From: a virus
Direction: 5' to 3' (one strand)
DNA: 64,000 nucleotides
IMG/VR virus record: IMGVR_UViG_3300031688_001339
Part shown: piece by piece, positions 1 to 64,000 of the stretch
How the letters are laid out: every line of letters starts with the position of its first letter
How positions within the stretch are numbered: the stretch's first letter is position 1
Translations under genes and position numbers: made by a program
The notes under the pieces: generated by a model
The model's database searches: none
Told to the model about the DNA's origin: nothing
What the model saw: the letters and a program-made list of their open reading frames with translations, nothing else

Positions 1-44
1 AGTTCCAGGGGTTTTTTTATGGAAAATAAGCTCTTAATATCTGT

Positions 45-61
45 TATAAATATTATAAATA
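45..61 (+). promoter_or_regulatory. Two tandem T4-type late promoters (TATAAATA at 45-52 and 54-61)
   Basis: Exact gp55 consensus upstream of ORF 99; gp55 is encoded in this window. Confidence 0.75.
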
Positions 62-98
62 TGGTGAGAGATCAACTAAAGGTTAACAAAATTATAAC

Positions 99-1148
99 AT
101 GCCGACTATAAACTTTCCGAGTGGACCATCACTCAACGATTCTTACAATCTAGGTACTCGTACTTGGAAGTGGAATGGTGAGGCATGGGCTTTACAACCA
201 CTTACAGGTGGATTTACAGGTTCAGCAGGTGCGATTGGTTACACTGGTTCAACAGGTGCCATTGCGCCTTTGACTATAGATACAACAAACGATAGAGTTG
301 GTATTAATCAAACATCTCCAAGCGTAGCATTAGATGTAGTTGGTGGTATCAAAGCTACTGGTAAGATAGAGACAGGCGATACAGAATTAAATAGCGGATC
401 AAAAAGTATTATTAATACAGGCACCTCAAATTTGCAAATTGACGGTAGTTCCAATGGAGCTAGACTCTATATTAGAAATGGAGGCGTTGAAGGATTTTCA
501 GCAGGATCGGAAGGCGGTCAAGGACACGGTTCAATGTCTTTACGAGGTCAACAAGTATTTGTAGGTGGTAATGGTGGTAAAGGTTTTGCAATAGGTAGAA
601 GTGTTTCGTGGTCCGATGTTAACAGTCAGGCTAGTGGAGAAGATGATCTTTACTTAAAAGGTGATGTTAAAGTATCAGGTAGTTTAAGAGTTGTTGATGA
701 TGTAACTTTATCAAACAATAAAAAAGTAATATTTGGTGACGCTGGAGAAAACATTGTAGGTGATGGAACAAATTTAACTATTGTTTCAAGTGGTAATGCT
801 ATTATAGACGCTACAGGTCATATTGATTTAGACTATGGTGGTATTGGTAATATTAATTTAAAAGACGATGGAACAAAATTTGCTACATTTGGAAACAACT
901 CTGGACATTTCAATATAGACGCTGCTATACAAGATAAAGATATATCATTCAGAGGTAATGATGGTGGTTCATCAGTTACAGCATTAACTTTAGATATGTC
1001 AGATAATGGGGCTGCAACATTTAGTGGTGGAATATCTATCACAAATGGTGCCTTAACATTGTCTAGCGGAGTTAGTAACTCAACAAGTATTGTAATTAAA
1101 AATTCAAGTGGTACTGTATTAAAAACTATGTATGGAACGACAAGTTAA
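99..1148 (+). CDS. Virion structural / tail-fibre-like protein
   Basis: N-terminal FPxxP...WxWNGxAW motif, short GxT collagen-like stretch, RVGINQTSPSVALDVVG fibre repeat, G/S/T-rich; late promoter; precedes gp13. Confidence 0.6.
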   Translation: MPTINFPSGPSLNDSYNLGTRTWKWNGEAWALQPLTGGFTGSAGAIGYTGSTGAIAPLTIDTTNDRVGINQTSPSVALDVVGGIKATGKIETGDTELNSGSKSIINTGTSNLQIDGSSNGARLYIRNGGVEGFSAGSEGGQGHGSMSLRGQQVFVGGNGGKGFAIGRSVSWSDVNSQASGEDDLYLKGDVKVSGSLRVVDDVTLSNNKKVIFGDAGENIVGDGTNLTIVSSGNAIIDATGHIDLDYGGIGNINLKDDGTKFATFGNNSGHFNIDAAIQDKDISFRGNDGGSSVTALTLDMSDNGAATFSGGISITNGALTLSSGVSNSTSIVIKNSSGTVLKTMYGTTS

Positions 1149-1167
1149 TTAGAGGATAAATAGAATT

Positions 1168-1974
1168 ATGGCACAACCAACAACTAGAGAAACATTAAAA
1201 GACTATGCTTTAAGAGCACTAGGTCAACCTGTTATAGAAATTAACGTTGACAATGATCAACTAGAAGATAGACTAGATGAAGCTTTACAGTTTTATTCTC
1301 AATATCATTATGACGCTATTAGAAGAACATATTTAAAGTATCAATATACACAAGCAGATTATGACAGAGTTACTACTAATGCAAGTGAATCTATAACTAA
1401 AGAAGGAGTAACTACTTCTTGGAAAGAAAGTCAAAATTTTATAGTTGTTCCTGAAACTGTTATAGCAGTTACAAATATTTTTCCTTTTTCAAGTAAAGGT
1501 ACTCTTAATTTATTTGATGTAAGATACCAAATGAGATTAAATGATCTATATGATTTTTCTTCAACATCGGTAGTTAACTATGATCTCGTAATGAGACAAT
1601 TAGATTTTTTAGATCATATTTTAGTTGGTGAAAAACCTTTAAGATTTAACATAAACGATAACAGACTATACATTGACATGGACTGGAAAAACGATTTACA
1701 AGTTGGTGAATTTCTTGTAATAGACTGTTATAGAAAATTAGATCCAGCAACTCATACAGACGTATTCAATGACCAATGGTTAAAAAGATATGTAGTTGCT
1801 TTATTTAAAAAACAATGGGGAGCAAACCTATCTAAATTTAATGGTGTTACTATGATTGGTGGTGTCTCACTTAACGGACAACAATTATATTCAGAGGCAA
1901 TCACAGACGTTGATAAACTAGAAACAGAAATTAGAAACGCATTTGAAATAGCCCCAGCATTTTTGATAGGTTAA
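1168..1974 (+). CDS. gp13: Neck protein gp13
   Basis: LRALGQPVIEINV, QWGANLSKF, GGVSLNG motifs; T4-like synteny. Confidence 0.92.
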   Translation: MAQPTTRETLKDYALRALGQPVIEINVDNDQLEDRLDEALQFYSQYHYDAIRRTYLKYQYTQADYDRVTTNASESITKEGVTTSWKESQNFIVVPETVIAVTNIFPFSSKGTLNLFDVRYQMRLNDLYDFSSTSVVNYDLVMRQLDFLDHILVGEKPLRFNINDNRLYIDMDWKNDLQVGEFLVIDCYRKLDPATHTDVFNDQWLKRYVVALFKKQWGANLSKFNGVTMIGGVSLNGQQLYSEAITDVDKLETEIRNAFEIAPAFLIG

Positions 1975-1978
1975 ACTT

Positions 1979-2785
1979 ATGGTAATAATGAATCCATATT
2001 TTCAACACGGAGATGGCATCGGTAATTCTGCCGAGAAATACCTGTATGAAGATTTAATCATAGAAGGACTAAAAATATATGGTAACTTAATCTACTATAT
2101 GCCAAGAGAAATGGTAAATAGAGATTTAGTTTTAGGTGAAGATGTAAGTAGTAATTTTAAAAACGCATTACCAATAGAAATGTATTTTGAAACTACTGAA
2201 GGATTTGCAGGTCAACAAGAGTTGATTAATAAATTTGGATTAGAAATAAGAGAAGATACAACACTTGTTGTTTCTAAAAGAAGATTCCATAACAAAATAG
2301 ATACTAGGGTTGCATTGGGAACACCAGGCAGACCTAACGAAGGAGATATATTATTCTTTCCTTTGATGAACAGTTTTTTTGAAATTCAATTTGTAGAAGA
2401 TCAGGAACCTTTCTTTCAATTAGGAAGTTTACCTGTTTATAAATTAAGAGTAACACGTTGGGAATATGCAAATGAATCAATTGATACAGGTTTAAAAGAT
2501 ATTGATAAGAGAGAAGGAGAAAATTCTGTTAATCTATTAGTAGACAGAATACCTTTAGAAGATGATCTAGGTTCATTAAGATTAGAGACAGATGATATTT
2601 CTTCAGGTAATGCTAACTTCTTATTAAACGAAGAATACAACGCAGCTACAACAACAGTACAGACTCAATCCGACTATGCACAGAATTTAGATTTAGATAC
2701 GGCTGCCGGATTTGATACTGAATCAGTAACAGACGATGTACTAGATTTCACAGAAAGAAATCCATTTGGAGAGGTAGACATTTAA
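1979..2785 (+). CDS. gp14: Neck protein gp14
   Basis: NPYF, KFGLEIR, RPNEGD, PFFQLG, C-terminal NPFGE; follows gp13. Confidence 0.9.
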   Translation: MVIMNPYFQHGDGIGNSAEKYLYEDLIIEGLKIYGNLIYYMPREMVNRDLVLGEDVSSNFKNALPIEMYFETTEGFAGQQELINKFGLEIREDTTLVVSKRRFHNKIDTRVALGTPGRPNEGDILFFPLMNSFFEIQFVEDQEPFFQLGSLPVYKLRVTRWEYANESIDTGLKDIDKREGENSVNLLVDRIPLEDDLGSLRLETDDISSGNANFLLNEEYNAATTTVQTQSDYAQNLDLDTAAGFDTESVTDDVLDFTERNPFGEVDI

Positions 2786-2964
2786 TGGAAAGAGATAGAC
2801 ATAGACAATTGCGTGAACACGCTAATAAAGTTCAAAGAGAAAAAAAAGAAATGGAACTATCAAGAGTTTTAAAAAAAGAAGTAGTTTCTGGTGCTAATGG
2901 CACACAAGACTATATAATTAAAGAAGGACCTAATAAAGGTAAAATAGCAGATAAAGGACAATAA
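2785..2964 (+). CDS. Small basic hypothetical protein (59 aa, MERDRHRQLREH...), not in ORF track
   Basis: TAATG coupling to gp14 stop and to gp15 start; fills the gap exactly. Confidence 0.65.
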   Translation: MERDRHRQLREHANKVQREKKEMELSRVLKKEVVSGANGTQDYIIKEGPNKGKIADKGQ

Positions 2965-3908
2965 TGTTTGGAACACCGTTTTATAACGAAGGATTAAGAA
3001 AGATCATTATCTCTTTTGGACAATTGTTTAACAACATTGTTATAGAGAATAAGAGTAGTGACGGTGCTATATTGAAAAGAATAAAAGTACCTTTAGCATA
3101 TGCACCTAAAGAAAAGTTTTTAGTTCGTTTAGATGAACAAGCAAATTTAGAAGATAGATCAATGGCAATTACGTTGCCTAGAATAGGTTTTGAAATATCA
3201 GGATTACAATATGATCCTGCAAGAAAATTGACAAGAGTACAAAAATTTATGAAGCCTCAAGTTGATTTAAGTAGAGCAGAGTCGAGTGCTTTACTAGATA
3301 AAGTATTTTTAGAAGATGACACTGGTTCTGTTTTACTTGAACAAACAAACAAGATTACAGGTAACGCAGAATATGTATTGAACGAAACAGCAAATCCAGC
3401 AAGTAAGTCAACTAAAAAAAATAGTTATAACTATGTTCCTGTTCCGTACAATATTAGTTTAAACGTTTATGCCTTTACAGCAACTGCTGAAAATGGTTTA
3501 CAAATTATAGAACAAATACTACCTTTCTTTCAACCTGATTATACAGTTACAGTAAATGTACTACCACAATTAGGTATTAAAAGAGACGTACCAATAATTC
3601 TTAACTCTATTAACTATGAAGACAGTTATTCAGGTGACTTTACTTCACGTAGAGCGGTTATATACACAATGAATTTTACTGCTAAAACATACTTGTTTGG
3701 TCCTACGACTAGTCAAGGTGTTATTAAAACAGTACAAGCAGATTTATATACAGACAGTGATCCAGCAACTGCTAAGAGAGAAGAAAGAATAGTAATTCAA
3801 CCAAATCCATTATCGGCTGACGCTAATGATGATTTTGGATTTACAACAACAATAACAAATTTTACAGATGGAAAAAAATATAACCCAGCAACTGATAGTG
3901 ATGAATAA
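2964..3908 (+). CDS. gp15: Tail sheath stabilizer / tail terminator gp15
   Basis: FGQLFNNI, KVPLAYAPKEKF, LPRIGFE, EQILPFFQP. Confidence 0.92.
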   Translation: MFGTPFYNEGLRKIIISFGQLFNNIVIENKSSDGAILKRIKVPLAYAPKEKFLVRLDEQANLEDRSMAITLPRIGFEISGLQYDPARKLTRVQKFMKPQVDLSRAESSALLDKVFLEDDTGSVLLEQTNKITGNAEYVLNETANPASKSTKKNSYNYVPVPYNISLNVYAFTATAENGLQIIEQILPFFQPDYTVTVNVLPQLGIKRDVPIILNSINYEDSYSGDFTSRRAVIYTMNFTAKTYLFGPTTSQGVIKTVQADLYTDSDPATAKREERIVIQPNPLSADANDDFGFTTTITNFTDGKKYNPATDSDE

Positions 3909-3910
3909 TT

Positions 3911-4384
3911 ATGACAAAATTAGAAGACAAGGTTAACGACATATTAGGAATTGAATCATCTTCTACAGAAATTGTAGAGAAGAAAGAATTTACACCAGTT
4001 GTACCTAGAGTTGAAGATAAAAATAAAGAAGATATAGATAACGACTACAAATACAGTAGAGAAAGTTATTTCAATTTAATAGAAAAAGGTCAAGAAGCTA
4101 TTCAAGGCATATTAGATATCGCAGCTGAGGGTCAACACCCTAGAGCATACGAAGTTGTAGGTCAATTAATAGGTCAAGTAGGTGCAACAGTTGATAAACT
4201 ACAAGACTTACAAAAGAAACTTAAAGACCTTAAAGAGGTACCTAAAAGTGCCACGTCTAATATTAAAAATGCATTGTTTGTAGGTTCAACTGCTGAATTA
4301 CAAAAGATGTTAAAAGGAGATCATGTTGAAACTGTTGAAAGCAAAAACATCACACCCGAAAAAGATAGTACTAAAGATAAGTGA
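3911..4384 (+). CDS. gp16: Terminase small subunit gp16
   Basis: DYKYSR, HPRAYEV, NALFVGSTAELQKML. Confidence 0.9.
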   Translation: MTKLEDKVNDILGIESSSTEIVEKKEFTPVVPRVEDKNKEDIDNDYKYSRESYFNLIEKGQEAIQGILDIAAEGQHPRAYEVVGQLIGQVGATVDKLQDLQKKLKDLKEVPKSATSNIKNALFVGSTAELQKMLKGDHVETVESKNITPEKDSTKDK

Positions 4385-4616
4385 TTTAACTTATCTTAAA
4401 TCTCACGGCGTACCATTAAAAGAATTATTAGAGGGTCAAGAATTAATTGATCCTATACAAGTTAATAAGCATAAAATAAGTCCAGTTACTAGATACGGAG
4501 TTAACGGAAACATATATATGGAAAAGGAGTGGAGTGTACATAAAGGCAATCAAAGAGTGAAAGCTGCAATACAATTAGGTTACACACACATAGAGGCAAT
4601 AGTAATAAATGAGTGA
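4323..4616 (+). CDS. Small hypothetical protein, weak ParB/Srx-like motif
   Basis: GNQRVKAAIQLGYTHIEAIV resembles the ParB-N G(N/H)xRxxA motif; overlaps gp16 and gp17. Confidence 0.45.
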   Translation: MLKLLKAKTSHPKKIVLKISDLTYLKSHGVPLKELLEGQELIDPIQVNKHKISPVTRYGVNGNIYMEKEWSVHKGNQRVKAAIQLGYTHIEAIVINE

Positions 4617-6243
4617 CGCATATTTAGGAAACCCAAATTTAAAAAAGATTAACACACCTGTTGATTTTTCTAGAGATCAGATAGTAGAATACCAAAAGTG
4701 TGCCGGTAATCCTGTATACTTTATGGAAAAATATATACAGATCGTATCACTTGATGAGGGTCTAGTACCATTTAAGATGTATCCTTTTCAGAGAGATATT
4801 GTAAAGACCATACACGATAATAGATTTACTATATGTAAACTACCAAGACAATCAGGAAAATCTACAACAACTATTTCTTATCTATTGCATTATGCATTAT
4901 TTAATCCAAACTCTAACATAGCCATACTTGCAAACAAAAGTTCTACTGCTAGAGATATATTAGGTAGACTGCAACTTGCATACGAGAACTTACCAAAATG
5001 GTTACAACAAGGTGTAATAAACTGGAACAAAGGTAATATAGAATTAGAAAATAAATCTACCATTGTTGCAGCCGCTACTTCTTCAAGTGCTATTCGGGGT
5101 GGTTCATTTAATATTATCTTTCTTGATGAGTTTGCTTTCGTACCTACTAACATTGCCGAAATGTTTTTTAGTTCAGTTTATCCTACAATTTCTGCTGGTA
5201 CAAAAACTAAAATGATTATAGTATCCACACCTTATGGTATGAACATGTACTATAAGATTTGGACAGACGCAATTAATAAAAAAAATGATTACATTCCTAT
5301 TGAAGTACATTGGAGTGAAGTACCAGGTCGTGATGATAAATGGAAAGAACAAACAATACGTAACACAAGTGAGGAACAATTTCAACAAGAGTTTGAGTGT
5401 GAGTTTTTAGGTTCTGTAAATACATTAATATCGGCATCAAAAATTAAATCAACACCTTACATAACACCTTTAAAGTCGGCTCAAGGTGTGGATATATTTG
5501 AAGAACCTATTAAAGGACATACTTATCTTGCTACAGTAGATGTTTCAAGAGGAGTTGATAAAGACTTTTCCGCCTTTATTGTATTTGATGTTACAAGTAT
5601 GCCTTATAAGATTGTATGTAAATATAAGAGTAACGAAATTAAACCTTTTGTTTTTCCTAATATAATATCTAAAGTATGTAAAGGATATAATGAAGCACAT
5701 ATACTAACAGAGGTTAATGACATAGGTCAACAAGTTGCAGAAGCTTTGCAATACGAAATTGAATATGGTAACATATTGATGACTACTCAAAAAGGTCGTG
5801 CTGGACAAATATTAGGTGCGATGTATAGTGGTAGAGGATCATCTTTAGGTGTTCGTATGACCAAGGCAACCAAAAGAATAGGTTGTTCCAATATTAAGAC
5901 ATTAATAGAGGGTGACAAAGTTGTCATTAATGATTTCAATATTATTCAGGAGATGTCTACTTTTACTAAAAGAGGTCAAAGTTGGCAGGCAGAGGACGGT
6001 TCACATGACGATTTAATGATGTGTCTAGTCATATTTGGTTGGTTATCTAATCAACCTTATTTCAAAGAATTGACTAATACCAACGCTAGAGAACGTATGT
6101 ATGAAGAACAAAAGAACTTAATTGAACAGGATATGGCACCATTTGGCTTTGTTGATAATGGTGTTGATGATCCTGAAAATGACGCAGAAACCGTAGATGA
6201 ATATGGAACTAGATGGTTTCCTGTGTCCAGAAAAGGTCAGTAA
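4609..6243 (+). CDS. gp17: Terminase large subunit gp17
   Basis: YLGNPNLK, RQSGKST Walker A, LDEFAF Walker B, nuclease HDDLMM. Confidence 0.97.
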   Translation: MSDAYLGNPNLKKINTPVDFSRDQIVEYQKCAGNPVYFMEKYIQIVSLDEGLVPFKMYPFQRDIVKTIHDNRFTICKLPRQSGKSTTTISYLLHYALFNPNSNIAILANKSSTARDILGRLQLAYENLPKWLQQGVINWNKGNIELENKSTIVAAATSSSAIRGGSFNIIFLDEFAFVPTNIAEMFFSSVYPTISAGTKTKMIIVSTPYGMNMYYKIWTDAINKKNDYIPIEVHWSEVPGRDDKWKEQTIRNTSEEQFQQEFECEFLGSVNTLISASKIKSTPYITPLKSAQGVDIFEEPIKGHTYLATVDVSRGVDKDFSAFIVFDVTSMPYKIVCKYKSNEIKPFVFPNIISKVCKGYNEAHILTEVNDIGQQVAEALQYEIEYGNILMTTQKGRAGQILGAMYSGRGSSLGVRMTKATKRIGCSNIKTLIEGDKVVINDFNIIQEMSTFTKRGQSWQAEDGSHDDLMMCLVIFGWLSNQPYFKELTNTNARERMYEEQKNLIEQDMAPFGFVDNGVDDPENDAETVDEYGTRWFPVSRKGQ

Positions 6244-6262
6244 ATACGTAAGTTAACATCTT

Positions 6263-6270
6263 TATAAATA
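6263..6270 (+). promoter_or_regulatory. Late promoter TATAAATA for gp18-gp19
   Basis: Exact consensus in intergenic region. Confidence 0.8.
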
Positions 6271-6363
6271 GATGTAACTGATAAGTTTAAATATGGGCGT
6301 ATTAATAATACGAGTTGTGAAATATAATATTAATAAATTAGCTAATTAAGAGGAGAATAACCT

Positions 6364-8289
6364 ATGGCATTTCAAGTATCACCAGGCGTTCTCGTTCAGG
6401 AAAAAGATTTAACAAGAATCATTCCTGCTGTATCAACATCTATAGGCGCATTTGCTGGCGAGTTCAGAAAAGGTCCTTTAGATCAAGTTACATCAATCTC
6501 TAGTGAGCAAGAGTTAGTACAAGTTTTTGGTAAACCAGATAATTCAAATTTTGAGGATTTCTTTACACCAGCAAACTTCTTACAATACTCTAACGCTTTA
6601 AGAGTTGTACGAGCACAAAACACAGGTGTTTCAAACGCTACCGTATCAGGTAGTTTGTTTGTAATAAAGAACACACAAGACTATCAAGACAATTGGTCAA
6701 CAGGAGCGGCTACAGTTGGAGAATGGGCAGGCAGAACTGCAGGAGCATGGGGTAATACCTTAAAAGTTTCTGTATGTCACAGCGCAGTCGGTTTCCAAGA
6801 AGACGCAAAGACAACATTAGATGACGCTGCTATGGCAGTTGGTCATACAACAGTAACAGTAACATCTGGAACAGGTATTGCAGTTGGAGATATTTTAGAA
6901 TTTTCAAAAACAGCAGCTGGAACAGATTACGATGGTTACAAATACAGAGTAACAGTAGTTAACTCTAACGATATAACTTTCGTTAGATCAGACACAGGTC
7001 AAGGTGGTTTACACCAAGTACCTGCTAACGGTGCAAACGTTAAAAGACTTTGGGAATATTTTGATGCAGTATCAAGTGCTCCTGGAACATCTCCTCACGC
7101 AACAGCGAGATTAGGTGTTAATGACGAAATGCATGTTGTAGTAATAGACGAAGATGGTCTTATTACAGGAACTCGTGGCGAAGTGTTAGAAGTATTTGAT
7201 AAAGTTTCAAAAGCTTCAGACGCTAAAACTCCACAAGGTGATACTAATTACTATGCAGATGTAATTTACAATAAATCAAATTACATTTATTGGACAGATC
7301 ACCACGCTTCAGGAACAAATCATGGTTCAGCGGCTGCAGGCATAACGTTTACAGCAGTTGATTCTATTAAAACTGATTCATTACAAGCAGGTGCTGACGG
7401 TACAACGGCAACTACAGGACAGAAAAAAACAGCATACGAAATGTTTGAAGATTCTGAAACAGTAGATGTTGGCCTAATCATGGGTGGTAAATGTGACGCT
7501 ACACACGTAGACGACTTAATATCATTAGCAGAAAAAAGAAAAGACGCTATCGCATTCGTATCTCCTCAGAGAACAGATGTAGCTGGTGTTGCTTCTTCTA
7601 TTACGCAAACACAAAATGTTTTATCATTTTGCAATGGTATTAGATCATCATCATACGTGATGATAGACAGTGGTTACAAATATATGTACGACAGATATAA
7701 TGACGTATATAGATATGTTCCATTAAATGGAGACATTGCAGGTCTAGCGGCTAGAACTGATTTAATTGCAGACAGTTGGTTTTCACCGGCTGGATATAAC
7801 AGAGGTGTTATAAGAGGCGCAGTTAAATTAGCATACAATCCTAAAAAATCTCAAAGAGATGAGTTATACAAAGCTCGTGTTAATCCTGTGGTAACATTCC
7901 CAGGTCAAGGCACAATTCTTTTTGGTGACAAAACAGGATTATCAGCTCCAAGTGCTTTTGATAGAATAAACGTAAGAAGATTGTTTATTGTATTAGAAAA
8001 AGCGATTGCTACTGCTTCTAAATTTCAACTTTTTGAGTTCAATGATGAATTTACAAGAGCAAACTTTAGAAACATAGTTGAACCTTTTTTAAGAGAAGTA
8101 CAAGGTAGACGTGGTATCACAGACTTTTTAGTAGTATGTGACGAATCAAATAACACAGGTGAAGTAATTGATAGAAATGAGTTTATTGCTGAGATATTTA
8201 TCAAACCAGCAAGAAGTATCAACTTTATTACATTACAATTCATCGCAACACGAACCGGCGTTTCTTTTGAAGAAGTCGCAGGCGGTTAA
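6364..8289 (+). CDS. gp18: Tail sheath protein gp18
   Basis: SPGVLVQEKD, WFSPAG, FDRINVRRLF, FEFNDEFTR. Confidence 0.96.
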   Translation: MAFQVSPGVLVQEKDLTRIIPAVSTSIGAFAGEFRKGPLDQVTSISSEQELVQVFGKPDNSNFEDFFTPANFLQYSNALRVVRAQNTGVSNATVSGSLFVIKNTQDYQDNWSTGAATVGEWAGRTAGAWGNTLKVSVCHSAVGFQEDAKTTLDDAAMAVGHTTVTVTSGTGIAVGDILEFSKTAAGTDYDGYKYRVTVVNSNDITFVRSDTGQGGLHQVPANGANVKRLWEYFDAVSSAPGTSPHATARLGVNDEMHVVVIDEDGLITGTRGEVLEVFDKVSKASDAKTPQGDTNYYADVIYNKSNYIYWTDHHASGTNHGSAAAGITFTAVDSIKTDSLQAGADGTTATTGQKKTAYEMFEDSETVDVGLIMGGKCDATHVDDLISLAEKRKDAIAFVSPQRTDVAGVASSITQTQNVLSFCNGIRSSSYVMIDSGYKYMYDRYNDVYRYVPLNGDIAGLAARTDLIADSWFSPAGYNRGVIRGAVKLAYNPKKSQRDELYKARVNPVVTFPGQGTILFGDKTGLSAPSAFDRINVRRLFIVLEKAIATASKFQLFEFNDEFTRANFRNIVEPFLREVQGRRGITDFLVVCDESNNTGEVIDRNEFIAEIFIKPARSINFITLQFIATRTGVSFEEVAGG

Positions 8290-8310
8290 TTAGCAGAGGA
8301 GAAATAAAAA

Positions 8311-8838
8311 ATGGCAAACATTAATGACTTCAAAGCTAAACTTGCAGGCGGTGGCGCAAGAGCCAATCAGTTTAAGGTTACAATGCCTTTCCCTGGTTAC
8401 GCACAAGTTGGTGGAGAAATAGAAGACTTAGCGTTTCTATGTACAGCTACATCTATTCCTGGAATGACGATATCAAATATCAACGTTCCTTTTAGAGGTA
8501 GAGCAATTAAAATTGCAGGCGATAGAACAATAGCGAGTTGGTCAATTACAGTACTAAACGATACAAACTTCAAAATCAGAAATGCTTTTGAAAGATGGCA
8601 GAATGGTATTAATAATATGACTGATAACGAGGGATTAACTAATCCAGTTGATTACCAAGTAGACGCTTTTGTTGATCATCTTGACAGAAACGGTAACAAC
8701 GTTAAATCGTATACTTTGAGAGGATTATTTCCTACAGAGATTACTGGTATTGACTTATCTTACAGTGAAACAACAGAAATAGAAACTTTTGGTGTTACAT
8801 TTGAGTACCAATACTTTGAAACAAATACTACAACGTAA
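8311..8838 (+). CDS. gp19: Tail tube protein gp19
   Basis: GGARANQFKV, FRGRAIKIAGDR. Confidence 0.95.
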   Translation: MANINDFKAKLAGGGARANQFKVTMPFPGYAQVGGEIEDLAFLCTATSIPGMTISNINVPFRGRAIKIAGDRTIASWSITVLNDTNFKIRNAFERWQNGINNMTDNEGLTNPVDYQVDAFVDHLDRNGNNVKSYTLRGLFPTEITGIDLSYSETTEIETFGVTFEYQYFETNTTT

Positions 8839-8847
8839 TATAGATTT

Positions 8848-8874
8848 AGAGGGCGGCCTTAAAACCGCCCTTTT
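8848..8874 (+). terminator. Rho-independent terminator after gp19
   Basis: GGGCGG/CCGCCC stem followed by TTTT. Confidence 0.75.
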
Positions 8875-8915
8875 AAAACTATTATAAGTAGTAGTAGAAA
8901 TAAGGAGATTAAATT

Positions 8916-10436
8916 ATGGCAGAGTTTTTTGGATTTAATATTACAAAATCTAAACCTAAGTCGGACCCGAAACAGAATTTTAGTACCCCACAAGCAGAGG
9001 ACGGCACACAAGTAGTTGCTGCTGGAGGGCATTTTGCGTCACACCTTGACATGGAAGGTAGTGCAAAAACCGAATCGGATCTTATAAGAAGATATAGAGA
9101 AATTTCATTACATCCTGAATGCGACATGGCAATTGAAGATATTGTCAATGAGGCAATTGTATCAAACGAGAACAAACAATCAGTTAAAATGATAACTGAA
9201 TCTGTTCCTTATGGTCGTGATGTAAGAAGAAAAATAGAGGAAGAATTTGCAGAAATATTAAGACTATTACAATTCAACACAAGAGGACACGATCTTTTTA
9301 GAAGATGGTATGTTGATGGTAGAATTTATTTTCAAAAGATAATAGATACTACAACTGATAGAAAAGGTATTACTGAACTTAAATATATTGACCCTCGTAA
9401 AATCAAAAAGATTAGAGAGGTAAGAAAAAGAAGACCTGACGGAGTTGCTCCATCGGCTACAAATATGGTAGACGAAATGATGGAATACTTTATATACAAT
9501 GAAAGAGGCGTAGGTGGTGCTAGTTTACAAGGTATTAAAATTGCACCTGATACAATTGCGTTTTGTCCATCAGGATTAATAGATCAGAATAAAAACATAG
9601 TATTATCATACTTACATAAAGCAATTAAACCAGTTAATCAATTAAGAATGATTGAAGACGCTGCTGTTATTTACAGAATAGCAAGAGCACCTGAAAGAAG
9701 AATATTCAAAATTGATGTTGGTAACTTACCTAAACTAAAAGCAGAACAATATTTGAGAGATGTTATGGCAAGATACCGAAATAAACTTGTTTATGACGCA
9801 GGCACAGGAGAAATCAGAGATGATAGAAACTATATGTCTATGTTAGAGGACTTTTGGTTACCGAGTAGAGAAGGTGGTAGAGGAACAGATATTACTACAC
9901 TTCCAGGTGGTCAAAATCTAGGAGAAATAACAGATATTGAATACTTTAGAGCAAAACTTTATAGATCATTAAATGTTCCTTCAAGTAGATTAGAAGCTTC
10001 TCAAGGTTTTAATTTAGGAAGATCAACAGAAATTACAAGAGACGAATTAAAATTTACTAAATTTGTTCAAAGATTAAGAAAGAAATTTATTGAACTGTTT
10101 AATGATATTTTAAAAACACAACTTGTTTTAAAAGGGGTAATTGCTGAAGAAGAATGGCCAATTATCAGAGATAATATTTTCTATGACTTTTTACAAGATG
10201 GTCACTTTGCGGAACTTAAGCATGCTGAAATGTTGAAAGACAGAATAAGTTTAGCTAATGATGTAAGAGACTATGTTGGAAAATACTTTTCAGTTGAGTA
10301 TGTTAGAAAGCATATATTAAAACAAACTGAAGCAGATATAGAAAAAATAGACAATCAAATTAAAAAAGAAATAGACACAGGAATAATATCATCACCTAAT
10401 CAACAAACTATTGATGGTGAAGATGACCTTAATTAA
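8916..10436 (+). CDS. gp20: Portal protein gp20
   Basis: RRWYVDGR, YRIARAPERR, EDFWLPSREGGRGT. Confidence 0.97.
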   Translation: MAEFFGFNITKSKPKSDPKQNFSTPQAEDGTQVVAAGGHFASHLDMEGSAKTESDLIRRYREISLHPECDMAIEDIVNEAIVSNENKQSVKMITESVPYGRDVRRKIEEEFAEILRLLQFNTRGHDLFRRWYVDGRIYFQKIIDTTTDRKGITELKYIDPRKIKKIREVRKRRPDGVAPSATNMVDEMMEYFIYNERGVGGASLQGIKIAPDTIAFCPSGLIDQNKNIVLSYLHKAIKPVNQLRMIEDAAVIYRIARAPERRIFKIDVGNLPKLKAEQYLRDVMARYRNKLVYDAGTGEIRDDRNYMSMLEDFWLPSREGGRGTDITTLPGGQNLGEITDIEYFRAKLYRSLNVPSSRLEASQGFNLGRSTEITRDELKFTKFVQRLRKKFIELFNDILKTQLVLKGVIAEEEWPIIRDNIFYDFLQDGHFAELKHAEMLKDRISLANDVRDYVGKYFSVEYVRKHILKQTEADIEKIDNQIKKEIDTGIISSPNQQTIDGEDDLN

Positions 10437-10448
10437 TGGAGAAAAAAT

Positions 10449-10799
10449 ATGAGTAGTGAAATAAAAAACTTTATAGATAAATTATCAGCAGGCAAAAATG
10501 CTGAAGCAGGTGATTCATTTAAAGACGCTTTAAGAGTTAAAGTAGGTGACGCATTAGATAATAAGAGACAAGATGTTGCTGGCAATATGTTTAATGCCCA
10601 AGCATTTAGTAGTCCTAAACCAGATATTGCGACACCAGGACAATTCAATCAAGACGGAACAATAACTAACGCAGATGGAACACCTGGAGAATCAGGACCA
10701 GAGTTAGCGGCTGCGACTGCACCAGAAGTTGCTGAACCAGTTGCTACCGAGGCACCAGCAGACGCACCAGAGGTATCATTAGATAATGTGGGTGCTTAA
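10449..10799 (+). CDS. Probable prohead core protein (gp67-like position), acidic tail
   Basis: Directly after portal; acidic P/A/E-rich C-terminus. Confidence 0.5.
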   Translation: MSSEIKNFIDKLSAGKNAEAGDSFKDALRVKVGDALDNKRQDVAGNMFNAQAFSSPKPDIATPGQFNQDGTITNADGTPGESGPELAAATAPEVAEPVATEAPADAPEVSLDNVGA

Positions 10800-10806
10800 T
10801 CACAAT

Positions 10807-11061
10807 ATGAAAAAGGTTAGTGATATTGTAGAAAACAATAAACTATTTGATAGCAATGCTTATAGAGAGTTAACTCCTGTTATGCAAACTGCTATTAAAG
10901 AAGTATATAAAATTATTGATGAAGATAATGATATTACTACAGAGAATTTAGTAGTAAAATTTGAAAATGCAGTTGATAGTGTTGTTACAAAACATAGTAT
11001 ACAAAAAGAACAATTAGAAGATTATTTCACAGACGAAATAATGGAAAAACTAGGAGAGTAA
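10807..11061 (+). CDS. Hypothetical protein (head morphogenesis block)
   Basis: ORF track; more likely start MKKVSDIVE at 10807. Confidence 0.55.
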   Translation: MKKVSDIVENNKLFDSNAYRELTPVMQTAIKEVYKIIDEDNDITTENLVVKFENAVDSVVTKHSIQKEQLEDYFTDEIMEKLGE

Positions 11062-11062
11062 T

Positions 11063-11299
11063 ATGGCGTGGGTAGATGTTACAAATTCAAACAATATATG
11101 GGAGTATGATAATGCTGCCACAGTAAGTGCAACTTATAGTGATTCAGCCGCCGGTGCTAATTCAACAGTTGCTAGCGGAATAAGAACATACACTAAACCA
11201 GGAACTAGTGATACAGTACAAACTTACATAAAAACTAGAAAAAAAGGAACTACAGTGGAACGTGGTGAGTTATCAAAAACTTACTATGACGCACAATAG
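11063..11299 (+). CDS. Hypothetical protein
   Basis: SD GGAG; tight packing. Confidence 0.6.
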   Translation: MAWVDVTNSNNIWEYDNAATVSATYSDSAAGANSTVASGIRTYTKPGTSDTVQTYIKTRKKGTTVERGELSKTYYDAQ

Positions 11300-11309
11300 G
11301 ATATAAAAT

Positions 11310-11702
11310 ATGGCAGATACAGTTACAAAACAAACTATATCAGATACAACTGGTATAAAATATGTAGTTAAACTTACAAATTTTTCAGACGGTACTGGAG
11401 AAACTTTAGTCAATAAGGTTGACGCTTCAGCACTTACATTTATGACGGAAGATGGTGAGAGAAAGTTAGCTAAAGTATGGTACTCAATTAGTACTTCAAA
11501 TAATAGATCAGCAGTAGAATTAATGTGGTCAGGTGCAACTAATTCAACATTAGCAATAATTTCTGGAAATGGTCACTGGGATTTAAGAACCTCTGGAAAC
11601 TCTATATCTAACAATGCAACGACACCAACAGGCGATATATTACTGTCTACAAAGAACTTTGCAGCTGGTGATAATTATACGATTTTGTTAGAGTTTAGAT
11701 AA
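11310..11702 (+). CDS. Hypothetical, probably structural protein
   Basis: SD AGGA; beta-rich T/S composition; head gene block. Confidence 0.6.
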   Translation: MADTVTKQTISDTTGIKYVVKLTNFSDGTGETLVNKVDASALTFMTEDGERKLAKVWYSISTSNNRSAVELMWSGATNSTLAIISGNGHWDLRTSGNSISNNATTPTGDILLSTKNFAAGDNYTILLEFR

Positions 11703-11709
11703 AAAATCT

Positions 11710-11717
11710 TATAAATA
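11710..11717 (+). promoter_or_regulatory. Late promoter TATAAATA for gp21
   Basis: Exact consensus. Confidence 0.75.
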
Positions 11718-11743
11718 TAGATAAGTATTAAAAGAGGGAATAT

Positions 11744-12388
11744 ATGAAACTAATATCCGAAGAAATTACACAGTCAGAAATGTTGGTTGAAGAAACCAAT
11801 GGCAAGAAAGACTATAAAATTAGAGGTGTTTTCTTACAAGCAGAGATTAAAAATAAAAATGGACGTGTCTATGAAAAAGGCATACTTGACAACGAAGTAA
11901 GAAGATATAACGCAGAATTTATCAATAAGAAAAGAGCATTTGGTGAACTTGGACATCCAGACAGTCCAACAGTAAACCTAGAGAGAGTATCGCATATGAT
12001 TACTAAACTCTATCCAGATGGTTCTAATTTTATTGGTGAAGCAAAAATAATGAATACACCATATGGTAAGATTGTAAAAGGTCTTATTGATGAGGGTGCT
12101 CAATTAGGAGTATCGTCTAGAGGTATGGGTTCATTACAAACAAGAGGCGGTGTAAATTATGTAGGTAGAGATTTTTATTTAGCTACTGCTGCTGATATTG
12201 TTGCAGATCCATCAGCTCCGGATGCTTTCGTTGAAGGCATAATGGAGAGTAAAGAGTGGGTATGGGACAATGGCGTTCTCATTGAAAGGGACTTAAATGC
12301 CTGGAAAATGAGTATTGAAAGAGCGAAAAGCGTTGCATTGGCGGAAGCTAAAGCGACAGTCTTTAAGGACTTTCTTAAAAAACTCTAG
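11744..12388 (+). CDS. gp21: Prohead protease gp21
   Basis: GELGHP, GVSSRGMGS, DIVADPSAPDA. Confidence 0.96.
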   Translation: MKLISEEITQSEMLVEETNGKKDYKIRGVFLQAEIKNKNGRVYEKGILDNEVRRYNAEFINKKRAFGELGHPDSPTVNLERVSHMITKLYPDGSNFIGEAKIMNTPYGKIVKGLIDEGAQLGVSSRGMGSLQTRGGVNYVGRDFYLATAADIVADPSAPDAFVEGIMESKEWVWDNGVLIERDLNAWKMSIERAKSVALAEAKATVFKDFLKKL

Positions 12389-12391
12389 TCT

Positions 12392-12399
12392 TATAAATA
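12392..12399 (+). promoter_or_regulatory. Late promoter TATAAATA for gp22-gp23
   Basis: Exact consensus. Confidence 0.75.
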
Positions 12400-12456
12400 T
12401 ACACAAGAATTTATAACTAGTTAAAGAAAATAAATTAATACGAAGGAGATATCTCA

Positions 12457-13641
12457 ATGGCCGAAAACTTAAAAAACATTGAAGTAACAAAAGACCAGAA
12501 AGACGTAGCAGAAAATACTGCCAATCCGTCTGCTGATCTTCCGAAAAAAAATGCTGTTGCAGCTGAACCGAATCACTTATCAAATAGTGCTGAGGATTTA
12601 GGTGCGGCTGTAGTTAAACCTACAGACAGTAACCCGGATGCTTCAAAAACAGTTAAACAAGTTTCTGGACAACCTGCTCAAAAAAGTCAAGGTTCTGCTG
12701 ACGCAATGCCAACACTTAAAAAAGAAGGTGCTAAAGAAACTACGGACGCTGACGATAAAGAAACAGTTAAAGAAGGCGAAATGCCAGCTGGTCTGAAAAA
12801 ATACCTTGACAAAAAAGACGACAAGGAAGCTGATACTAAAAAAGAAGAAGTTGAAGCGAAAAAAGAAGACGAGAAGGACGAAGAAGTTAAAGCAAAAGAC
12901 ATAGACGTAAAAGAACATGTTGAAGCTTTAATCGCTGGACAATCTGATTTATCGGAAGAGTTCAAAACAAAAGCTGCAACAATTTTTGAAACTGCAATTA
13001 AATCTAAAGTAAAAGAAATTTCAGAAGAAATTGAAGCAGATTTTAACAAAAGATTCGAAGAAGAAACCTCTACAGCAAAAGCTGAGTTAGTTGAAAAAGT
13101 TGATTCTTATCTATCATACGTGGTAGAAGAATGGATGAAAGAAAACGAACTTGCTTTAGAAAGAGGAATCAAAGGCGAAATCGCTGAGGACTTTATCAGT
13201 GGTCTTAAAAAATTATTTGAAGACCATTACATAAATGTTCCAGATGAAAAATATAATGTACTTGAAGATCAAGCTTCAAAAATTGAAACGTTAGAAAAGA
13301 AACTTAACGAATCAATTGAGAAGAATGTTGAACTAAGCAAATTAGGTAACAAGTTTAAACAAGCTGAAATTTTAGATGAAGCTTCAAAAGACTTAACTGA
13401 AACTGCAAAAGAAAAGTTTAACAAACTTGCTGAAGAAGTAGATTATTCAACAGAAACCGATTTTAGAGCAAAAGTAAGTATCATAAAAGAATCTTATTTC
13501 AAACCTAAGACTGTTACTGGTGACGGTATAGATGAAGTAGCGGCTGGCGAAGGAAACTCTAACGAGGATCTTAGCAATGCGATGGCTGCTTATAGTGCCG
13601 CTATAAGTCAAACAAAAGACATTAAATTGTCTAACAAATAA
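12457..13641 (+). CDS. gp22: Prohead scaffold/core protein gp22
   Basis: LSEEFKTKAATIFE, YLSYVVEEWMKEN; acidic coiled coil between gp21 and gp23. Confidence 0.92.
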   Translation: MAENLKNIEVTKDQKDVAENTANPSADLPKKNAVAAEPNHLSNSAEDLGAAVVKPTDSNPDASKTVKQVSGQPAQKSQGSADAMPTLKKEGAKETTDADDKETVKEGEMPAGLKKYLDKKDDKEADTKKEEVEAKKEDEKDEEVKAKDIDVKEHVEALIAGQSDLSEEFKTKAATIFETAIKSKVKEISEEIEADFNKRFEEETSTAKAELVEKVDSYLSYVVEEWMKENELALERGIKGEIAEDFISGLKKLFEDHYINVPDEKYNVLEDQASKIETLEKKLNESIEKNVELSKLGNKFKQAEILDEASKDLTETAKEKFNKLAEEVDYSTETDFRAKVSIIKESYFKPKTVTGDGIDEVAAGEGNSNEDLSNAMAAYSAAISQTKDIKLSNK

Positions 13642-13664
13642 AAATAATAGGGAGATAAAGAAAC

Positions 13665-14999
13665 ATGTATTTATCAGAACAATACGAAAAAAAATGGCAG
13701 CCCGTTTTAGAGCATCCTGATTTACCAAAAATCAGTGACTCTTACAAACGAGCCGTTACTGCTACTGTCTTGGAAAACCAAGAACGTGCAATGAAAGAGG
13801 ATTCAGCATTCTTAAGCGAAGCTGCTCCTACGAATAACACTGGTGGAACTTCAAATTGGGATCCAATTTTAATTTCATTAGTAAGAAGAGCTATGCCTAA
13901 CCTTATCGCTTACGATATCGCTGGTGTACAACCGATGACTGGTCCAACTGGACTTATTTTCGCAATGAGATCAAGATACACTTCAGCAACTGGCAACGAA
14001 GCCATGTTTGATGAAGCTGATACTGATTACTCATCTAGAAATGCTGCTGGTACTTCAGCTGCTGGTGACGGCGTTACAGAACACAGAGGAACAAATCCTT
14101 CAGTTCTTAACGATAGTCCTGCAGGTGCTTATACTAGAGGTCAAGGTATGACTACAGCTGCCGCTGAAGCATTAGGCGACGCTGCTGGAAATGCTTTTGC
14201 AGAAATGGCTTTCTCAATAGAGAAAACAACCGTTACTGCTAGAAGTAGAGCTCTAAAGGCTGAATACACTATGGAACTTGCTCAAGATTTAAAAGCAATC
14301 CACGGTCTAGACGCTGAAACAGAACTTGCAAACATTCTATCTGCTGAGATCCTTGCGGAAATCAACAGAGAAGTTGTAAGAGCTGTTTACATAAACTCTG
14401 AAAAGGGTGCTGCTACTAACACAACTACTGCTGGTGTCTTTGATTTAGATACTGACTCAAACGGTAGATGGTCTGTTGAGAGATTCAAAGGTCTTATGTT
14501 CCAATTGGAAAGAGACGCAAACAGAATCGCTCAAAGAACAAGAAGAGGTAAAGGGAACATGATTATTTGTTCTGCTGATGTCGCTTCTGCTCTACAAATG
14601 GCCGGTGTTTTAGATTACACACCTGCTTTAAACAACAATCTAAACGTTGACGACACAGGCAGTACATTTGCTGGTGTATTAAACGGTAGATTTAAAGTAT
14701 ACATTGATCCATACAGTGCAAACTCAAGCGCTAGCCAATACTACGTTGTTGGTTACAAAGGTACTTCACCTTATGACGCTGGTATGTTCTACTGTCCTTA
14801 TGTTCCATTACAAATGGTAAGAGCAGTTGGTCAAGATACTTTCCAACCAAAAATTGGTTTCAAAACTAGATACGGTTTAGTTGCGAATCCTTTTGCGGAA
14901 ACTGGTGCTGCTTCGGGTGCGGTTACAGGAATCACTGATTCAGGTACACCTAACTCAAACAGATACTACCAAAAAGTTAAAGTATCAAACATTATGTAA
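13665..14999 (+). CDS. gp23: Major capsid protein gp23
   Basis: GVQPMTGPTGLIFAMR, SRALKAEYTMELAQDLKAIHGLDAE, QPKIGFKTRYG. Confidence 0.98.
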   Translation: MYLSEQYEKKWQPVLEHPDLPKISDSYKRAVTATVLENQERAMKEDSAFLSEAAPTNNTGGTSNWDPILISLVRRAMPNLIAYDIAGVQPMTGPTGLIFAMRSRYTSATGNEAMFDEADTDYSSRNAAGTSAAGDGVTEHRGTNPSVLNDSPAGAYTRGQGMTTAAAEALGDAAGNAFAEMAFSIEKTTVTARSRALKAEYTMELAQDLKAIHGLDAETELANILSAEILAEINREVVRAVYINSEKGAATNTTTAGVFDLDTDSNGRWSVERFKGLMFQLERDANRIAQRTRRGKGNMIICSADVASALQMAGVLDYTPALNNNLNVDDTGSTFAGVLNGRFKVYIDPYSANSSASQYYVVGYKGTSPYDAGMFYCPYVPLQMVRAVGQDTFQPKIGFKTRYGLVANPFAETGAASGAVTGITDSGTPNSNRYYQKVKVSNIM

Positions 15000-15024
15000 T
15001 CGTAAGAGAAACGATATCATTATT

Positions 15025-15052
15025 AAAAAAGGGCCTTCGGGCCCTTTTTTTT
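15025..15052 (+). terminator. Strong terminator after gp23 (cUUCGg tetraloop, possibly bidirectional)
   Basis: AAAAAA GGGCC TTCG GGCCC TTTTTTTT. Confidence 0.92.
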
Positions 15053-15098
15053 GGCCTAAATAATCCAGAAATTTAAACTCAAAAGAAGGAGGATAACA

Positions 15099-15182
15099 AT
15101 GAACCCTAACAGTCATTTGTTTACAGCAATTCTGATAATAGCATTAGTGATACTTGCCCTATTTGGTGGTCCTGGAAGATAG
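15099..15182 (+). CDS. 27-aa hydrophobic peptide MNPNSHLFTAILIIALVILALFGGPGR
   Basis: Strong SD AAGGAGG; single TM-like stretch; below ORF track cutoff. Confidence 0.5.
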   Translation: MNPNSHLFTAILIIALVILALFGGPGR

Positions 15183-15206
15183 TATAAATATAGTGTAGAG
15201 TTAAGT

Positions 15207-15395
15207 ATGATAAAAAACAGACGTATAGAGCCGGAGATAGACGAAGGAACACAAAAGTTTTTTAACAAACTCATATGGATCTTAATAGTTCTTAATGTAC
15301 TAATAGGAGTTCCAACGATATACGACATGTATTTTTATGAACATACGCCAAAGGTATATAGAGATACATCAATGATACAAACAGACGAGACATAG
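15207..15395 (+). CDS. Small single-TM hypothetical protein
   Basis: TATAAATA at 15183-15190; hydrophobic LIWILIVLNVLIGV. Confidence 0.55.
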   Translation: MIKNRRIEPEIDEGTQKFFNKLIWILIVLNVLIGVPTIYDMYFYEHTPKVYRDTSMIQTDET

Positions 15396-15404
15396 ACATT
15401 ATAT

Positions 15405-16121
15405 ATGAGTGATAATAAAATTTTTGAAGGTATGAAATATCGTCATAACCCTAAATATAATAAAAGATTATTTCAGTCTAGCAAAGTAAATTTAGATTTA
15501 TCTCATAGATGTCCTTTAGAATGTTTGCGTTGTGCTAGACAAGATAAAGATCAAAACGGAAATTCAATAAAGACTCCAGGTAGAGATATAACAATGGAAG
15601 AATTTGATAAGATATCTACTTACTTTGATAGAATACAATTTTGTGGTCAATATTCAGACCCTATACACCACCCTCATTTTATTGATATGTTAAAGATGAT
15701 AAAAGAAAAAGGAAAAATAAGTCAAGTACACAATGCCTCATCATTTAAATCAGATGAATATTTTATAGAAGCTTTTAAGGCAAATCCTGATACACAATGG
15801 TGGTTTGGTATAGATGGTCTACCTAAACATAGTCATAAGTATAGAAAAAATCAAGACGGAGAAAAACAGTTTAAAAGATTGTTGTTAGCCAAAGAACACT
15901 TAAATAAATTACCTATATGGCAAATGATACTTTTTAGTTACAATGAAAATGATTTAGATGAGTGTATGAAAATGGCTGATGAAGTCGGTGTAATATTTAA
16001 TTTAATTAATTCTTCAAGATGGTATAAAGATGATGGTTCTGATCCTTTAATACCAAAAGGTAAAGAGAAGTTACGTATAGAAGAACAAACATTTAATCCA
16101 AAGGTTGCGGTAATGCAATAA
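15405..16121 (+). CDS. Radical SAM protein
   Basis: CPLECLRC (CxxxCxxC), FCGQYSDP, FGIDG motifs. Confidence 0.85.
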   Translation: MSDNKIFEGMKYRHNPKYNKRLFQSSKVNLDLSHRCPLECLRCARQDKDQNGNSIKTPGRDITMEEFDKISTYFDRIQFCGQYSDPIHHPHFIDMLKMIKEKGKISQVHNASSFKSDEYFIEAFKANPDTQWWFGIDGLPKHSHKYRKNQDGEKQFKRLLLAKEHLNKLPIWQMILFSYNENDLDECMKMADEVGVIFNLINSSRWYKDDGSDPLIPKGKEKLRIEEQTFNPKVAVMQ

Positions 16122-16125
16122 ACCT

Positions 16126-16584
16126 ATGACAATAAAATTTAATTTTCCACATGTAAGTGAATATGATGAACTAGCAAGGGTTCCTAGTAGAACAAATTTG
16201 TATGATGAAAATGGTAATATTATAACAGATGAACAAAATGGTATCAAGTCAGATATAACTATGAAACCTATGTGTTTTAAAGGTGACATGAATCTTGCTG
16301 TAGACAATAGAGGTCGTTTATTACCTTGTTGTCATTGTGATACAAGAAATATGACAGGCGATAAAGAGTGGACGAAATTGATTGAAAAAAGTAAAATAGA
16401 AGACTATAATACGTTAGAAGAAATAATAGATAGTGAAGCGTGGAAAGCATTTTATAAATCACTACAACACAATAGAGGTCCTGTGGCCTGCTGGGATACA
16501 TGTCGTAGTAATAAAAAGAAAAAAGACAAACAAGAAATGGTTGTTGCTAAAGGTGGTAAACTAAAAGCATGGGAAAGAAAGTAG
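16126..16584 (+). CDS. Stand-alone SPASM/twitch-like Fe-S domain protein
   Basis: C...VDNRGRLLPCC...CWDTC; LEEI motif; directly after radical SAM gene. Confidence 0.7.
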   Translation: MTIKFNFPHVSEYDELARVPSRTNLYDENGNIITDEQNGIKSDITMKPMCFKGDMNLAVDNRGRLLPCCHCDTRNMTGDKEWTKLIEKSKIEDYNTLEEIIDSEAWKAFYKSLQHNRGPVACWDTCRSNKKKKDKQEMVVAKGGKLKAWERK

Positions 16585-16598
16585 TATAAATAGTGTAT

Positions 16599-16850
16599 AT
16601 GAAGAATTTATTAAGATCAATATTAGGCATGTTAGTTATAATTGTTTGTTTAAAAGTAATTATATTACTTGTATTATTATGTTACTTTGGTTTCTTTTAT
16701 ACTCCAGAGGCAAATCCTTTAGATAATATTGAAGATAAGATAGAACAAGTTGAAAAAAAAGATAGAGTTCTAACAGATAACGAAAAGGTTTTAGAACAAA
16801 AATCTACCGAAAAGGAGTGGGAAGAAATAGATAAGGACACGGATAAATAA
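16599..16850 (+). CDS. Membrane-anchored hypothetical protein
   Basis: TATAAATA at 16585-16592; long N-terminal hydrophobic segment. Confidence 0.55.
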   Translation: MKNLLRSILGMLVIIVCLKVIILLVLLCYFGFFYTPEANPLDNIEDKIEQVEKKDRVLTDNEKVLEQKSTEKEWEEIDKDTDK

Positions 16851-16854
16851 TAGT

Positions 16855-17472
16855 ATGACAACAACACAAAGTAGACAACCAACAAAATTAGATTATGCAA
16901 GTCCTACACAGTTTAAGTTTAGTATTCTTAAACTTCCTAAAGTAGAATACTTTTGTACGGCTGCAACACTACCAGGCATATCTCTATCAGATAGTTATTC
17001 TCAATCTACACCTTTCAAAGATATTCCATTACCAGGAGAAAAGTTAAACTACGAAAGACTTATAGTATCTTTTATGGTTGATGAAAATTTAGAAAACTAC
17101 CAAGAGATACATGGTTGGTTAAGAGGTTTTGGTTTTCCCTCAGATCATAAAGAATTTAGTAACTTGTTAAATAGTGGAAAAGATAGATTCCCTACAAGCA
17201 ATACAAGTGTACTAGGTGACGCTGGTCGTGTTAAGTATGGATCACCAAATACTGGTGGAACATTTTCAGACGCAACTCTATCAGTACTATCAAACAAAAA
17301 CAACTCGGTTTTAGAAGTTAGATTCAGTGATGTATTTCCTATATCACTATCAGGTTTAAGCTATAACCAACAAGCAACAGATGTAGATTACTTAACTGCT
17401 ACTGTAACATTTGACTATAAGATATATGACTTTGCTTTAACAGGCAAAAAAACTAGCGTTACAACATCTTAA
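16855..17472 (+). CDS. gp3: Tail completion / tube terminator gp3
   Basis: SPTQFKF, VDENLENY, SDATL, FPISLS; precedes UvsY as in T4-like marine phages. Confidence 0.85.
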   Translation: MTTTQSRQPTKLDYASPTQFKFSILKLPKVEYFCTAATLPGISLSDSYSQSTPFKDIPLPGEKLNYERLIVSFMVDENLENYQEIHGWLRGFGFPSDHKEFSNLLNSGKDRFPTSNTSVLGDAGRVKYGSPNTGGTFSDATLSVLSNKNNSVLEVRFSDVFPISLSGLSYNQQATDVDYLTATVTFDYKIYDFALTGKKTSVTTS

Positions 17473-17520
17473 TAGAAGATATTAAGACCTGTAACACAAT
17501 GAAAGAAATTTGGAGATATT

Positions 17521-17949
17521 ATGGATTTAGAACAATTACAAGAACAAGCCGACAAAGATTTAAAACTTAACGACATAGAGTTAGACATTGAATCTTTAAA
17601 AACACCAGCCCTACATAACAAATATTTAAAACACTTAACTAAATTTAAGTTACTATTAACACGTGCTGAAGATGAATTAAGAACAGTTAATCGTGAAAAA
17701 TGGGAATACTATTCGGGTAAATCAGACCCACAAGTATACATTTTAAAACCTTTTAATCTAAAGATATTAAGAACAGACGTTGACAAATATATACACGCTG
17801 ATGAAGTGGTACAAAAGGCAACACAAAAGGTTGAATACTTAAAGGTTGTCGTAGACTTTTTAGATAGAACATTAAGACAAATAACCAATCGTACATTTAC
17901 TATTAAAAATGCAATTGATTGGAAAAGATTTACAAGTGGGGCAGTATAA
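17521..17949 (+). CDS. uvsY: Recombination mediator UvsY
   Basis: PALHNKY, WEYYSGK, IKNAIDWKRF. Confidence 0.9.
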   Translation: MDLEQLQEQADKDLKLNDIELDIESLKTPALHNKYLKHLTKFKLLLTRAEDELRTVNREKWEYYSGKSDPQVYILKPFNLKILRTDVDKYIHADEVVQKATQKVEYLKVVVDFLDRTLRQITNRTFTIKNAIDWKRFTSGAV

Positions 17950-18509
17950 TGTATTTAAATAATACCAACTGTGTCAGTATGGGAAAGTTTGAACCAGACT
18001 ATTGTAAAAAGTTAATTTCATTATGTGATACTTTAAAAATGAACGAAGCCAGAATACAAGATGGTAATGGTAAAAATCGTAGTAGTAAAGTTGCATGGAT
18101 TAAACAAAACGATACTCTATACAATGATATGAATAACATTATTAATAAACATAATGAATCAGCAGGTTGGAATTTTGATTTAGTGGAGTTTGAACCTTTT
18201 CAATATACAATATACGAAGAAGGAGATCATTACGATTGGCATATAGATTCTCATACTAAACCATATGATAATGGTTTCATTAGAAAGATAAGTTTCACAT
18301 TGATTTTAAATGAAGACTATGAAGGAGGCGAGTTTGAATTAGCTACTCCAACTCCTAAAGGTAATAATCAAAATCAAAAGTTTACAGGTAAATTTACAAC
18401 AGGTACAATTATATCTTTTCCATCATTTGTTTGGCATAAAGTAAATAAGGTTACCAAAGGAACAAGAAAGGTTTTAGTTGGTTGGATCGTTGGTCCGTCT
18501 TTTGCATAA
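17949..18509 (+). CDS. 2OG-Fe(II) oxygenase (PKHD-type)
   Basis: HYDWHID, RKISF, YEGGEF, FPSFVWHKV, GTRKVLVGW. Confidence 0.9.
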   Translation: MYLNNTNCVSMGKFEPDYCKKLISLCDTLKMNEARIQDGNGKNRSSKVAWIKQNDTLYNDMNNIINKHNESAGWNFDLVEFEPFQYTIYEEGDHYDWHIDSHTKPYDNGFIRKISFTLILNEDYEGGEFELATPTPKGNNQNQKFTGKFTTGTIISFPSFVWHKVNKVTKGTRKVLVGWIVGPSFA

Positions 18510-20002
18510 TGTCAATAGTTAAATACCTAATAGTTGATAAGGTTGACGAGGTCTATATTAAGATAGAGGCCGACGCTGCTATACGTAGAGAATTATCAGA
18601 GTATTTTTGCTTTGAAGTTCCAGGTTATAAGTTTACTCCTGCATATCGTAACAGAGTATGGGATGGAAAAATAAGATTATTCTCATATGCAACTGGACAA
18701 ATCTATGCTGGTTTATATCCTTACATATTAAAATGGTGTGAAGATAATAAAGTACAAATTGTAGATGGTGCAAAGATAAAAGATGTAGAGGTTGATGAAA
18801 AGAAAGTAGATGGTTTTTTAAAGGCACTTAAAATACCAATGGAAATAAGAGACTATCAAAGAGACGCATTTATATATGCTACTAGAAAGAATAGATGTCT
18901 TCTATTATCTCCAACTGCCTCTGGTAAGTCACTTATAATATATCTAATGGTAAGATTCAATATGTTAAGACTTAAACCGAATAATAAAAAAGTACTCATT
19001 ATAGTGCCAACAACATCACTAGTAGAACAACTGTTTAAAGATTTTGCTGATTATGGTTGGACACCAGAGAAAAACGTACATAGAATATATCAAGGACATG
19101 ACAAAGATACAAACAAAGACGTTATAATATCAACATGGCAATCAATATACAATCAACCAAAAGCATGGTTTAAACAGTTTGGTATGGTCATAGGAGACGA
19201 AGCACACTTATTTAAGGCAGTTTCACTTACAAAAATACTTACTAAATTAGATAAATGTAAGTACAGAGTTGGCTTAACAGGTACATTAGATGGAACAAAG
19301 ACACATAAACTAGTGTTAGAAGGACTTTTTGGTACTGTAAATAAGGTTATAACTACAACAGAATTACAAGAGAATAAACAATTAGCAGATTTAAAAATTA
19401 TATGTTTAGTATTGCAACATGACAAAGAGGTCAGGCATACTATGAAAGATAAGACTTATCAAGAAGAAATGCATTACTTGGTTGCTAATGAAAAAAGAAA
19501 TAAGTATATTAGAAACTTGGCAATTAATCTAAAAGGTAATACATTATGTTTATTTCAATACGTAGAAAAACATGGCGAAATATTAAAAACTCTAATACAA
19601 GAAAAGGCAGAGGATAGAAAAGTATTCTTTGTACATGGTGGAGTTGAAACAGAGGACAGAGAAGCTATAAGATTTATTACAGAAAAATCAGATGACGCTA
19701 TTATTGTTGCGAGTTATGGAACATTTAGTACAGGTATAAATATCAAGAATTTGCACAACATTATTTTTGCAAGTCCTAGTAAGTCACGTGTAAGAAATTT
19801 ACAATCAATTGGTAGAGGTTTAAGATTAAAGGATAATAATTCAGCTGCGACCTTATATGATATAGCAGATGACATAAGTTATAATGGAAAAGAGAACTAT
19901 ACACTGGCACACTTCAGAGAACGGATAAATATTTACAATGGCGAAGACTTTAATTATGAAATTCACAACATAGATTTAAACGGAGAGAAAAATGGAAAAT
20001 AA
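18509..20002 (+). CDS. uvsW: SF2 helicase UvsW
   Basis: PTASGKS, DEAH, QSIGRGLR, WDGKIRLF. Confidence 0.95.
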   Translation: MSIVKYLIVDKVDEVYIKIEADAAIRRELSEYFCFEVPGYKFTPAYRNRVWDGKIRLFSYATGQIYAGLYPYILKWCEDNKVQIVDGAKIKDVEVDEKKVDGFLKALKIPMEIRDYQRDAFIYATRKNRCLLLSPTASGKSLIIYLMVRFNMLRLKPNNKKVLIIVPTTSLVEQLFKDFADYGWTPEKNVHRIYQGHDKDTNKDVIISTWQSIYNQPKAWFKQFGMVIGDEAHLFKAVSLTKILTKLDKCKYRVGLTGTLDGTKTHKLVLEGLFGTVNKVITTTELQENKQLADLKIICLVLQHDKEVRHTMKDKTYQEEMHYLVANEKRNKYIRNLAINLKGNTLCLFQYVEKHGEILKTLIQEKAEDRKVFFVHGGVETEDREAIRFITEKSDDAIIVASYGTFSTGINIKNLHNIIFASPSKSRVRNLQSIGRGLRLKDNNSAATLYDIADDISYNGKENYTLAHFRERINIYNGEDFNYEIHNIDLNGEKNGK

Positions 20003-20417
20003 CATTAAAATAATTAAATTAGTAAATGGTGATGATATTGTTTGCGATTTACCTATTGGTGCCAAACAGTTGCACACCTCTAATAAATCTATTAGTATTG
20101 TAAAACCTTTACTAATCAAATACGTTCCTCAAATCACCGTTTCCGGATTTAAGGATTACATTGCATTAATAAGATGGACTGCTTACACTAACGATGTTAA
20201 GATAACTATTCCAAAAGATAAGATAATGACCATCACAAATGCCAATAGTAGTATGACACAGAGTTATATGGGAGTTGTTGATGAATATAATGACATACCA
20301 ATGGTGGATAATAATAAACAGAAACCCATGATTAAGTTTTCCACTGGCGAGAATAAGAAGATCAACGAGATATTTGATGAAGATTATGATGATGATGAAG
20401 AAGGAACAATCCATTAG
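19992..20417 (+). CDS. Conserved T4-like hypothetical protein (possible Sm-like fold)
   Basis: IKIIKLVNGDDIV N-terminus; position between uvsW and gp55. Confidence 0.6.
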   Translation: MENNIKIIKLVNGDDIVCDLPIGAKQLHTSNKSISIVKPLLIKYVPQITVSGFKDYIALIRWTAYTNDVKITIPKDKIMTITNANSSMTQSYMGVVDEYNDIPMVDNNKQKPMIKFSTGENKKINEIFDEDYDDDEEGTIH

Positions 20418-20463
20418 AGGACGCTGGTACTCCAAGCTTCCTTATCAAACGGCTACACCGTTC

Positions 20464-20491
20464 ATTATACATATAATTCACCGAAAGTCAA
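20464..20491 (-). promoter_or_regulatory. Antisense sigma70-type promoter (TTGACT-16-TATAAT)
   Basis: Reverse complement reads TTGACT ttcggtgaattatatg TATAAT, with an extended -10 TG. Confidence 0.6.
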
Positions 20492-20528
20492 TGTTAGGAT
20501 TTAGTAATTGAAACTAAATTTTTGAGAG

Positions 20529-20603
20529 GCGGGTCTAGCTCATTGGTAGAGCGAATCGTTGCCAACGATTAGGTAGAGGGTCCGATTCCCTTGACCCGCT
20601 CCA
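20529..20603 (+). tRNA. tRNA-Gly (GCC)
   Basis: Acceptor GCGGGTC/GACCCGC, anticodon arm AATCG-TTGCCAA-CGATT, encoded CCA; T-loop TCCGATT (non-canonical). Confidence 0.92.
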
Positions 20604-20617
20604 AATGTCTTAAAACA

Positions 20618-20646
20618 TTGACAATTAAGAAAAAATATAGTATATT
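20618..20646 (+). promoter_or_regulatory. Sigma70-type promoter for gp55 (TTGACA-17-TATATT)
   Basis: Near-consensus; ATG is the 7th base after the -10. Confidence 0.75.
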
Positions 20647-20652
20647 AATATT

Positions 20653-21213
20653 ATGAATAACAAACAGAAAAAAGAACATTACGTAAATAATAAAGAGTTC
20701 TTGGCGGCTATGATTATCTACAGAAAAGCTGTACGTAGAGCAATAAGATTGAAAGAGCCTAAACCAATGGTGGGTAACTACCTTGGCAGTTGTTTTTTAA
20801 AGATTGCGAATCACCTTTCATACAGACCTAATTTTATAAACTACACATTTAAAGATGATATGATATCAGATGGTATTGAAAACTGTCTACAATATCTTGA
20901 CAACTTTGATGGTAAAAAATCAAATAATCCTTTTGCTTACTTTACTCAAATAATCTACTATGCATTTATTAGAAGAATACAAAAAGAGAAAAAGCAAGTT
21001 ACAATTAAACATAAACTGATAAGTAAATCTAATCTAGATGACTTTGCTCTACAGCCAGGTGAAGACCGAGAGTTTAAGAATCAGATGACGGAATACTTAC
21101 AGAAAAATTTACCTATGGATTCACAAGAAAAAATTGCTGAAGAAATAGTTAAATCTAAAAAGAAACGTAAACCTAGAAAGAAGACAAGCACTTTAGATTA
21201 TTTTTTAAGTTAA
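20653..21213 (+). CDS. gp55: Late sigma factor gp55
   Basis: HYVNNKEF, NFINYT, NPFAYFTQI, AFIRRIQKEKKQ. Confidence 0.95.
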   Translation: MNNKQKKEHYVNNKEFLAAMIIYRKAVRRAIRLKEPKPMVGNYLGSCFLKIANHLSYRPNFINYTFKDDMISDGIENCLQYLDNFDGKKSNNPFAYFTQIIYYAFIRRIQKEKKQVTIKHKLISKSNLDDFALQPGEDREFKNQMTEYLQKNLPMDSQEKIAEEIVKSKKKRKPRKKTSTLDYFLS

Positions 21214-21220
21214 GTCAAGT

Positions 21221-22267
21221 ATGAAGATAGCATTACTAAACGATACTCATTTTGGTTGCCGTAACGATTCTCCACACTTCATCAATTATCAGAATAGATT
21301 TTATGATGAACTATTTTTTCCCTATTTAATAGAGAATAAGATAGATACATTAGTGCATTTAGGAGATGTCGTTGATAGACGTAAGTTTATAAACCATAAT
21401 ACAGCACACAATTTCAGACTGAAATTCTGGAATAGATTACAAGAATTAAATATTGATACTCATGTTATATTAGGTAACCATGACACCTATTATAAGAATA
21501 CAAATGAAGTCAATGCCATACAAAACTTAAATCTAGGGCCTGATATAAAAATATATACAAGAGCAACCGAAGTAAATATTGGTGGTTTAGATATGTTGTT
21601 TATACCTTGGATTTGTGACGATAATAGAGAAGATACTATCTTTCAGATTGATAACTCTACATCACAAATTGCAATGGGTCATTTAGAAGTAAAAGGTTTT
21701 GAAATGCATAAAGGAGTTATGAACGAACACGGATTTGAAAGAGAACACTTTAGAAGATTTGAAAAAGTATTATCAGGACACTTTCACAAGAAGTCAGATG
21801 ATGGCCAGATATTCTATCTAGGTACACAATATCAAATTATGTGGTCAGACTATAACTGTCCTAAAGGATTTCATACGTTTGATACGGACACCAGAGAGTT
21901 AGATAGAATAGAAAACCCTATGCCTATATTTAAAAAATTGGTATATGATGATACTAAAACAAACTATGATGGTTTAGATTTAAAAGATTATGAAAACTGT
22001 TTCGTAAAACTATTCGTATCTCAAAAAACTGATACCGATATGTATGGTAGACTAGTTGAAAGATTTTATAATAACGCAAACGTACATGAATTAATTATTA
22101 ATGAAGATACAAATGATATTACTCAAACAGTAAGAGCAGACATTTTAGATTCAGGAGAAGATACGTTGACCTTTCTAGGTAACTATATTGATCAGATAGA
22201 CACAGATTTAGATAAACATAAACTAAAGGAGTTTGCTAAAGAATTATATACAGAGGCAAATGAATGA
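21221..22267 (+). CDS. gp47: Recombination nuclease gp47 (Mre11/SbcD-like)
   Basis: DTHFG, LGDVVDRR, GNHD, SGHFH. Confidence 0.95.
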   Translation: MKIALLNDTHFGCRNDSPHFINYQNRFYDELFFPYLIENKIDTLVHLGDVVDRRKFINHNTAHNFRLKFWNRLQELNIDTHVILGNHDTYYKNTNEVNAIQNLNLGPDIKIYTRATEVNIGGLDMLFIPWICDDNREDTIFQIDNSTSQIAMGHLEVKGFEMHKGVMNEHGFEREHFRRFEKVLSGHFHKKSDDGQIFYLGTQYQIMWSDYNCPKGFHTFDTDTRELDRIENPMPIFKKLVYDDTKTNYDGLDLKDYENCFVKLFVSQKTDTDMYGRLVERFYNNANVHELIINEDTNDITQTVRADILDSGEDTLTFLGNYIDQIDTDLDKHKLKEFAKELYTEANE

Positions 22268-23979
22268 TAGTATTTAAAAATATTAAATATAAAAACTTTC
22301 TATCTACAGGTAATACACCGATAGAGATAGACTTAAATAAATCACATACTACATTAATTGTAGGTCAAAACGGTTCAGGTAAATCAACACTACTAGACGC
22401 CCTTTGTTTTGTTTTATTTAATAAACCATTTAGAATCATTAAGAAAGAACAAATAGTAAACTCAATAAACAATACGGAAACTATTGTTGAAATAACCTTT
22501 GATGTTGGTACAAAAGAATTTAAAATAATACGTGGTATCAAACCTAATATATTTGAGATATATTGTGACGGAGAGTTATTAAATCAGGACGCCAACAGTA
22601 TTGATTATCAAAAGTATTTAGAACAAAATATAATGAGACTTAACTATAGGTCTTTTTTACAAGTAGTATTATTAGGCTCATCATCTTATGAACCCTTTAT
22701 GAAAATGAAACCTAGGTACAGACGAGAGGTTGTAGAAGAAATATTAGACATAAGAGTATTCGGACTTATGGATTTAATATTAAGAAGTCAACAATCAGAC
22801 CTTGCAAAAAAGGTAATAGAAATGAGGCACCGTTGTGATCTCATACAAACCAAGTATGAAACAGAGTTAAATCACTTCAATGCTATCTCCGACCTTAATA
22901 TGAACGACCTAGATGGTAAGAAACAGCTTATTGATCAAAACAAAGAAGATAATAATACATATAGTAAGAAGATAGAAGAATTAAATGAGAAGATAGGATA
23001 TCATAAAGAAGAAGTGGCAGAGAAAGGCAAGGTAGAAAAGAAAGTAAATCAGTTATCTAAACTAGAAGCTAAGATTGAAACTAACTTATCTACACACCAA
23101 AAGTCATTAGAGTTTTTTGAAAACAACGATAACTGTCCTACTTGCACACAACCTATTGATCACGAGTTTAAAGGTAATAAGATAGAGGCAACCAAACAAA
23201 AGATTAAAACTCTACAAGAAGGCATGAACGAATTGCTAACAGAGATTACTAATACAGAGATTAAATTAACTGAAATGAATAAGGTATCACAAAAGATAAA
23301 CGAATTGAATATAGATATATCTAAATTTGAAACGTCTTTAGATGAAATTAATAAATTCAGTAATAGAATACACGAAGAAATTAAACTATTAGAAAACAAA
23401 CAAGTTGATGGTAAAGAAATTAAACAACATCTAGAAAAACTAAATTTAGATTTAGAAGAAGGTAAAATAGAAAGAGATAGAATAATAGAACAAAAAAGTT
23501 ACGTAGACATATTAAGAACAATCTTAAATGACAAGGGTGCTAAGGCACAGATTATACGTAAGTATGTTCCTATTATGAATAACTTAATCAATCAACACTT
23601 ACAAGCTATGGACTTCTTTGTATCTTTTCATTTAGATGAGGAGTTTAATGAAACTATAAAGAGTAGATTCAGAGACGGCTTTAACTATAATAACTTTAGT
23701 GAGGGTGAAAAAATGAGAATAGACCTTGCATTATTATTTACTTGGAGACACATAGCTAAAATGAAAAACAGTACCAATACCAACCTATTAATACTAGATG
23801 AAATTTTTGATGGTAGTTTAGATGGTCAAGGTACAGATGATTTCTTTAAGATTATAACTCAACTATCAAAAGAAAATATCTTTATTATATCACACAAAGG
23901 AGATATAATGTTTGATAAATTTACAAATATAATTAAGTTTGAAAAATATAAAAACTTTACAAGACTACAACAAGCATAA
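22264..23979 (+). CDS. gp46: Recombination ATPase gp46 (Rad50/SbcC-like)
   Basis: GQNGSGKST, CPTC hook, FSEGEK, LDEIFDGSLD. Confidence 0.96.
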   Translation: MIVFKNIKYKNFLSTGNTPIEIDLNKSHTTLIVGQNGSGKSTLLDALCFVLFNKPFRIIKKEQIVNSINNTETIVEITFDVGTKEFKIIRGIKPNIFEIYCDGELLNQDANSIDYQKYLEQNIMRLNYRSFLQVVLLGSSSYEPFMKMKPRYRREVVEEILDIRVFGLMDLILRSQQSDLAKKVIEMRHRCDLIQTKYETELNHFNAISDLNMNDLDGKKQLIDQNKEDNNTYSKKIEELNEKIGYHKEEVAEKGKVEKKVNQLSKLEAKIETNLSTHQKSLEFFENNDNCPTCTQPIDHEFKGNKIEATKQKIKTLQEGMNELLTEITNTEIKLTEMNKVSQKINELNIDISKFETSLDEINKFSNRIHEEIKLLENKQVDGKEIKQHLEKLNLDLEEGKIERDRIIEQKSYVDILRTILNDKGAKAQIIRKYVPIMNNLINQHLQAMDFFVSFHLDEEFNETIKSRFRDGFNYNNFSEGEKMRIDLALLFTWRHIAKMKNSTNTNLLILDEIFDGSLDGQGTDDFFKIITQLSKENIFIISHKGDIMFDKFTNIIKFEKYKNFTRLQQA

Positions 23980-23988
23980 GGAGAAAAT

Positions 23989-24720
23989 ATGGGCAGTACT
24001 CAAAAAAACGTGATGAAAAAACCTAAACAAAACATGACTAAAATATCGGCTAAAGATAATAAACAAAGTCCGAAATACGAGGAGAAAGTCAAAGAAGAAG
24101 TAACTGAAACGGTTGTTGAACCTAAACATAAAGATTATAGTAAAACTAAAACATATAGTCTAATACCACCTAGGGATCCTAGAATACAATCAGCAATAGC
24201 ACCTTTCAGTGATGATATGTTAAAGGAACATGGTCTTAAAGATAGAAAAGAATTAGCGGAACAGATGTTTGCTACTATGAGAAAATATGGTGGCATAGGT
24301 TTAACTTGCAATCAAGTTGGTTTACCTTTCAACATGTTCGTAATAGGCGACCACCCTCATATAGAAGATGGTTTAAAAATGGCATGTTTCAATCCTATGA
24401 TAATCACACAAGGTGAGGAAAAAGTAGTGATGAAAGAGGGTTGTTTAACCTTTCCTTTTGTCTTTTTATCTATTACAAGACCACGTAAAGTTATTGTAAA
24501 GTACGAAGATGAAGATGGTAAACTACAAGAAGGACATCTAGACGGTATGATCAGTAGAGTATTCCAACATGAACACGAACACACTCTAGGTAGAAATTTT
24601 ACAGAGGGACAGAGTAAAATGAAACTAGACTTGGCATATAAGAAAGCTGGAAAACAGATGAAAGCTTATGAAAAACATAAGAAAGCCATGGAAAAAGTAG
24701 ATAATAGGATGATTCCATAG
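23989..24720 (+). CDS. def: Peptide deformylase with N-terminal extension
   Basis: GIGLTCNQVG, EGCLT, QHEHEH motifs. Confidence 0.9.
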   Translation: MGSTQKNVMKKPKQNMTKISAKDNKQSPKYEEKVKEEVTETVVEPKHKDYSKTKTYSLIPPRDPRIQSAIAPFSDDMLKEHGLKDRKELAEQMFATMRKYGGIGLTCNQVGLPFNMFVIGDHPHIEDGLKMACFNPMIITQGEEKVVMKEGCLTFPFVFLSITRPRKVIVKYEDEDGKLQEGHLDGMISRVFQHEHEHTLGRNFTEGQSKMKLDLAYKKAGKQMKAYEKHKKAMEKVDNRMIP

Positions 24721-24725
24721 TAGGC

Positions 24726-24754
24726 TTGACATTGAGGAAAGTTTATGATAGGAT
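24726..24754 (+). promoter_or_regulatory. Early promoter TTGACA-17-TAGGAT
   Basis: Member of recurring GGCTTGAC..TAGGAT family. Confidence 0.75.
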
Positions 24755-24760
24755 TACATT

Positions 24761-26101
24761 ATGACAGCAGTACCAAAAGAAGACTTTGATATACACGCCA
24801 AGCAAGATTTAGAAGGCGTTGAAAGAAAGTGGAAACAGTTTCAAGAAGAAAACGATATTGAGGCTCTTGAACAAGTAGACGAGAGAGTACTTACAGAAGC
24901 TATTCAAAAAGATTTGGGATACGTGTCAAAGATGACAGTACAAGAGTATACCCTATTTCAAAAGTGGCAAGAAGTACATAGAAAATTCCCTACAACCGAA
25001 TCAACTACATTGTATGGTACTGAAAAAATACTAACATCACCTGAACAAAAAACTCAAATAGATACAGTTAGAAACAATATCTGGATTCCCGAATCACCTG
25101 AAGATTATGATAAGTTAGAACCTGTATTAGAATTTACAGATGACAGTACAAAGAATTTCAAAGGCAAAGCAGTAAGAACAGCCAAACTATCAGAGAACTG
25201 GAATACATTAAGAACTTTCTTATCTACTATGAAAAACAATAGTAATATTGGTAGACAATTATTCTTTAATGTAAATGATAATAGATCAGGTAAACATTTA
25301 GGTGTCATTTGTATATCTGGTGACTTCATGGATTTAACACCTAGAGACAGTGCTATTGGTTGGGACAGACAGAGTAAAACATTTGGTGGCATGATTAATC
25401 ATACAGCAATTGGTTCTTCTATTGTACCTACACAACCATTAGGTTACAGTTATACAGGTGGTAAACTATTAGCATATCTATGTTTATCAGATCAGGTACA
25501 GAAATTATGGCACGACAAGTATGGCGACAAGTTAGTAGGAGTTACTACAACATCTTTATATGGTAAGGCGAAAGCAAATACTTTAAGTCAATATGATGGT
25601 TTAAAATATTGGAAACGTATGGGTTTCACTATGGGATCTGTTTCATATGAACCACAACCAGCAACTAAAAAACTAATTAAACAATGGTTAAAGAAAAACC
25701 ATACTAGAAAATACTTTGAATGGTATGAAGCAACGAGAGCCAACGGTCAACCATTAAAAAGAGATCACAAGAATAGATCGTATATGTTTACTTATTCTAA
25801 AATGGGTATAGAAAAATCTTTAATCAAAACAGACCACGCCAGAGGTATCTATTTTGCAAGACTATTTGAAAACACTTATGAGTATTTAAGAGGTGAAGTA
25901 AAAGATGATGGTCTTATTAAACGATTCGATTCGTCTACAGAGGGATTAGTCAAAGTATGGAAAGAAAAACATGCTTCAAAAAGAATTAAAAACCTATTAG
26001 CAACTGATAGGTTCTCCAAAGAATCACACTTCTATGATGATTTGATATACTTGGATTGGGAAGAGTGCAAGGAAAAGTACTTAAATCAAGTCGGAAGATA
26101 A
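24761..26101 (+). CDS. DUF4338 (DruA-like) protein, predicted Mom-like GNAT fold; paralog 1
   Basis: PRDSAIGW, IVPTQPLGYSYTGGKLLA, TTTSLYG, SQYDGL, WKRMGFTMG. Confidence 0.65.
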   Translation: MTAVPKEDFDIHAKQDLEGVERKWKQFQEENDIEALEQVDERVLTEAIQKDLGYVSKMTVQEYTLFQKWQEVHRKFPTTESTTLYGTEKILTSPEQKTQIDTVRNNIWIPESPEDYDKLEPVLEFTDDSTKNFKGKAVRTAKLSENWNTLRTFLSTMKNNSNIGRQLFFNVNDNRSGKHLGVICISGDFMDLTPRDSAIGWDRQSKTFGGMINHTAIGSSIVPTQPLGYSYTGGKLLAYLCLSDQVQKLWHDKYGDKLVGVTTTSLYGKAKANTLSQYDGLKYWKRMGFTMGSVSYEPQPATKKLIKQWLKKNHTRKYFEWYEATRANGQPLKRDHKNRSYMFTYSKMGIEKSLIKTDHARGIYFARLFENTYEYLRGEVKDDGLIKRFDSSTEGLVKVWKEKHASKRIKNLLATDRFSKESHFYDDLIYLDWEECKEKYLNQVGR

Positions 26102-26124
26102 CGAATCAAACAAGAAAATATAAT

Positions 26125-26139
26125 GTTCTCATTATGTTC
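26125..26139 (+). promoter_or_regulatory. Candidate alphaproteobacterial LexA box GTTC-N7-GTTC
   Basis: GTTC tcattat GTTC; degenerate inverse GAAT-N7-GAAA at 26103-26117. Confidence 0.5.
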
Positions 26140-26175
26140 TTTCAATAAGCAAGTAACCACAACGAATTATATGGC

Positions 26176-26204
26176 TTGACTTTCCTGTCTTTTCCATATA
26201 GGAT
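26176..26204 (+). promoter_or_regulatory. Early promoter TTGACT-17-TAGGAT
   Basis: Same promoter family. Confidence 0.75.
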
Positions 26205-26212
26205 AAGTGTAT

Positions 26213-28510
26213 ATGAAAAATAAAACCACTACAAAAATTAGCCTTGATCAAAAAAGTCAACTTGCTAAACTTATCGCTACAGAGAATATATCAATTCAAC
26301 ATAACAATGTTAAGACAGCTTCATTTGATGTTAAGAATAGAGTACTAACACTACCTATCTTTAAAACTAAAAGTGTTGATGTATATGACATGTTAATCGC
26401 CCATGAGTGTGCTCATGCTTTATTTACTCCTTACGGAAAATGGGCTAAAATAAATGATGATGAGTTAAGAGCATACATCAATGTATTAGAAGATTGTAGA
26501 ATAGACAAAAAAATTCAAACAAGATATGAGGGTGTAGTTAAAAACTATATCAATGGTTTTGATATCTTAAACAAAGCAAATTTCTTTGGTATTAAAAACA
26601 AAGATATGAACAAAGACTTTATGTTGATTGATAAGATCAACGTATTTTACAAGTCATCTAAAAGACTTAAAATTAATTTTACAACTGCTGATAATAAATG
26701 GTTAGCAAAAGTTAATTCTCTTACATCATTTACTAGTGTAGTTAAGTTAGCAAAAGAAATGTTAGCTTGGCAGAAAAAAGATATTAAAAACAAAGAAAAG
26801 GATTCAGATTTTTCTGGTAGTACTTTAGATAAGTTATATAAACTTGCTGATAAACATATCAAACCAGGTGAGTCTAAAGAAAAACAAGAAGAAAAAAAAG
26901 ATGAATCTTATGCGGAAACTGAAAGTAAAGATGAAGTAAAAGAAGAAGATAACAAAGTAGAATCAAACTCAACTAATTCAGCACCTGAACACGGTAACGG
27001 TGCCGATGAGGGTGAAGATGGTTACAATTTAGATTCTAGAAAATTCATTGCTGTTACTGATCAAACATATCAAAAGAATACAGAAAGTTTAACTGATAGA
27101 ACATGTGACTATAACTATGTTAATCTACCAGATGTTAATTTGAAGAAAGTTATTATTTCTAATAAAACTTTTCTATCTGAAATGAGAGAATATATTGCTG
27201 GTGAAAAAAAGCATTATGCTGGTACACACGAATATTTAATGTGGTTAAAAAATGACTACAAAAAATATATCAAAGATAACATGAAAACAGTTAACTATCT
27301 TGTTAAAGAGTTTGAAATGAAAAAAAGTGCTACGGCATATAAAAGAGCTAGTACTGATAAAACTGGTACTATTGATCCTTTAAAATTAAAAGATTACAAA
27401 TTTAGTGATGATATATTTAAAAGATTAACTATTATACCTACAGAGAAGAATCATGGTATGATGATGTTACTTGATTGGTCTGGTAGTATGGCAAACGATC
27501 TTAAAAAGACTATTGATCAATTAATAAATTTAGTTATGTTTTGTAGAAAAATCAATATACCTTTTAAAGTATATATGTTTACTACTGAATATTCTTATAA
27601 ACAAGGTTTAGATAAGTACAGTCAATCAACAAATAAATCTGTATGGAAATACAAATCTGGTGACATGTATTTAGAGAACTTTAATCTAGTTGAATTAGCA
27701 GATCATAAATCAAAGAAAAAAGATTTAGAAGAATCTTTAATGTATGTTTACAATATGGGTTCATGTTATGATCAAAGCGTTAGAAGTTCTTTCTGGAATA
27801 ATGAAAAAGCTTATGAAGGTAGTAGATTTCATATGCCTAGTCAATACAATCTTGGTACTACACCTCTTAACGAAGCATTAGTTACGTGTCTTAAAATAGT
27901 TCCTATGTTTAAAAGAAAATACAACGTAGAAAAAATGACTTTCATTACCCTAACAGACGGTGGTGCAAATTATACAGGTGAAGCAAAAGTTATATTAGGT
28001 GAGAACGGTCTTACCAGAAAACATAAAGATGAGTGTAGAGTTGGTGCCGTTGATAAGAATGCACCATATGTACCAGTTAAAACAGTTATCAAAATTGGTA
28101 AAAGATCATATGTTAATGAGGACAGTAGAGAAGGACTTACCAATTTGATGTTAACATTAATTCAAAAAGAACACGGTATTAAAACAATTGGTTTCTATGT
28201 TCTTAAACAAATCAAGTGGTGGGATATCAGTAGTTATGTTAGACACTTTAAAAATTACGATCACAGAAATGATATGATGAATAGAATCAAAGCTACCTTT
28301 GCAAAAGAAAAAGCAGTACTAGTACATAACAAAGGTTACAATAAGTACTTTCTTCTTAATGGTAAATCAATGAAAGTTCAAAATGTTGATCTATCAGCGA
28401 TTACAAATGATTCGAAAACTGCTTCAATTAAGTCAGTATTCAGTAAGAGTATGAAAGGAAGAATCACTTCCAGAACGGTATTAAACAAATTCATAGAGGA
28501 GGTTGCTTAA
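26213..28510 (+). CDS. CobT-like protein: N-terminal HExxH domain, acidic linker, VWA domain
   Basis: AHECAHA, NVLEDCRI, LLDWSGSM (MIDAS), GTTPL, LTDG. Confidence 0.8.
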   Translation: MKNKTTTKISLDQKSQLAKLIATENISIQHNNVKTASFDVKNRVLTLPIFKTKSVDVYDMLIAHECAHALFTPYGKWAKINDDELRAYINVLEDCRIDKKIQTRYEGVVKNYINGFDILNKANFFGIKNKDMNKDFMLIDKINVFYKSSKRLKINFTTADNKWLAKVNSLTSFTSVVKLAKEMLAWQKKDIKNKEKDSDFSGSTLDKLYKLADKHIKPGESKEKQEEKKDESYAETESKDEVKEEDNKVESNSTNSAPEHGNGADEGEDGYNLDSRKFIAVTDQTYQKNTESLTDRTCDYNYVNLPDVNLKKVIISNKTFLSEMREYIAGEKKHYAGTHEYLMWLKNDYKKYIKDNMKTVNYLVKEFEMKKSATAYKRASTDKTGTIDPLKLKDYKFSDDIFKRLTIIPTEKNHGMMMLLDWSGSMANDLKKTIDQLINLVMFCRKINIPFKVYMFTTEYSYKQGLDKYSQSTNKSVWKYKSGDMYLENFNLVELADHKSKKKDLEESLMYVYNMGSCYDQSVRSSFWNNEKAYEGSRFHMPSQYNLGTTPLNEALVTCLKIVPMFKRKYNVEKMTFITLTDGGANYTGEAKVILGENGLTRKHKDECRVGAVDKNAPYVPVKTVIKIGKRSYVNEDSREGLTNLMLTLIQKEHGIKTIGFYVLKQIKWWDISSYVRHFKNYDHRNDMMNRIKATFAKEKAVLVHNKGYNKYFLLNGKSMKVQNVDLSAITNDSKTASIKSVFSKSMKGRITSRTVLNKFIEEVA

Positions 28511-28540
28511 AAGGTAATGGTATCAACGCTTCTTTTAGGC

Positions 28541-28569
28541 TTGCTTTCTATGACAAATCCTGATAGGAT
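28541..28569 (+). promoter_or_regulatory. Early promoter TTGCTT-17-TAGGAT
   Basis: Same promoter family. Confidence 0.65.
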
Positions 28570-28604
28570 AAAGGATAAAAACAACGTAACAAAAGGATAA
28601 CACT

Positions 28605-29825
28605 ATGTTAAACACTAAACAAACGCAATTCGTTGAACATGCTTTCGCAATGTTTAAAACAACAGAATTGACAGTAGACCAATTGAAGGAGGCAAACAAG
28701 AAATTTGGTTGCAAGTATGCTCCACAATGGTTAATCAAAAATAAAGATTACAAATTAGGAAAATCTTTGTTTAAACTACCGGTAGACGGAGAAGATATTT
28801 CTACTCCTGTTGTATCGCCAGTTAAAAACAAAAAAACGGCAGTTGCTGAGGAGATTAAATCAGAAGCCGCTTATATTGTTTCATCTTTAGTAGGTGATAT
28901 TGTACCTAAAAAAGATCCAATATTTGTTCCATTTGGTAACTACACAGATGTGAAATCTATTATTAAATCTAATAGATTCTATCCCATTTTCATTACAGGT
29001 TTATCTGGTAATGGTAAAACAATGGGTGTAATTCAATCTTGTGCTGAAGCCAAAAAAGAAATGATCAGAGTTAACATAACAATTGAGACCGATGAAGACG
29101 ATCTTTTAGGTGGTTACAGACTTAAAGATGGCCAAACTGTTTGGCAAAACGGTCCTGTGATTGAAGCAATGGAAAGAGGCGCTCTTTTATTATTAGATGA
29201 AGTTGATTTAGCTTCTAATAAAATCATGTGTCTACAACCAATACTTGAAGGATCAGGTGTTTATGTTAAGAAAATTAACAAGTTTGTTAAACCAAAAACT
29301 GGATTTAATATCGTTGCTACTGCCAATACAAAAGGTCAAGGTAGTGAAGATGGTAAATTCATCGGTACAAACATTCTTAATGAAGCTTTTCTTGAAAGAT
29401 TTCCTGTTACATTTGAACAGAAATATCCAAGTGTTGCTATTGAGAAAAAAATATTAACAAATACATTAAAGGCGGCTGGTAAAACAGACGCAGGTTTCAT
29501 CACAAAGCTTACAACGTGGGCAGATGTGATTAGAAAAACTTACTTTGATGGTGGTGTTGACGAGATTATCTCTACAAGAAGATTAGTCCACATAACTCAA
29601 GCTTATGCTATATTTAATAATAAAGTAAAAGCGATTCAGATGTGTACTAATAGATTTGAAGATGATACAAAAAATTCGTTTGTAGAGCTATATACCAAAG
29701 TAGATTCTGGTTCAAGTGTTGAAGACATTATGGAACAAAATAGACAGGCAGATTTAGTTCAACAATCGGATCTTGGCGAAGACCAAGACGAATCAGACGA
29801 TGACTCTGATTCAGACAGTGTCTAA
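28605..29825 (+). CDS. CobS-like MoxR AAA+ ATPase
   Basis: GLSGNGKT, LLLDEVD, ATANTKGQG, AFLERF, ISTRRL; adjacent to VWA partner. Confidence 0.88.
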   Translation: MLNTKQTQFVEHAFAMFKTTELTVDQLKEANKKFGCKYAPQWLIKNKDYKLGKSLFKLPVDGEDISTPVVSPVKNKKTAVAEEIKSEAAYIVSSLVGDIVPKKDPIFVPFGNYTDVKSIIKSNRFYPIFITGLSGNGKTMGVIQSCAEAKKEMIRVNITIETDEDDLLGGYRLKDGQTVWQNGPVIEAMERGALLLLDEVDLASNKIMCLQPILEGSGVYVKKINKFVKPKTGFNIVATANTKGQGSEDGKFIGTNILNEAFLERFPVTFEQKYPSVAIEKKILTNTLKAAGKTDAGFITKLTTWADVIRKTYFDGGVDEIISTRRLVHITQAYAIFNNKVKAIQMCTNRFEDDTKNSFVELYTKVDSGSSVEDIMEQNRQADLVQQSDLGEDQDESDDDSDSDSV

Positions 29826-29836
29826 AGCTTAGTGTA

Positions 29837-29900
29837 ATCCTTGTGGGTGGTGTAGTGGCCACCCACGTTATAAGAGGATAAATTAATCACTACAGAAAGG
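29837..29900 (+). promoter_or_regulatory. Pseudoknot-forming leader upstream of bS21
   Basis: Stem GTGGGTGG/CCACCCAC; loop TGTAGTG complementary to CACTACA next to the SD. Confidence 0.55.
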
Positions 29901-29909
29901 AATAATAAA

Positions 29910-30119
29910 TTGTCAAGAGAAAAAGTAATAGAAGTTAGAAATAATAATATAGAACAAGCATTACGTGTGATGAAAAGAAAATCTATTAAAGATAACTTTT
30001 TAAAAGTGTTCAAAGAAAAACAACACTTTGAAAAACCATCAGATAAGAAAAGACGTAAGCAAAAAGAAATGATTGCTAATGCAAAAAAGAACAAGAGATT
30101 AAGAGAAAAATTTTTATAA
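29910..30119 (+). CDS. rpsU: Ribosomal protein bS21
   Basis: IEVRNNNIEQALRVMKRK, HFEKPSDKKRRK; TTG start with SD AAAGGA. Confidence 0.9.
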   Translation: MSREKVIEVRNNNIEQALRVMKRKSIKDNFLKVFKEKQHFEKPSDKKRRKQKEMIANAKKNKRLREKFL

Positions 30120-30158
30120 TTTAGTTATTTAACGCTTGTGTTTGATATATATATTATG

Positions 30159-30316
30159 GTTGAGGCTGCTCGTAAGTCCTTAACAGCGTTAAAAAAGAAG
30201 CATATAGTGGGCTTCTTTATGGTGTTTTGTTAGTTTCACCTATAAAAAAAACTAACACTTATAGATATTCACTAGGGAACTGGTAGGGATCCTCAGCCTA
30301 GTGAATTTCTATAAGT
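30159..30316 (+). ncRNA. Candidate structured ncRNA / long 3' UTR (hairpins plus H-type pseudoknot)
   Basis: Four adjacent helical elements in a gene-free 300 nt region; see findings. Confidence 0.45.
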
Positions 30317-30425
30317 AGGGTTGTATATTAATATAACGTACTTATATATAAGCCAGATATACATTAAGGCAGTAGCCGTATATTTGAAGAAGACAAACTA
30401 ACAGCCAGTAGGCAAAGGAGATAGT

Positions 30426-31496
30426 ATGAAAGCATACTTTGACTTGAATAAGTCGTTAAAGGAATGTCCACCTAGTGTGATATATAAAGACACAAAAGGT
30501 TATACATTTAAAAAGAGAATTATAACAAAATTAAAAAATATAATTCCTAAATTAGAAAATCAAATAAGAACCCATTTAGTTAAACAATCAAACGCTACAC
30601 CAATTGCTCGTAGTTTTGAGGCTATAGGTTGGTCACACGACAAAGCACCAATAGCCGTATCAGTTAATCCTGATAATGATGAGTATTTTAACCTAGAATG
30701 GGGATTTACCAGAACACAGGCAGCTTCTATGAAAGAATGGGAAACCATTATTGTAGATGTAGTTGAACCAGCAGGCAAACCTGTTGATGTTTTTGTTGAT
30801 AAGTTTTTATCCAATAAGCATTTAGGTGAGGCACATACGCCAAATACAAAAGAGGATATTGTGAATGGTGTTCTTAAAGCTGTTGAGTCTGATATGATTA
30901 AAGATGAAAAATCAGAGGTGAAGAAATGGATTTCAAGGGTTACTCCTGAAATGACTGAAACTGATAGAAGAAATATCTATAAGTCTTATAAAACTCAAAA
31001 ATCATCAAACGGTCCTGTTAGAACTTGGCACCAAGGTACAGGTTTAAACTCTGTTAAAGAATATGCAGAAAAAAACAATATACCTTATTCAGGTGATAAG
31101 AACTTTGAAAAAACAGGTAAGTTGGCTTTTGTAACTCATTATTCAACTTTAAAATCAGTTATTGGTGACTGTAAACAAACTTATATGGAATATGATAAAC
31201 AACATCCGGTAAGTATCATAGGTTACATTGACGAACCTAAAGCTGCACCAGCATTATACTCTCAAAGAGAAGAATGGAATGAAAATGCTCAGAAATATAT
31301 TGATACTGAATGTGAGTGGATTCAACAAATAGCTAAGTTAGCAGGTACTGATATTGATTTAGATAAGATCAAAAAGATTTTACCCATTAAACTAGGTGGT
31401 TTTTTGTGGCAAAATCAGAAACCAGATAATAATAATGGTGGTGAAACTACCGAATCTGGAGTAGTTGGTATTAAAGGACAACATATCAAACTATAA
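30426..31496 (+). CDS. Hypothetical protein (weak ParB-N-like WGFTRxxA)
   Basis: 356-aa ORF with SD AAGGAG. Confidence 0.7.
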   Translation: MKAYFDLNKSLKECPPSVIYKDTKGYTFKKRIITKLKNIIPKLENQIRTHLVKQSNATPIARSFEAIGWSHDKAPIAVSVNPDNDEYFNLEWGFTRTQAASMKEWETIIVDVVEPAGKPVDVFVDKFLSNKHLGEAHTPNTKEDIVNGVLKAVESDMIKDEKSEVKKWISRVTPEMTETDRRNIYKSYKTQKSSNGPVRTWHQGTGLNSVKEYAEKNNIPYSGDKNFEKTGKLAFVTHYSTLKSVIGDCKQTYMEYDKQHPVSIIGYIDEPKAAPALYSQREEWNENAQKYIDTECEWIQQIAKLAGTDIDLDKIKKILPIKLGGFLWQNQKPDNNNGGETTESGVVGIKGQHIKL

Positions 31497-31513
31497 ATAA
31501 ACTAAAAAAAAGT

Positions 31514-31543
31514 GGAAGGGAGCATTGACTTCCTTCCTCTTTT
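31514..31543 (+). terminator. Terminator-like hairpin overlapping the next promoter (TTGACT 31525 -17- TATAAT 31548)
   Basis: GGAAGGGAG/CTTCCTTCC followed by TCTTTT. Confidence 0.6.
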
Positions 31544-31564
31544 ATTATATAATGAAACTATATT

Positions 31565-32116
31565 ATGATTAAGATACCAAAAATAACATTTAAAACTAGA
31601 GTTGGTGACCTGACCGAATCAGGAGAATGTAACTTTGAAAGCGGAAAATGGGTTGATGTAACATCAGCTAATCTCTTTGACAATAAAAGAGTTGTTTTGT
31701 TTAGTTTACCAGGTGCTTTTACACCTACATGTACATCACAACAACTACCTGGTTATGAATCAAGTGCAAAAGTTTTTAAGATTTCTCACAACATAGATGA
31801 AGTTTATTGTGTTTCAGTAAATGATTCGTTTGTGATGAATGCGTGGGCTCATGCTTCAAATATAAAAAACGTTAAGATGATACCAGATGGTAACGGAGAA
31901 CTAACAAAGGCATTAGATATGTTAGTTACCAAAGAAGCCATTGGTTTTGGTTATCGTTCTTGGAGATATGCAGCTATAATAAATGACGGTGAGATAGAGA
32001 AAATGTTTGTAGAACCTGGTAAAGAGATCAACGATTCTTCGGATCCGTATGGTGTTTCTTCTCCAGAAAACGTTTTATCTTACTTACAAGTGAAAGAAAT
32101 TAAGGAGTCAGTTTAA
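31565..32116 (+). CDS. Peroxiredoxin (Prx5/PRX5-like)
   Basis: LPGAFTPTCTSQQLPG, SVNDSFVMNAW, PDGNG, RSWRYA. Confidence 0.93.
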   Translation: MIKIPKITFKTRVGDLTESGECNFESGKWVDVTSANLFDNKRVVLFSLPGAFTPTCTSQQLPGYESSAKVFKISHNIDEVYCVSVNDSFVMNAWAHASNIKNVKMIPDGNGELTKALDMLVTKEAIGFGYRSWRYAAIINDGEIEKMFVEPGKEINDSSDPYGVSSPENVLSYLQVKEIKESV

Positions 32117-32119
32117 GGC

Positions 32120-32148
32120 TTGACTTTTTATTTGATCTGTAATAGGAT
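32120..32148 (+). promoter_or_regulatory. Early promoter TTGACT-17-TAGGAT driving tRNA-Gly and gp45
   Basis: Same promoter family. Confidence 0.7.
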
Positions 32149-32155
32149 CAATAAT

Positions 32156-32229
32156 GCGGATATAGTATAAAAGTATTATGAGAGATTTCCAATCTTTAGA
32201 ACTAGGGGCAGTACCTGGTATCCGCTCCA
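32156..32229 (+). tRNA. tRNA-Gly (TCC), atypical D and T loops
   Basis: Acceptor GCGGATA/TATCCGC, anticodon loop TTTCCAA, T-arm CTAGG-GGCAGTA-CCTGG, encoded CCA; no GG in D-loop. Confidence 0.85.
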
Positions 32230-32249
32230 TTAATAATGAAAAGGAGTGA

Positions 32250-32918
32250 ATGATAATGAATTTATCAACTAATACAATTGCGTTACTAAAAAACTTCAGT
32301 GATATTAACATGAATATTTTAGTAAAGCCAGGAAATAAGTTACAAACTATTTCCAACATGAGAAATATATTAGCAGAAGCTGATATAGAAGAAAAATTTG
32401 ATAGCGAGTTTGCTATCTATGATCTACCATTATTTTTAAGATCACTAGACTTGTTTCAAAGTCCAGAGGTTAAATTTACTGGCAAAGGTTACTGTCTTAT
32501 CGTGGATAAGAAAACTAAAAAAGAAGTTAAGTATTACTTCTCTGATCCATCTACAGTATTTAAACCTAGTAAGATAAACATGCCAGATAATCATGTTACA
32601 TTTACTTTGAAAAAAGATGACTTTGCTGAGTTACAAAAAGGTGTTACTACTTTAAACTTACCAGATGTTGCCGTTATAGGTGATGGTAAAAATATTAAAC
32701 TAGTTGCAACTGATAAGAAAAACAAATCATCTAACGAAGTATCTACAACAATTGGTGAATCAGACATTAAGTTTAATGCTTACTTTAAGTCAGAAAACTT
32801 TAAGATGATACCAGATGATTATGATGTTGCAATATCTAAAGCTAAGATTTCAAGTTTTATTTCTAAAGCAAAACAAGTACAGTATTGGATTGCATTAGAA
32901 CCTGATTCGGAGTTTTAA
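32250..32918 (+). CDS. gp45: Sliding clamp gp45
   Basis: LKNFSDIN, FAIYDL, YWIALEPDS. Confidence 0.93.
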   Translation: MIMNLSTNTIALLKNFSDINMNILVKPGNKLQTISNMRNILAEADIEEKFDSEFAIYDLPLFLRSLDLFQSPEVKFTGKGYCLIVDKKTKKEVKYYFSDPSTVFKPSKINMPDNHVTFTLKKDDFAELQKGVTTLNLPDVAVIGDGKNIKLVATDKKNKSSNEVSTTIGESDIKFNAYFKSENFKMIPDDYDVAISKAKISSFISKAKQVQYWIALEPDSEF

Positions 32919-33284
32919 GTGGACGATCCATTTGTGAACTCTAATCTTCAAGTTGAAGAAGATCAAGATAGTACTGTTGAAAGTATTAAGCTTGAAACTA
33001 GAGAACATCACCAATCTACACATTATATAAACAGAGAAATACCCTTAAAGGATATTATTGAGGAGTTTGGTACTATAACAATCTTTGAAAGAGGATTAGA
33101 ACTAGCAACCAAAATAACTTCTTCCGATGACCTTGACGCTGATATGAAATTATCAGATAGAGTTTCGGATTTTATCCAAGAGTATGACTTTGAAAGATAT
33201 GTTGATGAGTGGACTACTAGAAAAGGTGGTTATGAAGTTGATGAGGAGATCGTTAAAAAGTTTTCTCTAACAAGTGATAGATAA
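32919..33284 (+). CDS. Acidic hypothetical protein
   Basis: ORF fills gap between gp45 and gp44. Confidence 0.55.
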   Translation: MDDPFVNSNLQVEEDQDSTVESIKLETREHHQSTHYINREIPLKDIIEEFGTITIFERGLELATKITSSDDLDADMKLSDRVSDFIQEYDFERYVDEWTTRKGGYEVDEEIVKKFSLTSDR

Positions 33285-33306
33285 TGAATAAATTGGAGTA
33301 TATATT

Positions 33307-34251
33307 ATGGCAGATTTCTTATGGGTGGAACAATACCGTCCAAAGACTATTGAAGATTGTATCTTACCAGAAGATACAAAGAAAACATTTTTAGAATTTT
33401 TAGATAAAAAAGAATTACCTAATATGTTATTAACTGGTACTGCTGGTACCGGTAAGACAACTGTAGCACGTGCATTGTGTGAGCAGTTAAACCTAGATTA
33501 TATCATAATCAATGGTTCAGACGAGGGTCGTCAAATAGATACATTGAGGCATAAGATTAAGAACTTTGCCACTACAGTATCATTCAATACAGAATCAAAA
33601 CACAAAGTTGTTATCATGGATGAGGCAGATTATATGAACGCTGAGTCTGTACAACCTGCATTAAGAGGTTTCATTGAAAGTTTTTATAACAACTGTAGAT
33701 TTATATTCACTTGCAACTATAAGAATAAGATAATACCTGCTTTACATAGTAGATGTACTGTTATTGATTTTAAAGTTACCAATGGTCAAGTAAAGAAAAC
33801 GGCCATGTCTTTTATGAAACGTTTAGAAACTATTCTAAAAGAGCAAGAAGTTGAGTATGATAAGAACATCTTAGCTCAATTAATTGAAAAACACTACCCA
33901 GACTTCAGGAGAACTATTAACGAATTACAAAGGTATTCAGTACGTGGTAAGATTGATAGTGGTATACTATTCAATTTGAAAGAAACGGACTATAAAAACC
34001 TGATGTCCTATCTACATAAAAAAGAATTTGATAATATGCGTAAGTGGGTAATACAGCATTTAGATATGGATGCCACTGATTTATTCAGAGGTGTGTATGA
34101 TCATTTATCAATTAGTTTAGATCCTAAATCGGTACCTCAAGCAATACTTATTATTGCTGGTTACCAATACAAGGCTGCTTTTGTGGCAGACCATGAAATC
34201 AATGTAATTGCTTGTTTGACCGAGATTATGGCAAATTGTAAGTTTAAATAA
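33307..34251 (+). CDS. gp44: Clamp loader ATPase gp44
   Basis: LWVEQYRP, GTGKTT, DEAD, LHSRC, PDFRR. Confidence 0.96.
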   Translation: MADFLWVEQYRPKTIEDCILPEDTKKTFLEFLDKKELPNMLLTGTAGTGKTTVARALCEQLNLDYIIINGSDEGRQIDTLRHKIKNFATTVSFNTESKHKVVIMDEADYMNAESVQPALRGFIESFYNNCRFIFTCNYKNKIIPALHSRCTVIDFKVTNGQVKKTAMSFMKRLETILKEQEVEYDKNILAQLIEKHYPDFRRTINELQRYSVRGKIDSGILFNLKETDYKNLMSYLHKKEFDNMRKWVIQHLDMDATDLFRGVYDHLSISLDPKSVPQAILIIAGYQYKAAFVADHEINVIACLTEIMANCKFK

Positions 34252-34322
34252 GTGAACGTATAAATAAGATAAAAAATGAATTATATCATTTATAATATTA
34301 AAGATAAAGAAAGAAAAGACAA

Positions 34323-34460
34323 GTGGCCAAGAGAACAATATTTAGGACAATTATAGTTAAAATGAGAATGTGGTATGCAGATATACGAGGACATCATGGA
34401 AAACGTTGGGATTATGAACCTGGCGATTGGTATATGGGCAGACATAACAAACGAAAGTAG
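34323..34460 (+). CDS. Small basic hypothetical protein (45 aa, MAKRTIFRTIIVKMRMWYADIRGHHG...)
   Basis: GTG start; downstream of TATAAATA at 34259-34266; below track cutoff. Confidence 0.45.
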   Translation: MAKRTIFRTIIVKMRMWYADIRGHHGKRWDYEPGDWYMGRHNKRK

Positions 34461-34469
34461 AAAGGTTTC

Positions 34470-34545
34470 GCCCTTTTAGCTCAGCTGGTAGAGCAACTGA
34501 TTTGTAATCAGTAGGTCATCTGTTCGACTCGGATAAAGGGCACCA
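34470..34545 (+). tRNA. tRNA-Thr (TGT)
   Basis: GCCCTTT/AAAGGGC acceptor, anticodon loop TTTGTAA, canonical TTCGA T-loop, encoded CCA, 76 nt. Confidence 0.95.
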
Positions 34546-34555
34546 GAATTATATT

Positions 34556-34948
34556 ATGTACGAACTAAAAGATTATCTAAAAGCAATTAACGAGACCAAG
34601 GTCAATTTGTTGAATACAACAGATCAAGCCTGGACTAAAAAATACCCACCATTTATAATAAACAAGTGTTTATCTATGTTTTGGGATACACTTCCACATG
34701 CCAATGAAATGAATGGTTATCACTTCTTGGACAAGGATATACAGTTTCAATTTTTACTAAATAGTGTTAGAACAAAGAAGCGGTTTGGAGGCAAGTGGAT
34801 CAAAAAACAAAAACTGCATGATTTGGAAGTTGTAAAAGAGTATTATGGTTACAGTAATGAAAAAGCGAGAACAGCCTTACAAGTACTTACACCAGAAAAT
34901 ATTATTAAAATTAAAGAAGCCTGTAACAAGGGCGGGAGAACTAAATGA
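34556..34948 (+). CDS. gp62: Clamp loader subunit gp62
   Basis: YPPFIINKCLS, VKEYYGYSNEKA. Confidence 0.9.
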   Translation: MYELKDYLKAINETKVNLLNTTDQAWTKKYPPFIINKCLSMFWDTLPHANEMNGYHFLDKDIQFQFLLNSVRTKKRFGGKWIKKQKLHDLEVVKEYYGYSNEKARTALQVLTPENIIKIKEACNKGGRTK

Positions 34949-35391
34949 ATGAAGAAGTAACTTGGACACAAGAGAGTATGTTAGAGGTAACCTTGAAGCA
35001 ACCAGACGATTTCCTAAAGGTAAGAGAAACATTAACACGAATTGGTGTTGCAAGTAGAAAAGATAAAACTCTTTTCCAATCATGTCATATTTTACATAAG
35101 CAAGGTAAGTATTACATAGTACATTTTAAAGAGTTGTTTGCCCTAGATGGTAAAAAAGCAACCTTAATAAACAATGATATTCAACGTAGAAATACAATAG
35201 CCGTTCTATTACAGGACTGGAATTTAATTGATATTGTTCTAAAAGAGACAGCAGTATCTAACAAAGCACCATTATCACAAATAAAAGTTTTACCGTTTAA
35301 AGAGAAAAAAGAGTGGATATTATCTGCTAAATATAACATAGGTAAAAAAATTGTTAAGGAAAATGGTCAAGATGAAAATACCAAAGTTTAG
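34945..35391 (+). CDS. regA: Translational repressor RegA
   Basis: DDFLKVRETLTRIG, QSCHILHKQG, VHFKELF. Confidence 0.96.
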   Translation: MNEEVTWTQESMLEVTLKQPDDFLKVRETLTRIGVASRKDKTLFQSCHILHKQGKYYIVHFKELFALDGKKATLINNDIQRRNTIAVLLQDWNLIDIVLKETAVSNKAPLSQIKVLPFKEKKEWILSAKYNIGKKIVKENGQDENTKV

Positions 35392-36841
35392 AGACTACAT
35401 AACAGAGCAAGATAATAGTCGTGATGAAGACAATATCACGGTTGCTATTCTTACTATAAACGATTCAGATAAACCTAATAAGGATTCAACTGTTGAACTT
35501 ATAGAAAAAGCATGTAAAAAGAAGAAGATAGAATGTATTATTGTAAATACTAAATCAGCAATTATCACAGACAAAGACGAAGAAAAGAATACCCTTACAG
35601 TTTATAATTACGATGGTAAAGATGGTGAATACACCTTTACAGGTAGAGATACACTTTGTATAACAAGAGCAGGTGCAGTAGAAGACGAAGCTGGTCTTTC
35701 TTTAATATCTGCCTTTCAAAACTCGTCAGCATTTATGGCTAACACAAGAGCTGCGATGTTAACTTGCGATAACAAACTTACGTCTGCTTTACTATTTGAA
35801 AAATTTGGTATACCTACACCTACAACATCTTTTATATCAAACGAAAAGAATATAAAAGCAGGACTAGATAAGGTTGGTGGTAAATTTCCTATAATCTTAA
35901 AGACATTAACTGGTACACAAGGTATCGGTGTAATCAAAATAGAAAGTTATGAGGGTCTAGTTGCAACAGCACAAGCAATGTGGAAACTAGAGTCTGAACT
36001 TTTGATACAAGAATTTATGCCTACGAAGTTTGACGTTAGAACTTTTGTGGTAGATAACAAAGTTATTGCATGTACAAAAAGAGTACATAGTAGTTATGAC
36101 TTTAGATCAAATACACACAGAGGTGCTGAAGCAGAACCTTACATATTAAGTGAAGAAGAATATGAATTGGTTTTAAAAACTGCTAGAGTTTCAAAAGCAT
36201 ATATGGTAGGAGTTGATCACATAGTATTTAATAATAAACCATACATTTTAGAAATCAATGGTAGTCCAGGATCAGGTGCTGATTACGAGGGTTACCAATA
36301 TAAAGATTACTATTCAGTAGGCGAACCATCTGGAAGAATAGATGGTGAAAAAATGATGGAGTTTTTAGTTGATTATATTTCAGAAAGAAAACATTGGGAT
36401 AGACAAGCACTTTTAGAATGTGGTTGGCTTGAGACAGTTGAAATAGAGGGCATTGCTAAAGTTAGAGCTAAACTTGATAGTGGTAACGGATCAAAAGCAT
36501 GTGCTTTACATGCCGATAAAATTTTAGAAAAAGATGGTAAAATTGTAAAATGGAAATATGACGGTAAGATTTTTAGTAAACCTAAACATGGTGTAAGTAA
36601 AATCTTTAGAGCAAATGCTGAGGGTGAAGAACCATCTGAAATTAGACCTACAGTATTATTAGATATTACATTTAATGGTTTCACATATAAAGATATAGAA
36701 GTTGGATTAGATAGTAGACCTAGAGCTGCTTCAGACTTACTAGTTAATAGAGATTTAATGCGATTGATGAATGTCAGTATAAACCCTAATAGAACATTCG
36801 CCTTGAGCAAACGGTTAAAACCGATAGATAAAAAAGATTAG
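35372..36841 (+). CDS. RimK-like ATP-grasp ligase fused to RimB/retropepsin-like protease domain
   Basis: GTQGIGV, IQEF, DVR, FRSNTHRG, GVD, LEINGSPG; C-terminal AKLDSGNG...RP...LDSR...LLVNR. Confidence 0.8.
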   Translation: MKIPKFRDYITEQDNSRDEDNITVAILTINDSDKPNKDSTVELIEKACKKKKIECIIVNTKSAIITDKDEEKNTLTVYNYDGKDGEYTFTGRDTLCITRAGAVEDEAGLSLISAFQNSSAFMANTRAAMLTCDNKLTSALLFEKFGIPTPTTSFISNEKNIKAGLDKVGGKFPIILKTLTGTQGIGVIKIESYEGLVATAQAMWKLESELLIQEFMPTKFDVRTFVVDNKVIACTKRVHSSYDFRSNTHRGAEAEPYILSEEEYELVLKTARVSKAYMVGVDHIVFNNKPYILEINGSPGSGADYEGYQYKDYYSVGEPSGRIDGEKMMEFLVDYISERKHWDRQALLECGWLETVEIEGIAKVRAKLDSGNGSKACALHADKILEKDGKIVKWKYDGKIFSKPKHGVSKIFRANAEGEEPSEIRPTVLLDITFNGFTYKDIEVGLDSRPRAASDLLVNRDLMRLMNVSINPNRTFALSKRLKPIDKKD

Positions 36842-37064
36842 TCGTTGATAAGAAGACAATAACTATGCAGGACCTCGGTGCAATACCGAGCAACTCCACC
36901 ATTAAACCAAAATTTATGGGGTTGAAATAGGATCGACTCGTAGGTAAAACTTCTAGGAGATTAATCGCTAACATCGTACTGTTAATTAAATGCTAACTCA
37001 CAAGGTTTCGCATTAGCGGCTTAGTCCGCTAGGGGTTTGCCTGTACCTCGCAACAGAAACAGGC
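36838..37064 (+). ncRNA. ssrA: Two-piece (circularly permuted) tmRNA; tag ANSQGFALAA at 36992-37024
   Basis: Acceptor piece ends CAACTCC-A-CCA (36901); coding piece starts GGGGTTG (36918) with G3:U pair; T-arm CTCGG/CCGAG; tag ORF ending ALAA-stop; terminal pseudoknot. Outer ends approximate. Confidence 0.92.
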
Positions 37065-37066
37065 GC

Positions 37067-37095
37067 TTGACAAACCGCTAAATATATGATATATT
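37067..37095 (+). promoter_or_regulatory. Sigma70-type promoter TTGACA-17-TATATT
   Basis: Near consensus upstream of the ferredoxin/gp43 operon. Confidence 0.7.
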
Positions 37096-37120
37096 ATAAC
37101 AATAAACAAAAGGAAATATT

Positions 37121-37426
37121 ATGCAAGAAGTGAAAATATTAAGACTATCTACAGGCGAAGATGTAATTGCTAAGGTAGGAGAAAACGACCAAGGGGTAAG
37201 TTTAAAGAACCCATTTGTAATCATACCACAACAAAAAGCACCAGGACAACCAATACAATTAATGATGTCTTTGTACAATGCGTTTGGTAAAAGCAATACT
37301 ATTACAGTAGCTAAAGATAAAATAGTCTTTATAACAGACCCTAAAGACGAAATCTTAAAATCATACGAGAACAATACAAGCACTATCATTGCACCAAAGC
37401 CAGGACTAATCACAGAGAATAAGTGA
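37121..37426 (+). CDS. Conserved T4-like hypothetical protein (possible Sm-like fold)
   Basis: VKILRLSTGEDVIA; typical position upstream of gp43. Confidence 0.65.
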   Translation: MQEVKILRLSTGEDVIAKVGENDQGVSLKNPFVIIPQQKAPGQPIQLMMSLYNAFGKSNTITVAKDKIVFITDPKDEILKSYENNTSTIIAPKPGLITENK

Positions 37427-37755
37427 TAACTGTTAACTTTATCAGGACAAACAACGAAAAAGTCCAAGTTAAAGTACCTGTTGGTTGGACAGTAATGGAG
37501 GCGGCTAAAGAAGCATGTCTAGATGAAATTCCTGCCAGTTGTGGTGGTTGTTGTGCCTGTGGTACATGTCACGTGTACGTAGGCAATGCCTGGATTGCCA
37601 AACTAGGTGAAATAGATTATAATAGTACTGAACAATGTATGTTAGAATACGAAGCTTCATACAAGAAAGGCATAAGCAGATTGAGTTGTCAACTACCATT
37701 AACAGAGGAACTTGACGGCATAACTTTACATTTACTAGATGATGAACTTTTATAA
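37423..37755 (+). CDS. fdx: 2Fe-2S ferredoxin (adrenodoxin/ISC Fdx type)
   Basis: CGGCCACGTCHVYV ... SRLSCQ. Confidence 0.9.
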   Translation: MITVNFIRTNNEKVQVKVPVGWTVMEAAKEACLDEIPASCGGCCACGTCHVYVGNAWIAKLGEIDYNSTEQCMLEYEASYKKGISRLSCQLPLTEELDGITLHLLDDELL

Positions 37756-40237
37756 ATCAGTTATAGAACATAGAGGCAAACTTCTTGTAAGAGGTATACA
37801 CGAAGGCCAAGACTATAAAGAAAAGATAGATTTTGGTCCTACTTTATATTCTCTAACACAAAAAGAAAGTAAGTTTAAAACTTTAGATAATAGAAATCTA
37901 AACCCAATAAAATTCAAAGATATATCTGCCGCTAGACAATTCAGACGTGAAGTTGCAACTCAAAACTCTCCTGTATATGGCCTAGAACGTTATCACTATC
38001 AGTACATCAACGAACAATTTCCACAAAACATCAAGTGGGATAAAAAGTTTATTAAAATATTCACAATAGATATTGAGACTACAGTAACAGATGGTTTTCC
38101 AGATGTGGATAACCCTACTGAAGAAATCATTTGTATTACAGTTAAGAATCAAACTAACAAACAAATATTAACGTGGGCTAAAGGTGACTATCACACAGAT
38201 AGGACAGATGTAACTTTCATTAAATGTAAAACAGAAAATCAACTCCTTATGGAGTTTATGAAATTCTGGTTAAAGAACTATCCAGATGTTGTTACAGGTT
38301 GGAATACTAAATTCTTTGATCTACCATACTTGATGAATAGAATTAAAATGGTTGCAGGTGAAAAGGTTGCAAACAAGATGTCGCCATGGGGACTTGTAGA
38401 TAAAATTGAAGTCATGGTAAGAGGTAGACCACAAACCTCATATGTTTTAAAAGGTACCGTAATGTTAGACTATCTTGATTTATATAGATGGTTTATTCCT
38501 ACTAGGCAAGAGAGTTATAAGCTAGACTTCATTGGTGAAGTAGAACTTGGTCAAAGAAAAAATGAAAACCCTTATCCAACCTTTAGAGAATTTTACGAGA
38601 AAGACTTTCAAAAGTTTGTTGATTATAACATACAAGATGTAGAACTTGTTGACGCTTTAGAAGATAAACTTGGTCTAATTGAATTAGCATTAACAGTTGC
38701 ATATGAATCTAAAGTAAACTATGATGATATATTTTCACAAGTAAGAGTGTGGGATACTTTGATTGCTAATCATCTATTGGCAAAAAACATATGTATACCA
38801 CCAAGAGAAGAACATAGTAAAGATACAAAATATGAAGGCGCCTATGTAAAAGACCCTACAGTTGGTCAGCATAAGTGGGTATGTTCTTTTGATATTAACT
38901 CACTATATCCTCATATCATTATTCAATACAATATTTCTCCTGAAAAGATAATAGGTCAAGATCCATCTGGTATTTCTGTAAACAAAATGTTGAAAAAAAG
39001 TTTAGACTTGTCACATTTAAAAAATGAAAATGCGTGTGTTACACCTAATGGTGCTAAGTTTAGAAACAATGGCCAAGGTTTCTTACCTGAAATGATGGAA
39101 ACAATGTACAATGAACGTGTCATTTATAAGAAAAGAATGATCGCCGCTAAAAAACAATATCAGAAAACACCAACACCAGAATTACAAAGAGAAATTGCAA
39201 GATGTCATAACATTCAATGGGCAAGAAAGATTGCCTTGAACTCAGCTTACGGTGCAGTTGGCAACCAATACTTTAGATTCTATGATGTAAGACAAGCAGC
39301 TGCTATTACAACAGCAGGTCAATTCATTATTAGATTCATTGAAGAAAAGGTTAACACTTATATGAATACTATTTTAAAATTAAAAGATGAAGACCATCAA
39401 GATTATATCGTGGCTTCTGATACAGATTCAATCTATGTAACATTAGATAAGTTAGTAGAAAAAACATGTCAAGGTAAAGACAACGACCAGATATGTAACT
39501 TTATAGACAAAGTTGTTAACAGTAGACTAGAACCTTTTATTGAAAAATGTTTTGATGAACTATCTGATTATACAAATGCATTTAAGAACTGTATGGTAAT
39601 GAAACGAGAAGTAATTGCCAACAAAGGTATATGGGTTGCAAAGAAAAGATATATGTTAAACGTATTAGATGATGAGGGTGTAAGACTTTCTGAACCTAAA
39701 TTAAAGATCATGGGTATTGAGGCAGTTAAATCATCAACACCACAAGTTTGTAGAGGTAAGATTAAAGAAGCAATCAAAATCATTATGAATAAAGATGAAG
39801 ATACTTTACAGAAATTCATTGCAGAATTTAAAACAGAGTTTAATAGTTTGTCTGCTGAAGCAATATCTTTTCCTAGATCATGTAACAATATTAAAAAGTA
39901 TAGAAACCCAGCAACCATATTCAGTAAAGGTACACCAATACATGTTAAAGGTTCTTTAATATACAATCAAAAACTACGAGAACTTAAATTACATAAACAA
40001 TATCCTTTCATCAAAGAAGGAGATAAGATTAAATTCTTAAAATTAAAAGAAGCTAATCCATTTAGATTTGATGTGATAAGTTATATTACAACTTTACCTG
40101 TAGAGTTCAAACTACAAGAATATATAGATTACGAAACACAATTTGAAAAGACTTTCCTTGACCCTATGAGATTTATCTTACAGGCTATTGGTTGGTCGCA
40201 AGAAAAGAAAGCAAGTTTGGATGCATTTTTTAGTTAG
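37739..40237 (+). CDS. gp43: Family B DNA polymerase gp43
   Basis: DIET exo I, SFDINSLYP, KIALNSAYG, SDTDS, KKRY. Confidence 0.98.
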   Translation: MMNFYKSVIEHRGKLLVRGIHEGQDYKEKIDFGPTLYSLTQKESKFKTLDNRNLNPIKFKDISAARQFRREVATQNSPVYGLERYHYQYINEQFPQNIKWDKKFIKIFTIDIETTVTDGFPDVDNPTEEIICITVKNQTNKQILTWAKGDYHTDRTDVTFIKCKTENQLLMEFMKFWLKNYPDVVTGWNTKFFDLPYLMNRIKMVAGEKVANKMSPWGLVDKIEVMVRGRPQTSYVLKGTVMLDYLDLYRWFIPTRQESYKLDFIGEVELGQRKNENPYPTFREFYEKDFQKFVDYNIQDVELVDALEDKLGLIELALTVAYESKVNYDDIFSQVRVWDTLIANHLLAKNICIPPREEHSKDTKYEGAYVKDPTVGQHKWVCSFDINSLYPHIIIQYNISPEKIIGQDPSGISVNKMLKKSLDLSHLKNENACVTPNGAKFRNNGQGFLPEMMETMYNERVIYKKRMIAAKKQYQKTPTPELQREIARCHNIQWARKIALNSAYGAVGNQYFRFYDVRQAAAITTAGQFIIRFIEEKVNTYMNTILKLKDEDHQDYIVASDTDSIYVTLDKLVEKTCQGKDNDQICNFIDKVVNSRLEPFIEKCFDELSDYTNAFKNCMVMKREVIANKGIWVAKKRYMLNVLDDEGVRLSEPKLKIMGIEAVKSSTPQVCRGKIKEAIKIIMNKDEDTLQKFIAEFKTEFNSLSAEAISFPRSCNNIKKYRNPATIFSKGTPIHVKGSLIYNQKLRELKLHKQYPFIKEGDKIKFLKLKEANPFRFDVISYITTLPVEFKLQEYIDYETQFEKTFLDPMRFILQAIGWSQEKKASLDAFFS

Positions 40238-40711
40238 ATGAAAAAATATATAGAAGACTTTTTTAAATGGGTTAAAGGTACTGAACTAGTTGAACTAGAC
40301 GACATAGATGTATCTGAGGATCCTGTTAGACCTGAACTAACTTTAGGTTTTAGAATTACACACGATAGAAAGATACTAGGATTAAAATACGAAGATAAGA
40401 TTATAGCAGTTGTTTGTATTGCAGTTTGTCCTGAAGTACCACATACTGTTAGAGAAATGGATTATATGTCCAGAGTAAAAGACGGTAACATTGTTGTTGC
40501 ATATACAGTATGGTCTCGTAAACGAGGTGCAGGTCAAGAGATTATTAATAAACTAGCCAAGTATGCAAAAGAAAAACAATATAAAAGACTAGTTACTTTA
40601 TCTCCTCTAACACCAATGGCAACCCATTTTCACATTAAGAACGGTGCTAAACAAGTACATATAAATGATGTAACACAAAATTTTGAATATGATCTCAACA
40701 AAAAAATATAA
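40238..40711 (+). CDS. GNAT-fold-like protein (MCD-like TLSP motif)
   Basis: AYTVWSRKRGAG..II, LVTLSPLT, FHIKNGA resemble GNAT motifs A/B. Confidence 0.5.
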   Translation: MKKYIEDFFKWVKGTELVELDDIDVSEDPVRPELTLGFRITHDRKILGLKYEDKIIAVVCIAVCPEVPHTVREMDYMSRVKDGNIVVAYTVWSRKRGAGQEIINKLAKYAKEKQYKRLVTLSPLTPMATHFHIKNGAKQVHINDVTQNFEYDLNKKI

Positions 40712-41240
40712 CATAATCTATGCCGATCCTCCTTGGCATTTTCAGAATTATAATAATGAAACTGCTCAGACTAATCCAGATAAACATTATCCTACTATGA
40801 CAATGAAAGATATAGAAAATTTACCAATAGGTGATCTTGCAGATACCGATTGTGTATTGTTTATGTGGTGTACAGACCCATTATTACACAAACAAATACC
40901 TCTAGTTGAGAAGTGGGGATTTACATACAAGACAGTAGGTTTCACATGGGCAAAAACAAATAAGACTAGAATAAAAAATTACTTCTTTAAAGGACCTGGA
41001 TATTGGACTAGGGCCAACACTGAAACATGTATCTTGGCAACAAAAGGTAAACCTAAAAGAGTTGGTAAAAACGTAGATAGATTAGTTGTGAGTGAACGTA
41101 GAGAACACAGTAGAAAACCAGATAGAATACGAAGTGATATAGTTGAATTGTGTGGTGATTTACCAAGAATAGAATTATTTGCTAGAACTTCTATGCCTGG
41201 CTGGGACGTATGGGGAAACCAGGTTGACAAATTTAATTAA
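40689..41240 (+). CDS. MT-A70 family N6-adenine methyltransferase
   Basis: IIYADPPW, LFMW, WGFTYKT, HSRKP, RIELFAR, GWDVWGNQ. Confidence 0.92.
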   Translation: MISTKKYNIIYADPPWHFQNYNNETAQTNPDKHYPTMTMKDIENLPIGDLADTDCVLFMWCTDPLLHKQIPLVEKWGFTYKTVGFTWAKTNKTRIKNYFFKGPGYWTRANTETCILATKGKPKRVGKNVDRLVVSERREHSRKPDRIRSDIVELCGDLPRIELFARTSMPGWDVWGNQVDKFN

Positions 41241-41252
41241 ACATGATATACT
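41224..41252 (+). promoter_or_regulatory. Sigma70-type promoter TTGACA-17-TATACT
   Basis: Near consensus; ATG is the 7th base after the -10. Confidence 0.75.
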
Positions 41253-41258
41253 ATAACT

Positions 41259-42362
41259 ATGAAAACTAAAACATTAACTACTGAACAGGCATTGTATTGT
41301 GCTAACATATTTAATGATTACTTCGGTAAGTTTAGTCGTATAGATCAGTATATGAGAGATCAAAAACTATCTCAAATATCAGATGTACCGGCTGCATTAC
41401 CTGGAATGGGTTTAGAGGGTGAAATATTTTCAAACTTTGATATGTCACCTAAAGATATGGACTTTGAAATATTAGAACCAGATAATGAGACGTATAATAC
41501 ATTATTAAATATGATTTCTTCTCATACTAATATGTCAAGTGTACCTGGTAAAAATTTAAAGATTGCAATAAGAGAAAAGAATAGTGGTCAATGGGTAGGT
41601 TTTATAAGATGTGGTTCTCCTGTTATAAACATGAAACCAAGAAACGAATTATTAACTCATGTACCAGAATTAGTAAGTTTCAATAAGACTTCTATTATGG
41701 GATTTGTTATAGTACCAACTCAACCTTTTGGTTTTAATTACCTAGGTGGTAAACTATTAGCAGCTATATGTTGTAGTCACACTATAAGAGAAAAATTAAA
41801 TGACAAATATGGTATGAACTTATCATTGTTTGAAACTACAAGTTTATATGGTAATAGTAAATCATCAAGTCAATATGATGGCATGAAACCTTATTTAAGA
41901 TACAAAGGTCTAACCGATAGTGACTTCATACCTTTGATACATGGCAAACCTTTCCATGACCTATCTGACTATGCTGAAAATTGCGTTGGTCAACTTGTTA
42001 AACAAGACGCTTCAAGTAGAAAATTAAAACAAACACAAGCTATAATTGCTTTAATTAAAAGATCATTATCAGGTAATGATTTAGAAACTTTTAATACAAC
42101 TATAAGTAATGCAAAGAAACTAACTGAAAGAAAAAGATACTATGTTAGTGACTATGGTATTAAGAACTATCTAGATATAGTAAAAGATAACACTAAAGAA
42201 ATAATCAAAGGTGAGAATTGGGATAAATTTGAACTAAATAATATCATACAATGGTGGAAAAAGAAAGCAGAATCAAGATATAATAAACTAAAAGAAGATG
42301 GTAGATTAAGAAATGATTTAGAAATCTGGACACCAGAGGCAGAAATAGACATTATCAGATAA
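41259..42362 (+). CDS. DUF4338 (DruA-like) protein, predicted Mom-like GNAT fold; paralog 2
   Basis: GFIRCGSP, PRN, IVPTQPFGFNYLGGKLLA, ETTSLYG, SQYDGM, YKGLT. Confidence 0.65.
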   Translation: MKTKTLTTEQALYCANIFNDYFGKFSRIDQYMRDQKLSQISDVPAALPGMGLEGEIFSNFDMSPKDMDFEILEPDNETYNTLLNMISSHTNMSSVPGKNLKIAIREKNSGQWVGFIRCGSPVINMKPRNELLTHVPELVSFNKTSIMGFVIVPTQPFGFNYLGGKLLAAICCSHTIREKLNDKYGMNLSLFETTSLYGNSKSSSQYDGMKPYLRYKGLTDSDFIPLIHGKPFHDLSDYAENCVGQLVKQDASSRKLKQTQAIIALIKRSLSGNDLETFNTTISNAKKLTERKRYYVSDYGIKNYLDIVKDNTKEIIKGENWDKFELNNIIQWWKKKAESRYNKLKEDGRLRNDLEIWTPEAEIDIIR

Positions 42363-42364
42363 TA

Positions 42365-42670
42365 ATGATGGCAATAGCAGAGACACACTATAACGAATTA
42401 AAAGAATATTGGGACTTCCAAAGGAAGAGAGAATACAATTACGAACAACTATGTAATGTATGCGACAATATAGGTTCAAACTTTAGGTTTACCAATGGTA
42501 AAAATGGTGAAGAACTAAAAAATGATTTATGGAACAAAATACAACCGGACGAGTATGAAGAGCCGCCTAAAGATTGGGTTCCACAAGATGAGAAGTATAG
42601 ACTATGGAACGAAGGAACACCAAAGAAATTTAAAGTGTCCTTTAAGAAAATGAAAACAGTACAAGCTTGA
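42365..42670 (+). CDS. Hypothetical protein
   Basis: ORF track; tight packing. Confidence 0.6.
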   Translation: MMAIAETHYNELKEYWDFQRKREYNYEQLCNVCDNIGSNFRFTNGKNGEELKNDLWNKIQPDEYEEPPKDWVPQDEKYRLWNEGTPKKFKVSFKKMKTVQA

Positions 42671-42695
42671 CAATGTCTAAAAGATATGTTATAGT
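42667..42695 (+). promoter_or_regulatory. Sigma70-type promoter TTGACA-17-TATAGT for uvsX
   Basis: Near consensus. Confidence 0.7.
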
Positions 42696-42724
42696 TAGTA
42701 CATTATAATTAAGGAGATAATAAT

Positions 42725-43744
42725 ATGAGTGATTTTTTAAAAGATATAATCAAAGAGAGTGGAAATGAGTATGCAGGTTTAGTAAGTGATGGTATGGATA
42801 GTGATGTATCAAGTTTCATTGACACAGGTTCTTATTCTTTTAATGCTCTACTATCTGGTAGTATCTATGGTGGATTACCAGCAAACAAAATTACAGCAAT
42901 TGCCGGCGAGGCAGCAACAGGTAAAACATTTTTTGCATTAGGTATTGTACAGAATTTTTTAGATGTAAACAAAGACGCTGGTGTTATTTACTTTGAATCA
43001 GAAAGTGCCGTATCAAAAGACATGATTGAAAGTCGTGGCGTTGATGGTACTAGAATGGTCGTTGTACCAGTTGCTACAGTACAAGAATTTAGAGCTCAAT
43101 CAATAAAAATTATTGACAAATATTTAGAACAACCAGAGAAGACGAGAAAACCTTTGTTGTTTGTATTAGATAGTTTAGGTATGTTATCTACTACAAAAGA
43201 AATGGAAGACACAGCCGCTGGTAAAGAAACAAGAGACATGACAAGATCACAAATTGTTAAGTCAACTTTTAGAGTATTAACATTGAAACTAGGTAAAGCA
43301 GGTATTCCTATGATTATGACCAATCATACGTATGATGTTATTGGTTCAATGTTCCCTCAAAAAGAAATGGGAGGTGGTTCAGGACTAAAATACGCTGCCT
43401 CATCAATCATCTATTTAAGTAAACGTAAAGAAAAAGAAGGTACGGAAGTAGTTGGTAATATTATACATTGTAAAAATTATAAGTCTAGATTGACAAAAGA
43501 AAACGCACAAATTGATGTTAAGTTAACCTATAAAAAAGGTCTTGATAAGCACTATGGTTTATTAGATATGGCAGAAGCAGCCGGTATCTTTACCAAAACT
43601 TCTACAAGATTTGAAACACCACAAGGTAAGGTGTTTGGTAAAACCATCAATGACGATCCAGAAAAGTATTTTACAAAGGAGATATTAACCAAAATAGATG
43701 AATACGCCAACAAAAAATTCAAATACGGATCAGACGAAGAATAA
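42725..43744 (+). CDS. uvsX: RecA-like recombinase UvsX
   Basis: [29 protein letters not shown]. Confidence 0.95.
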
Positions 43745-44021
43745 GAAGTACGTCTTTGCACAAAAGACTGGTGACGATTTTACGGCTATAAAGTTACTTG
43801 AAGATAAGTACAGAAATGTAATCTACAAGTACGGTAAAGTTGCGTTTGCTAAAGACGAAAAGCCAGATGGCACATTGCCAATGAAGTTTGATTATGATAT
43901 ACTAACCAATCCAGAATCAAAAGACATTGAGAACCAAGAGTTTATAGATTACATCGGTGACATATTGATAGAAGTAATGGAACAACAATTAAATAATGGA
44001 AAGGTAGAGTTCAGTGAATAA
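43698..44021 (+). CDS. Hypothetical protein (position of T4 gp40)
   Basis: Between uvsX and gp41; YKYGKV, IGDILIE. Confidence 0.55.
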
Positions 44022-45381
44022 CGAAAGAATAGAAGTCACCATATTAAGAAACTTAATGTTTAACGAACTGTATATGCGAAAAGCAATACCGTTTTTAAAA
44101 GACATATACTTTTCTAAAAGAGAAGAATCAATATTGTTTTCAGAAATATATTCCTTTGTTGAGAAGTATCAGAATCTTCCTACTAAAGAAACTATTTTGG
44201 TTGAAATGGGTTACAGAAAAGATTTAAATGATCAAGACGTTGCTGGTGTAAAAGATTTAGTGACACAGCTAAGTCCTGAAGATGTTGATTCAAAATGGCT
44301 TATAGATACTACAGAAAAGTTTTGTAAAGATAGAGCAGTACATAATGCCGTACTTGATGGTATTAAGATACTTGATGGTAAAGACAAAGAGAGACAATCG
44401 GAGGCGATACCAAGTATCTTGGCAGACGCCTTATCAGTTTCATTTGATAACCATATCGGGCATGACTATCTTAACGACAGTGATGAAAGATTTAATTGGT
44501 ATCATACAAAAGAAAAGAAGTATCAATTTGATCTAGGTTACTTCAATAGAATTACAAAAGGTGGTGTACCAAGTAAGACTTTAAATATTGCTCTTGCAGG
44601 TACAGGTGTTGGTAAATCATTGTTCATGTGCCACGTAGCTGCTAGTTTCTTAGCACAAGGATTAAATGTATTATATATTACTTTAGAAATGGCAGAGGAA
44701 AGAATTGCAGAAAGAATAGACGCTAACTTATTAGATGTTTCTATGGACGATCTACATGATATGCCAAAATCATTATATGAAGATAAGATAACAAAAATTA
44801 AAGATAAGACTAAAGGTCAATTAATTATAAAAGAATATCCTACAGCGTCTGCTCATAGTGGTCACTTTAGAAGTTTATTAAATGAACTGTCTTTAAAGAA
44901 AAGTTTTAAACCACAAGTGTTGTTTATTGATTATCTAAACATTTGTTCTAGTAGTAGATTTAAAGGTGGTAATATATCATCGTATTTTTATATTAAGGCA
45001 ATCGCTGAAGAATTAAGAGGACTTGCCGTAGAGTTTGATATGCCTATCTTTAGTGCAACTCAAACAACTAGAACAGGATTTGTTTCAACTGATATTGGTT
45101 TAGAAGATACATCTGAATCATTTGGTCTTCCAGCAACGGCAGACTTTATGTTTGCTTTGATGTCTAATGAAGAACTAGAGCAGTTAGGACAAATGAAAGT
45201 AAAACAATTAAAGAATAGGTACAACGATCCTTCTTTACATCGTTCTTTCATTATAGGTGTAGATAGAGCCAAGATGAAACTATATGATGTTGAAAACAAT
45301 GCTCAAAACATTGTAGACAAAGGACCAGAACCTAAAAAAATAGATAACCCTTACGATAAATTTTCGGATTTTAAAGTATAA
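44014..45381 (+). CDS. gp41: Replicative helicase gp41 (DnaB-like)
   Basis: AGTGVGKS, LEMAEE, IDYLNI, SATQTTR, ESFGLPATAD, KQLKNRY. Confidence 0.96.
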   Translation: MNNERIEVTILRNLMFNELYMRKAIPFLKDIYFSKREESILFSEIYSFVEKYQNLPTKETILVEMGYRKDLNDQDVAGVKDLVTQLSPEDVDSKWLIDTTEKFCKDRAVHNAVLDGIKILDGKDKERQSEAIPSILADALSVSFDNHIGHDYLNDSDERFNWYHTKEKKYQFDLGYFNRITKGGVPSKTLNIALAGTGVGKSLFMCHVAASFLAQGLNVLYITLEMAEERIAERIDANLLDVSMDDLHDMPKSLYEDKITKIKDKTKGQLIIKEYPTASAHSGHFRSLLNELSLKKSFKPQVLFIDYLNICSSSRFKGGNISSYFYIKAIAEELRGLAVEFDMPIFSATQTTRTGFVSTDIGLEDTSESFGLPATADFMFALMSNEELEQLGQMKVKQLKNRYNDPSLHRSFIIGVDRAKMKLYDVENNAQNIVDKGPEPKKIDNPYDKFSDFKV

Positions 45382-45382
45382 T

Positions 45383-45646
45383 ATGGCTACACAAAAAGTA
45401 AGATTTAATAAAGAAGATAGAAGACCTAAAGCAAATAAAGATTACGATAAGTTATCTTATTCAAAGAAGATGGTTAAGAAAGGTCGTAAGATTATATGGC
45501 ATGTTAAAGAGAAACCAACTAATAATATTATTGCACATTATTTTTTTGAAGAAGACGCAGATAAACTAGTTAAATTTCAAAACAAAAATAGAGTGTGGGA
45601 AATGAACGGTGGTGTTCCAAAGTTTCTATGGATTAACAACATATAG
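45383..45646 (+). CDS. Small basic hypothetical protein
   Basis: ORF track. Confidence 0.6.
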   Translation: MATQKVRFNKEDRRPKANKDYDKLSYSKKMVKKGRKIIWHVKEKPTNNIIAHYFFEEDADKLVKFQNKNRVWEMNGGVPKFLWINNI

Positions 45647-45684
45647 TACTTGCCATCTTCTTATAAATATGGTATAAGAAAGTT

Positions 45685-47106
45685 ATGGCATACAATTTAG
45701 CAACACTATCAACATTGGTACAACACGTACCTTCAAAATTAAAAGGTGATTTTACATCTATATTAAAATTGATGGACGAGGGTGCTTACTATGGTGATGA
45801 CGCTCCAGTAACTAAAAGTAAGAAGTACACAGTAAAGGTTACTCCTTCAAATTTTTATAAGATATGTGGTTTACTAATAAAGAAGTATGACGCAACCATT
45901 AAACAAGGTGCTAAAAAATCAGCAGACGTTGTAATACAAGAATTTAAGATTAGGTTTATAGAGACAGGTAAGAAATCAGTAGGTTCTCTGGACGCAACAG
46001 TTGTACAGAAACAAGAACTTGCCTCACTTTGGATTATTCAAAGATCATTAAAAGATAAAAAGAAGTATACATGTCCTGAAGATATATCAAGAGACGTAAA
46101 GTATAAAGAACTAGTAGCAATATATCCAGATGTTATGGAAGATGGTTGGCTGGATAATTTTTATCAACAACAAAAGAAGATGTTAGAAGTTTTTTCTGGT
46201 GTAAACTTTACAGAATATAACAGAGACGGTGGTTTTATGACCTATATCTCCAACTTAATAAGAGACAAGTTTAAAATATCTAAAAAAGATAGTTGGAATC
46301 CTGCCGACATATGGTTAATCAGTAATGAAACTTCAGTAAGAAAAACTATTGATCAGGCCATGTCAGGCAAGTCTGTATCTATTTCAAAATTAAATGATGT
46401 GATGAAGATACTATATGCAAAAAATAAATTAGCAGGTGTATCATTAAAGAAAGTATCAGGTAACGTAGCAAGATTTGAAGAAGTAAATACTAAAAACGCA
46501 TTAATGAAAGACGCCAAGTTTGTAATGAAGTTAGATAAATCGGTTATGAATATGAAAACTAAATCAGATAAAACATTATCGTCCTCTGATATGAGAATAG
46601 ATATTAAATCTGCTAATGATGTATGCGAATTTCAGATCAGACAAAACGGAAAAGGCTTTCAACAGAATTTAAAATTTGATGGTAAGTTTAAAGGTGCTGG
46701 AGCTGCTCGTGTAGGTAAAGTACCGTTAGAGTTACTAACCAAATTACTAGCCGAGTATGGTGTAGGTAACAATGCTAGTAAGTTTTTTGTAAACAAACAT
46801 CAAATGTATCCTAAAAGTTTAAAAGCTTTTGATTTAGTAAAAGAGGTTTACCAAACTAGATTTAATTTTGTAAATACAAAGACGGAAACGGGTATAAAGA
46901 ATAGTGATTTTACACCTAATATGATCAGATCGTTCAACTCGGCTGACTTAAAGAACGGTGTATCACACACAAAGTTAATGGAACTAGACTTTCTTTATTG
47001 TATTTACAAGATACCAGAAGCAAAAAGAAACAAAATGCTAACAGATATGGTGTACTTGGCAGAGAAAAGAGGGTCGCAATTTGGTCCATTTGGCAAGTTG
47101 TACTAG
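45685..47106 (+). CDS. Hypothetical protein, possible PD-(D/E)xK nuclease
   Basis: QE...WNPADIW...GVSLKK pattern; own promoter (TTGCCA 45650 -17- TATAAG, overlapping TATAAATA 45662). Confidence 0.5.
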   Translation: MAYNLATLSTLVQHVPSKLKGDFTSILKLMDEGAYYGDDAPVTKSKKYTVKVTPSNFYKICGLLIKKYDATIKQGAKKSADVVIQEFKIRFIETGKKSVGSLDATVVQKQELASLWIIQRSLKDKKKYTCPEDISRDVKYKELVAIYPDVMEDGWLDNFYQQQKKMLEVFSGVNFTEYNRDGGFMTYISNLIRDKFKISKKDSWNPADIWLISNETSVRKTIDQAMSGKSVSISKLNDVMKILYAKNKLAGVSLKKVSGNVARFEEVNTKNALMKDAKFVMKLDKSVMNMKTKSDKTLSSSDMRIDIKSANDVCEFQIRQNGKGFQQNLKFDGKFKGAGAARVGKVPLELLTKLLAEYGVGNNASKFFVNKHQMYPKSLKAFDLVKEVYQTRFNFVNTKTETGIKNSDFTPNMIRSFNSADLKNGVSHTKLMELDFLYCIYKIPEAKRNKMLTDMVYLAEKRGSQFGPFGKLY

Positions 47107-47114
47107 TATAAATA
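47107..47114 (+). promoter_or_regulatory. Late promoter TATAAATA
   Basis: Exact consensus at start of the late accessory block. Confidence 0.75.
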
Positions 47115-47188
47115 GAGGTAACAACAAAAATGTTGTTTGAGTTATTAAATGAGATAGTGATTATAGTTATGGAATAAATGAAGGAAAT

Positions 47189-48409
47189 ATGTTTAATTTT
47201 AAAGGTTTTATTACAAAAGAAAAGAACACACATTTAGAACACCTAGAAGACGATATAATTAATAGGGGTTCAGTGGGTGGAGATAATGCTGTTAAGTTTC
47301 TAAAATCAATTAGAAATATGCTAGCAGGTTCATCTGGTGGTAAAGTAAATATGTCTGTTAAGTGGGACGGTGCTCCCGCTATTGTAGCAGGTATTAATCC
47401 AGAAAATGGTAAATTCTTTGTTGGAACTAAATCAGTATTCAACGCAACACCAAAAATCAATTATACTTCAGGCGATATATCTTCCAACCATTCAGGTCCG
47501 GTTGCAGAGAAATTGAATGTATGTTTAAGAGAATTAAAAAAATTAAGAATAAGAGGTATCTACCAAGGAGATTTACTCTTTACAAATGATACAGTAACAA
47601 AAGTTATAGATGGTGAAAGTATGATTACGTTTACACCAAACACTATTACATATGCTGTACCAGCCAACTCAACAATAGGTAAAAAAATTAGAAGAGCAAG
47701 AATAGGAATAGTATTTCATACTTACTATTCAGGCAAAACTATGAAATCATTAAATGCTGGTTTTGGTACTGTGTCGGGTAAATCAGGATCATCTTCTATA
47801 TTTTTAGCAAGTGCTGGTTATACTGATACATCTGGTTCATCTACATTTACAAAGAGTGAACTATCTAGATTTGATAGTCTAATAAGAATGGCAGAGGGTT
47901 CTTTAAGTAAAGCTTCAACAATACTAAATGAAATGTCAAGAAACAAAGACGCCTTATCTGTAGGGTATAGATTAAAATCTTTCTTCAATCACTATATAAG
48001 AAACACACAAGGTCATATGGCCAAAGTGAAATCAATGCAAGGTATGTTTAGAGATTACTACAAGAACATATTACAGGCAGAGATAGACGCCAAGAAATCA
48101 GATAAAGGTAAACAAAAATATAAAGATATATTAGATACAAATTTAAAGTATATTGATAGAAATGAATCAGCATTGTATTTTGCAATCGCTAGTCATATCA
48201 GTTTACAAAATGCAAAGAACTTTTTAGTAAGTAAACTTTCGCAAGTACAAAACATAGGTCACTTCATAAGAACATCAACCGGTTACAGAGTAACTAATCC
48301 AGAGGGTTATGTTGCAGTAGATAGATCAGCAGGTGCAGTTAAACTTGTGGATAGACTAGAATTTAGTAGAGCCAACTTCACGATTAGTAAAGATTGGGTC
48401 AAAGGATAA
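47189..48409 (+). CDS. Ligase-like covalent nucleotidyltransferase-superfamily protein
   Basis: KWDG (motif I), QGDLLF (III), EGYV (IV), VKLV (V); N-terminal HLEHLED. Confidence 0.6.
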   Translation: MFNFKGFITKEKNTHLEHLEDDIINRGSVGGDNAVKFLKSIRNMLAGSSGGKVNMSVKWDGAPAIVAGINPENGKFFVGTKSVFNATPKINYTSGDISSNHSGPVAEKLNVCLRELKKLRIRGIYQGDLLFTNDTVTKVIDGESMITFTPNTITYAVPANSTIGKKIRRARIGIVFHTYYSGKTMKSLNAGFGTVSGKSGSSSIFLASAGYTDTSGSSTFTKSELSRFDSLIRMAEGSLSKASTILNEMSRNKDALSVGYRLKSFFNHYIRNTQGHMAKVKSMQGMFRDYYKNILQAEIDAKKSDKGKQKYKDILDTNLKYIDRNESALYFAIASHISLQNAKNFLVSKLSQVQNIGHFIRTSTGYRVTNPEGYVAVDRSAGAVKLVDRLEFSRANFTISKDWVKG

Positions 48410-48418
48410 ATATAAGCA

Positions 48419-48775
48419 ATGAAAACATACAAAGAATACGAAAACAAATTAGATCATATTGATAGCTTATGTGAAGATATGAAATATGACGACCTTGTAG
48501 TTGAAGAAATTGAACATCAAGGAAAGAAAGTAAAACTAAACAACCCTACTAGAACACCTAGTGGACCAGGTAAGTTTGCAGTGTACGTTAAGAACGATAA
48601 AGGTAATGTTGTCAAGGTAACTTTTGGTGATCCCAATATGGAAATCAAAAGAGACAGTGTAGCAAGACGTAAATCTTTCAGAGCAAGACACAACTGTGAA
48701 AATCCAGGTCCTAAATGGAAGGCAAGATATTGGTCATGTTATCAATGGAGAGCTGGTGCAAAGGTAGATAATTAA
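48419..48775 (+). CDS. Conserved phage hypothetical protein
   Basis: KVTFGDPNM, RKSFRARHNC, ARYWSC; capsid-targeting-like N-terminus. Confidence 0.7.
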   Translation: MKTYKEYENKLDHIDSLCEDMKYDDLVVEEIEHQGKKVKLNNPTRTPSGPGKFAVYVKNDKGNVVKVTFGDPNMEIKRDSVARRKSFRARHNCENPGPKWKARYWSCYQWRAGAKVDN

Positions 48776-48788
48776 AAATGGAGATACT

Positions 48789-49571
48789 ATGTATATAAAA
48801 GGTGGAATGAAAAAACTTTCCAAGGCTATCGCCAAGTCAGCGAAAGAAGGATTTGATAAAGAGATAGCAAAAGCACAAGAAGAAGAAAATCAAATACAGG
48901 CAATGGAACGACAAGCGGCTGGTTTACCACCAATTGATGAACCAGAAACGATGAAGTTTCCTACGCCAGAACCAAGTAAGGAACCACCAATAGAAGAAGT
49001 TCCTTATATAGAACCGGAGATTATAAGAGTGAACGAAAATTATGACCCCTTAAAGGGAAATTTAACAATGGCTGAAAAATGCGAAGCATGGAAACATAAC
49101 TTTGCTCAGTTAAATCCAAAAGAAAAGTTTATGTATCTAATACAACAAAGTAAAGGTGTTGTTAAATTAGATGAGAAGACACAGAGAATACAAGGCTATA
49201 GAGTTTATGGTTGTGTAAGTCAGGTATGGGTATTACCATCATTAAAAGGTGATAATATGATACTAGAAATGGACGCAGACTCACATGAAGCAAGAGGAGT
49301 TGTTTACATACTTAAAAACATTTTCTCAGGTCATACACCAAAAGAAATCATTGAGTTTAATGTACATACTATTATGGACATTGGTTTTTTAGATGTTTTA
49401 TCTATTGATAGAGTTGACGGTACTTATGCAATTATACAAGCAATCAAAGCTTATGCAACAGACACACAACAAATAATAGATGAACAGTCTGGTATTGTTA
49501 ATACAAAGAGTGTATATAAACCAGGTAACGCTACTAACAAAGATTACTTCAAGGACTTTAAAGACGAATAA
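48789..49571 (+). CDS. SufE/CsdE-like sulfur acceptor with Pro/Glu-rich N-terminal extension
   Basis: RVYGCVSQVW, DADS..ARG, SGHTPKEI, LSIDRVDG. Confidence 0.75.
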   Translation: MYIKGGMKKLSKAIAKSAKEGFDKEIAKAQEEENQIQAMERQAAGLPPIDEPETMKFPTPEPSKEPPIEEVPYIEPEIIRVNENYDPLKGNLTMAEKCEAWKHNFAQLNPKEKFMYLIQQSKGVVKLDEKTQRIQGYRVYGCVSQVWVLPSLKGDNMILEMDADSHEARGVVYILKNIFSGHTPKEIIEFNVHTIMDIGFLDVLSIDRVDGTYAIIQAIKAYATDTQQIIDEQSGIVNTKSVYKPGNATNKDYFKDFKDE

Positions 49572-50293
49572 TGAAAACAATTAAAGAAGTCAACACAATG
49601 TTACAAGAGGGAGTGTACGATCCAGGTATATTCAAAGCTTTCTTTTTAGCAGGTGGTCCAGGTTCGGGCAAGACTTTTATTACACAATCAGCATTTGCTG
49701 GTACAGGATTGAAAGTAGTTAATTCAGATACAATCTTTGAAAGAAGTTTGTTAAAGGCAAATTTATCATTAAAAATGCCAGACCATGAAGAATACTTTAG
49801 AGACATTGTAAGAAGAAGATCAAAACTTACAGCAGGTTCTCAATTGGAACAATATGTACAAGGCAGATTAGGGTTAATCATAGACGCAACAGGTAGAGAT
49901 AAGACAGTTATTACAAGACAACACTCTATGTTAAAGGCGATTGGCTATGATACGTATATGATCTTTGTAAACACAAGTTTAGAAGTTGCACAACAAAGAA
50001 ACTTAAATAGACCTAGGTCTGTACCTGAATACATTGTACAGAATAGTTGGAACAAAGTACAACAAAACATTGGTAGTTTCCAAAGTACATTTAAACCAAT
50101 GAACATGTTAGTTGTTGACAATAACAGATCAGAAAAAGAACTTGTTACTAATACGGTTGCTACAGCAAGTAAATATATTAGAAGACAAATAAGTAGAAAT
50201 CCAGATAACTATCTTGCTAAACAATGGATAGCAAAAGAACTAGAGGCAAAAAATTCTCTAGTACAAAGTTCACTTGCAAAGATGAGAAAATGA
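49571..50293 (+). CDS. P-loop kinase (zeta-toxin/PNK-like)
   Basis: LAGGPGSGKT, VNSD, IIDATG, RNLNRPRSVP. Confidence 0.75.
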   Translation: MKTIKEVNTMLQEGVYDPGIFKAFFLAGGPGSGKTFITQSAFAGTGLKVVNSDTIFERSLLKANLSLKMPDHEEYFRDIVRRRSKLTAGSQLEQYVQGRLGLIIDATGRDKTVITRQHSMLKAIGYDTYMIFVNTSLEVAQQRNLNRPRSVPEYIVQNSWNKVQQNIGSFQSTFKPMNMLVVDNNRSEKELVTNTVATASKYIRRQISRNPDNYLAKQWIAKELEAKNSLVQSSLAKMRK

Positions 50294-52596
50294 TAACAAA
50301 TTTTAAAGACTACATAATCAAAGAAAGTATTATAGATATACCTAGAAGAACATATGCACCAGCTGTGTTTGATAATGCAGATACTAAAAAACCTACAATA
50401 AAAAAGAGTGTTCTAAAACAGATTGACGATCAAATTTTTCAATTTAAAAAAGAATATCCTGTTTTAAAGGTTGCTTTAATTGGTTCAATACTAACACATA
50501 GATATAGAAATGACGCAGACTTGGACATTAATATACTGTTTGATATACCAAAAGAAAAACAAGAACAAGAAAGAGTTGACCTTTCTCAAAAGTATTTGTC
50601 AGCAAAGAACCCAAAAAATATTCAAGGTAAATTAATACCAGGTACACAACACCCTATTAACTATTACTTTATTACAGATGAAGAAACTTACGATGATCAA
50701 AACAAAAAAGCAGACGCAGTATTTGATATAACAAATAATAAATTTGTTAAGAAACCTGACGATTTTGTATTTGATACTAATCTATATGTACAAGAGTTTG
50801 AAAGAAAAGTACAAGAGTTAGACGTAGTTAAAGGCGAATTAAAAAGAGACATTATAGATTATAATGAATTAACAGAATTAAAACCTAACGACATTTTAAA
50901 TCTACAAGAAAAGATTAATGAAAAGTTAGATGAAATAGAAGATAGTATCAGTGATATAATTAAAATCGGAGATGTTGTAGACGCCGAAAGAAGATCAGCA
51001 TTTAATACTGACATGTCACCAGATGAAATTAGAAAATTCGGTGTTAAGAATAGATTACCTAAAAATGTTATCTATAAGATGTTAGAAAAATACCATTACT
51101 TAAAGTTCTACAAAAAATGTAAAATGATTTTAGATGATGGTAAAGTTACAGACGATGAAATTAAATCTTTAAGAATAGAAGACGTTGATGGTATGAGTGC
51201 AGAATCAATTGCCTCAGCATGGTCTGATATAATTAGAAGAACAATTAAGGCACCTAGAATGAAAGCCGGCATTGAACTGTACATGAAATATCTAAAACAA
51301 GGTATGAAAGACGCCAAGAATAAGGCAGCTCAACATGCTGGTATAGATTACAATGAATTTGGTAAGGCAGTGACAGACGCTGGGTTACCTGAACAAGTTA
51401 CTGAAGCAGTCGTTGCTACTAAAGAGGTTGCATTTACATTTGGTAGATTTAATCCACCTACAATAGGTCACGAAAAACTTATTAAGAAAGTTGCTCAGGC
51501 AGCCAAAGATTATAAAGTATTTTTAAGTAGAAGTGAAGATACTAAAAAGAATCCATTATCTCCTAGTGAGAAATTATCTTACATGAAAAAGATGTTTCCT
51601 ACACACGCAAGAAACATAGAGATTAATAAATCAAATATGATATTAGATATTGCTACTACGTTATTTAAGAAAGGTTACAACGTTCTTAAAATGGTTGTAG
51701 GTAGTGATAGAGTAAGTGAGTTTAAAGGTATACTTACAAAATATAACGATGTTCAAAGTAGACATGGTTACTATGATTTTAAAAAGATAGAAGTTATATC
51801 TGCCGGTGAAAGAGATCCGGATGCCGATGGCGCCTCTGGTATGAGTGCAAGTAAAATGAGAGCTGCAGCTGCCAAAGGAGACTTAAAAGATTTTGCAAAA
51901 GGTTTACCAAGAGGTGTAAACGCAGACGCATTAATGAAAGATGTTAGAAAAGGAATGAACATCAAAGAAGAAATTCAAAACAATAAACCAACAATGAGTT
52001 TAGTTGAATTTGAACAACAACAAATAAGAGACCTTTATTTAAGAGACATGATCTTCAACATTGGAGAAAAAGTTACCTATGTCAAAGAAGATATGCAAGG
52101 TACAGTTAAAAGAAAAGGTACAAATTATATTGTCCTAGAGGACAATCAAAACAATTTACACAAATGCTGGATATGGGATTGTATTCCTATCGCAAGTGAC
52201 AAAGAGGTTGCAGTGAGAGAACATAACTTAAACGTAGACTATGGCTTTAGAGCCGTTTCAGAGGATACCTTTAAGGAACAGAAATACAAAAAGATATTTG
52301 GTGATTTAAAGAAAGAGATCAGTATGAAATTTGAGAAAGAATCGTATGAAATAGGCGCCGACTATGCCAATCATACTAAAGAAATGACACCTGGTGAGAA
52401 ACCAGACGCTAAACCTATTGACGCCAAGCAGAGAGGTTACCCTACACAACCAGATTTAGATACAAAAATATCTGAAATAAATGTAAAAGAATGGGCTTCT
52501 TCAGGTGAAACAATAGATAAATATAAACAAAGATTTAAAGAGGAATGGAAAGTAAAGCTTGATCAGGCTGTGACAAAAATGATTAATGACTTATAG
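50290..52596 (+). CDS. Fusion of Pol-beta-type nucleotidyltransferase and HIGH-family cytidylyl/adenylyltransferase
   Basis: IGSI..DADLD in N-terminal domain; FGRFNPPTIGH, VGSDR, SASKMR in central domain. Confidence 0.75.
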   Translation: MITNFKDYIIKESIIDIPRRTYAPAVFDNADTKKPTIKKSVLKQIDDQIFQFKKEYPVLKVALIGSILTHRYRNDADLDINILFDIPKEKQEQERVDLSQKYLSAKNPKNIQGKLIPGTQHPINYYFITDEETYDDQNKKADAVFDITNNKFVKKPDDFVFDTNLYVQEFERKVQELDVVKGELKRDIIDYNELTELKPNDILNLQEKINEKLDEIEDSISDIIKIGDVVDAERRSAFNTDMSPDEIRKFGVKNRLPKNVIYKMLEKYHYLKFYKKCKMILDDGKVTDDEIKSLRIEDVDGMSAESIASAWSDIIRRTIKAPRMKAGIELYMKYLKQGMKDAKNKAAQHAGIDYNEFGKAVTDAGLPEQVTEAVVATKEVAFTFGRFNPPTIGHEKLIKKVAQAAKDYKVFLSRSEDTKKNPLSPSEKLSYMKKMFPTHARNIEINKSNMILDIATTLFKKGYNVLKMVVGSDRVSEFKGILTKYNDVQSRHGYYDFKKIEVISAGERDPDADGASGMSASKMRAAAAKGDLKDFAKGLPRGVNADALMKDVRKGMNIKEEIQNNKPTMSLVEFEQQQIRDLYLRDMIFNIGEKVTYVKEDMQGTVKRKGTNYIVLEDNQNNLHKCWIWDCIPIASDKEVAVREHNLNVDYGFRAVSEDTFKEQKYKKIFGDLKKEISMKFEKESYEIGADYANHTKEMTPGEKPDAKPIDAKQRGYPTQPDLDTKISEINVKEWASSGETIDKYKQRFKEEWKVKLDQAVTKMINDL

Positions 52597-52618
52597 ACCA
52601 CCCAAACAAAGGAATAAA

Positions 52619-54385
52619 ATGAGCAGCTATAGAAAAACAATGGCAGAGGCAATGCAGGAAGTAAATGCAATTAGCCAAGAACGACAAGATAAGAATTTAT
52701 TAGAGAACGTTCTAATGGGTACTCTTAAAGATAATCAATTGGCCAACCTTAAAAAAGTATGGGCAAATAAATCTATGAAAGATGTAACACCAGGTCTTAA
52801 AGCTACAATAGCTAAAATGGACATGCCTACTAAAGTTGCAATCGCAGGTGCAGGAATTAATGTACTTAAAGATATAGTATTCAAAGAAGAAGACGCTTAC
52901 GATAAAGACGATGAGAAACCAAAGACTAAACCTAAACCTAAACCTAAAAAATTACAGGCGTCTTATGAAGAAGTAGAACTACAAGCAATACTAGACGAAA
53001 AATTTACAGTACAAATTACTAAAAAAGATGGTTCAACAATGGAACTAGGAAGATATAATACTTCACATGAAGCACAAAGATATGTTGACATGTATGGTAA
53101 AGGTGCTAAGGTTGTTAAAGAAGAAAATTTCCACGAAGGCAAGATGAGCCAGATATATGCAATGGACCAAGATGGTGCAAGTGCAACCGAAATTGCTAAA
53201 GCATTAAAAGTTTCAACAAAAACAGTTGAAGATATACTTGGTGAAGACAAAAAAGATTTAGACGAGTCTTTTTCTCCTGCTATGTTACAAAAATTAAAAA
53301 CTGAATTTGGTCCTTTAAAAGGCAAAACAATTAACGCTGCTCAGGCAAGACAGTTGATGAACATTTTAGATAAATTAAATGATAAAGGTTTAGAAACTTT
53401 AAAAGGTGCAGGTATACCTTTTGTTTCATCTGGTGCAATGTCTAAACTTTCAGTAAGAAATATGAAATTCAAAGTAACTACACTCAATCCAATGAAAGAA
53501 GAATCTTGTGGTTGTGATTGTGGTAAAAGTCCTTGTACATCATGTGGTAAAGATCATCACAAAGTTGAAGAATCTTATACAGTAAAATATGTAGACCCTT
53601 TAAATAAAAAGAACTTACGTATGAAACATGCTGATAAGAAAGACGCACAAGATATGATGGATAGATTGAAAAAAGATGGTGTTAAAGAGATAGAGATAGT
53701 AAAAGAAGGTTCAAGTGCTTTCTCACCTACTAAAAAGTTTTCAGATCAAGAAATTAAACAAGCATATGGTATTGCAAATGACCCACGTTACAAAGGTGGT
53801 AACTATTCAGGTGCAGTTACAGCTATTGAGAAAATAGCAAAAGGATTATCATCATATCCAGCAGTACAAAATGTTTTAAAAAGAACTAATGAAGATGTAC
53901 CAGCAGGCTCTCATAAAATGCCTGATGGAACTATTATGAAAGACAAAGATCATAAGAAAGAAGTTGAAGAAGATAGCGATCCTTGTTGGGATAGCCATAA
54001 AATGGTCGGTATGAAATCTAAAGGTGGCAAACAAGTACCAAACTGTGTACCTAAAGAAGAAACACAAGATGGTGCTAAGAAATTAGTTGCTAAAATTATG
54101 AAAGAAAAATTTGGTGCAACAAAAGATTTAACAGAAGCAAGATGGGAAATAGAAGGTAAATTAAGTTACAAAGGAATAGGTAGCTATGATAACTTTCATA
54201 TGGTCGTTGACGCTCCTAACAAAGACAAAGCCGAAGATAAGGCATATAGCGAGTTAGATAAAGCAAGAGCAAGAAAAAAAATAGGACCAGGTGGTGGCGG
54301 TAGAGTTGAAGACGCTGAAGTTGAGTCAATAGAAAAAACTAACGATAAGTTATCAGCTCCTGAAACTTACCAAGGAGGAAATTAA
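52619..54385 (+). CDS. Large low-complexity modular protein, probable head internal protein
   Basis: Short modules separated by xxE sites (VKEE, LDE, LTE); K/E-rich. Confidence 0.55.
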   Translation: MSSYRKTMAEAMQEVNAISQERQDKNLLENVLMGTLKDNQLANLKKVWANKSMKDVTPGLKATIAKMDMPTKVAIAGAGINVLKDIVFKEEDAYDKDDEKPKTKPKPKPKKLQASYEEVELQAILDEKFTVQITKKDGSTMELGRYNTSHEAQRYVDMYGKGAKVVKEENFHEGKMSQIYAMDQDGASATEIAKALKVSTKTVEDILGEDKKDLDESFSPAMLQKLKTEFGPLKGKTINAAQARQLMNILDKLNDKGLETLKGAGIPFVSSGAMSKLSVRNMKFKVTTLNPMKEESCGCDCGKSPCTSCGKDHHKVEESYTVKYVDPLNKKNLRMKHADKKDAQDMMDRLKKDGVKEIEIVKEGSSAFSPTKKFSDQEIKQAYGIANDPRYKGGNYSGAVTAIEKIAKGLSSYPAVQNVLKRTNEDVPAGSHKMPDGTIMKDKDHKKEVEEDSDPCWDSHKMVGMKSKGGKQVPNCVPKEETQDGAKKLVAKIMKEKFGATKDLTEARWEIEGKLSYKGIGSYDNFHMVVDAPNKDKAEDKAYSELDKARARKKIGPGGGGRVEDAEVESIEKTNDKLSAPETYQGGN

Positions 54386-54387
54386 AC

Positions 54388-55101
54388 ATGAAAAAAGATT
54401 ATTTTAAAAGTAAACCAAATAGCCTAGAAGCTATGGCTAAAGATATGCAAATACACACTAACGAGTCTGATTACCAAGATAAATTCAAATCTGAATTAGG
54501 TAAGACAGGTAAATCAGGTATTGGTAGTATGACACCAAAAGAAAAAACTGCCTTCTTTACTAAAATAGATAAAATGCATACGGCAAAGAACGAAATTAAA
54601 GAAGACGTATCAGTTTGGGAACAAGCAGCTGACGACAAAGAGAAGTTAGCTAAAGAAGCAAAGTATTTAAAAGTTGAAGACAAAGACAAAGCAATTCCAC
54701 CAATAGATAAAGACAATAAACCTGGTGTTAAGATCGCTAAGATTAGAGCAATGAAAGACGGCGAAGATAAAGGCGAAGAAGATGTTGAAAAACTTAAAGG
54801 TCAAGTTGATCTATTGAAAGTAAAATTAGAAAACGAAAAAAACAAAGCAGTTAAACCAGTACCTAACAAAGATACAGGAGAAGTACCTCTATCAGTTGGT
54901 ATTGCATACAAGCATTTAAGAGATAAGATGAAAACTGAAACTGCTGATGTACCTAATAGAGGCAGTAAAGAGAAAGAGTCTCTTTCACTAGATACTCCAG
55001 TACAAAAAGATAAGGTTCTTCCGAAAGACAAGGGTAAAACTATGACGAAGCAACCTCAAACAGACGTAGAACTTAATCCTAAACTTAACTTATCATTTTA
55101 A
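54388..55101 (+). CDS. K/E/D-rich hypothetical protein
   Basis: SD AGGAGG; ORF track. Confidence 0.6.
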   Translation: MKKDYFKSKPNSLEAMAKDMQIHTNESDYQDKFKSELGKTGKSGIGSMTPKEKTAFFTKIDKMHTAKNEIKEDVSVWEQAADDKEKLAKEAKYLKVEDKDKAIPPIDKDNKPGVKIAKIRAMKDGEDKGEEDVEKLKGQVDLLKVKLENEKNKAVKPVPNKDTGEVPLSVGIAYKHLRDKMKTETADVPNRGSKEKESLSLDTPVQKDKVLPKDKGKTMTKQPQTDVELNPKLNLSF

Positions 55102-55119
55102 TCTAGGTATAATCTTATT

Positions 55120-55614
55120 ATGGATAAATTGCCTAGAATATATTGTGATATGGACGGTGTTCTTTGCGACTTTGTAAAAGGCATTGAGAAGTTACATAAG
55201 ATTAAAATTTCCAACTGGTCATATGGTAGTAAGCAAGAAAAATGGTCTCTAGTAAAGAGTACACCTAAATTCTGGCACACATTACCATGGCACACAGGTG
55301 CAAGACAACTATGGTCTTACATAAAGAAACACGATACTCATATACTATCAGCATACGTAGAAGAAAGCTTTGATCCTAACTGTATACCAGGGAAAAGATA
55401 TTGGGCAACGACAAATCTTGGTCTAGGACGTACCAAAATCAATCTAGTTAGAAGATCAGAGAAGCAACAGTACGCAAAATACAATGGTCAACCAGCCATT
55501 TTGATAGATGACTACAAGAAAAACACAGACCAATTCACTGCCAGAGGTGGCATAGGAATTGTACACACCTCAACATCAAATACTATCCGACAGCTTAAAC
55601 AGCTAGGTTTTTAA
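55120..55614 (+). CDS. HAD-family 5'(3')-nucleotidase-like phosphatase
   Basis: DMDGVLCDF, ILS, LIDDYKKN, GGIGI. Confidence 0.85.
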   Translation: MDKLPRIYCDMDGVLCDFVKGIEKLHKIKISNWSYGSKQEKWSLVKSTPKFWHTLPWHTGARQLWSYIKKHDTHILSAYVEESFDPNCIPGKRYWATTNLGLGRTKINLVRRSEKQQYAKYNGQPAILIDDYKKNTDQFTARGGIGIVHTSTSNTIRQLKQLGF

Positions 55615-55626
55615 ATATAAAACTCT

Positions 55627-55634
55627 TATAAATA
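55627..55634 (+). promoter_or_regulatory. Late promoter TATAAATA
   Basis: Exact consensus. Confidence 0.75.
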
Positions 55635-55682
55635 CCAGTGTTATAACAACAAAGTTAATTAATTAATTAAGGAGAAAACAAT

Positions 55683-56255
55683 ATGGCTTTATGGGGAAAC
55701 GATATTAAACCCAAGAACCTAACTACGGCTGAGAAAAAGGAAGTATACGCTACTTCTTCAGGCTGGGTTAGAGAAGCGGGTTCTATTCTTTCAGGTAATG
55801 ATAACACGGCTGCTACACCAGAAGTTTTGGTTGCAGTAAACCAACTTGCAACACTTATGGGTTCAGGTAACATCACTGAAATAGAATTTATTACGACAGC
55901 ATTTGATAAATCTGCTGGCGCAACACTACAAGCAAGAGTAAGATTTAATGAAGACGTAACTGTAACAGGTACACCACAATTATCAGTAGTAAATGGTAAT
56001 GAAGGTGCTGGAACAGGTAGAGGTCCTCACGTATTATCTTATACTGCTGGAACAAATAGTAACGAATTGACATTTAGTTTAGTAATTGCAGCTGACAACG
56101 CTGCTACTAATGCTGACGATGTACTAACAATCGGTACTAACGCATTGGCACTTAACGGTGGTACAGTAAAAGATAGAGGTACGGCAACGAACTCTACAAT
56201 TACTAACGCTGCTAGTATAGGTACTGCTGCTGGTTCAATTACAGTTGTAGCATAA
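55683..56255 (+). CDS. Virion structural protein with Ig-like beta domain; paralog A
   Basis: MALWG start; FNEDVTVTGTPQL, GTNALALNGGT; late promoter. Confidence 0.6.
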   Translation: MALWGNDIKPKNLTTAEKKEVYATSSGWVREAGSILSGNDNTAATPEVLVAVNQLATLMGSGNITEIEFITTAFDKSAGATLQARVRFNEDVTVTGTPQLSVVNGNEGAGTGRGPHVLSYTAGTNSNELTFSLVIAADNAATNADDVLTIGTNALALNGGTVKDRGTATNSTITNAASIGTAAGSITVVA

Positions 56256-56386
56256 TAAACAAGTTTGAACACAACATGGTATTCGTACCGAATTGTTAGA
56301 AAAATATTTTGATTTTAACAAGTGTGGAACTTAAATTATAGAAGAAAAAACTATAAATTAAATTAAAATAAAGGAAACAAAAAACA

Positions 56387-56803
56387 ATGGCAAACATTAC
56401 AAAAATACACCTAGAAGATTCTGATGATTTCAACAGAGTTGCTGGTGGAAAAGTTAAAAGTACAGTTACATTCAATGAAGATGTACTCGTAACAGGTAAC
56501 CCTTACTTAAATATGGTAGTTGACATGACTAACGGTCCTGCTGTAAGTGAAGGCAACAGTGCGAGAGTAGCTTGGTTAGATTACGTATCTGGTTCAGGTA
56601 CAGACGAGTTAGTATTTGAAATAACTTTAGGTGCTGATGATGTAAAATCAGGACAAGAAGGTGACGTACTTAAATTTGGTACAAATGCTTTAGCATTAAA
56701 CAATGGCACAATTAAAGACAGAGAAGACGCAGACGCTACTATTACAAATAGTCAAGCAATTGCTGACGCTGCTGGTAGTTGTGACGTTTACGCTCCGGCA
56801 TAG
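56387..56803 (+). CDS. Virion structural protein; paralog B of 55683
   Basis: FNEDVLVTGNPYL, GTNALALNNGTIKDR, TITN..AAGS shared with paralog A. Confidence 0.6.
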   Translation: MANITKIHLEDSDDFNRVAGGKVKSTVTFNEDVLVTGNPYLNMVVDMTNGPAVSEGNSARVAWLDYVSGSGTDELVFEITLGADDVKSGQEGDVLKFGTNALALNNGTIKDREDADATITNSQAIADAAGSCDVYAPA

Positions 56804-56815
56804 TAACACAATTAA

Positions 56816-56841
56816 TATAGGGGTCCTAAAAAGCCCCTATA
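56816..56841. terminator. Hairpin TATAGGGG/CCCCTATA (possible terminator or processing site)
   Basis: 8-bp inverted repeat, no clear U-tract. Confidence 0.4.
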
Positions 56842-56921
56842 TAATATAACAACAATGATGTAGTCAAATGGCTACAGTACAATTCCCTTAATACATATGG
56901 GGTTTATAGGAGAAACAAAAA

Positions 56922-57383
56922 ATGGCAGACAAAAAAGTAACACAACTTTCAGACCTAGGTAACGGTCTTGATAAAGTAGATTTATTTCACGTGATAGATG
57001 ATCCAGCTGGAACACCAATCAATAAAAAAATATCAGCTGAAAAAATCTTTAATAACGTTCCAACTTGGATCGCATTAAAACAAACAGCACAAACAGTTAC
57101 AGCAAGTGGGTCAGCACAAGCAGCCGATCTATTAACAGCAGTAACTTTGATTGACGCTACTTCAGCAATTGGAACAATTTCATTAGCATCAGCGACTACA
57201 GATGGACAAATTAAGACAGTTCTTAATTCTTCAACTGGTGGTACTAATGCAGTGACAATAACACCAGCTAACTTTAAACAAGGTACAACAGTTACATTAA
57301 ATGCTCCAGGTGAGTCAGTAACTATGATGTATAAATCATCTTTCTGGTATGTAATATCAGGAGAAGGTCACGTAGTAGCATAA
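56922..57383 (+). CDS. Probable virion structural protein
   Basis: MADKKVTQL start typical of phage fibre/decoration proteins; T/A/S-rich. Confidence 0.6.
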   Translation: MADKKVTQLSDLGNGLDKVDLFHVIDDPAGTPINKKISAEKIFNNVPTWIALKQTAQTVTASGSAQAADLLTAVTLIDATSAIGTISLASATTDGQIKTVLNSSTGGTNAVTITPANFKQGTTVTLNAPGESVTMMYKSSFWYVISGEGHVVA

Positions 57384-57398
57384 CATATAGGATAAATT

Positions 57399-57593
57399 AT
57401 GATAATTGATGAAAAACTATTAACAACGGAAAGAGAATCTTTAGTTCAAGAATTTGAAACTCTTTCTACTAAAATAAAAAGTGTAGACATGAATTTAGCA
57501 CAGATGAAAGGCAATTTAAATGCTTTAAACGGTGCTATTCAACAAATGGATAAACTTATAAAATTAGGAAATCAAACAGATGAAAAAATTTAA
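57399..57593 (+). CDS. Small coiled-coil protein
   Basis: Heptad pattern, LNALNGAIQ. Confidence 0.6.
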   Translation: MIIDEKLLTTERESLVQEFETLSTKIKSVDMNLAQMKGNLNALNGAIQQMDKLIKLGNQTDEKI

Positions 57594-57723
57594 ATCTTTC
57601 GTAGAAGAAAAAGATTTGAAGGAATTTGAGGAGGATGTTTTAGCAGGTGGTAATAAGTCTGCTGAAACACCCGATCCAGATAAACAAATTAAAAAGGAAA
57701 ACAAAGAAGATGAAAACGTTTAA
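57580..57723 (+). CDS. 47-aa acidic peptide MKKFKSFVEEKDLKEFEED..., not in track
   Basis: SD AGGA; capsid-targeting-like N-terminus; overlaps neighbours. Confidence 0.55.
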   Translation: MKKFKSFVEEKDLKEFEEDVLAGGNKSAETPDPDKQIKKENKEDENV

Positions 57724-58135
57724 AAAATACATACACGAGGGTGTTGATGGTGTTGGTGTTGAAACGGCTAACAGTCCTGCTGATAGCAATATCGGTGTTC
57801 ACAACATTGAAAACCCAGATGTACTTAAAAGAGTTAATGCTTTTGTAGGTGCTATCGCTGAGAGAGAATACATTAATCCATCTTTTGCAATTGACGAGTT
57901 AAGAGAAAAACTTAAAACAACAGGTTTAACTCTTGGTCCAGTTGACATGAGTGGAGATAACGGCACAGTTACAACAGAGGTGTCACAATTTGGTGGAAGA
58001 TTTGGTAAGGACATAGATGGTTCTGATATTAATGATGATGGTATATCTCACAGAAAAGAGGGTGGCCTTAAACTAGAGGTTAAATACGAAACATTAAAAA
58101 CAGGAACTTGTAAAGTCTACGCTAAATTGGTGTAG
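57710..58135 (+). CDS. Hypothetical protein (start MKTFKKYIHE)
   Basis: SD AAGGA before 57710; QFGGRFGK. Confidence 0.65.
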   Translation: MKTFKKYIHEGVDGVGVETANSPADSNIGVHNIENPDVLKRVNAFVGAIAEREYINPSFAIDELREKLKTTGLTLGPVDMSGDNGTVTTEVSQFGGRFGKDIDGSDINDDGISHRKEGGLKLEVKYETLKTGTCKVYAKLV

Positions 58136-58137
58136 AT

Positions 58138-58500
58138 ATGTTTAGAGAAATAACCAAAGATAACTGGTTGCTTTTTGCACAGCATTATTATGATAATCCT
58201 ACTCTAGAAGATGAGAAGGAATTTTATGAAGATATTAAAAGAATAAGGTATCTCAAAAGGTTATTTCGTAAGTATAGTGTTACAGGAAACTTAAAGGTAA
58301 GACTTGTAGTTAATCACTTGATAGTTTTACAAAATGTTTTTGGAGCTGAGGTTGCAATTGCCCTACTATTGTTTAAGATAGACATGAAGTATTGGGGTAT
58401 ATTAAAAACCTTTTTAGAATATTTGGAGTACATATATCCACATGAACTAAACGACCAAGAACTAGATATTAACATTAAAAAAATGTTAGAGGAACTATAA
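58138..58500 (+). CDS. Conserved T4-like marine phage hypothetical protein
   Basis: YYDNP, EFYEDIKRIRYLKRLF, NHLIVLQNVFG. Confidence 0.7.
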   Translation: MFREITKDNWLLFAQHYYDNPTLEDEKEFYEDIKRIRYLKRLFRKYSVTGNLKVRLVVNHLIVLQNVFGAEVAIALLLFKIDMKYWGILKTFLEYLEYIYPHELNDQELDINIKKMLEEL

Positions 58501-58976
58501 TGAACAGAGGCGTAGATTTATTAATAACATATAGAATAGTAAAGATGTTAGTTACACCATTTAAAAAGCAAGCTGCTTTTAAATATGGTATAATAGATGA
58601 CAAAGGTAATGTATTAAGAAAATACAGAACCATACAAACTACAGCAGAGAAAAGATCATACTCTATGCTTCATAGATTCGTATTCAATCTTAAAAGAATA
58701 TTAAGTAAAGTAGGTATTAAAGGATCTCTAGGTTCCTTTGCAGTTGCAGCCGCTTTATTATTTAAAGAAAATAAAGAAGTAGAAAAACACCAACTGGTAA
58801 TAGAATCGGCAGTGATCACCTATCTCAAAATGATCGATAAATACGAAACCATGATAGCTGAAAGTATAAATATACCGACTATAGACGATACGCCAGTTAC
58901 AAATTGTTTCGGCATAGATGTGTTTGAACAAAACGGAGAACTAATATCGGAGTTAGAATATGACAAAACATTATAA
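58500..58976 (+). CDS. Conserved hypothetical protein
   Basis: LVTPF..AFKYGIIDDKG, HRFVFNLKR. Confidence 0.7.
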   Translation: MNRGVDLLITYRIVKMLVTPFKKQAAFKYGIIDDKGNVLRKYRTIQTTAEKRSYSMLHRFVFNLKRILSKVGIKGSLGSFAVAAALLFKENKEVEKHQLVIESAVITYLKMIDKYETMIAESINIPTIDDTPVTNCFGIDVFEQNGELISELEYDKTL

Positions 58977-59322
58977 AAACATGATGGACGAAATCATCAA
59001 CAAGATGGACGAGGATGCTCCAGTGAATGCCACTGGTACTGCTGTTGCAGGAACAGGTGACGACAATAGCGTTCATACAAAGAAATCAGAGTTAACTAAA
59101 GGTATGTTAAAAAGAGACCCTTTATCTTTAGCTAAACCTGTAAAAACATTTAAAGAAAAGATTAGAGAAAGTGATGACAATAACAATATAGTTTTAAAAG
59201 GTGTGTTAGATAAAATTGATAGTATAGAAGTTAAGATTGATGAGTTAACAGAACCTAAAGGCGAATTAAAGGTAGAAGAAGTTAAAGAATATAAAACTTT
59301 CAAAAACAAATACAATGTTTAA
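58960..59322 (+). CDS. Hypothetical protein
   Basis: EDAPVNATG motif; overlaps neighbours. Confidence 0.6.
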   Translation: MTKHYKNMMDEIINKMDEDAPVNATGTAVAGTGDDNSVHTKKSELTKGMLKRDPLSLAKPVKTFKEKIRESDDNNNIVLKGVLDKIDSIEVKIDELTEPKGELKVEEVKEYKTFKNKYNV

Positions 59323-59566
59323 ATTTAAATCATTTAAAGAGTACGTTGATGGTAGTCATAGCAAAACAATGCTTGCACATAAAGACCATAAAAAGAAAGA
59401 AGTTAAAGAAGTAATAGGTGCCGTTGGTGTAGTAGGACCATCAGGTCCTGGTTTAGGTCAATACAAACCAATGGCAAGTATGTCGTTACAAGCATCAGCC
59501 AAATTAAAAAATTCACCTTTACATAAGTATCTTGTATCAAAAGGAATTTTAAATGACAAAAAATAG
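59315..59566 (+). CDS. Hypothetical protein (start MFKFKSFKEY)
   Basis: ORF track. Confidence 0.55.
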   Translation: MFKFKSFKEYVDGSHSKTMLAHKDHKKKEVKEVIGAVGVVGPSGPGLGQYKPMASMSLQASAKLKNSPLHKYLVSKGILNDKK

Positions 59567-60017
59567 ACTAGACATATCAGATCAAACAGCTATATCAATG
59601 CCGATGAAGAATTTAATTTCTATCGTGGCCGCCGTGGCCGTCGGAGTTTGGGCATACTTTGGTGTATTAGAACGTATTACAATGTTAGAAACTAAAAGTA
59701 CACTTGCAGAAAAAGACTTAACACAAGTAACTTCTACATTAGGATCCGACATAGAAAAAAATAACGAATTTAGAATTAAATGGCCGAGAGGTGAATTAGG
59801 TTCCCCACCTGCCGATTCTGAACAGTATATGCTTATTGAACACATTGCAGGACAACTTGAAGATTTACAAGAAGGTCTACAAAAGATGATGAACAATGGC
59901 GTAAACATAAAAAGATTACAAGAAGACGTTAAAATGTTAAGAGATGACGTTGAAAAATTAAAAGATAGTAATAGAAATATAATCTATTCAAACGGAAACG
60001 GAACAACAAAAGAGTAA
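59553..60017 (+). CDS. TM plus coiled-coil protein
   Basis: LISIVAAVAVGVWAYFGV TM, then coiled coil. Confidence 0.65.
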   Translation: MTKNRLDISDQTAISMPMKNLISIVAAVAVGVWAYFGVLERITMLETKSTLAEKDLTQVTSTLGSDIEKNNEFRIKWPRGELGSPPADSEQYMLIEHIAGQLEDLQEGLQKMMNNGVNIKRLQEDVKMLRDDVEKLKDSNRNIIYSNGNGTTKE

Positions 60018-60019
60018 AT

Positions 60020-60325
60020 ATGAATAAAATAATAACTTTAATATTATTATTCTTTATAACAGCTGTATATGCAAACACAAAACTTTACACAGGTGGTGAA
60101 AAGTACGAAGAAGATAAAGTGATTGCATTAACATTAACAGCCGGCGGTCAGCGAATTGAATACGTATACAAAGAAACTTTAGGCCAATGCTTAAAGTCTA
60201 AAAGAATAGCAGACAGAGAAGTAAATGGCGAAAGAGTAATCTTTGCTTGTGAAATAGTCAAAGGACTATTACAAGAAGACAAACAATCCAAATATGGTAT
60301 AAGATTATTAAAAATAATAGAATAA
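60020..60325 (+). CDS. Secreted/periplasmic hypothetical protein
   Basis: Signal-peptide-like N-terminus; Cys pair. Confidence 0.6.
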   Translation: MNKIITLILLFFITAVYANTKLYTGGEKYEEDKVIALTLTAGGQRIEYVYKETLGQCLKSKRIADREVNGERVIFACEIVKGLLQEDKQSKYGIRLLKIIE

Positions 60326-60338
60326 CAAAGGAAATAAT

Positions 60339-60938
60339 ATGGAAGATGTAAATTTAATATGGGAACTAATGATGAAATTCTGGCAGTTTACTGTATTAGG
60401 ACTATTGATAATAATTGGTGGTCTAATAAACATATCGGATAGAATTAATCTTAAAGGTAAAGTAAGAAACTTTAAGTATGACGAGTATCCACATATGCAA
60501 CCAATCAAAATTAACACAGCAGGTAAGGGTTTTTGGGGAGCAATATGGTTATGGATGACCTCTGTAAGAAAATGGAAAGTTGCGAAAGATTTTAAGTTTG
60601 AATTAAGAGGTGACTCATACATCATACCTGAAGGCTTTGTATTTGATGGTGCAAGTGTACCAAAATTTCTTGCTTCATTTCTATCTCCAGTAGGTGTACT
60701 ACTTATTGGTGGATTAGTACATGATTATGCTTATAAGTTTTCTGCTTTAAGAACCTTCAACTCTACCAAAGGTGCAATGTTACTTTTAGATAAAGCTGAA
60801 TGCGATAGAATTTTTAGAGATATTAACATAGAAGTTAACGGATTTCATCTACTAAACTATTTAACCTACTGGACTTTAAGAGGTTTTGGTTTCGTGGCTT
60901 GGAACAAACACCGAAAGGTGAATGCCAAAATAAAATAG
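60339..60938 (+). CDS. DUF1353-like protein
   Basis: IPEGFVFDGASVP, LVHDYAY, CDRIFR. Confidence 0.75.
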   Translation: MEDVNLIWELMMKFWQFTVLGLLIIIGGLINISDRINLKGKVRNFKYDEYPHMQPIKINTAGKGFWGAIWLWMTSVRKWKVAKDFKFELRGDSYIIPEGFVFDGASVPKFLASFLSPVGVLLIGGLVHDYAYKFSALRTFNSTKGAMLLLDKAECDRIFRDINIEVNGFHLLNYLTYWTLRGFGFVAWNKHRKVNAKIK

Positions 60939-60948
60939 GAGAACACAT

Positions 60949-61110
60949 ATGATTAATCACATAAAAGAAAGATGTAAAGAACTATCATCACTACATGGTG
61001 GTGTTTTAATTGCATTAGGACTAGTAGTCTTATTTGCAAGTCCAATTGCTAAACTAGCGGCTTGGGCTGCTATTGCTTACGGAGCATGGGCTATCTGGAA
61101 AAAGGACTGA
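60949..61110 (+). CDS. 53-aa two-TM protein (holin-like candidate), not in track
   Basis: SD AGGAG; MINHIKERCKELSSLHGGVLIALGLVVLF...AWAIWKKD. Confidence 0.55.
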   Translation: MINHIKERCKELSSLHGGVLIALGLVVLFASPIAKLAAWAAIAYGAWAIWKKD

Positions 61111-61119
61111 ATATAATCC

Positions 61120-61587
61120 ATGATAGGATTTAGATTATTTTTTATAGGCATAATCGCCAGTGCTATATTAGGTGCTGGTGTTTATGTTATGAAGTTACAA
61201 AAAGATAACGCTATCTTAAAAGGTAATGCTATCAAAATGGAATCAGCAATCGCTGATCAACAGAGTTTAATCGTAAGTCAAAAGAAAGACTTTAATGATA
61301 TACTAGACGCTAACAAGAAGATGAATGAGTTAGTTACTAATTTAAAAAGAGATTTAGATGAACTAGATAAAAGGTTCGGTAAAAAGAATAGAGACATTGG
61401 CAAACTGGCAATAGAAAGAACAGGTGCCATTGAAAGAGTTATTAATAAAGGAAGTGACAATGCTACACGATGTATTGAGATCGCAAGTGGGTCACCTCTA
61501 ACAGAGGAAGAAAAGAATGCAACCAAGAAGACACAGATTAATCCTGAATGTCCTAGTCTTGCTAACCCTAATTACGTTCCTTACTAG
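61120..61587 (+). CDS. Inner-membrane spanin-like (Rz-like) protein
   Basis: N-terminal TM, long coiled coil, C-terminal Cys residues. Confidence 0.55.
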   Translation: MIGFRLFFIGIIASAILGAGVYVMKLQKDNAILKGNAIKMESAIADQQSLIVSQKKDFNDILDANKKMNELVTNLKRDLDELDKRFGKKNRDIGKLAIERTGAIERVINKGSDNATRCIEIASGSPLTEEEKNATKKTQINPECPSLANPNYVPY

Positions 61588-61894
61588 TTGTAGTAGCGTA
61601 AAGAAGTTAAGCATATTTAAAGAAGAGGTGCCAAGAGCACAGCTTAATTTAGATAAACCTACGGCATTACAGTTAGAAAAAATCAAATGGATTATTATTA
61701 CCTCTGAAAATGCTGATGAAGTCTTTAAAAAATTAGAAGAACAAGGTCTAGATAAAGTATTATTTGGTCTTACTGATAAAGATTATCAATTAATATCAAA
61801 AAACTTTGCACAAATAAGAAATCAACTAGCGATTACCAATGATTTATTGGATAAGTATAAAGAATATTATGAAAAAGAGGAAGAATTAAAGTAA
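61517..61894 (+). CDS. Outer-membrane lipoprotein, o-spanin-like (Rz1-like)
   Basis: Lipobox FLTSC; overlaps 3' end of the Rz-like gene in another frame. Confidence 0.55.
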   Translation: MQPRRHRLILNVLVLLTLITFLTSCSSVKKLSIFKEEVPRAQLNLDKPTALQLEKIKWIIITSENADEVFKKLEEQGLDKVLFGLTDKDYQLISKNFAQIRNQLAITNDLLDKYKEYYEKEEELK

Positions 61895-62058
61895 TGGATT
61901 TAGATTTTGCAGCTCAGTTAATGAGATTATGGCCACTTTTCTTAGGTTTCATAACCCTAGTGATAGTACTTGCTAAAATGCATGCTACAATACAGGTATT
62001 GGAAGAGAAAGTAAAGGTTGCCTTTCAATTAATCAACAAATTATCAGACAGAAAATAA
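61894..62058 (+). CDS. 54-aa single-TM protein, not in track
   Basis: TAATG coupling; MDLDFAAQLMRLWPLFLGFITLVIVL... Confidence 0.55.
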   Translation: MDLDFAAQLMRLWPLFLGFITLVIVLAKMHATIQVLEEKVKVAFQLINKLSDRK

Positions 62059-62168
62059 ATAATTTTCATGGGAAACATCAACCTAATATTACTTACATTG
62101 GTATTAGTTTTGTTCTGCTGGGAACTTTACAAAATTTGCAATAAGTTATAGAATAACGAATCATTTAT

Positions 62169-62176
62169 TATAAATA
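62169..62176 (+). promoter_or_regulatory. Late promoter TATAAATA for curli-like operon
   Basis: Exact consensus. Confidence 0.75.
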
Positions 62177-62200
62177 TTCTTATCAATAAAGGGAAAACTT

Positions 62201-62656
62201 ATGAACAAATCAATAGTAATAGTGGCAATTTTAACACTCTGTACACAGGTAGCTGCGTCAGAATTGACATTTAAATTCAACAGTCCATCGTTTAACGGAA
62301 ATGGACAATCATCACACTACTTAACTATTGAAAATATTGAAAAGACTAGACGAGACGCCCTTATAGCAAAGAAAAAAGCAGACGCTAAAGCACTTAAAGA
62401 TGAAATTAATGGCACAGCAGTTGCTAAATTCAAAGCAAATTTAGAGGCAAGATTTTATACTGCTCTTGCAAAACAAATTACAGACAACGTATTTGGTGCT
62501 GATGGTCTTCAACAAGACTCAGGTACATTTACAGGTACAAATGGCGAAACAGTTGCTTGGGTAACTCCTGCAAATACAGGTAACGTTGTTGTAACCGTAA
62601 CAGAAGCAGACGGAACTGTAACAACATTTACAATGCCTAAAGAGGACAACAGTTAA
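62201..62656 (+). CDS. csgF: Curli assembly component CsgF-like
   Basis: Signal peptide then ASELTFKFNSPSFNG (CsgF F.NP.FGG-type motif); precedes csgG. Confidence 0.8.
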   Translation: MNKSIVIVAILTLCTQVAASELTFKFNSPSFNGNGQSSHYLTIENIEKTRRDALIAKKKADAKALKDEINGTAVAKFKANLEARFYTALAKQITDNVFGADGLQQDSGTFTGTNGETVAWVTPANTGNVVVTVTEADGTVTTFTMPKEDNS

Positions 62657-62657
62657 T

Positions 62658-63659
62658 ATGAATATTACATTAAGAAATATAGCAATAATTTTATTGTTAT
62701 CTATTTTTGTATCAGGTTGTTCATCTACAATGGCAAAAAAAGGTTATTTAAAAACACAATCAATTGCCTTTAAAGAGTTAGAAACAATCACACAACCAGA
62801 AGGTTCTCCTATTATCATAGCAGTTTACGACTTCAATGATATGTCAGGTCAAAAGAAACCAGGTGGTAACTATGCTTCAATGTCAAGTGCCGTAACTCAA
62901 GGATCATATCAAATACTAATCAAAGCATTGCAAGACGCAGGTCATGGTAAATGGTTTAGAGTGGTAGAAAGACATAGTTTAGCAAGTTTATTACAAGAAA
63001 GAAAACTAATTAGAACTACTAGACAAATATCAGATGGTGAACAAGCAGAGTCATTACCAGCTTTACTATTCGCTGGTGCATATGTAACCGGTGGTATTGT
63101 AGGATATGACAGTGATGTTATGTCAGGTGGTGCTGGCGCTAGAGTATTAGGTCTACAAGCACACAAAGAATACAGACAAGATATTCTTTCTATAATGTTA
63201 AGATTAATTAATGTACAAACAGGTGAAGTTATTATTTCTACAACTATTGAAAAAACAATTTACTCAACAAGTACCGGTGCAGATGTCTTTAAATATTTTG
63301 ACGCTGATACAATGTTAGTAGAGATAGAAGTAGGTTATTCTAAAAATGAACCAGTTACTTTTGCAGTAAGAAAAGCAATAGAAGCAGGTGTTGTATCTTT
63401 AATTAAACAAGGTGCAGAGTTAGATTTATGGAAATTTGGAAAGACAGCTGAAGAAATGTCTTTAGAAGCAGAACAAAAAATGACACAAGAATTAGATAAA
63501 AAATCTGAAGCGAAAGAATTAAAAGCACTAGAAAAAATAGTGGAAAAAGAAGAAGTTAAAAAACTAGATGATGAACTGACACAGGAGGAAAGTACAGATG
63601 AAGAAGACACTACTACTACTACAGTTGTTGCTGATCCTAGTTCTCAACACAGTAACTAA
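62658..63659 (+). CDS. csgG: Curli secretion channel CsgG-like lipoprotein
   Basis: Lipobox VSGC, AVYDFNDMSGQKK, SSAVTQG, WFRVVER, LLQERKLIR, GGIVGYD, NEPV. Confidence 0.92.
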   Translation: MNITLRNIAIILLLSIFVSGCSSTMAKKGYLKTQSIAFKELETITQPEGSPIIIAVYDFNDMSGQKKPGGNYASMSSAVTQGSYQILIKALQDAGHGKWFRVVERHSLASLLQERKLIRTTRQISDGEQAESLPALLFAGAYVTGGIVGYDSDVMSGGAGARVLGLQAHKEYRQDILSIMLRLINVQTGEVIISTTIEKTIYSTSTGADVFKYFDADTMLVEIEVGYSKNEPVTFAVRKAIEAGVVSLIKQGAELDLWKFGKTAEEMSLEAEQKMTQELDKKSEAKELKALEKIVEKEEVKKLDDELTQEESTDEEDTTTTTVVADPSSQHSN

Positions 63660-64000
63660 TATCACATACGCAGACAGTTCTGGTAATAATGCATACATTT
63701 TACTAGATGATAGTTCTGGTGCAGGTGCCGGAGAAACAGTTTACATAAAACAAGAAGGGTATGACAATTGGATTGGCAGTTGGACTAATAAACAATTTGA
63801 AATTACAGGCACAGGAAACACCGTCAATATCGTACAGATTGGATTTACCAACGACTTTGAAGATTACTCCTCATTTGATTGTACTAATTGTACTTTAGAT
63901 GTTAATGTTAAAGGTAGTAATAACGCTGTAGGAATAGACATGGACGACACCGGCGACTCAGGTTGGTGGATAGATATTGATATTAGAGGTGGTGATAACC
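63598..64000 (+). CDS. Curlin-repeat-like secreted protein (partial, runs off window)
   Basis: SD AGGAGG; signal peptide MKKTLLLLQLLL...; repeats VYIKQEGYDN, FEITGTGN, VNIVQIGFTN, VNVKGSNN, IDIRGGDN. Confidence 0.75.
   Translation, partial: MKKTLLLLQLLLILVLNTVTNITYADSSGNNAYILLDDSSGAGAGETVYIKQEGYDNWIGSWTNKQFEITGTGNTVNIVQIGFTNDFEDYSSFDCTNCTLDVNVKGSNNAVGIDMDDTGDSGWWIDIDIRGGDN

Follow-up and report, generated by a model that had tools for sequence, protein, structure and literature searches.

A pair of DruA-family GNAT paralogs and an atypical tRNA-Gly in a marine T4-like phage: candidates for Gly-tRNA-dependent modification of DNA

Mom is, to our knowledge, the only enzyme family known to transfer an amino acid from tRNA to DNA, and the reaction was demonstrated only in 2026. 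The donor used by Mom of phage Mu is Gly-tRNA-Gly (Silva et al. 2026, PMC13219725), which confirms what a sequence-only reading of the phage DNA considered here had stated. The acceptor for Mom is N6 of adenine in dsDNA. In staphylococci, tRNA-Gly species are dedicated to the Fem enzymes (FmhB/FemA/FemB), and it is the D and T arms that set these apart from other tRNAs (PMC7826273). The DruA (DUF4338) family, for which a GNAT fold was published earlier by Aravind's group (PMC10853773), includes a protein of the Druantia defence system; membership in the family is uninformative on mechanism.

The window, a stretch of 64,000 nucleotides, is IMG/VR record IMGVR_UViG_3300031688_001339, a marine T4-like phage whose hosts are SAR11 bacteria. 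The sequence-only reading proposed that two divergent paralogs encoded here might, like Mom, place glycine from phage-supplied tRNA-Gly on DNA. What stood of this proposal was the enzyme fold, the Mom donor, the co-occurrence of enzyme and tRNA-Gly and the phage-only nature of the tRNA; the parallel with the Mom sequence motif and the requirement for a phage tRNA did not. The paralogs and the adjoining features are as follows.

24726-24754, + strand: putative sigma-70-like promoter of paralog 1 (TTGACA, 17 nt, TG-extended TAGGAT), a consensus match
24761-26101, + strand: paralog 1 (P0001, 446 aa), DruA-family GNAT; Pfam DruA 1.2e-15, PADLOC DruA 6e-16
40238-40711, + strand: small GNAT (Acetyltransf_1) immediately 3' of gp43; Pfam 1.6e-5
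40683-41240, + strand: MT-A70 family adenine methyltransferase, full length; Pfam MT-A70 1.1e-33
41224-41252, + strand: putative sigma-70-like promoter of paralog 2 (TTGACA, 17 nt, TG-extended TATACT), a consensus match conserved in close relatives
41259-42362, + strand: paralog 2 (P0002, 367 aa), DruA-family GNAT; Pfam DruA 6.5e-7, PHROG 1e-146, AF2 pLDDT 94.3

Both open reading frames were correctly placed, and the motifs IVPTQP.G..Y.GGKLLA, TTSLYG and SQYDG are indeed shared by the two diverged proteins, which are 38% identical across 150 aa (BLASTP E 8e-25). Each exceeds the 27-bit gathering cut-off of Pfam DruA/DUF4338 (PF14236), paralog 1 with 57.9 bits and paralog 2 with 29.2, and the same family is matched by 60/60 aligned relatives. 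Paralog 1 is a pelagimyophage-specific form, with orthologs in the equivalent genome slot of Mosig (57%) and HTVC008M (51%). Paralog 2 is the form common to T4-like cyanophages (phrog_19197), called DruA2, and has more than 5,400 relatives at 90% clustering. Mosig and the cyanophages carry one paralog each and not the pair, so that a heterodimer is not needed. The family-invariant GNAT residues (K165, T193, Y206, W333 and R340) are kept in both proteins. The claim that each gene has its own promoter with leaderless geometry is accurate as a sequence pattern: TTGACA, 17 nt, TGn and a putative -10 element, with an interval of 6 nt to the ATG at both paralogs (24754 to 24761 and 41252 to 41259). 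Under a strict definition the same pattern lies 5' of close DruA2 relatives at 24 of 100 loci.

The genes flanking the paralogs encode a deformylase, a peptidase, gp43, the small GNAT, MT-A70 and UvsX. The order gp43, GNAT, MT-A70, paralog 2, UvsX agrees with the earlier description, and the small GNAT, MT-A70 and paralog 2 are kept together in L123, L190 and L194. A Druantia role had been discounted from the start, and neither paralog is surrounded by a Druantia operon; partners DruB-DruE were not found among the neighbours. In cyanophages the clamp-loader genes gp44 and gp62 flank DruA2. Some relatives in the DruA family carry a fusion to ParB_N, seen in five of ten long members, or to a UDG-superfamily domain, and a DruA+ParB_N cluster of 235 members, 80% of them viral, is present in the ESM Atlas. 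The ParB_N and UDG fusions, the placement with replication genes and the MT-A70 neighbour point to DNA as the target.

The GNAT fold that had been suggested for these proteins is upheld for paralog 2 by its AF2 model, all of whose PDB matches are GNATs (prediction from the single sequence gave pLDDT 37). In an exhaustive structure search of 48,161 chains, 309 chains reached Z of at least 8, and all those listed are GNATs, including FemA at Z 8.9. Mom of phage Mu (8bv8) was the top match both in that search (Z 9.9, 164 residues aligned) and in a re-ranking seeded by Foldseek (183 residues aligned at Z 10.1, rmsd 4.2), where other GNATs aligned over 140-155 residues; its lead is nominal, with CoA-dependent GNATs within 0.3 Z of Mom and effectively tied. 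Foldseek itself returned no PDB match for the model at E <=0.001. The model predicts a three-helix, K/R-rich insertion at 229-286, between beta6 (214-218) and beta7 (293-297), which would occupy the same topological site as the essential, HTH-like DNA-binding insertion of Mom. The beta4-alpha3 loop, QPFGxNxLGGK, is nearly invariant in the family (QPFGFNYLGGK at 155-165) and is similar to the CoA pyrophosphate loop Q/RxxGxG/A that follows beta4, although non-canonical. A parallel drawn earlier between motifs of the paralogs and the Mom core found no support at the level of sequence. Neither paralog matched Pfam Mom (PF25680), even with E values as high as 1 allowed; when a DruA-like profile of 60 sequences was compared with a Mom profile of 20 by hhalign, the probability was 0.2%, and a single-sequence run against Mom also gave nothing. 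An hmmsearch of PDB sequences with the DruA-like family profile yielded no genuine match and did not retrieve 8bv8, and a PLM feature search gave as its sole lead PF22559, GNAT-phage-like, at 0.85.

The second component of the proposal is the set of small RNA genes in the window, to which a permuted tmRNA, absent from the earlier reading, can be added.

20529-20603, + strand: tRNA-Gly(GCC), near-canonical, with encoded CCA; found by ARAGORN, Rfam 62.1 bits
32156-32229, + strand: atypical tRNA-Gly(UCC), with encoded CCA and U73; Rfam tRNA 41.8 bits
36799-37115: permuted tmRNA

Two of the three tRNAs here are for glycine, as described (the third is Thr(UGU)), and of the altered T loops ascribed to both, that of the UCC tRNA is fully non-canonical (GGCAGUA) and that of the GCC tRNA differs by one base only (UCCGAUU, U55 to C); in L163 and L203 the relatives of the latter show the canonical T loop UUCGAAU. 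The gene at 32156 was missed by ARAGORN on the window and scores well above the Rfam tRNA (RF00005) cut-off of 29 bits. It has an anticodon loop of TTTCCAA and a D loop, AAAAGUA, without GG, and it is a member of a large family confined to phages, of which 70 distinct sequences were collected. Pairing across these sequences is 99.5%, and covariation is seen in 13 of 20 pairs; the GlyRS identity elements G1-C72, C2-G71, G3-C70, U73, C35 and C36 are invariant, while the D loop has no G18G19 and the T loop no T54-Psi55. The wobble base may be U, A or G (anticodon UCC in 52 sequences, ACC in 27, GCC in 3). By its cloverleaf, covariation and identity positions the atypical gene is classed as a predicted glycine acceptor tRNA. 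Some relatives carry a canonical tRNA-Gly(GCC) in addition, which fits a division of labour, and in phage Mosig it has been mis-annotated as a protein gene. Its T loop is of a type, NGCRNUA, shared with alphaproteobacterial tmRNA and with the phage tmRNA at 36799-37115. The possibility raised earlier, that host tRNA-Gly has the same odd loops, was not borne out: among 185,579 species, no true prokaryote genome contains the pattern. Four prokaryote-genome matches were set aside, three as chance matches without acceptor stems and the fourth as a mis-binned phage contig.

In related phages the enzyme gene tends to be accompanied by a phage tRNA-Gly. The co-occurrence test proposed with the sequence-only reading came out in its favour in a first sample, in which 12 of 14 cyanomyophages bearing DruA2 have tRNA-Gly(UCC), compared with two of the 11 that lack DruA2 (Fisher p=0.0012, kinship uncorrected, the sample being small and in part not systematically chosen). 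When the comparison is confined to genomes with 3-7 tRNAs, the figures are 6/7 with DruA2 and 0/7 without (p=0.0047, likewise uncorrected for kinship). These counts are based on Rfam and ARAGORN because our own covariance model, R1, missed five of nine canonical cyanophage tRNA-Gly genes under strict filters; BLAST with tRNA queries was too insensitive for counting phage tRNA-Gly. All three pelagimyophage isolates have both enzyme and tRNA-Gly. Sf-CH8 has one Gly among three tRNAs in all, and the sole tRNA of HTVC008M is the atypical Gly. L097 has the atypical tRNA 65 nt downstream of DruA2. A DruA gene was absent from six IMG/VR fragments that bear the tRNA but no T4-like genes; at 5-21% completeness these are uninformative, and the contigs that encode the ParB_N and UDG fusion proteins are too short to add evidence on tRNA-Gly. 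That a phage tRNA is required, as had been supposed, finds no support: the cyanophages S-B68 and DSL-LC02 have the enzyme without tRNA-Gly, and the tRNA-Gly genes of cyanophages are canonical. They sit in clusters with tRNAs for Arg(UCU), Asn, Val(UAC) and Thr(UGU).

The best reading of these observations, which we hold tentatively and short of calling it likely, is that the paralogs are Gly-tRNA-dependent transferases, probably acting on DNA. Both GNAT-fold enzymes would be expressed along with the phage replication genes; the acceptor would be a nucleic acid, most likely phage DNA, and by Mom-like chemistry glycine from Gly-tRNA-Gly would be placed on a base, with a presumed anti-restriction benefit. 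Donor and acceptor are indicated indirectly, by the co-occurrence with tRNA-Gly and by the DNA-domain fusions. The phage would provide its own donor, a tRNA-Gly with all GlyRS requirements, without the canonical D-loop/T-loop elbow and with a wobble base free to drift. Loss of the elbow, wobble drift and retention of the GlyRS elements together suggest, by analogy, that it behaves like the staphylococcal non-proteinogenic tRNA-Gly, so that it may be charged and yet kept off EF-Tu and the ribosome. A literature search found no report of base modification for these phages.

A close rival, a real possibility that likewise falls short of likely, is that the paralogs are ordinary acyl-CoA GNATs that acetylate or acylate a target such as DNA, a protein of replication or some small molecule, and that the tRNA-Gly is purely translational, serving GGA/GGU decoding in an AT-rich phage; the association would then be a by-product of shared ancestry or of tRNA-set size. 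The structural tie of Mom with CoA-dependent GNATs and the CoA-loop-like glycine-rich stretch after beta4 count for this explanation; both, and the lack of a sequence link to Mom, count against Gly-tRNA dependence. UCC and ACC anticodons suit AT-rich glycine codons, and since the canonical cyanophage tRNA-Gly(UCC) sits in the usual set of AT-codon tRNAs, codon usage could explain it. Such an account is harder to square with an association that holds at matched tRNA number, with a pelagiphage tRNA that is under strong purifying selection yet lacks the elbow elements kept by ribosomal tRNAs, and with U/A/G wobble switching inside one orthologous family, which is unusual for a decoder.

If Gly-tRNA is the donor, the acceptor could be something other than DNA (the N-terminus or a side chain of a protein, RNA or a cell-envelope precursor; compare FemX, L/F-transferase and MprF). 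Peptides, proteins or lipids are the targets of most known aminoacyl-tRNA-dependent GNATs, FemA is among the structural matches and a peptide deformylase gene lies just upstream of paralog 1; we nonetheless regard this as improbable, given the domain fusions, replication-gene setting and MT-A70 neighbour that favour DNA and a beta6-beta7 helical insertion that, as modelled, would lie where Mom has its own. It is slightly less probable again that tRNA and enzymes are unrelated, the one being a decoy or replacement against a host tRNA-cleaving defence, or a tmRNA partner, and the DruA homologs decoys against host Druantia. There are known cases of phage tRNAs that evade the anticodon nucleases of the host, and the T loop does match the tmRNA type. 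Decoys, however, would not need the invariant GNAT residues that both paralogs keep, Druantia partner genes are not nearby, and in cyanophages the enzyme co-occurs with canonical tRNA-Gly as well.

In its broadest form this reading would be that abundant marine T4-like phages, namely the pelagimyophages and part of the cyanomyophages, use tRNA-borne glycine to hypermodify their DNA through enzymes of the DruA rather than the Mom family, that SAR11 phages have evolved a dedicated, ribosome-avoiding tRNA-Gly as private donor and, extending the idea further, that the DruA of type I Druantia is a tRNA-dependent, DNA-modifying (self-marking) enzyme. We consider this doubtful as a whole. If the DruA family does share the Mom reaction, amino acid transfer from tRNA to DNA would be common among some of the ocean's most abundant viruses, DruA would have its first functional clue in the Druantia defence system, and the phage tRNA would be the second to have evolved independently for a non-ribosomal transferase, after that of staphylococcal cell-wall synthesis. 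Whatever its role, the phage-only tRNA-Gly family is cleanly defined and amenable to testing.

Compared with the systems described at the outset, the paralogs resemble Mom (PF25680; 8bv8) in GNAT fold, in being phage enzymes in a DNA context and in the proposed link to tRNA-Gly; the helical insertion modelled between beta6 and beta7 may be a further resemblance. They differ in lacking detectable sequence or profile similarity and in length, exceeding Mom by about 130 to 200 residues, with a helical part at the N-terminus and a long helix at the C-terminus; they keep the glycine-rich loop after beta4, whereas Mom is without a CoA pyrophosphate loop, and no counterparts of its catalytic residues R111, S124, D149 and R151 were mapped in the DruA family. 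Mom is expressed late and uses host tRNAs only, with no need of a phage tRNA, whereas the DruA paralogs accompany replication genes behind putative sigma-70-type promoters. With DruA of Druantia type I (PF14236, PADLOC DruA) they share a Pfam family, both lying above its curated cut-off, and they depart from it in that the phage genes stand without DruB-E (including the large YprA-like helicase), inside the replication module of lytic T4-like phages. The phage tRNA is of a lineage unrelated to the staphylococcal non-proteinogenic tRNA-Gly, derived from phage tRNA-Gly(UCC), has other loop sequences and is encoded by a virus; the two nonetheless have in common that they are extra copies with GlyRS identity kept, altered D and T arms, A/U-rich first T-stem pairs and an enzyme partner, proposed in the phage, of GNAT fold.

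The two DruA-family paralogs of the window are almost certainly GNAT enzymes with no role in Druantia defense. Both exceed the Pfam DruA cut-off and also match PADLOC DruA, and the shared motifs on which the sequence-only reading paired them are present, with 38% identity over 150 residues (E 8e-25). The window covers the block in which a T4-like pelagimyophage encodes its replication and recombination functions; of the isolates, Pelagibacter phage Mosig EXVC030M comes closest (76% identical at the nucleotide level over parts), and HTVC008M is syntenic. Pfam and PHROG assignments give the order UvsW, tRNA-Gly(GCC), gp55-like sigma factor, gp47, gp46, peptide deformylase, paralog 1, peptidase, CobS-like AAA, peroxiredoxin, tRNA-like gene, gp45, gp44, tRNA-Thr, gp62, RegA, RimK-like ATP-grasp protein, permuted tmRNA, gp43, small GNAT, MT-A70, paralog 2 and UvsX. 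The features discussed here are:

20529-20603, near-canonical tRNA-Gly(GCC)
23989-24720, peptide deformylase, in the replication block
24761-26101, paralog 1
31565-32116, peroxiredoxin, in the replication block
32156-32229, atypical tRNA-Gly, anticodon UCC
35351-36841, RimK-like ATP-grasp enzyme (496 aa), its gene end overlapping the tmRNA gene
36799-37115, plus strand, two-piece permuted tmRNA of alphaproteobacterial type, tag ANSQGFALAA (ARAGORN)
41259-42362, paralog 2 (DruA2)
Mosig (L086) 23805-23878, equal to MT647606.1 7779-7852, minus strand, tRNA-Gly(ACC), homolog of the 32156 gene

An AlphaFold model of paralog 2, from an alignment of 60 of the 1,062 clusters found by a family profile search of 1.8 billion representatives, is confident (pLDDT 94.3, pTM 0.91). 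Foldseek matched it to GNATs only, with a best E not below 0.008. Mom of phage Mu (8bv8) came top when VIA-align re-ranked the matches (Z 10.1, rmsd 4.2 over 183 aligned residues), and it led again when 48,161 chains were searched exhaustively (Z 9.9, 164 aligned). The predicted fold is settled as GNAT, but likeness of the model to Mom is only nominal, because ordinary CoA-dependent GNATs trail Mom by at most 0.3 Z (140-155 residues aligned). A search for a sequence-level link between the DruA family and Mom detected none, and a literature search found no paper connecting DruA with Mom or with tRNA. An earlier paper from Aravind's group assigned DUF4338 to the GNAT domains (PMC10853773).

Both paralogs have an exact TTGACA upstream, separated by 17 nt from a TG-extended -10 that leaves exactly 6 nt between its end and the ATG, so the proposed leaderless-start geometry holds as a sequence pattern, and close relatives of paralog 2 repeat it. 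Marine metagenomes are rich in paralog 2 (5,413 clusters at 90% identity); the isolates that carry it are HTVC008M and some 26 of about 460 T4-like cyanophage records, where the gene nearly always sits between gp44 and gp62 of the clamp loader. Paralog 1 was found only in pelagimyophages (Mosig, HTVC008M).

The gene context suggests that these enzymes probably act on DNA. An N-terminal ParB_N domain is present in 5 of 10 long family members tested and a UDG-superfamily domain in one; these are DNA-binding or base-flipping modules of kinds that DNA-modifying enzymes often carry. A DruA+ParB_N cluster in the ESM Atlas has 235 members, mostly viral, and an MT-A70 adenine methyltransferase gene lies directly 5' of paralog 2 in the window and several relatives. 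The individual ParB_N- or UDG-DruA fusions (P0180, P0185, P0187, P0211, P0246, P0255) are marine and mostly viral; the P0255 gene adjoins a resolvase, on short contigs. Cyanophage S-T4 has a small annotated methyltransferase gene (L219 590-988) directly before its DruA2 ortholog, a pair that echoes that of the window.

ARAGORN called tRNA-Gly(GCC), tRNA-Thr(UGU) and the tmRNA in the window; the 32156 gene was called by Rfam only (41.8 bits). The GCC gene is one base off canon (U55 to C). The HTVC008M homolog of the 32156 gene has anticodon ACC and is the sole tRNA of that genome. The Mosig homolog bears a hypothetical-protein annotation (Mosig_000011) and was missed by a loose first-pass genome-wide Rfam search. 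The atypical tRNA occurs on at least 120 IMG/VR contigs, and its 70 distinct sequences align without gaps, with 99.5% of cells paired and double changes in 13 of 20 pairs; no shuffled or slid-register control came near this. The pairs formed by G1, C2 and G3, together with U73, C35 and C36, are invariant; these are known identity elements for bacterial GlyRS. The D arm is entirely invariant, with loop AAAAGUA lacking GG, and the T loop is NGCRNUA with G55, C56, U59 and A60 invariant; the positions lost are the elbow contacts kept by canonical elongator tRNAs. At the wobble position, 52 of 82 sequences have U, 27 have A and 3 have G. The T loop of the tmRNA, UGCAAUA, also fits NGCRNUA. Across 185,579 prokaryote species the pattern occurred in no real genome, the hits being three chance matches and one mis-binned phage contig. 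The latter (L213, NHEU02000038.1, 10.8 kb, in the MAG 'Alphaproteobacteria bacterium TMED93') carries the atypical tRNA and versions of gp45, gp44 and gp62 that are 64-71% identical to those of the window, and is a pelagimyophage fragment.

The expected co-occurrence of enzyme and tRNA-Gly was recovered among cyanomyophages typed by Rfam plus ARAGORN: tRNA-Gly(UCC) is present in 12 of 14 with paralog 2 (S-B68 and DSL-LC02 lack it) versus 2 of 11 without (S-PM2, 25 tRNAs; S-RSM4, 12 tRNAs), Fisher p 0.0012 in a small sample that is uncorrected for phylogeny and has 8 controls picked from a classic genome set. With only 3-7 tRNAs per genome the counts are 6 of 7 versus 0 of 7 (p=0.0047), and the positives come from several genera. 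Paralog 1 and the atypical tRNA are both present in all three pelagimyophage isolates, and on one contig that tRNA lies 65 nt 3' of paralog 2. In S-SSM7 a manA RNA motif (L215 8127-8397, 123.6 bits) lies directly upstream of tRNA-Gly(UCC), at a site 3.2 kb past the DruA2 ortholog and shortly ahead of gp43.

The best single mechanism, to which about a third of the weight is given, is that the paralogs would, like Mom, use tRNA as their glycine source and that SAR11 phages would provide a dedicated donor tRNA. About equally likely is an acyl-CoA GNAT beside an unrelated translational tRNA; the near-level rank of CoA-dependent GNATs favors this, as do the cyanophage tRNA-Gly genes, which are canonical and could serve to decode AT-rich codons. 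For glycine transfer from tRNA two known systems offer parallels. Between beta6 and beta7 the paralog 2 model has three helices rich in K and R (229-286), the predicted counterpart in position of the essential HTH-like insertion of Mom. In some relatives a canonical tRNA-Gly(GCC) occurs in addition to the atypical one. The precedent for such a division of tRNA-Gly roles, which in these phages would hold by analogy, comes from staphylococci, whose Fem transferases are supplied by tRNA-Gly copies that have changed D and T arms and avoid EF-Tu (PMC7826273).

Follow-up and report, generated by a model that had tools for sequence, protein, structure and literature searches.

tmRNA-based ribosome rescue is near-universal among bacteria, and SAR11 and similar streamlined bacteria are dominant in the surface oceans. 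What, then, would a virus do with such a rescue RNA of its own, and does the locus considered here encode a working one? A sequence-only reading had claimed a phage-encoded, two-piece, circularly permuted tmRNA with the tag ANSQGFALAA, and had interpreted it as an alphaproteobacterial-type RNA dependent on host SmpB. The analysis of the 64-kb window (the whole stretch of DNA under study) upholds both the call and its interpretation, by way of Rfam searches, gene context, covariation among related phage copies, and the absence of a phage SmpB. The locus is very probably a functional ssrA that specifies an alphaproteobacterial-style two-piece tmRNA; its carrier is a marine myophage, T4-like and lytic, from the pelagimyophage/Melnitz group. 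Its structure, setting, ancestry, and likely use are taken up in turn.

Identification and anatomy of the two pieces

Run independently of the sequence-only reading, ARAGORN called a permuted tmRNA at 36806–37115 and read the same tag, ANSQGFALAA. An Rfam 15 covariance search matched the locus to RF04321 (tmRNA_permuted), the 2025 merged model of permuted tmRNAs (PMC11915505), with 88.7 bits (gathering 47, E 1e-15, model positions 1–213), and to RF01849 (alpha_tmRNA) with 82.3 bits (gathering 50, E 9e-21, model positions 1–355). Both matches are full length and above the curated thresholds. Such scores are far beyond chance, and a chance match was rejected. ARAGORN and the alpha_tmRNA model had been proposed as checks together with the original call, and both agree with it, as does the merged model; a control search finds a match in Caulobacter vibrioides. 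The parts follow one another in permuted order, from the CCA end at 36901 to the GGGG start at 36918 and on to the tag at 36992–37024.

The acceptor piece, which is the 3′ tRNA-like half, occupies 36839–36901 on the + strand, as delimited by the RF04321 alignment, motif coordinates, and the covariation of helices 1–5; all further parts lie on the same strand. It opens with the 5′ strand of P2c (36839–36843), whose 3′ strand at 36959–36963 in the coding piece is placed by covariation. Motif coordinates and covariation both place the two other inter-piece helices, P2b (AGAAG, 36851–36855, with CTTCT, 36950–36954) and P2a (CTATG, 36863–36867, with CGTAG, 36939–36943). The T-arm (36874–36890) consists of CTCGG from 36874, the loop TGCAATA from 36879 (UGCAAUA in the RNA), and CCGAG from 36886, and leads directly into the 3′ acceptor strand CAACTCC (36891–36897), the discriminator A (36898), and an encoded CCA (36899–36901), all positioned by motif coordinates. 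The intervening spacer TTAAACCAAAATTTAT (36902–36917, from the sequence read and motif coordinates) is 16 nt long, AT-rich, and without cargo, and is presumed to be excised. Across related phage copies, spacer length varies from 16 to 130 nt; by eye, the longer spacers that were read in the alignment of relatives are closed by a stem.

The coding piece extends from 36918 to 37067, according to the Rfam alignment, motif coordinates, and covariation. Motif coordinates place the start of GGGGTTGAAATAGGATCGAC at 36918, where motif coordinates and covariation also locate the 5′ acceptor strand GGGGTTG (36918–36924), with its G3 paired to a U. Next comes the conserved GAAATAGGATCGAC (36925–36938; Rfam alignment and motif coordinates). 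A motif search thus found the T-arm, CAACTCC-A-CCA, the 16-nt spacer, GGGGTTG, and the inter-piece pairings each where the sequence-only reading had put them. Downstream of the P2 3′ strands lies the mRNA-like domain. A pre-tag hairpin (36969–36984; TAACA, loop TCGTAC, TGTTA; helices 6–7) stands just upstream of the resume codon, and TAAAT precedes the tag frame itself, GCT AAC TCA CAA GGT TTC GCA TTA GCG GCT TAG (36992–37024, from ARAGORN), which reads ANSQGFALAA as had been claimed and ends in the stop TAG at 37022–37024. The stop codon falls within a further hairpin (37014–37031; TAGCGG, loop CTTAGT, CCGCTA; helix 8). The RNA closes with an H-type pseudoknot (37032–37064) that matches the 3′ end of RF01849, its stem 1 (helix 9) pairing GGGGT (37032–37036) with ACCTC (37045–37049) and its stem 2 (helix 10) pairing GCCTGT (37039–37044) with ACAGGC (37059–37064).

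Conservation of structure and tag

Scanning IMG/VR for the T-arm/acceptor motif yielded 49 contigs, 48 of which contain a permuted tmRNA according to ARAGORN. Thirty-one distinct phage copies were aligned, and pairing was counted over the helices of the sequence-only reading with the pre-tag hairpin added. Standard pairs occupy 91.5% of the cells in these 31 copies, compared to 78.8% upon shuffling (0 of 500 shuffles as high), and a control in which the 3′ partners were slid by 1–3 columns gave 36–48%. Both sides have changed in 28 of the 49 pairs, and the covariation score is reached by 0 of 500 shuffles. Several compensatory pairs are present in each of the three P2 helices, the T-stem, and stem 2 of the pseudoknot.

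In the acceptor stem, where a 7-bp helix with the G3:U alanine identity pair had been proposed, GGGGTTG and CAACTCC do pair, and the U:G pair at position 3 is constant (31/31 copies). The adjoining pair, by contrast, covaries, being CG in 26 copies, AU in 4, and GC in 1. The three P2 helices (helices 1–3) are 98.6%, 88.4%, and 83.9% paired, with both-side changes in 13 of 15 pairs, so that the previously proposed AGAAG/CTTCT and CTATG/CGTAG pairings are now backed by covariation. When the precursor and the two pieces were folded by free energy, the acceptor stem, the T-arm, and parts of the 3′ domain were recovered (z = −2.3 for the pieces). The short P2 helices are absent from the free-energy folds of the two pieces, and the case for them is therefore wholly that of covariation.

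The elements around the tag are preserved to different degrees. The pre-tag hairpin is 85–89% paired and shows compensatory TGACA/TGTCA, GATGT/ACATC, and CACT/AGTG in relatives. Its counterpart at the stop codon is the weakest element (78.5% paired, one pair changed on both sides), giving moderate support to the earlier placement of the stop inside a hairpin. Stem 1 of the terminal pseudoknot is 85.8% paired and stem 2 is 97.8% paired, with five of six pairs in the latter changed on both sides, in line with the pseudoknot originally drawn. Throughout the phage lineage, all helices of the tRNA-like part and between the pieces have been kept by compensatory change, as have the pre-tag hairpin and the 3′ pseudoknot; the G3:U pair is conserved as well, and so are the encoded CCA, the UAAAU-GCU context at the resume codon, and the tag's ALAA end.

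The tag itself is under selection at the peptide level. An in-frame tag of the form AN...(L/M)AA is found in all 48 related IMG/VR tmRNA copies from the 49 contigs scanned, and the terminal ALAA is encoded by 12 different 12-nt versions in the phage set. These features bear directly on the idea that the RNA is a decoy that uses its tRNA-like domain to titrate SmpB or AlaRS of the host and thereby blocks host trans-translation. There is a precedent in the molecule of mycobacteriophage DS6A, which consists of a tRNA-like domain only and strongly inhibits tmRNA (PMC4131195), and the present copy, with its divergent T-loop and its low score on RF01849, would allow an altered function. A decoy, however, needs no tag frame, whereas in this RNA compensatory or synonymous change has preserved every part of that apparatus (resume codon, frame, stop codon, ALAA end, pre-tag hairpin, 3′ pseudoknot), which makes a decoy very improbable.

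Genomic setting

The tmRNA lies within a T4-like replication module whose genes all read along the + strand, in the order gp44, gp62, RegA, RimK-like ATP-grasp, tmRNA, DUF6561, 2Fe-2S ferredoxin, gp43, GNAT-like, MT-A70 methyltransferase, and UvsX (the ATP-grasp, DUF6561, ferredoxin, GNAT, and MT-A70 genes being assigned by Pfam). The gp43 DNA polymerase has its best match in Pelagibacter phage Mosig (72% identity), with cyanomyophages next at 50%, and G+C stays at 29–37% throughout the window. Taken together, the module, the polymerase, and the base composition indicate that the window is part of a lytic pelagimyophage-type genome, and neither a bacterial chromosome nor a prophage edge. SAR11 is the probable host, with OM43, as for Melnitz, a possible alternative. 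A tRNA-Thr(UGU) is also present at 34470, between the clamp-loader genes gp44 and gp62.

The upstream neighbor (35351–36841, + strand) encodes a RimK-like ATP-grasp protein of 496 aa (Pfam PF08443 RimK, 5.8e-37), whose Mosig ortholog is annotated as a glutathione synthetase (28% identity, E 7e-55). The two genes interlock, in that the TAG stop of the RimK-like gene (36839–36841) supplies the first three bases of the outer helix of the tmRNA. The downstream neighbor (37121–37426, + strand) encodes a DUF6561 protein, recognized by Pfam and by comparison to Mosig as the ortholog of Mosig_00004 (68% identity). Its strong sigma-70-like promoter (37067–37095, + strand; TTGACA, 17 nt, TATATT, with TG, 11/12 in the promoter scan) begins 3 nt past the pseudoknot. 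The promoter scan gave no sigma-70-like promoter directly upstream of the tmRNA and no intrinsic terminator downstream of it. By eye, a weak promoter-like TTGAGC-N16-TAGATA can be seen at about 36803–36831, within the end of the RimK-like gene.

The tmRNA thus sits in a 279-nt gap between the RimK-like and DUF6561 genes, the Mosig orthologs of which are 9 nt apart. Synteny with Mosig extends over regA, ATP-grasp, DUF6561, ferredoxin, and gp43, and contigs with the ANSQGFALAA tag share the gene arrangement of the window wherever enough flank is present. In Melnitz, ssrA lies directly upstream of the late-transcription coactivator gene gp33, with thyX beyond, a location that the paper describes without making it a strict criterion of the group (PMC9004378). 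This usual site is not the one occupied by the tmRNA here, and the 64-kb window contains no homolog of gp33, thyX, or the PD-(D/E)XK nuclease. The new position could have arisen by either relocation or duplication, the nuclease/gp33/thyX locus lying outside the 64 kb.

A glutamine riboswitch next to the tmRNA, as in Melnitz, was also considered and rejected. No glnA or other riboswitch was detected in 36300–37500 even at E up to 10, and no riboswitch in the whole window at gathering score; the surroundings of the Mosig tmRNA, out to 1.5 kb, likewise lack a glutamine riboswitch at that score. In the published set, the glutamine (glnA) riboswitch in the 3′ domain is reported from Melnitz alone, and most tmRNA-bearing relatives are without it (PMC9004378).

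Relation to host tmRNAs

For comparison with cellular copies, an Rfam search of 151 Alphaproteobacteria pointed to small AT-rich genomes with short tags, whose order was then sampled; one genome flagged as unpublished (G043) entered the tally of that search alone and supports no claim. The SAR11-like sample comprises 61 genomes of 1.0–1.5 Mb, with 60 matches and 50 tmRNAs read. We infer that the sampled order is SAR11, (proteo)rhodopsin being found in five of five genomes checked.

Host and phage RNAs are readily told apart. With RF01849, SAR11-like hosts score 189–244 bits versus 68–84 bits for phage copies, and their T-loops read GGCGGUA or GGCAGUA versus UGCAAUA in the window's copy; the phage T-arm differs from that of every sampled SAR11 species. 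The phage T-arm/acceptor pattern occurs at 39 loci in representative genomes, mostly of Saccharibacteria/Patescibacteria, with one in Rickettsiales and none in SAR11-like genomes. The window's copy is 99% identical to three IMG/VR contigs and shares its tag with a fourth, so that ANSQGFALAA is found identically in four. It is 70–74% identical to the commonest phage group, and its identity to the cellular tmRNAs sampled nowhere exceeds ~62%. A maximum-likelihood tree puts the phage set on one side of a branch with an SH-aLRT of 94, a result biased by the fact that the set had been picked by its T-loop. Two pelagimyophage-like contigs that have a host-like T-loop, L228 and L214, are nonetheless nearer to the phage copies (72%) than to the hosts (61%). 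Because cellular identity does not exceed 62%, because of the tree branch, and because L228 and L214 lie nearer the phage side, the phage tmRNAs look like a long-separate lineage and not like recent captures. The nearest virus record, a 16.6-kb fragment, contains no tmRNA.

The same comparison weighs on the suggestion that the gene is passive host DNA, either a recent capture or a remnant of integration at ssrA, that does nothing for the phage. Many IMG/VR contigs end in alpha-type tmRNA sequence, as expected for prophages in ssrA, and capture through a temperate phage has been discussed (PMC9004378). Yet the gene is complete and no mere 3′ fragment, its closest kin are phage copies as opposed to sampled cellular tmRNAs, the phage copies share one side of the branch and have kept their structure while diverging, and it is embedded in a lytic T4-like replication module, where no integrase family appeared among the flanking genes scanned. 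Passive carriage is accordingly hardly credible, and an integration-site remnant in particular was rejected in light of the complete gene, its identity to the phage lineage, and the lytic T4-like setting.

Proposed function

A functional phage ssrA would have to operate with host partners. A tblastn search with SAR11-like SmpB gave only matches with E > 3 in the window, agreeing with the earlier statement that smpB is absent from it, nor did a phage SmpB turn up when the complete genome of HTVC008M and three partial relatives were examined. SmpB is present in a SAR11-like genome (193.8 bits). Since the window is without SmpB, host factors are needed; and since the RF01849 score is lower and the T-loop different from those of the hosts, a full fit to host SmpB and AlaRS is an assumption of the mechanism that follows.

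By analogy to Caulobacter, a single precursor would arise by read-through from the RimK-like gene or from the weak promoter-like site at its end. tRNA-processing enzymes would then remove the 16-nt spacer, leaving two pieces that stay base-paired, and host AlaRS would charge the RNA. Host SmpB and EF-Tu would bring it to ribosomes stalled on broken mRNAs, where translation would resume on the tag frame, add ANSQGFALAA, and terminate, and the tagged product would be degraded by host ClpXP-type proteases. The likely benefit would be that a streamlined host, with its small pool of ribosomes, has these kept free when host ssrA transcription stops and mRNA breakage rises. A role in infection, including replacement of the host tmRNA or coping with mRNA cleavage, is what we infer from this scheme.

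Would rescue be the purpose, or would tagging? The RNA could serve mainly to tag selectively, such that host proteins, or the products of phage-cleaved host mRNAs, are proteolysed and their amino acids recycled into virions, with a private tag tuned to a particular protease or adaptor. This idea was raised by Buchholz et al. (2022; PMC9004378). Consistent with it, ANSQGFALAA occurs in none of the 50 SAR11-like host tmRNAs, although the ALAA end is kept; the host tags are ANDELALAA (16), ANESYALAA (13), ANESYAIAA (8), ANNKLALAA (6), and a few others. The neighbors RegA and RimK-like act on translation too. Among the phage copies, however, the most frequent tag is ANESYALAA, which is equally a common SAR11-like host tag and so speaks against any general requirement for a private one; no phage adaptor or protease has been identified near the gene. 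Selective tagging as the main purpose is thus unlikely, and it shares its molecular mechanism with ribosome rescue, from which sequence cannot separate it.

Ribosome rescue by a working phage ssrA remains the preferred reading, and a more ambitious one can be built around it. An old virus-borne tmRNA lineage may have been evolving alone, with its own T-loop, host elements lost, tags that partly match those of hosts, and a variable spacer slot; in the present genome, the gene would have shifted to a cluster that controls translation (RegA, RimK-like ligase), and its private tag, ANSQGFALAA, would impose a tagging regime unlike the host's. As a whole, this scenario is speculative and quite doubtful.

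The wider meaning of a phage-borne rescue RNA would be that virus production in such cells is limited by the need to keep ribosomes free, as has already been argued for Melnitz and the pelagimyophages. To this the window makes an incremental contribution, namely a further tag variant and a different gene site in a related phage genome. Because the phage copies appear long separate while remaining under clear structural and coding selection, they make good material for finding which features of tmRNA are indispensable.

Comparison with known systems

Phage-borne ssrA genes come in two forms. The one-piece phage tmRNAs were listed earlier by Hudson et al. (2014; PMC4131195); those of the mycobacteriophages (Bxz1 group) and of Bacillus phage G resemble the present gene in being carried without a phage SmpB, but differ in their one-piece, unpermuted form and in their unrelated hosts (PMC4131195). 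The sequence-only reading had held phage tmRNAs to be mostly one-piece. This needs correction, for the two-piece form is not rare: it accounts for 53 of 133 unique phage tmRNAs, 50 of these 53 being marine or aquatic (PMC9004378).

Among cellular RNAs, the SAR11-like ssrA shares with the window's copy the permuted order, a short spacer, a 9–10 residue tag of the form AN....ALAA, an identical resume context (UAAAUGCUAAC), and a 3′ pseudoknot with CAACAGAA. It departs from it in having an additional 5′ hairpin and, ahead of the tag, a CGG...CCG element, both missing from the phage copy, and the best identity between the two is 61%. The two-piece tmRNA of Caulobacter was reportedly characterized experimentally by Keiler, Shapiro and Williams in 2000, with its processing and function shown. 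It has the same architecture as RF01849, but it is a cellular RNA with a longer tag and more elaborate pseudoknots, and processing and function are carried over from it to the phage RNA by inference only.

The closest systems are those of other T4-like marine myophages of streamlined heterotrophs, Mosig, HTVC008M, and Melnitz, and the present kind of gene is already published and is annotated in the closest cultured relatives. Buchholz et al. (2022; PMC9004378) described a two-piece ssrA in Methylophilales phage Melnitz and permuted tmRNAs in 17 of 47 related contigs, placed the phage genes with the Alphaproteobacteria, and put forward the same functional ideas as the sequence-only reading. 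Pelagibacter phage Mosig EXVC030M (MT647606.1) carries an annotated SsrA, with its tmRNA at 111467–111805. The caveat that annotation in pelagimyophages would lower the novelty of the call but not the call itself has therefore been borne out. HTVC008M, another Pelagibacter phage, has an unannotated copy.

Both relatives pass the same permuted alpha-type Rfam models (93.6 and 67.6 bits for Mosig, 90.6 and 83.8 bits for HTVC008M) and have a short tag ending in ALAA. HTVC008M further resembles the window in the absence of a phage SmpB and in having the same 3′ pseudoknot sequence (83% identity over 58 nt). Identity of the gene to those of Mosig and HTVC008M is ~59–62%, and the tags differ, being ANSQGFALAA here, ANFNEYALAA in HTVC008M, and GEDNFALAA in Mosig (ARAGORN reading). 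The two relatives also have the tmRNA after a PD-(D/E)XK nuclease gene and before gp33, whereas here it lies between the RimK-like gene and DUF6561/ferredoxin/gp43; a tmRNA just after the nuclease gene is seen in four IMG/VR contigs as well (L003, L008, L035, and L228). Melnitz is set apart by its reported glutamine riboswitch, which has no match here. What goes beyond the literature consulted is the absence of that riboswitch, a new tag variant, a new position by RegA and the RimK-like gene, and the evidence that phage tmRNAs constitute a selected lineage of their own.

An unannotated tmRNA and a change of T-loop within the phage lineage

Pelagibacter phage HTVC008M itself encodes a tmRNA of full permuted form, with the tag ANFNEYALAA (contig L001, 3765-4106, corresponding to about 145120-145461 of NC_020484.1; RF04321, 90.6 bits), and neither its RefSeq nor its GenBank record annotates any feature at this locus. 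Two related IMG/VR contigs carry tmRNAs (L228, 4572-4882; L214, 5455-5768) in which the T-loop GGCGGUA and the tag ANESYALAA are both as in the SAR11-like hosts. L228 has a pelagimyophage-like setting, comprising endolysin, a PD-(D/E)XK nuclease, gp59 and gp32. Because these two tmRNAs possess a host-type T-loop yet are overall closer to the phage lineage (72%) than to hosts (61%), the phage tmRNA lineage has undergone a change of T-loop type.

The exact T-arm/acceptor string GGAC...GGTGCAATACC...CTCCACCA also occurs in about 35 Saccharibacteria/Patescibacteria genomes and in one Rickettsiales genome, Candidatus Sarmatiella (genome contigs L051-L089 in all), a recurrence that presumably reflects convergence of the tmRNA T-loop. 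Alphaproteobacterial-type T-arm/acceptor sequence is further present in more than 120 additional IMG/VR contigs, 80 of which were examined (viral contigs L182-L261). Roughly half of these 80 harbor complete two-piece genes with diverse tags, such as ANDNYAPEMALAA; others bear tmRNA fragments at contig ends, as would be expected of prophages integrated in ssrA.

Neighboring genes and RNA elements

Between RegA and the tmRNA, the window encodes a RimK-like ATP-grasp protein (35351-36841, plus strand; PF08443, 5.8e-37), whose C-terminal extension of about 190 residues has no Pfam match. Its ortholog in Pelagibacter phage Mosig is annotated as glutathione synthetase. According to Buchholz et al. 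(2022; PMC9004378), the ssrA of Melnitz contains a glutamine riboswitch in its 3′ domain, and Mosig possesses both a tmRNA and this riboswitch. However, Rfam 15 at its gathering score finds no glutamine riboswitch within 1.5 kb of the Mosig tmRNA (L303, Mosig 110058-113272); nor was one found at or beside the window tmRNA (36300-37500; Rfam 15, E up to 10).

A third tRNA is called in the window by Rfam (32156-32226, plus strand; 41.8 bits) but is absent from the ARAGORN calls; read by eye, its anticodon loop is UUUCCAA, with UCC (Gly) as the anticodon. In place of the usual UUCGAAU, this tRNA has the T-loop GGCAGUA, a type known from alphaproteobacterial tmRNAs.

Comparison with HTVC008M-like phages

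The excised spacer of related phage tmRNAs spans 16 to 130 nt, and 16-70 nt in the alignment of 31 distinct copies (columns 65-133; for example L001, L008, L029 and L033). Longer spacers read in this alignment form a closing stem of 7-11 bp, exemplified by CCACTTC/GAAGTGG in HTVC008M. The spacer slot of the window tmRNA is empty. In many HTVC008M-like contigs, a tRNA-Thr(UGU) begins right at the tmRNA 3′ end (L002, 4448-4523; likewise L015, L016, L019, L021, L023, L026, L028, L009, L018 and L037), and this direct abutment suggests that the two are co-processed from a single transcript. In the window, by contrast, tRNA-Thr(UGU) (34470-34545) resides between clamp-loader genes, 2.3 kb upstream of the tmRNA.
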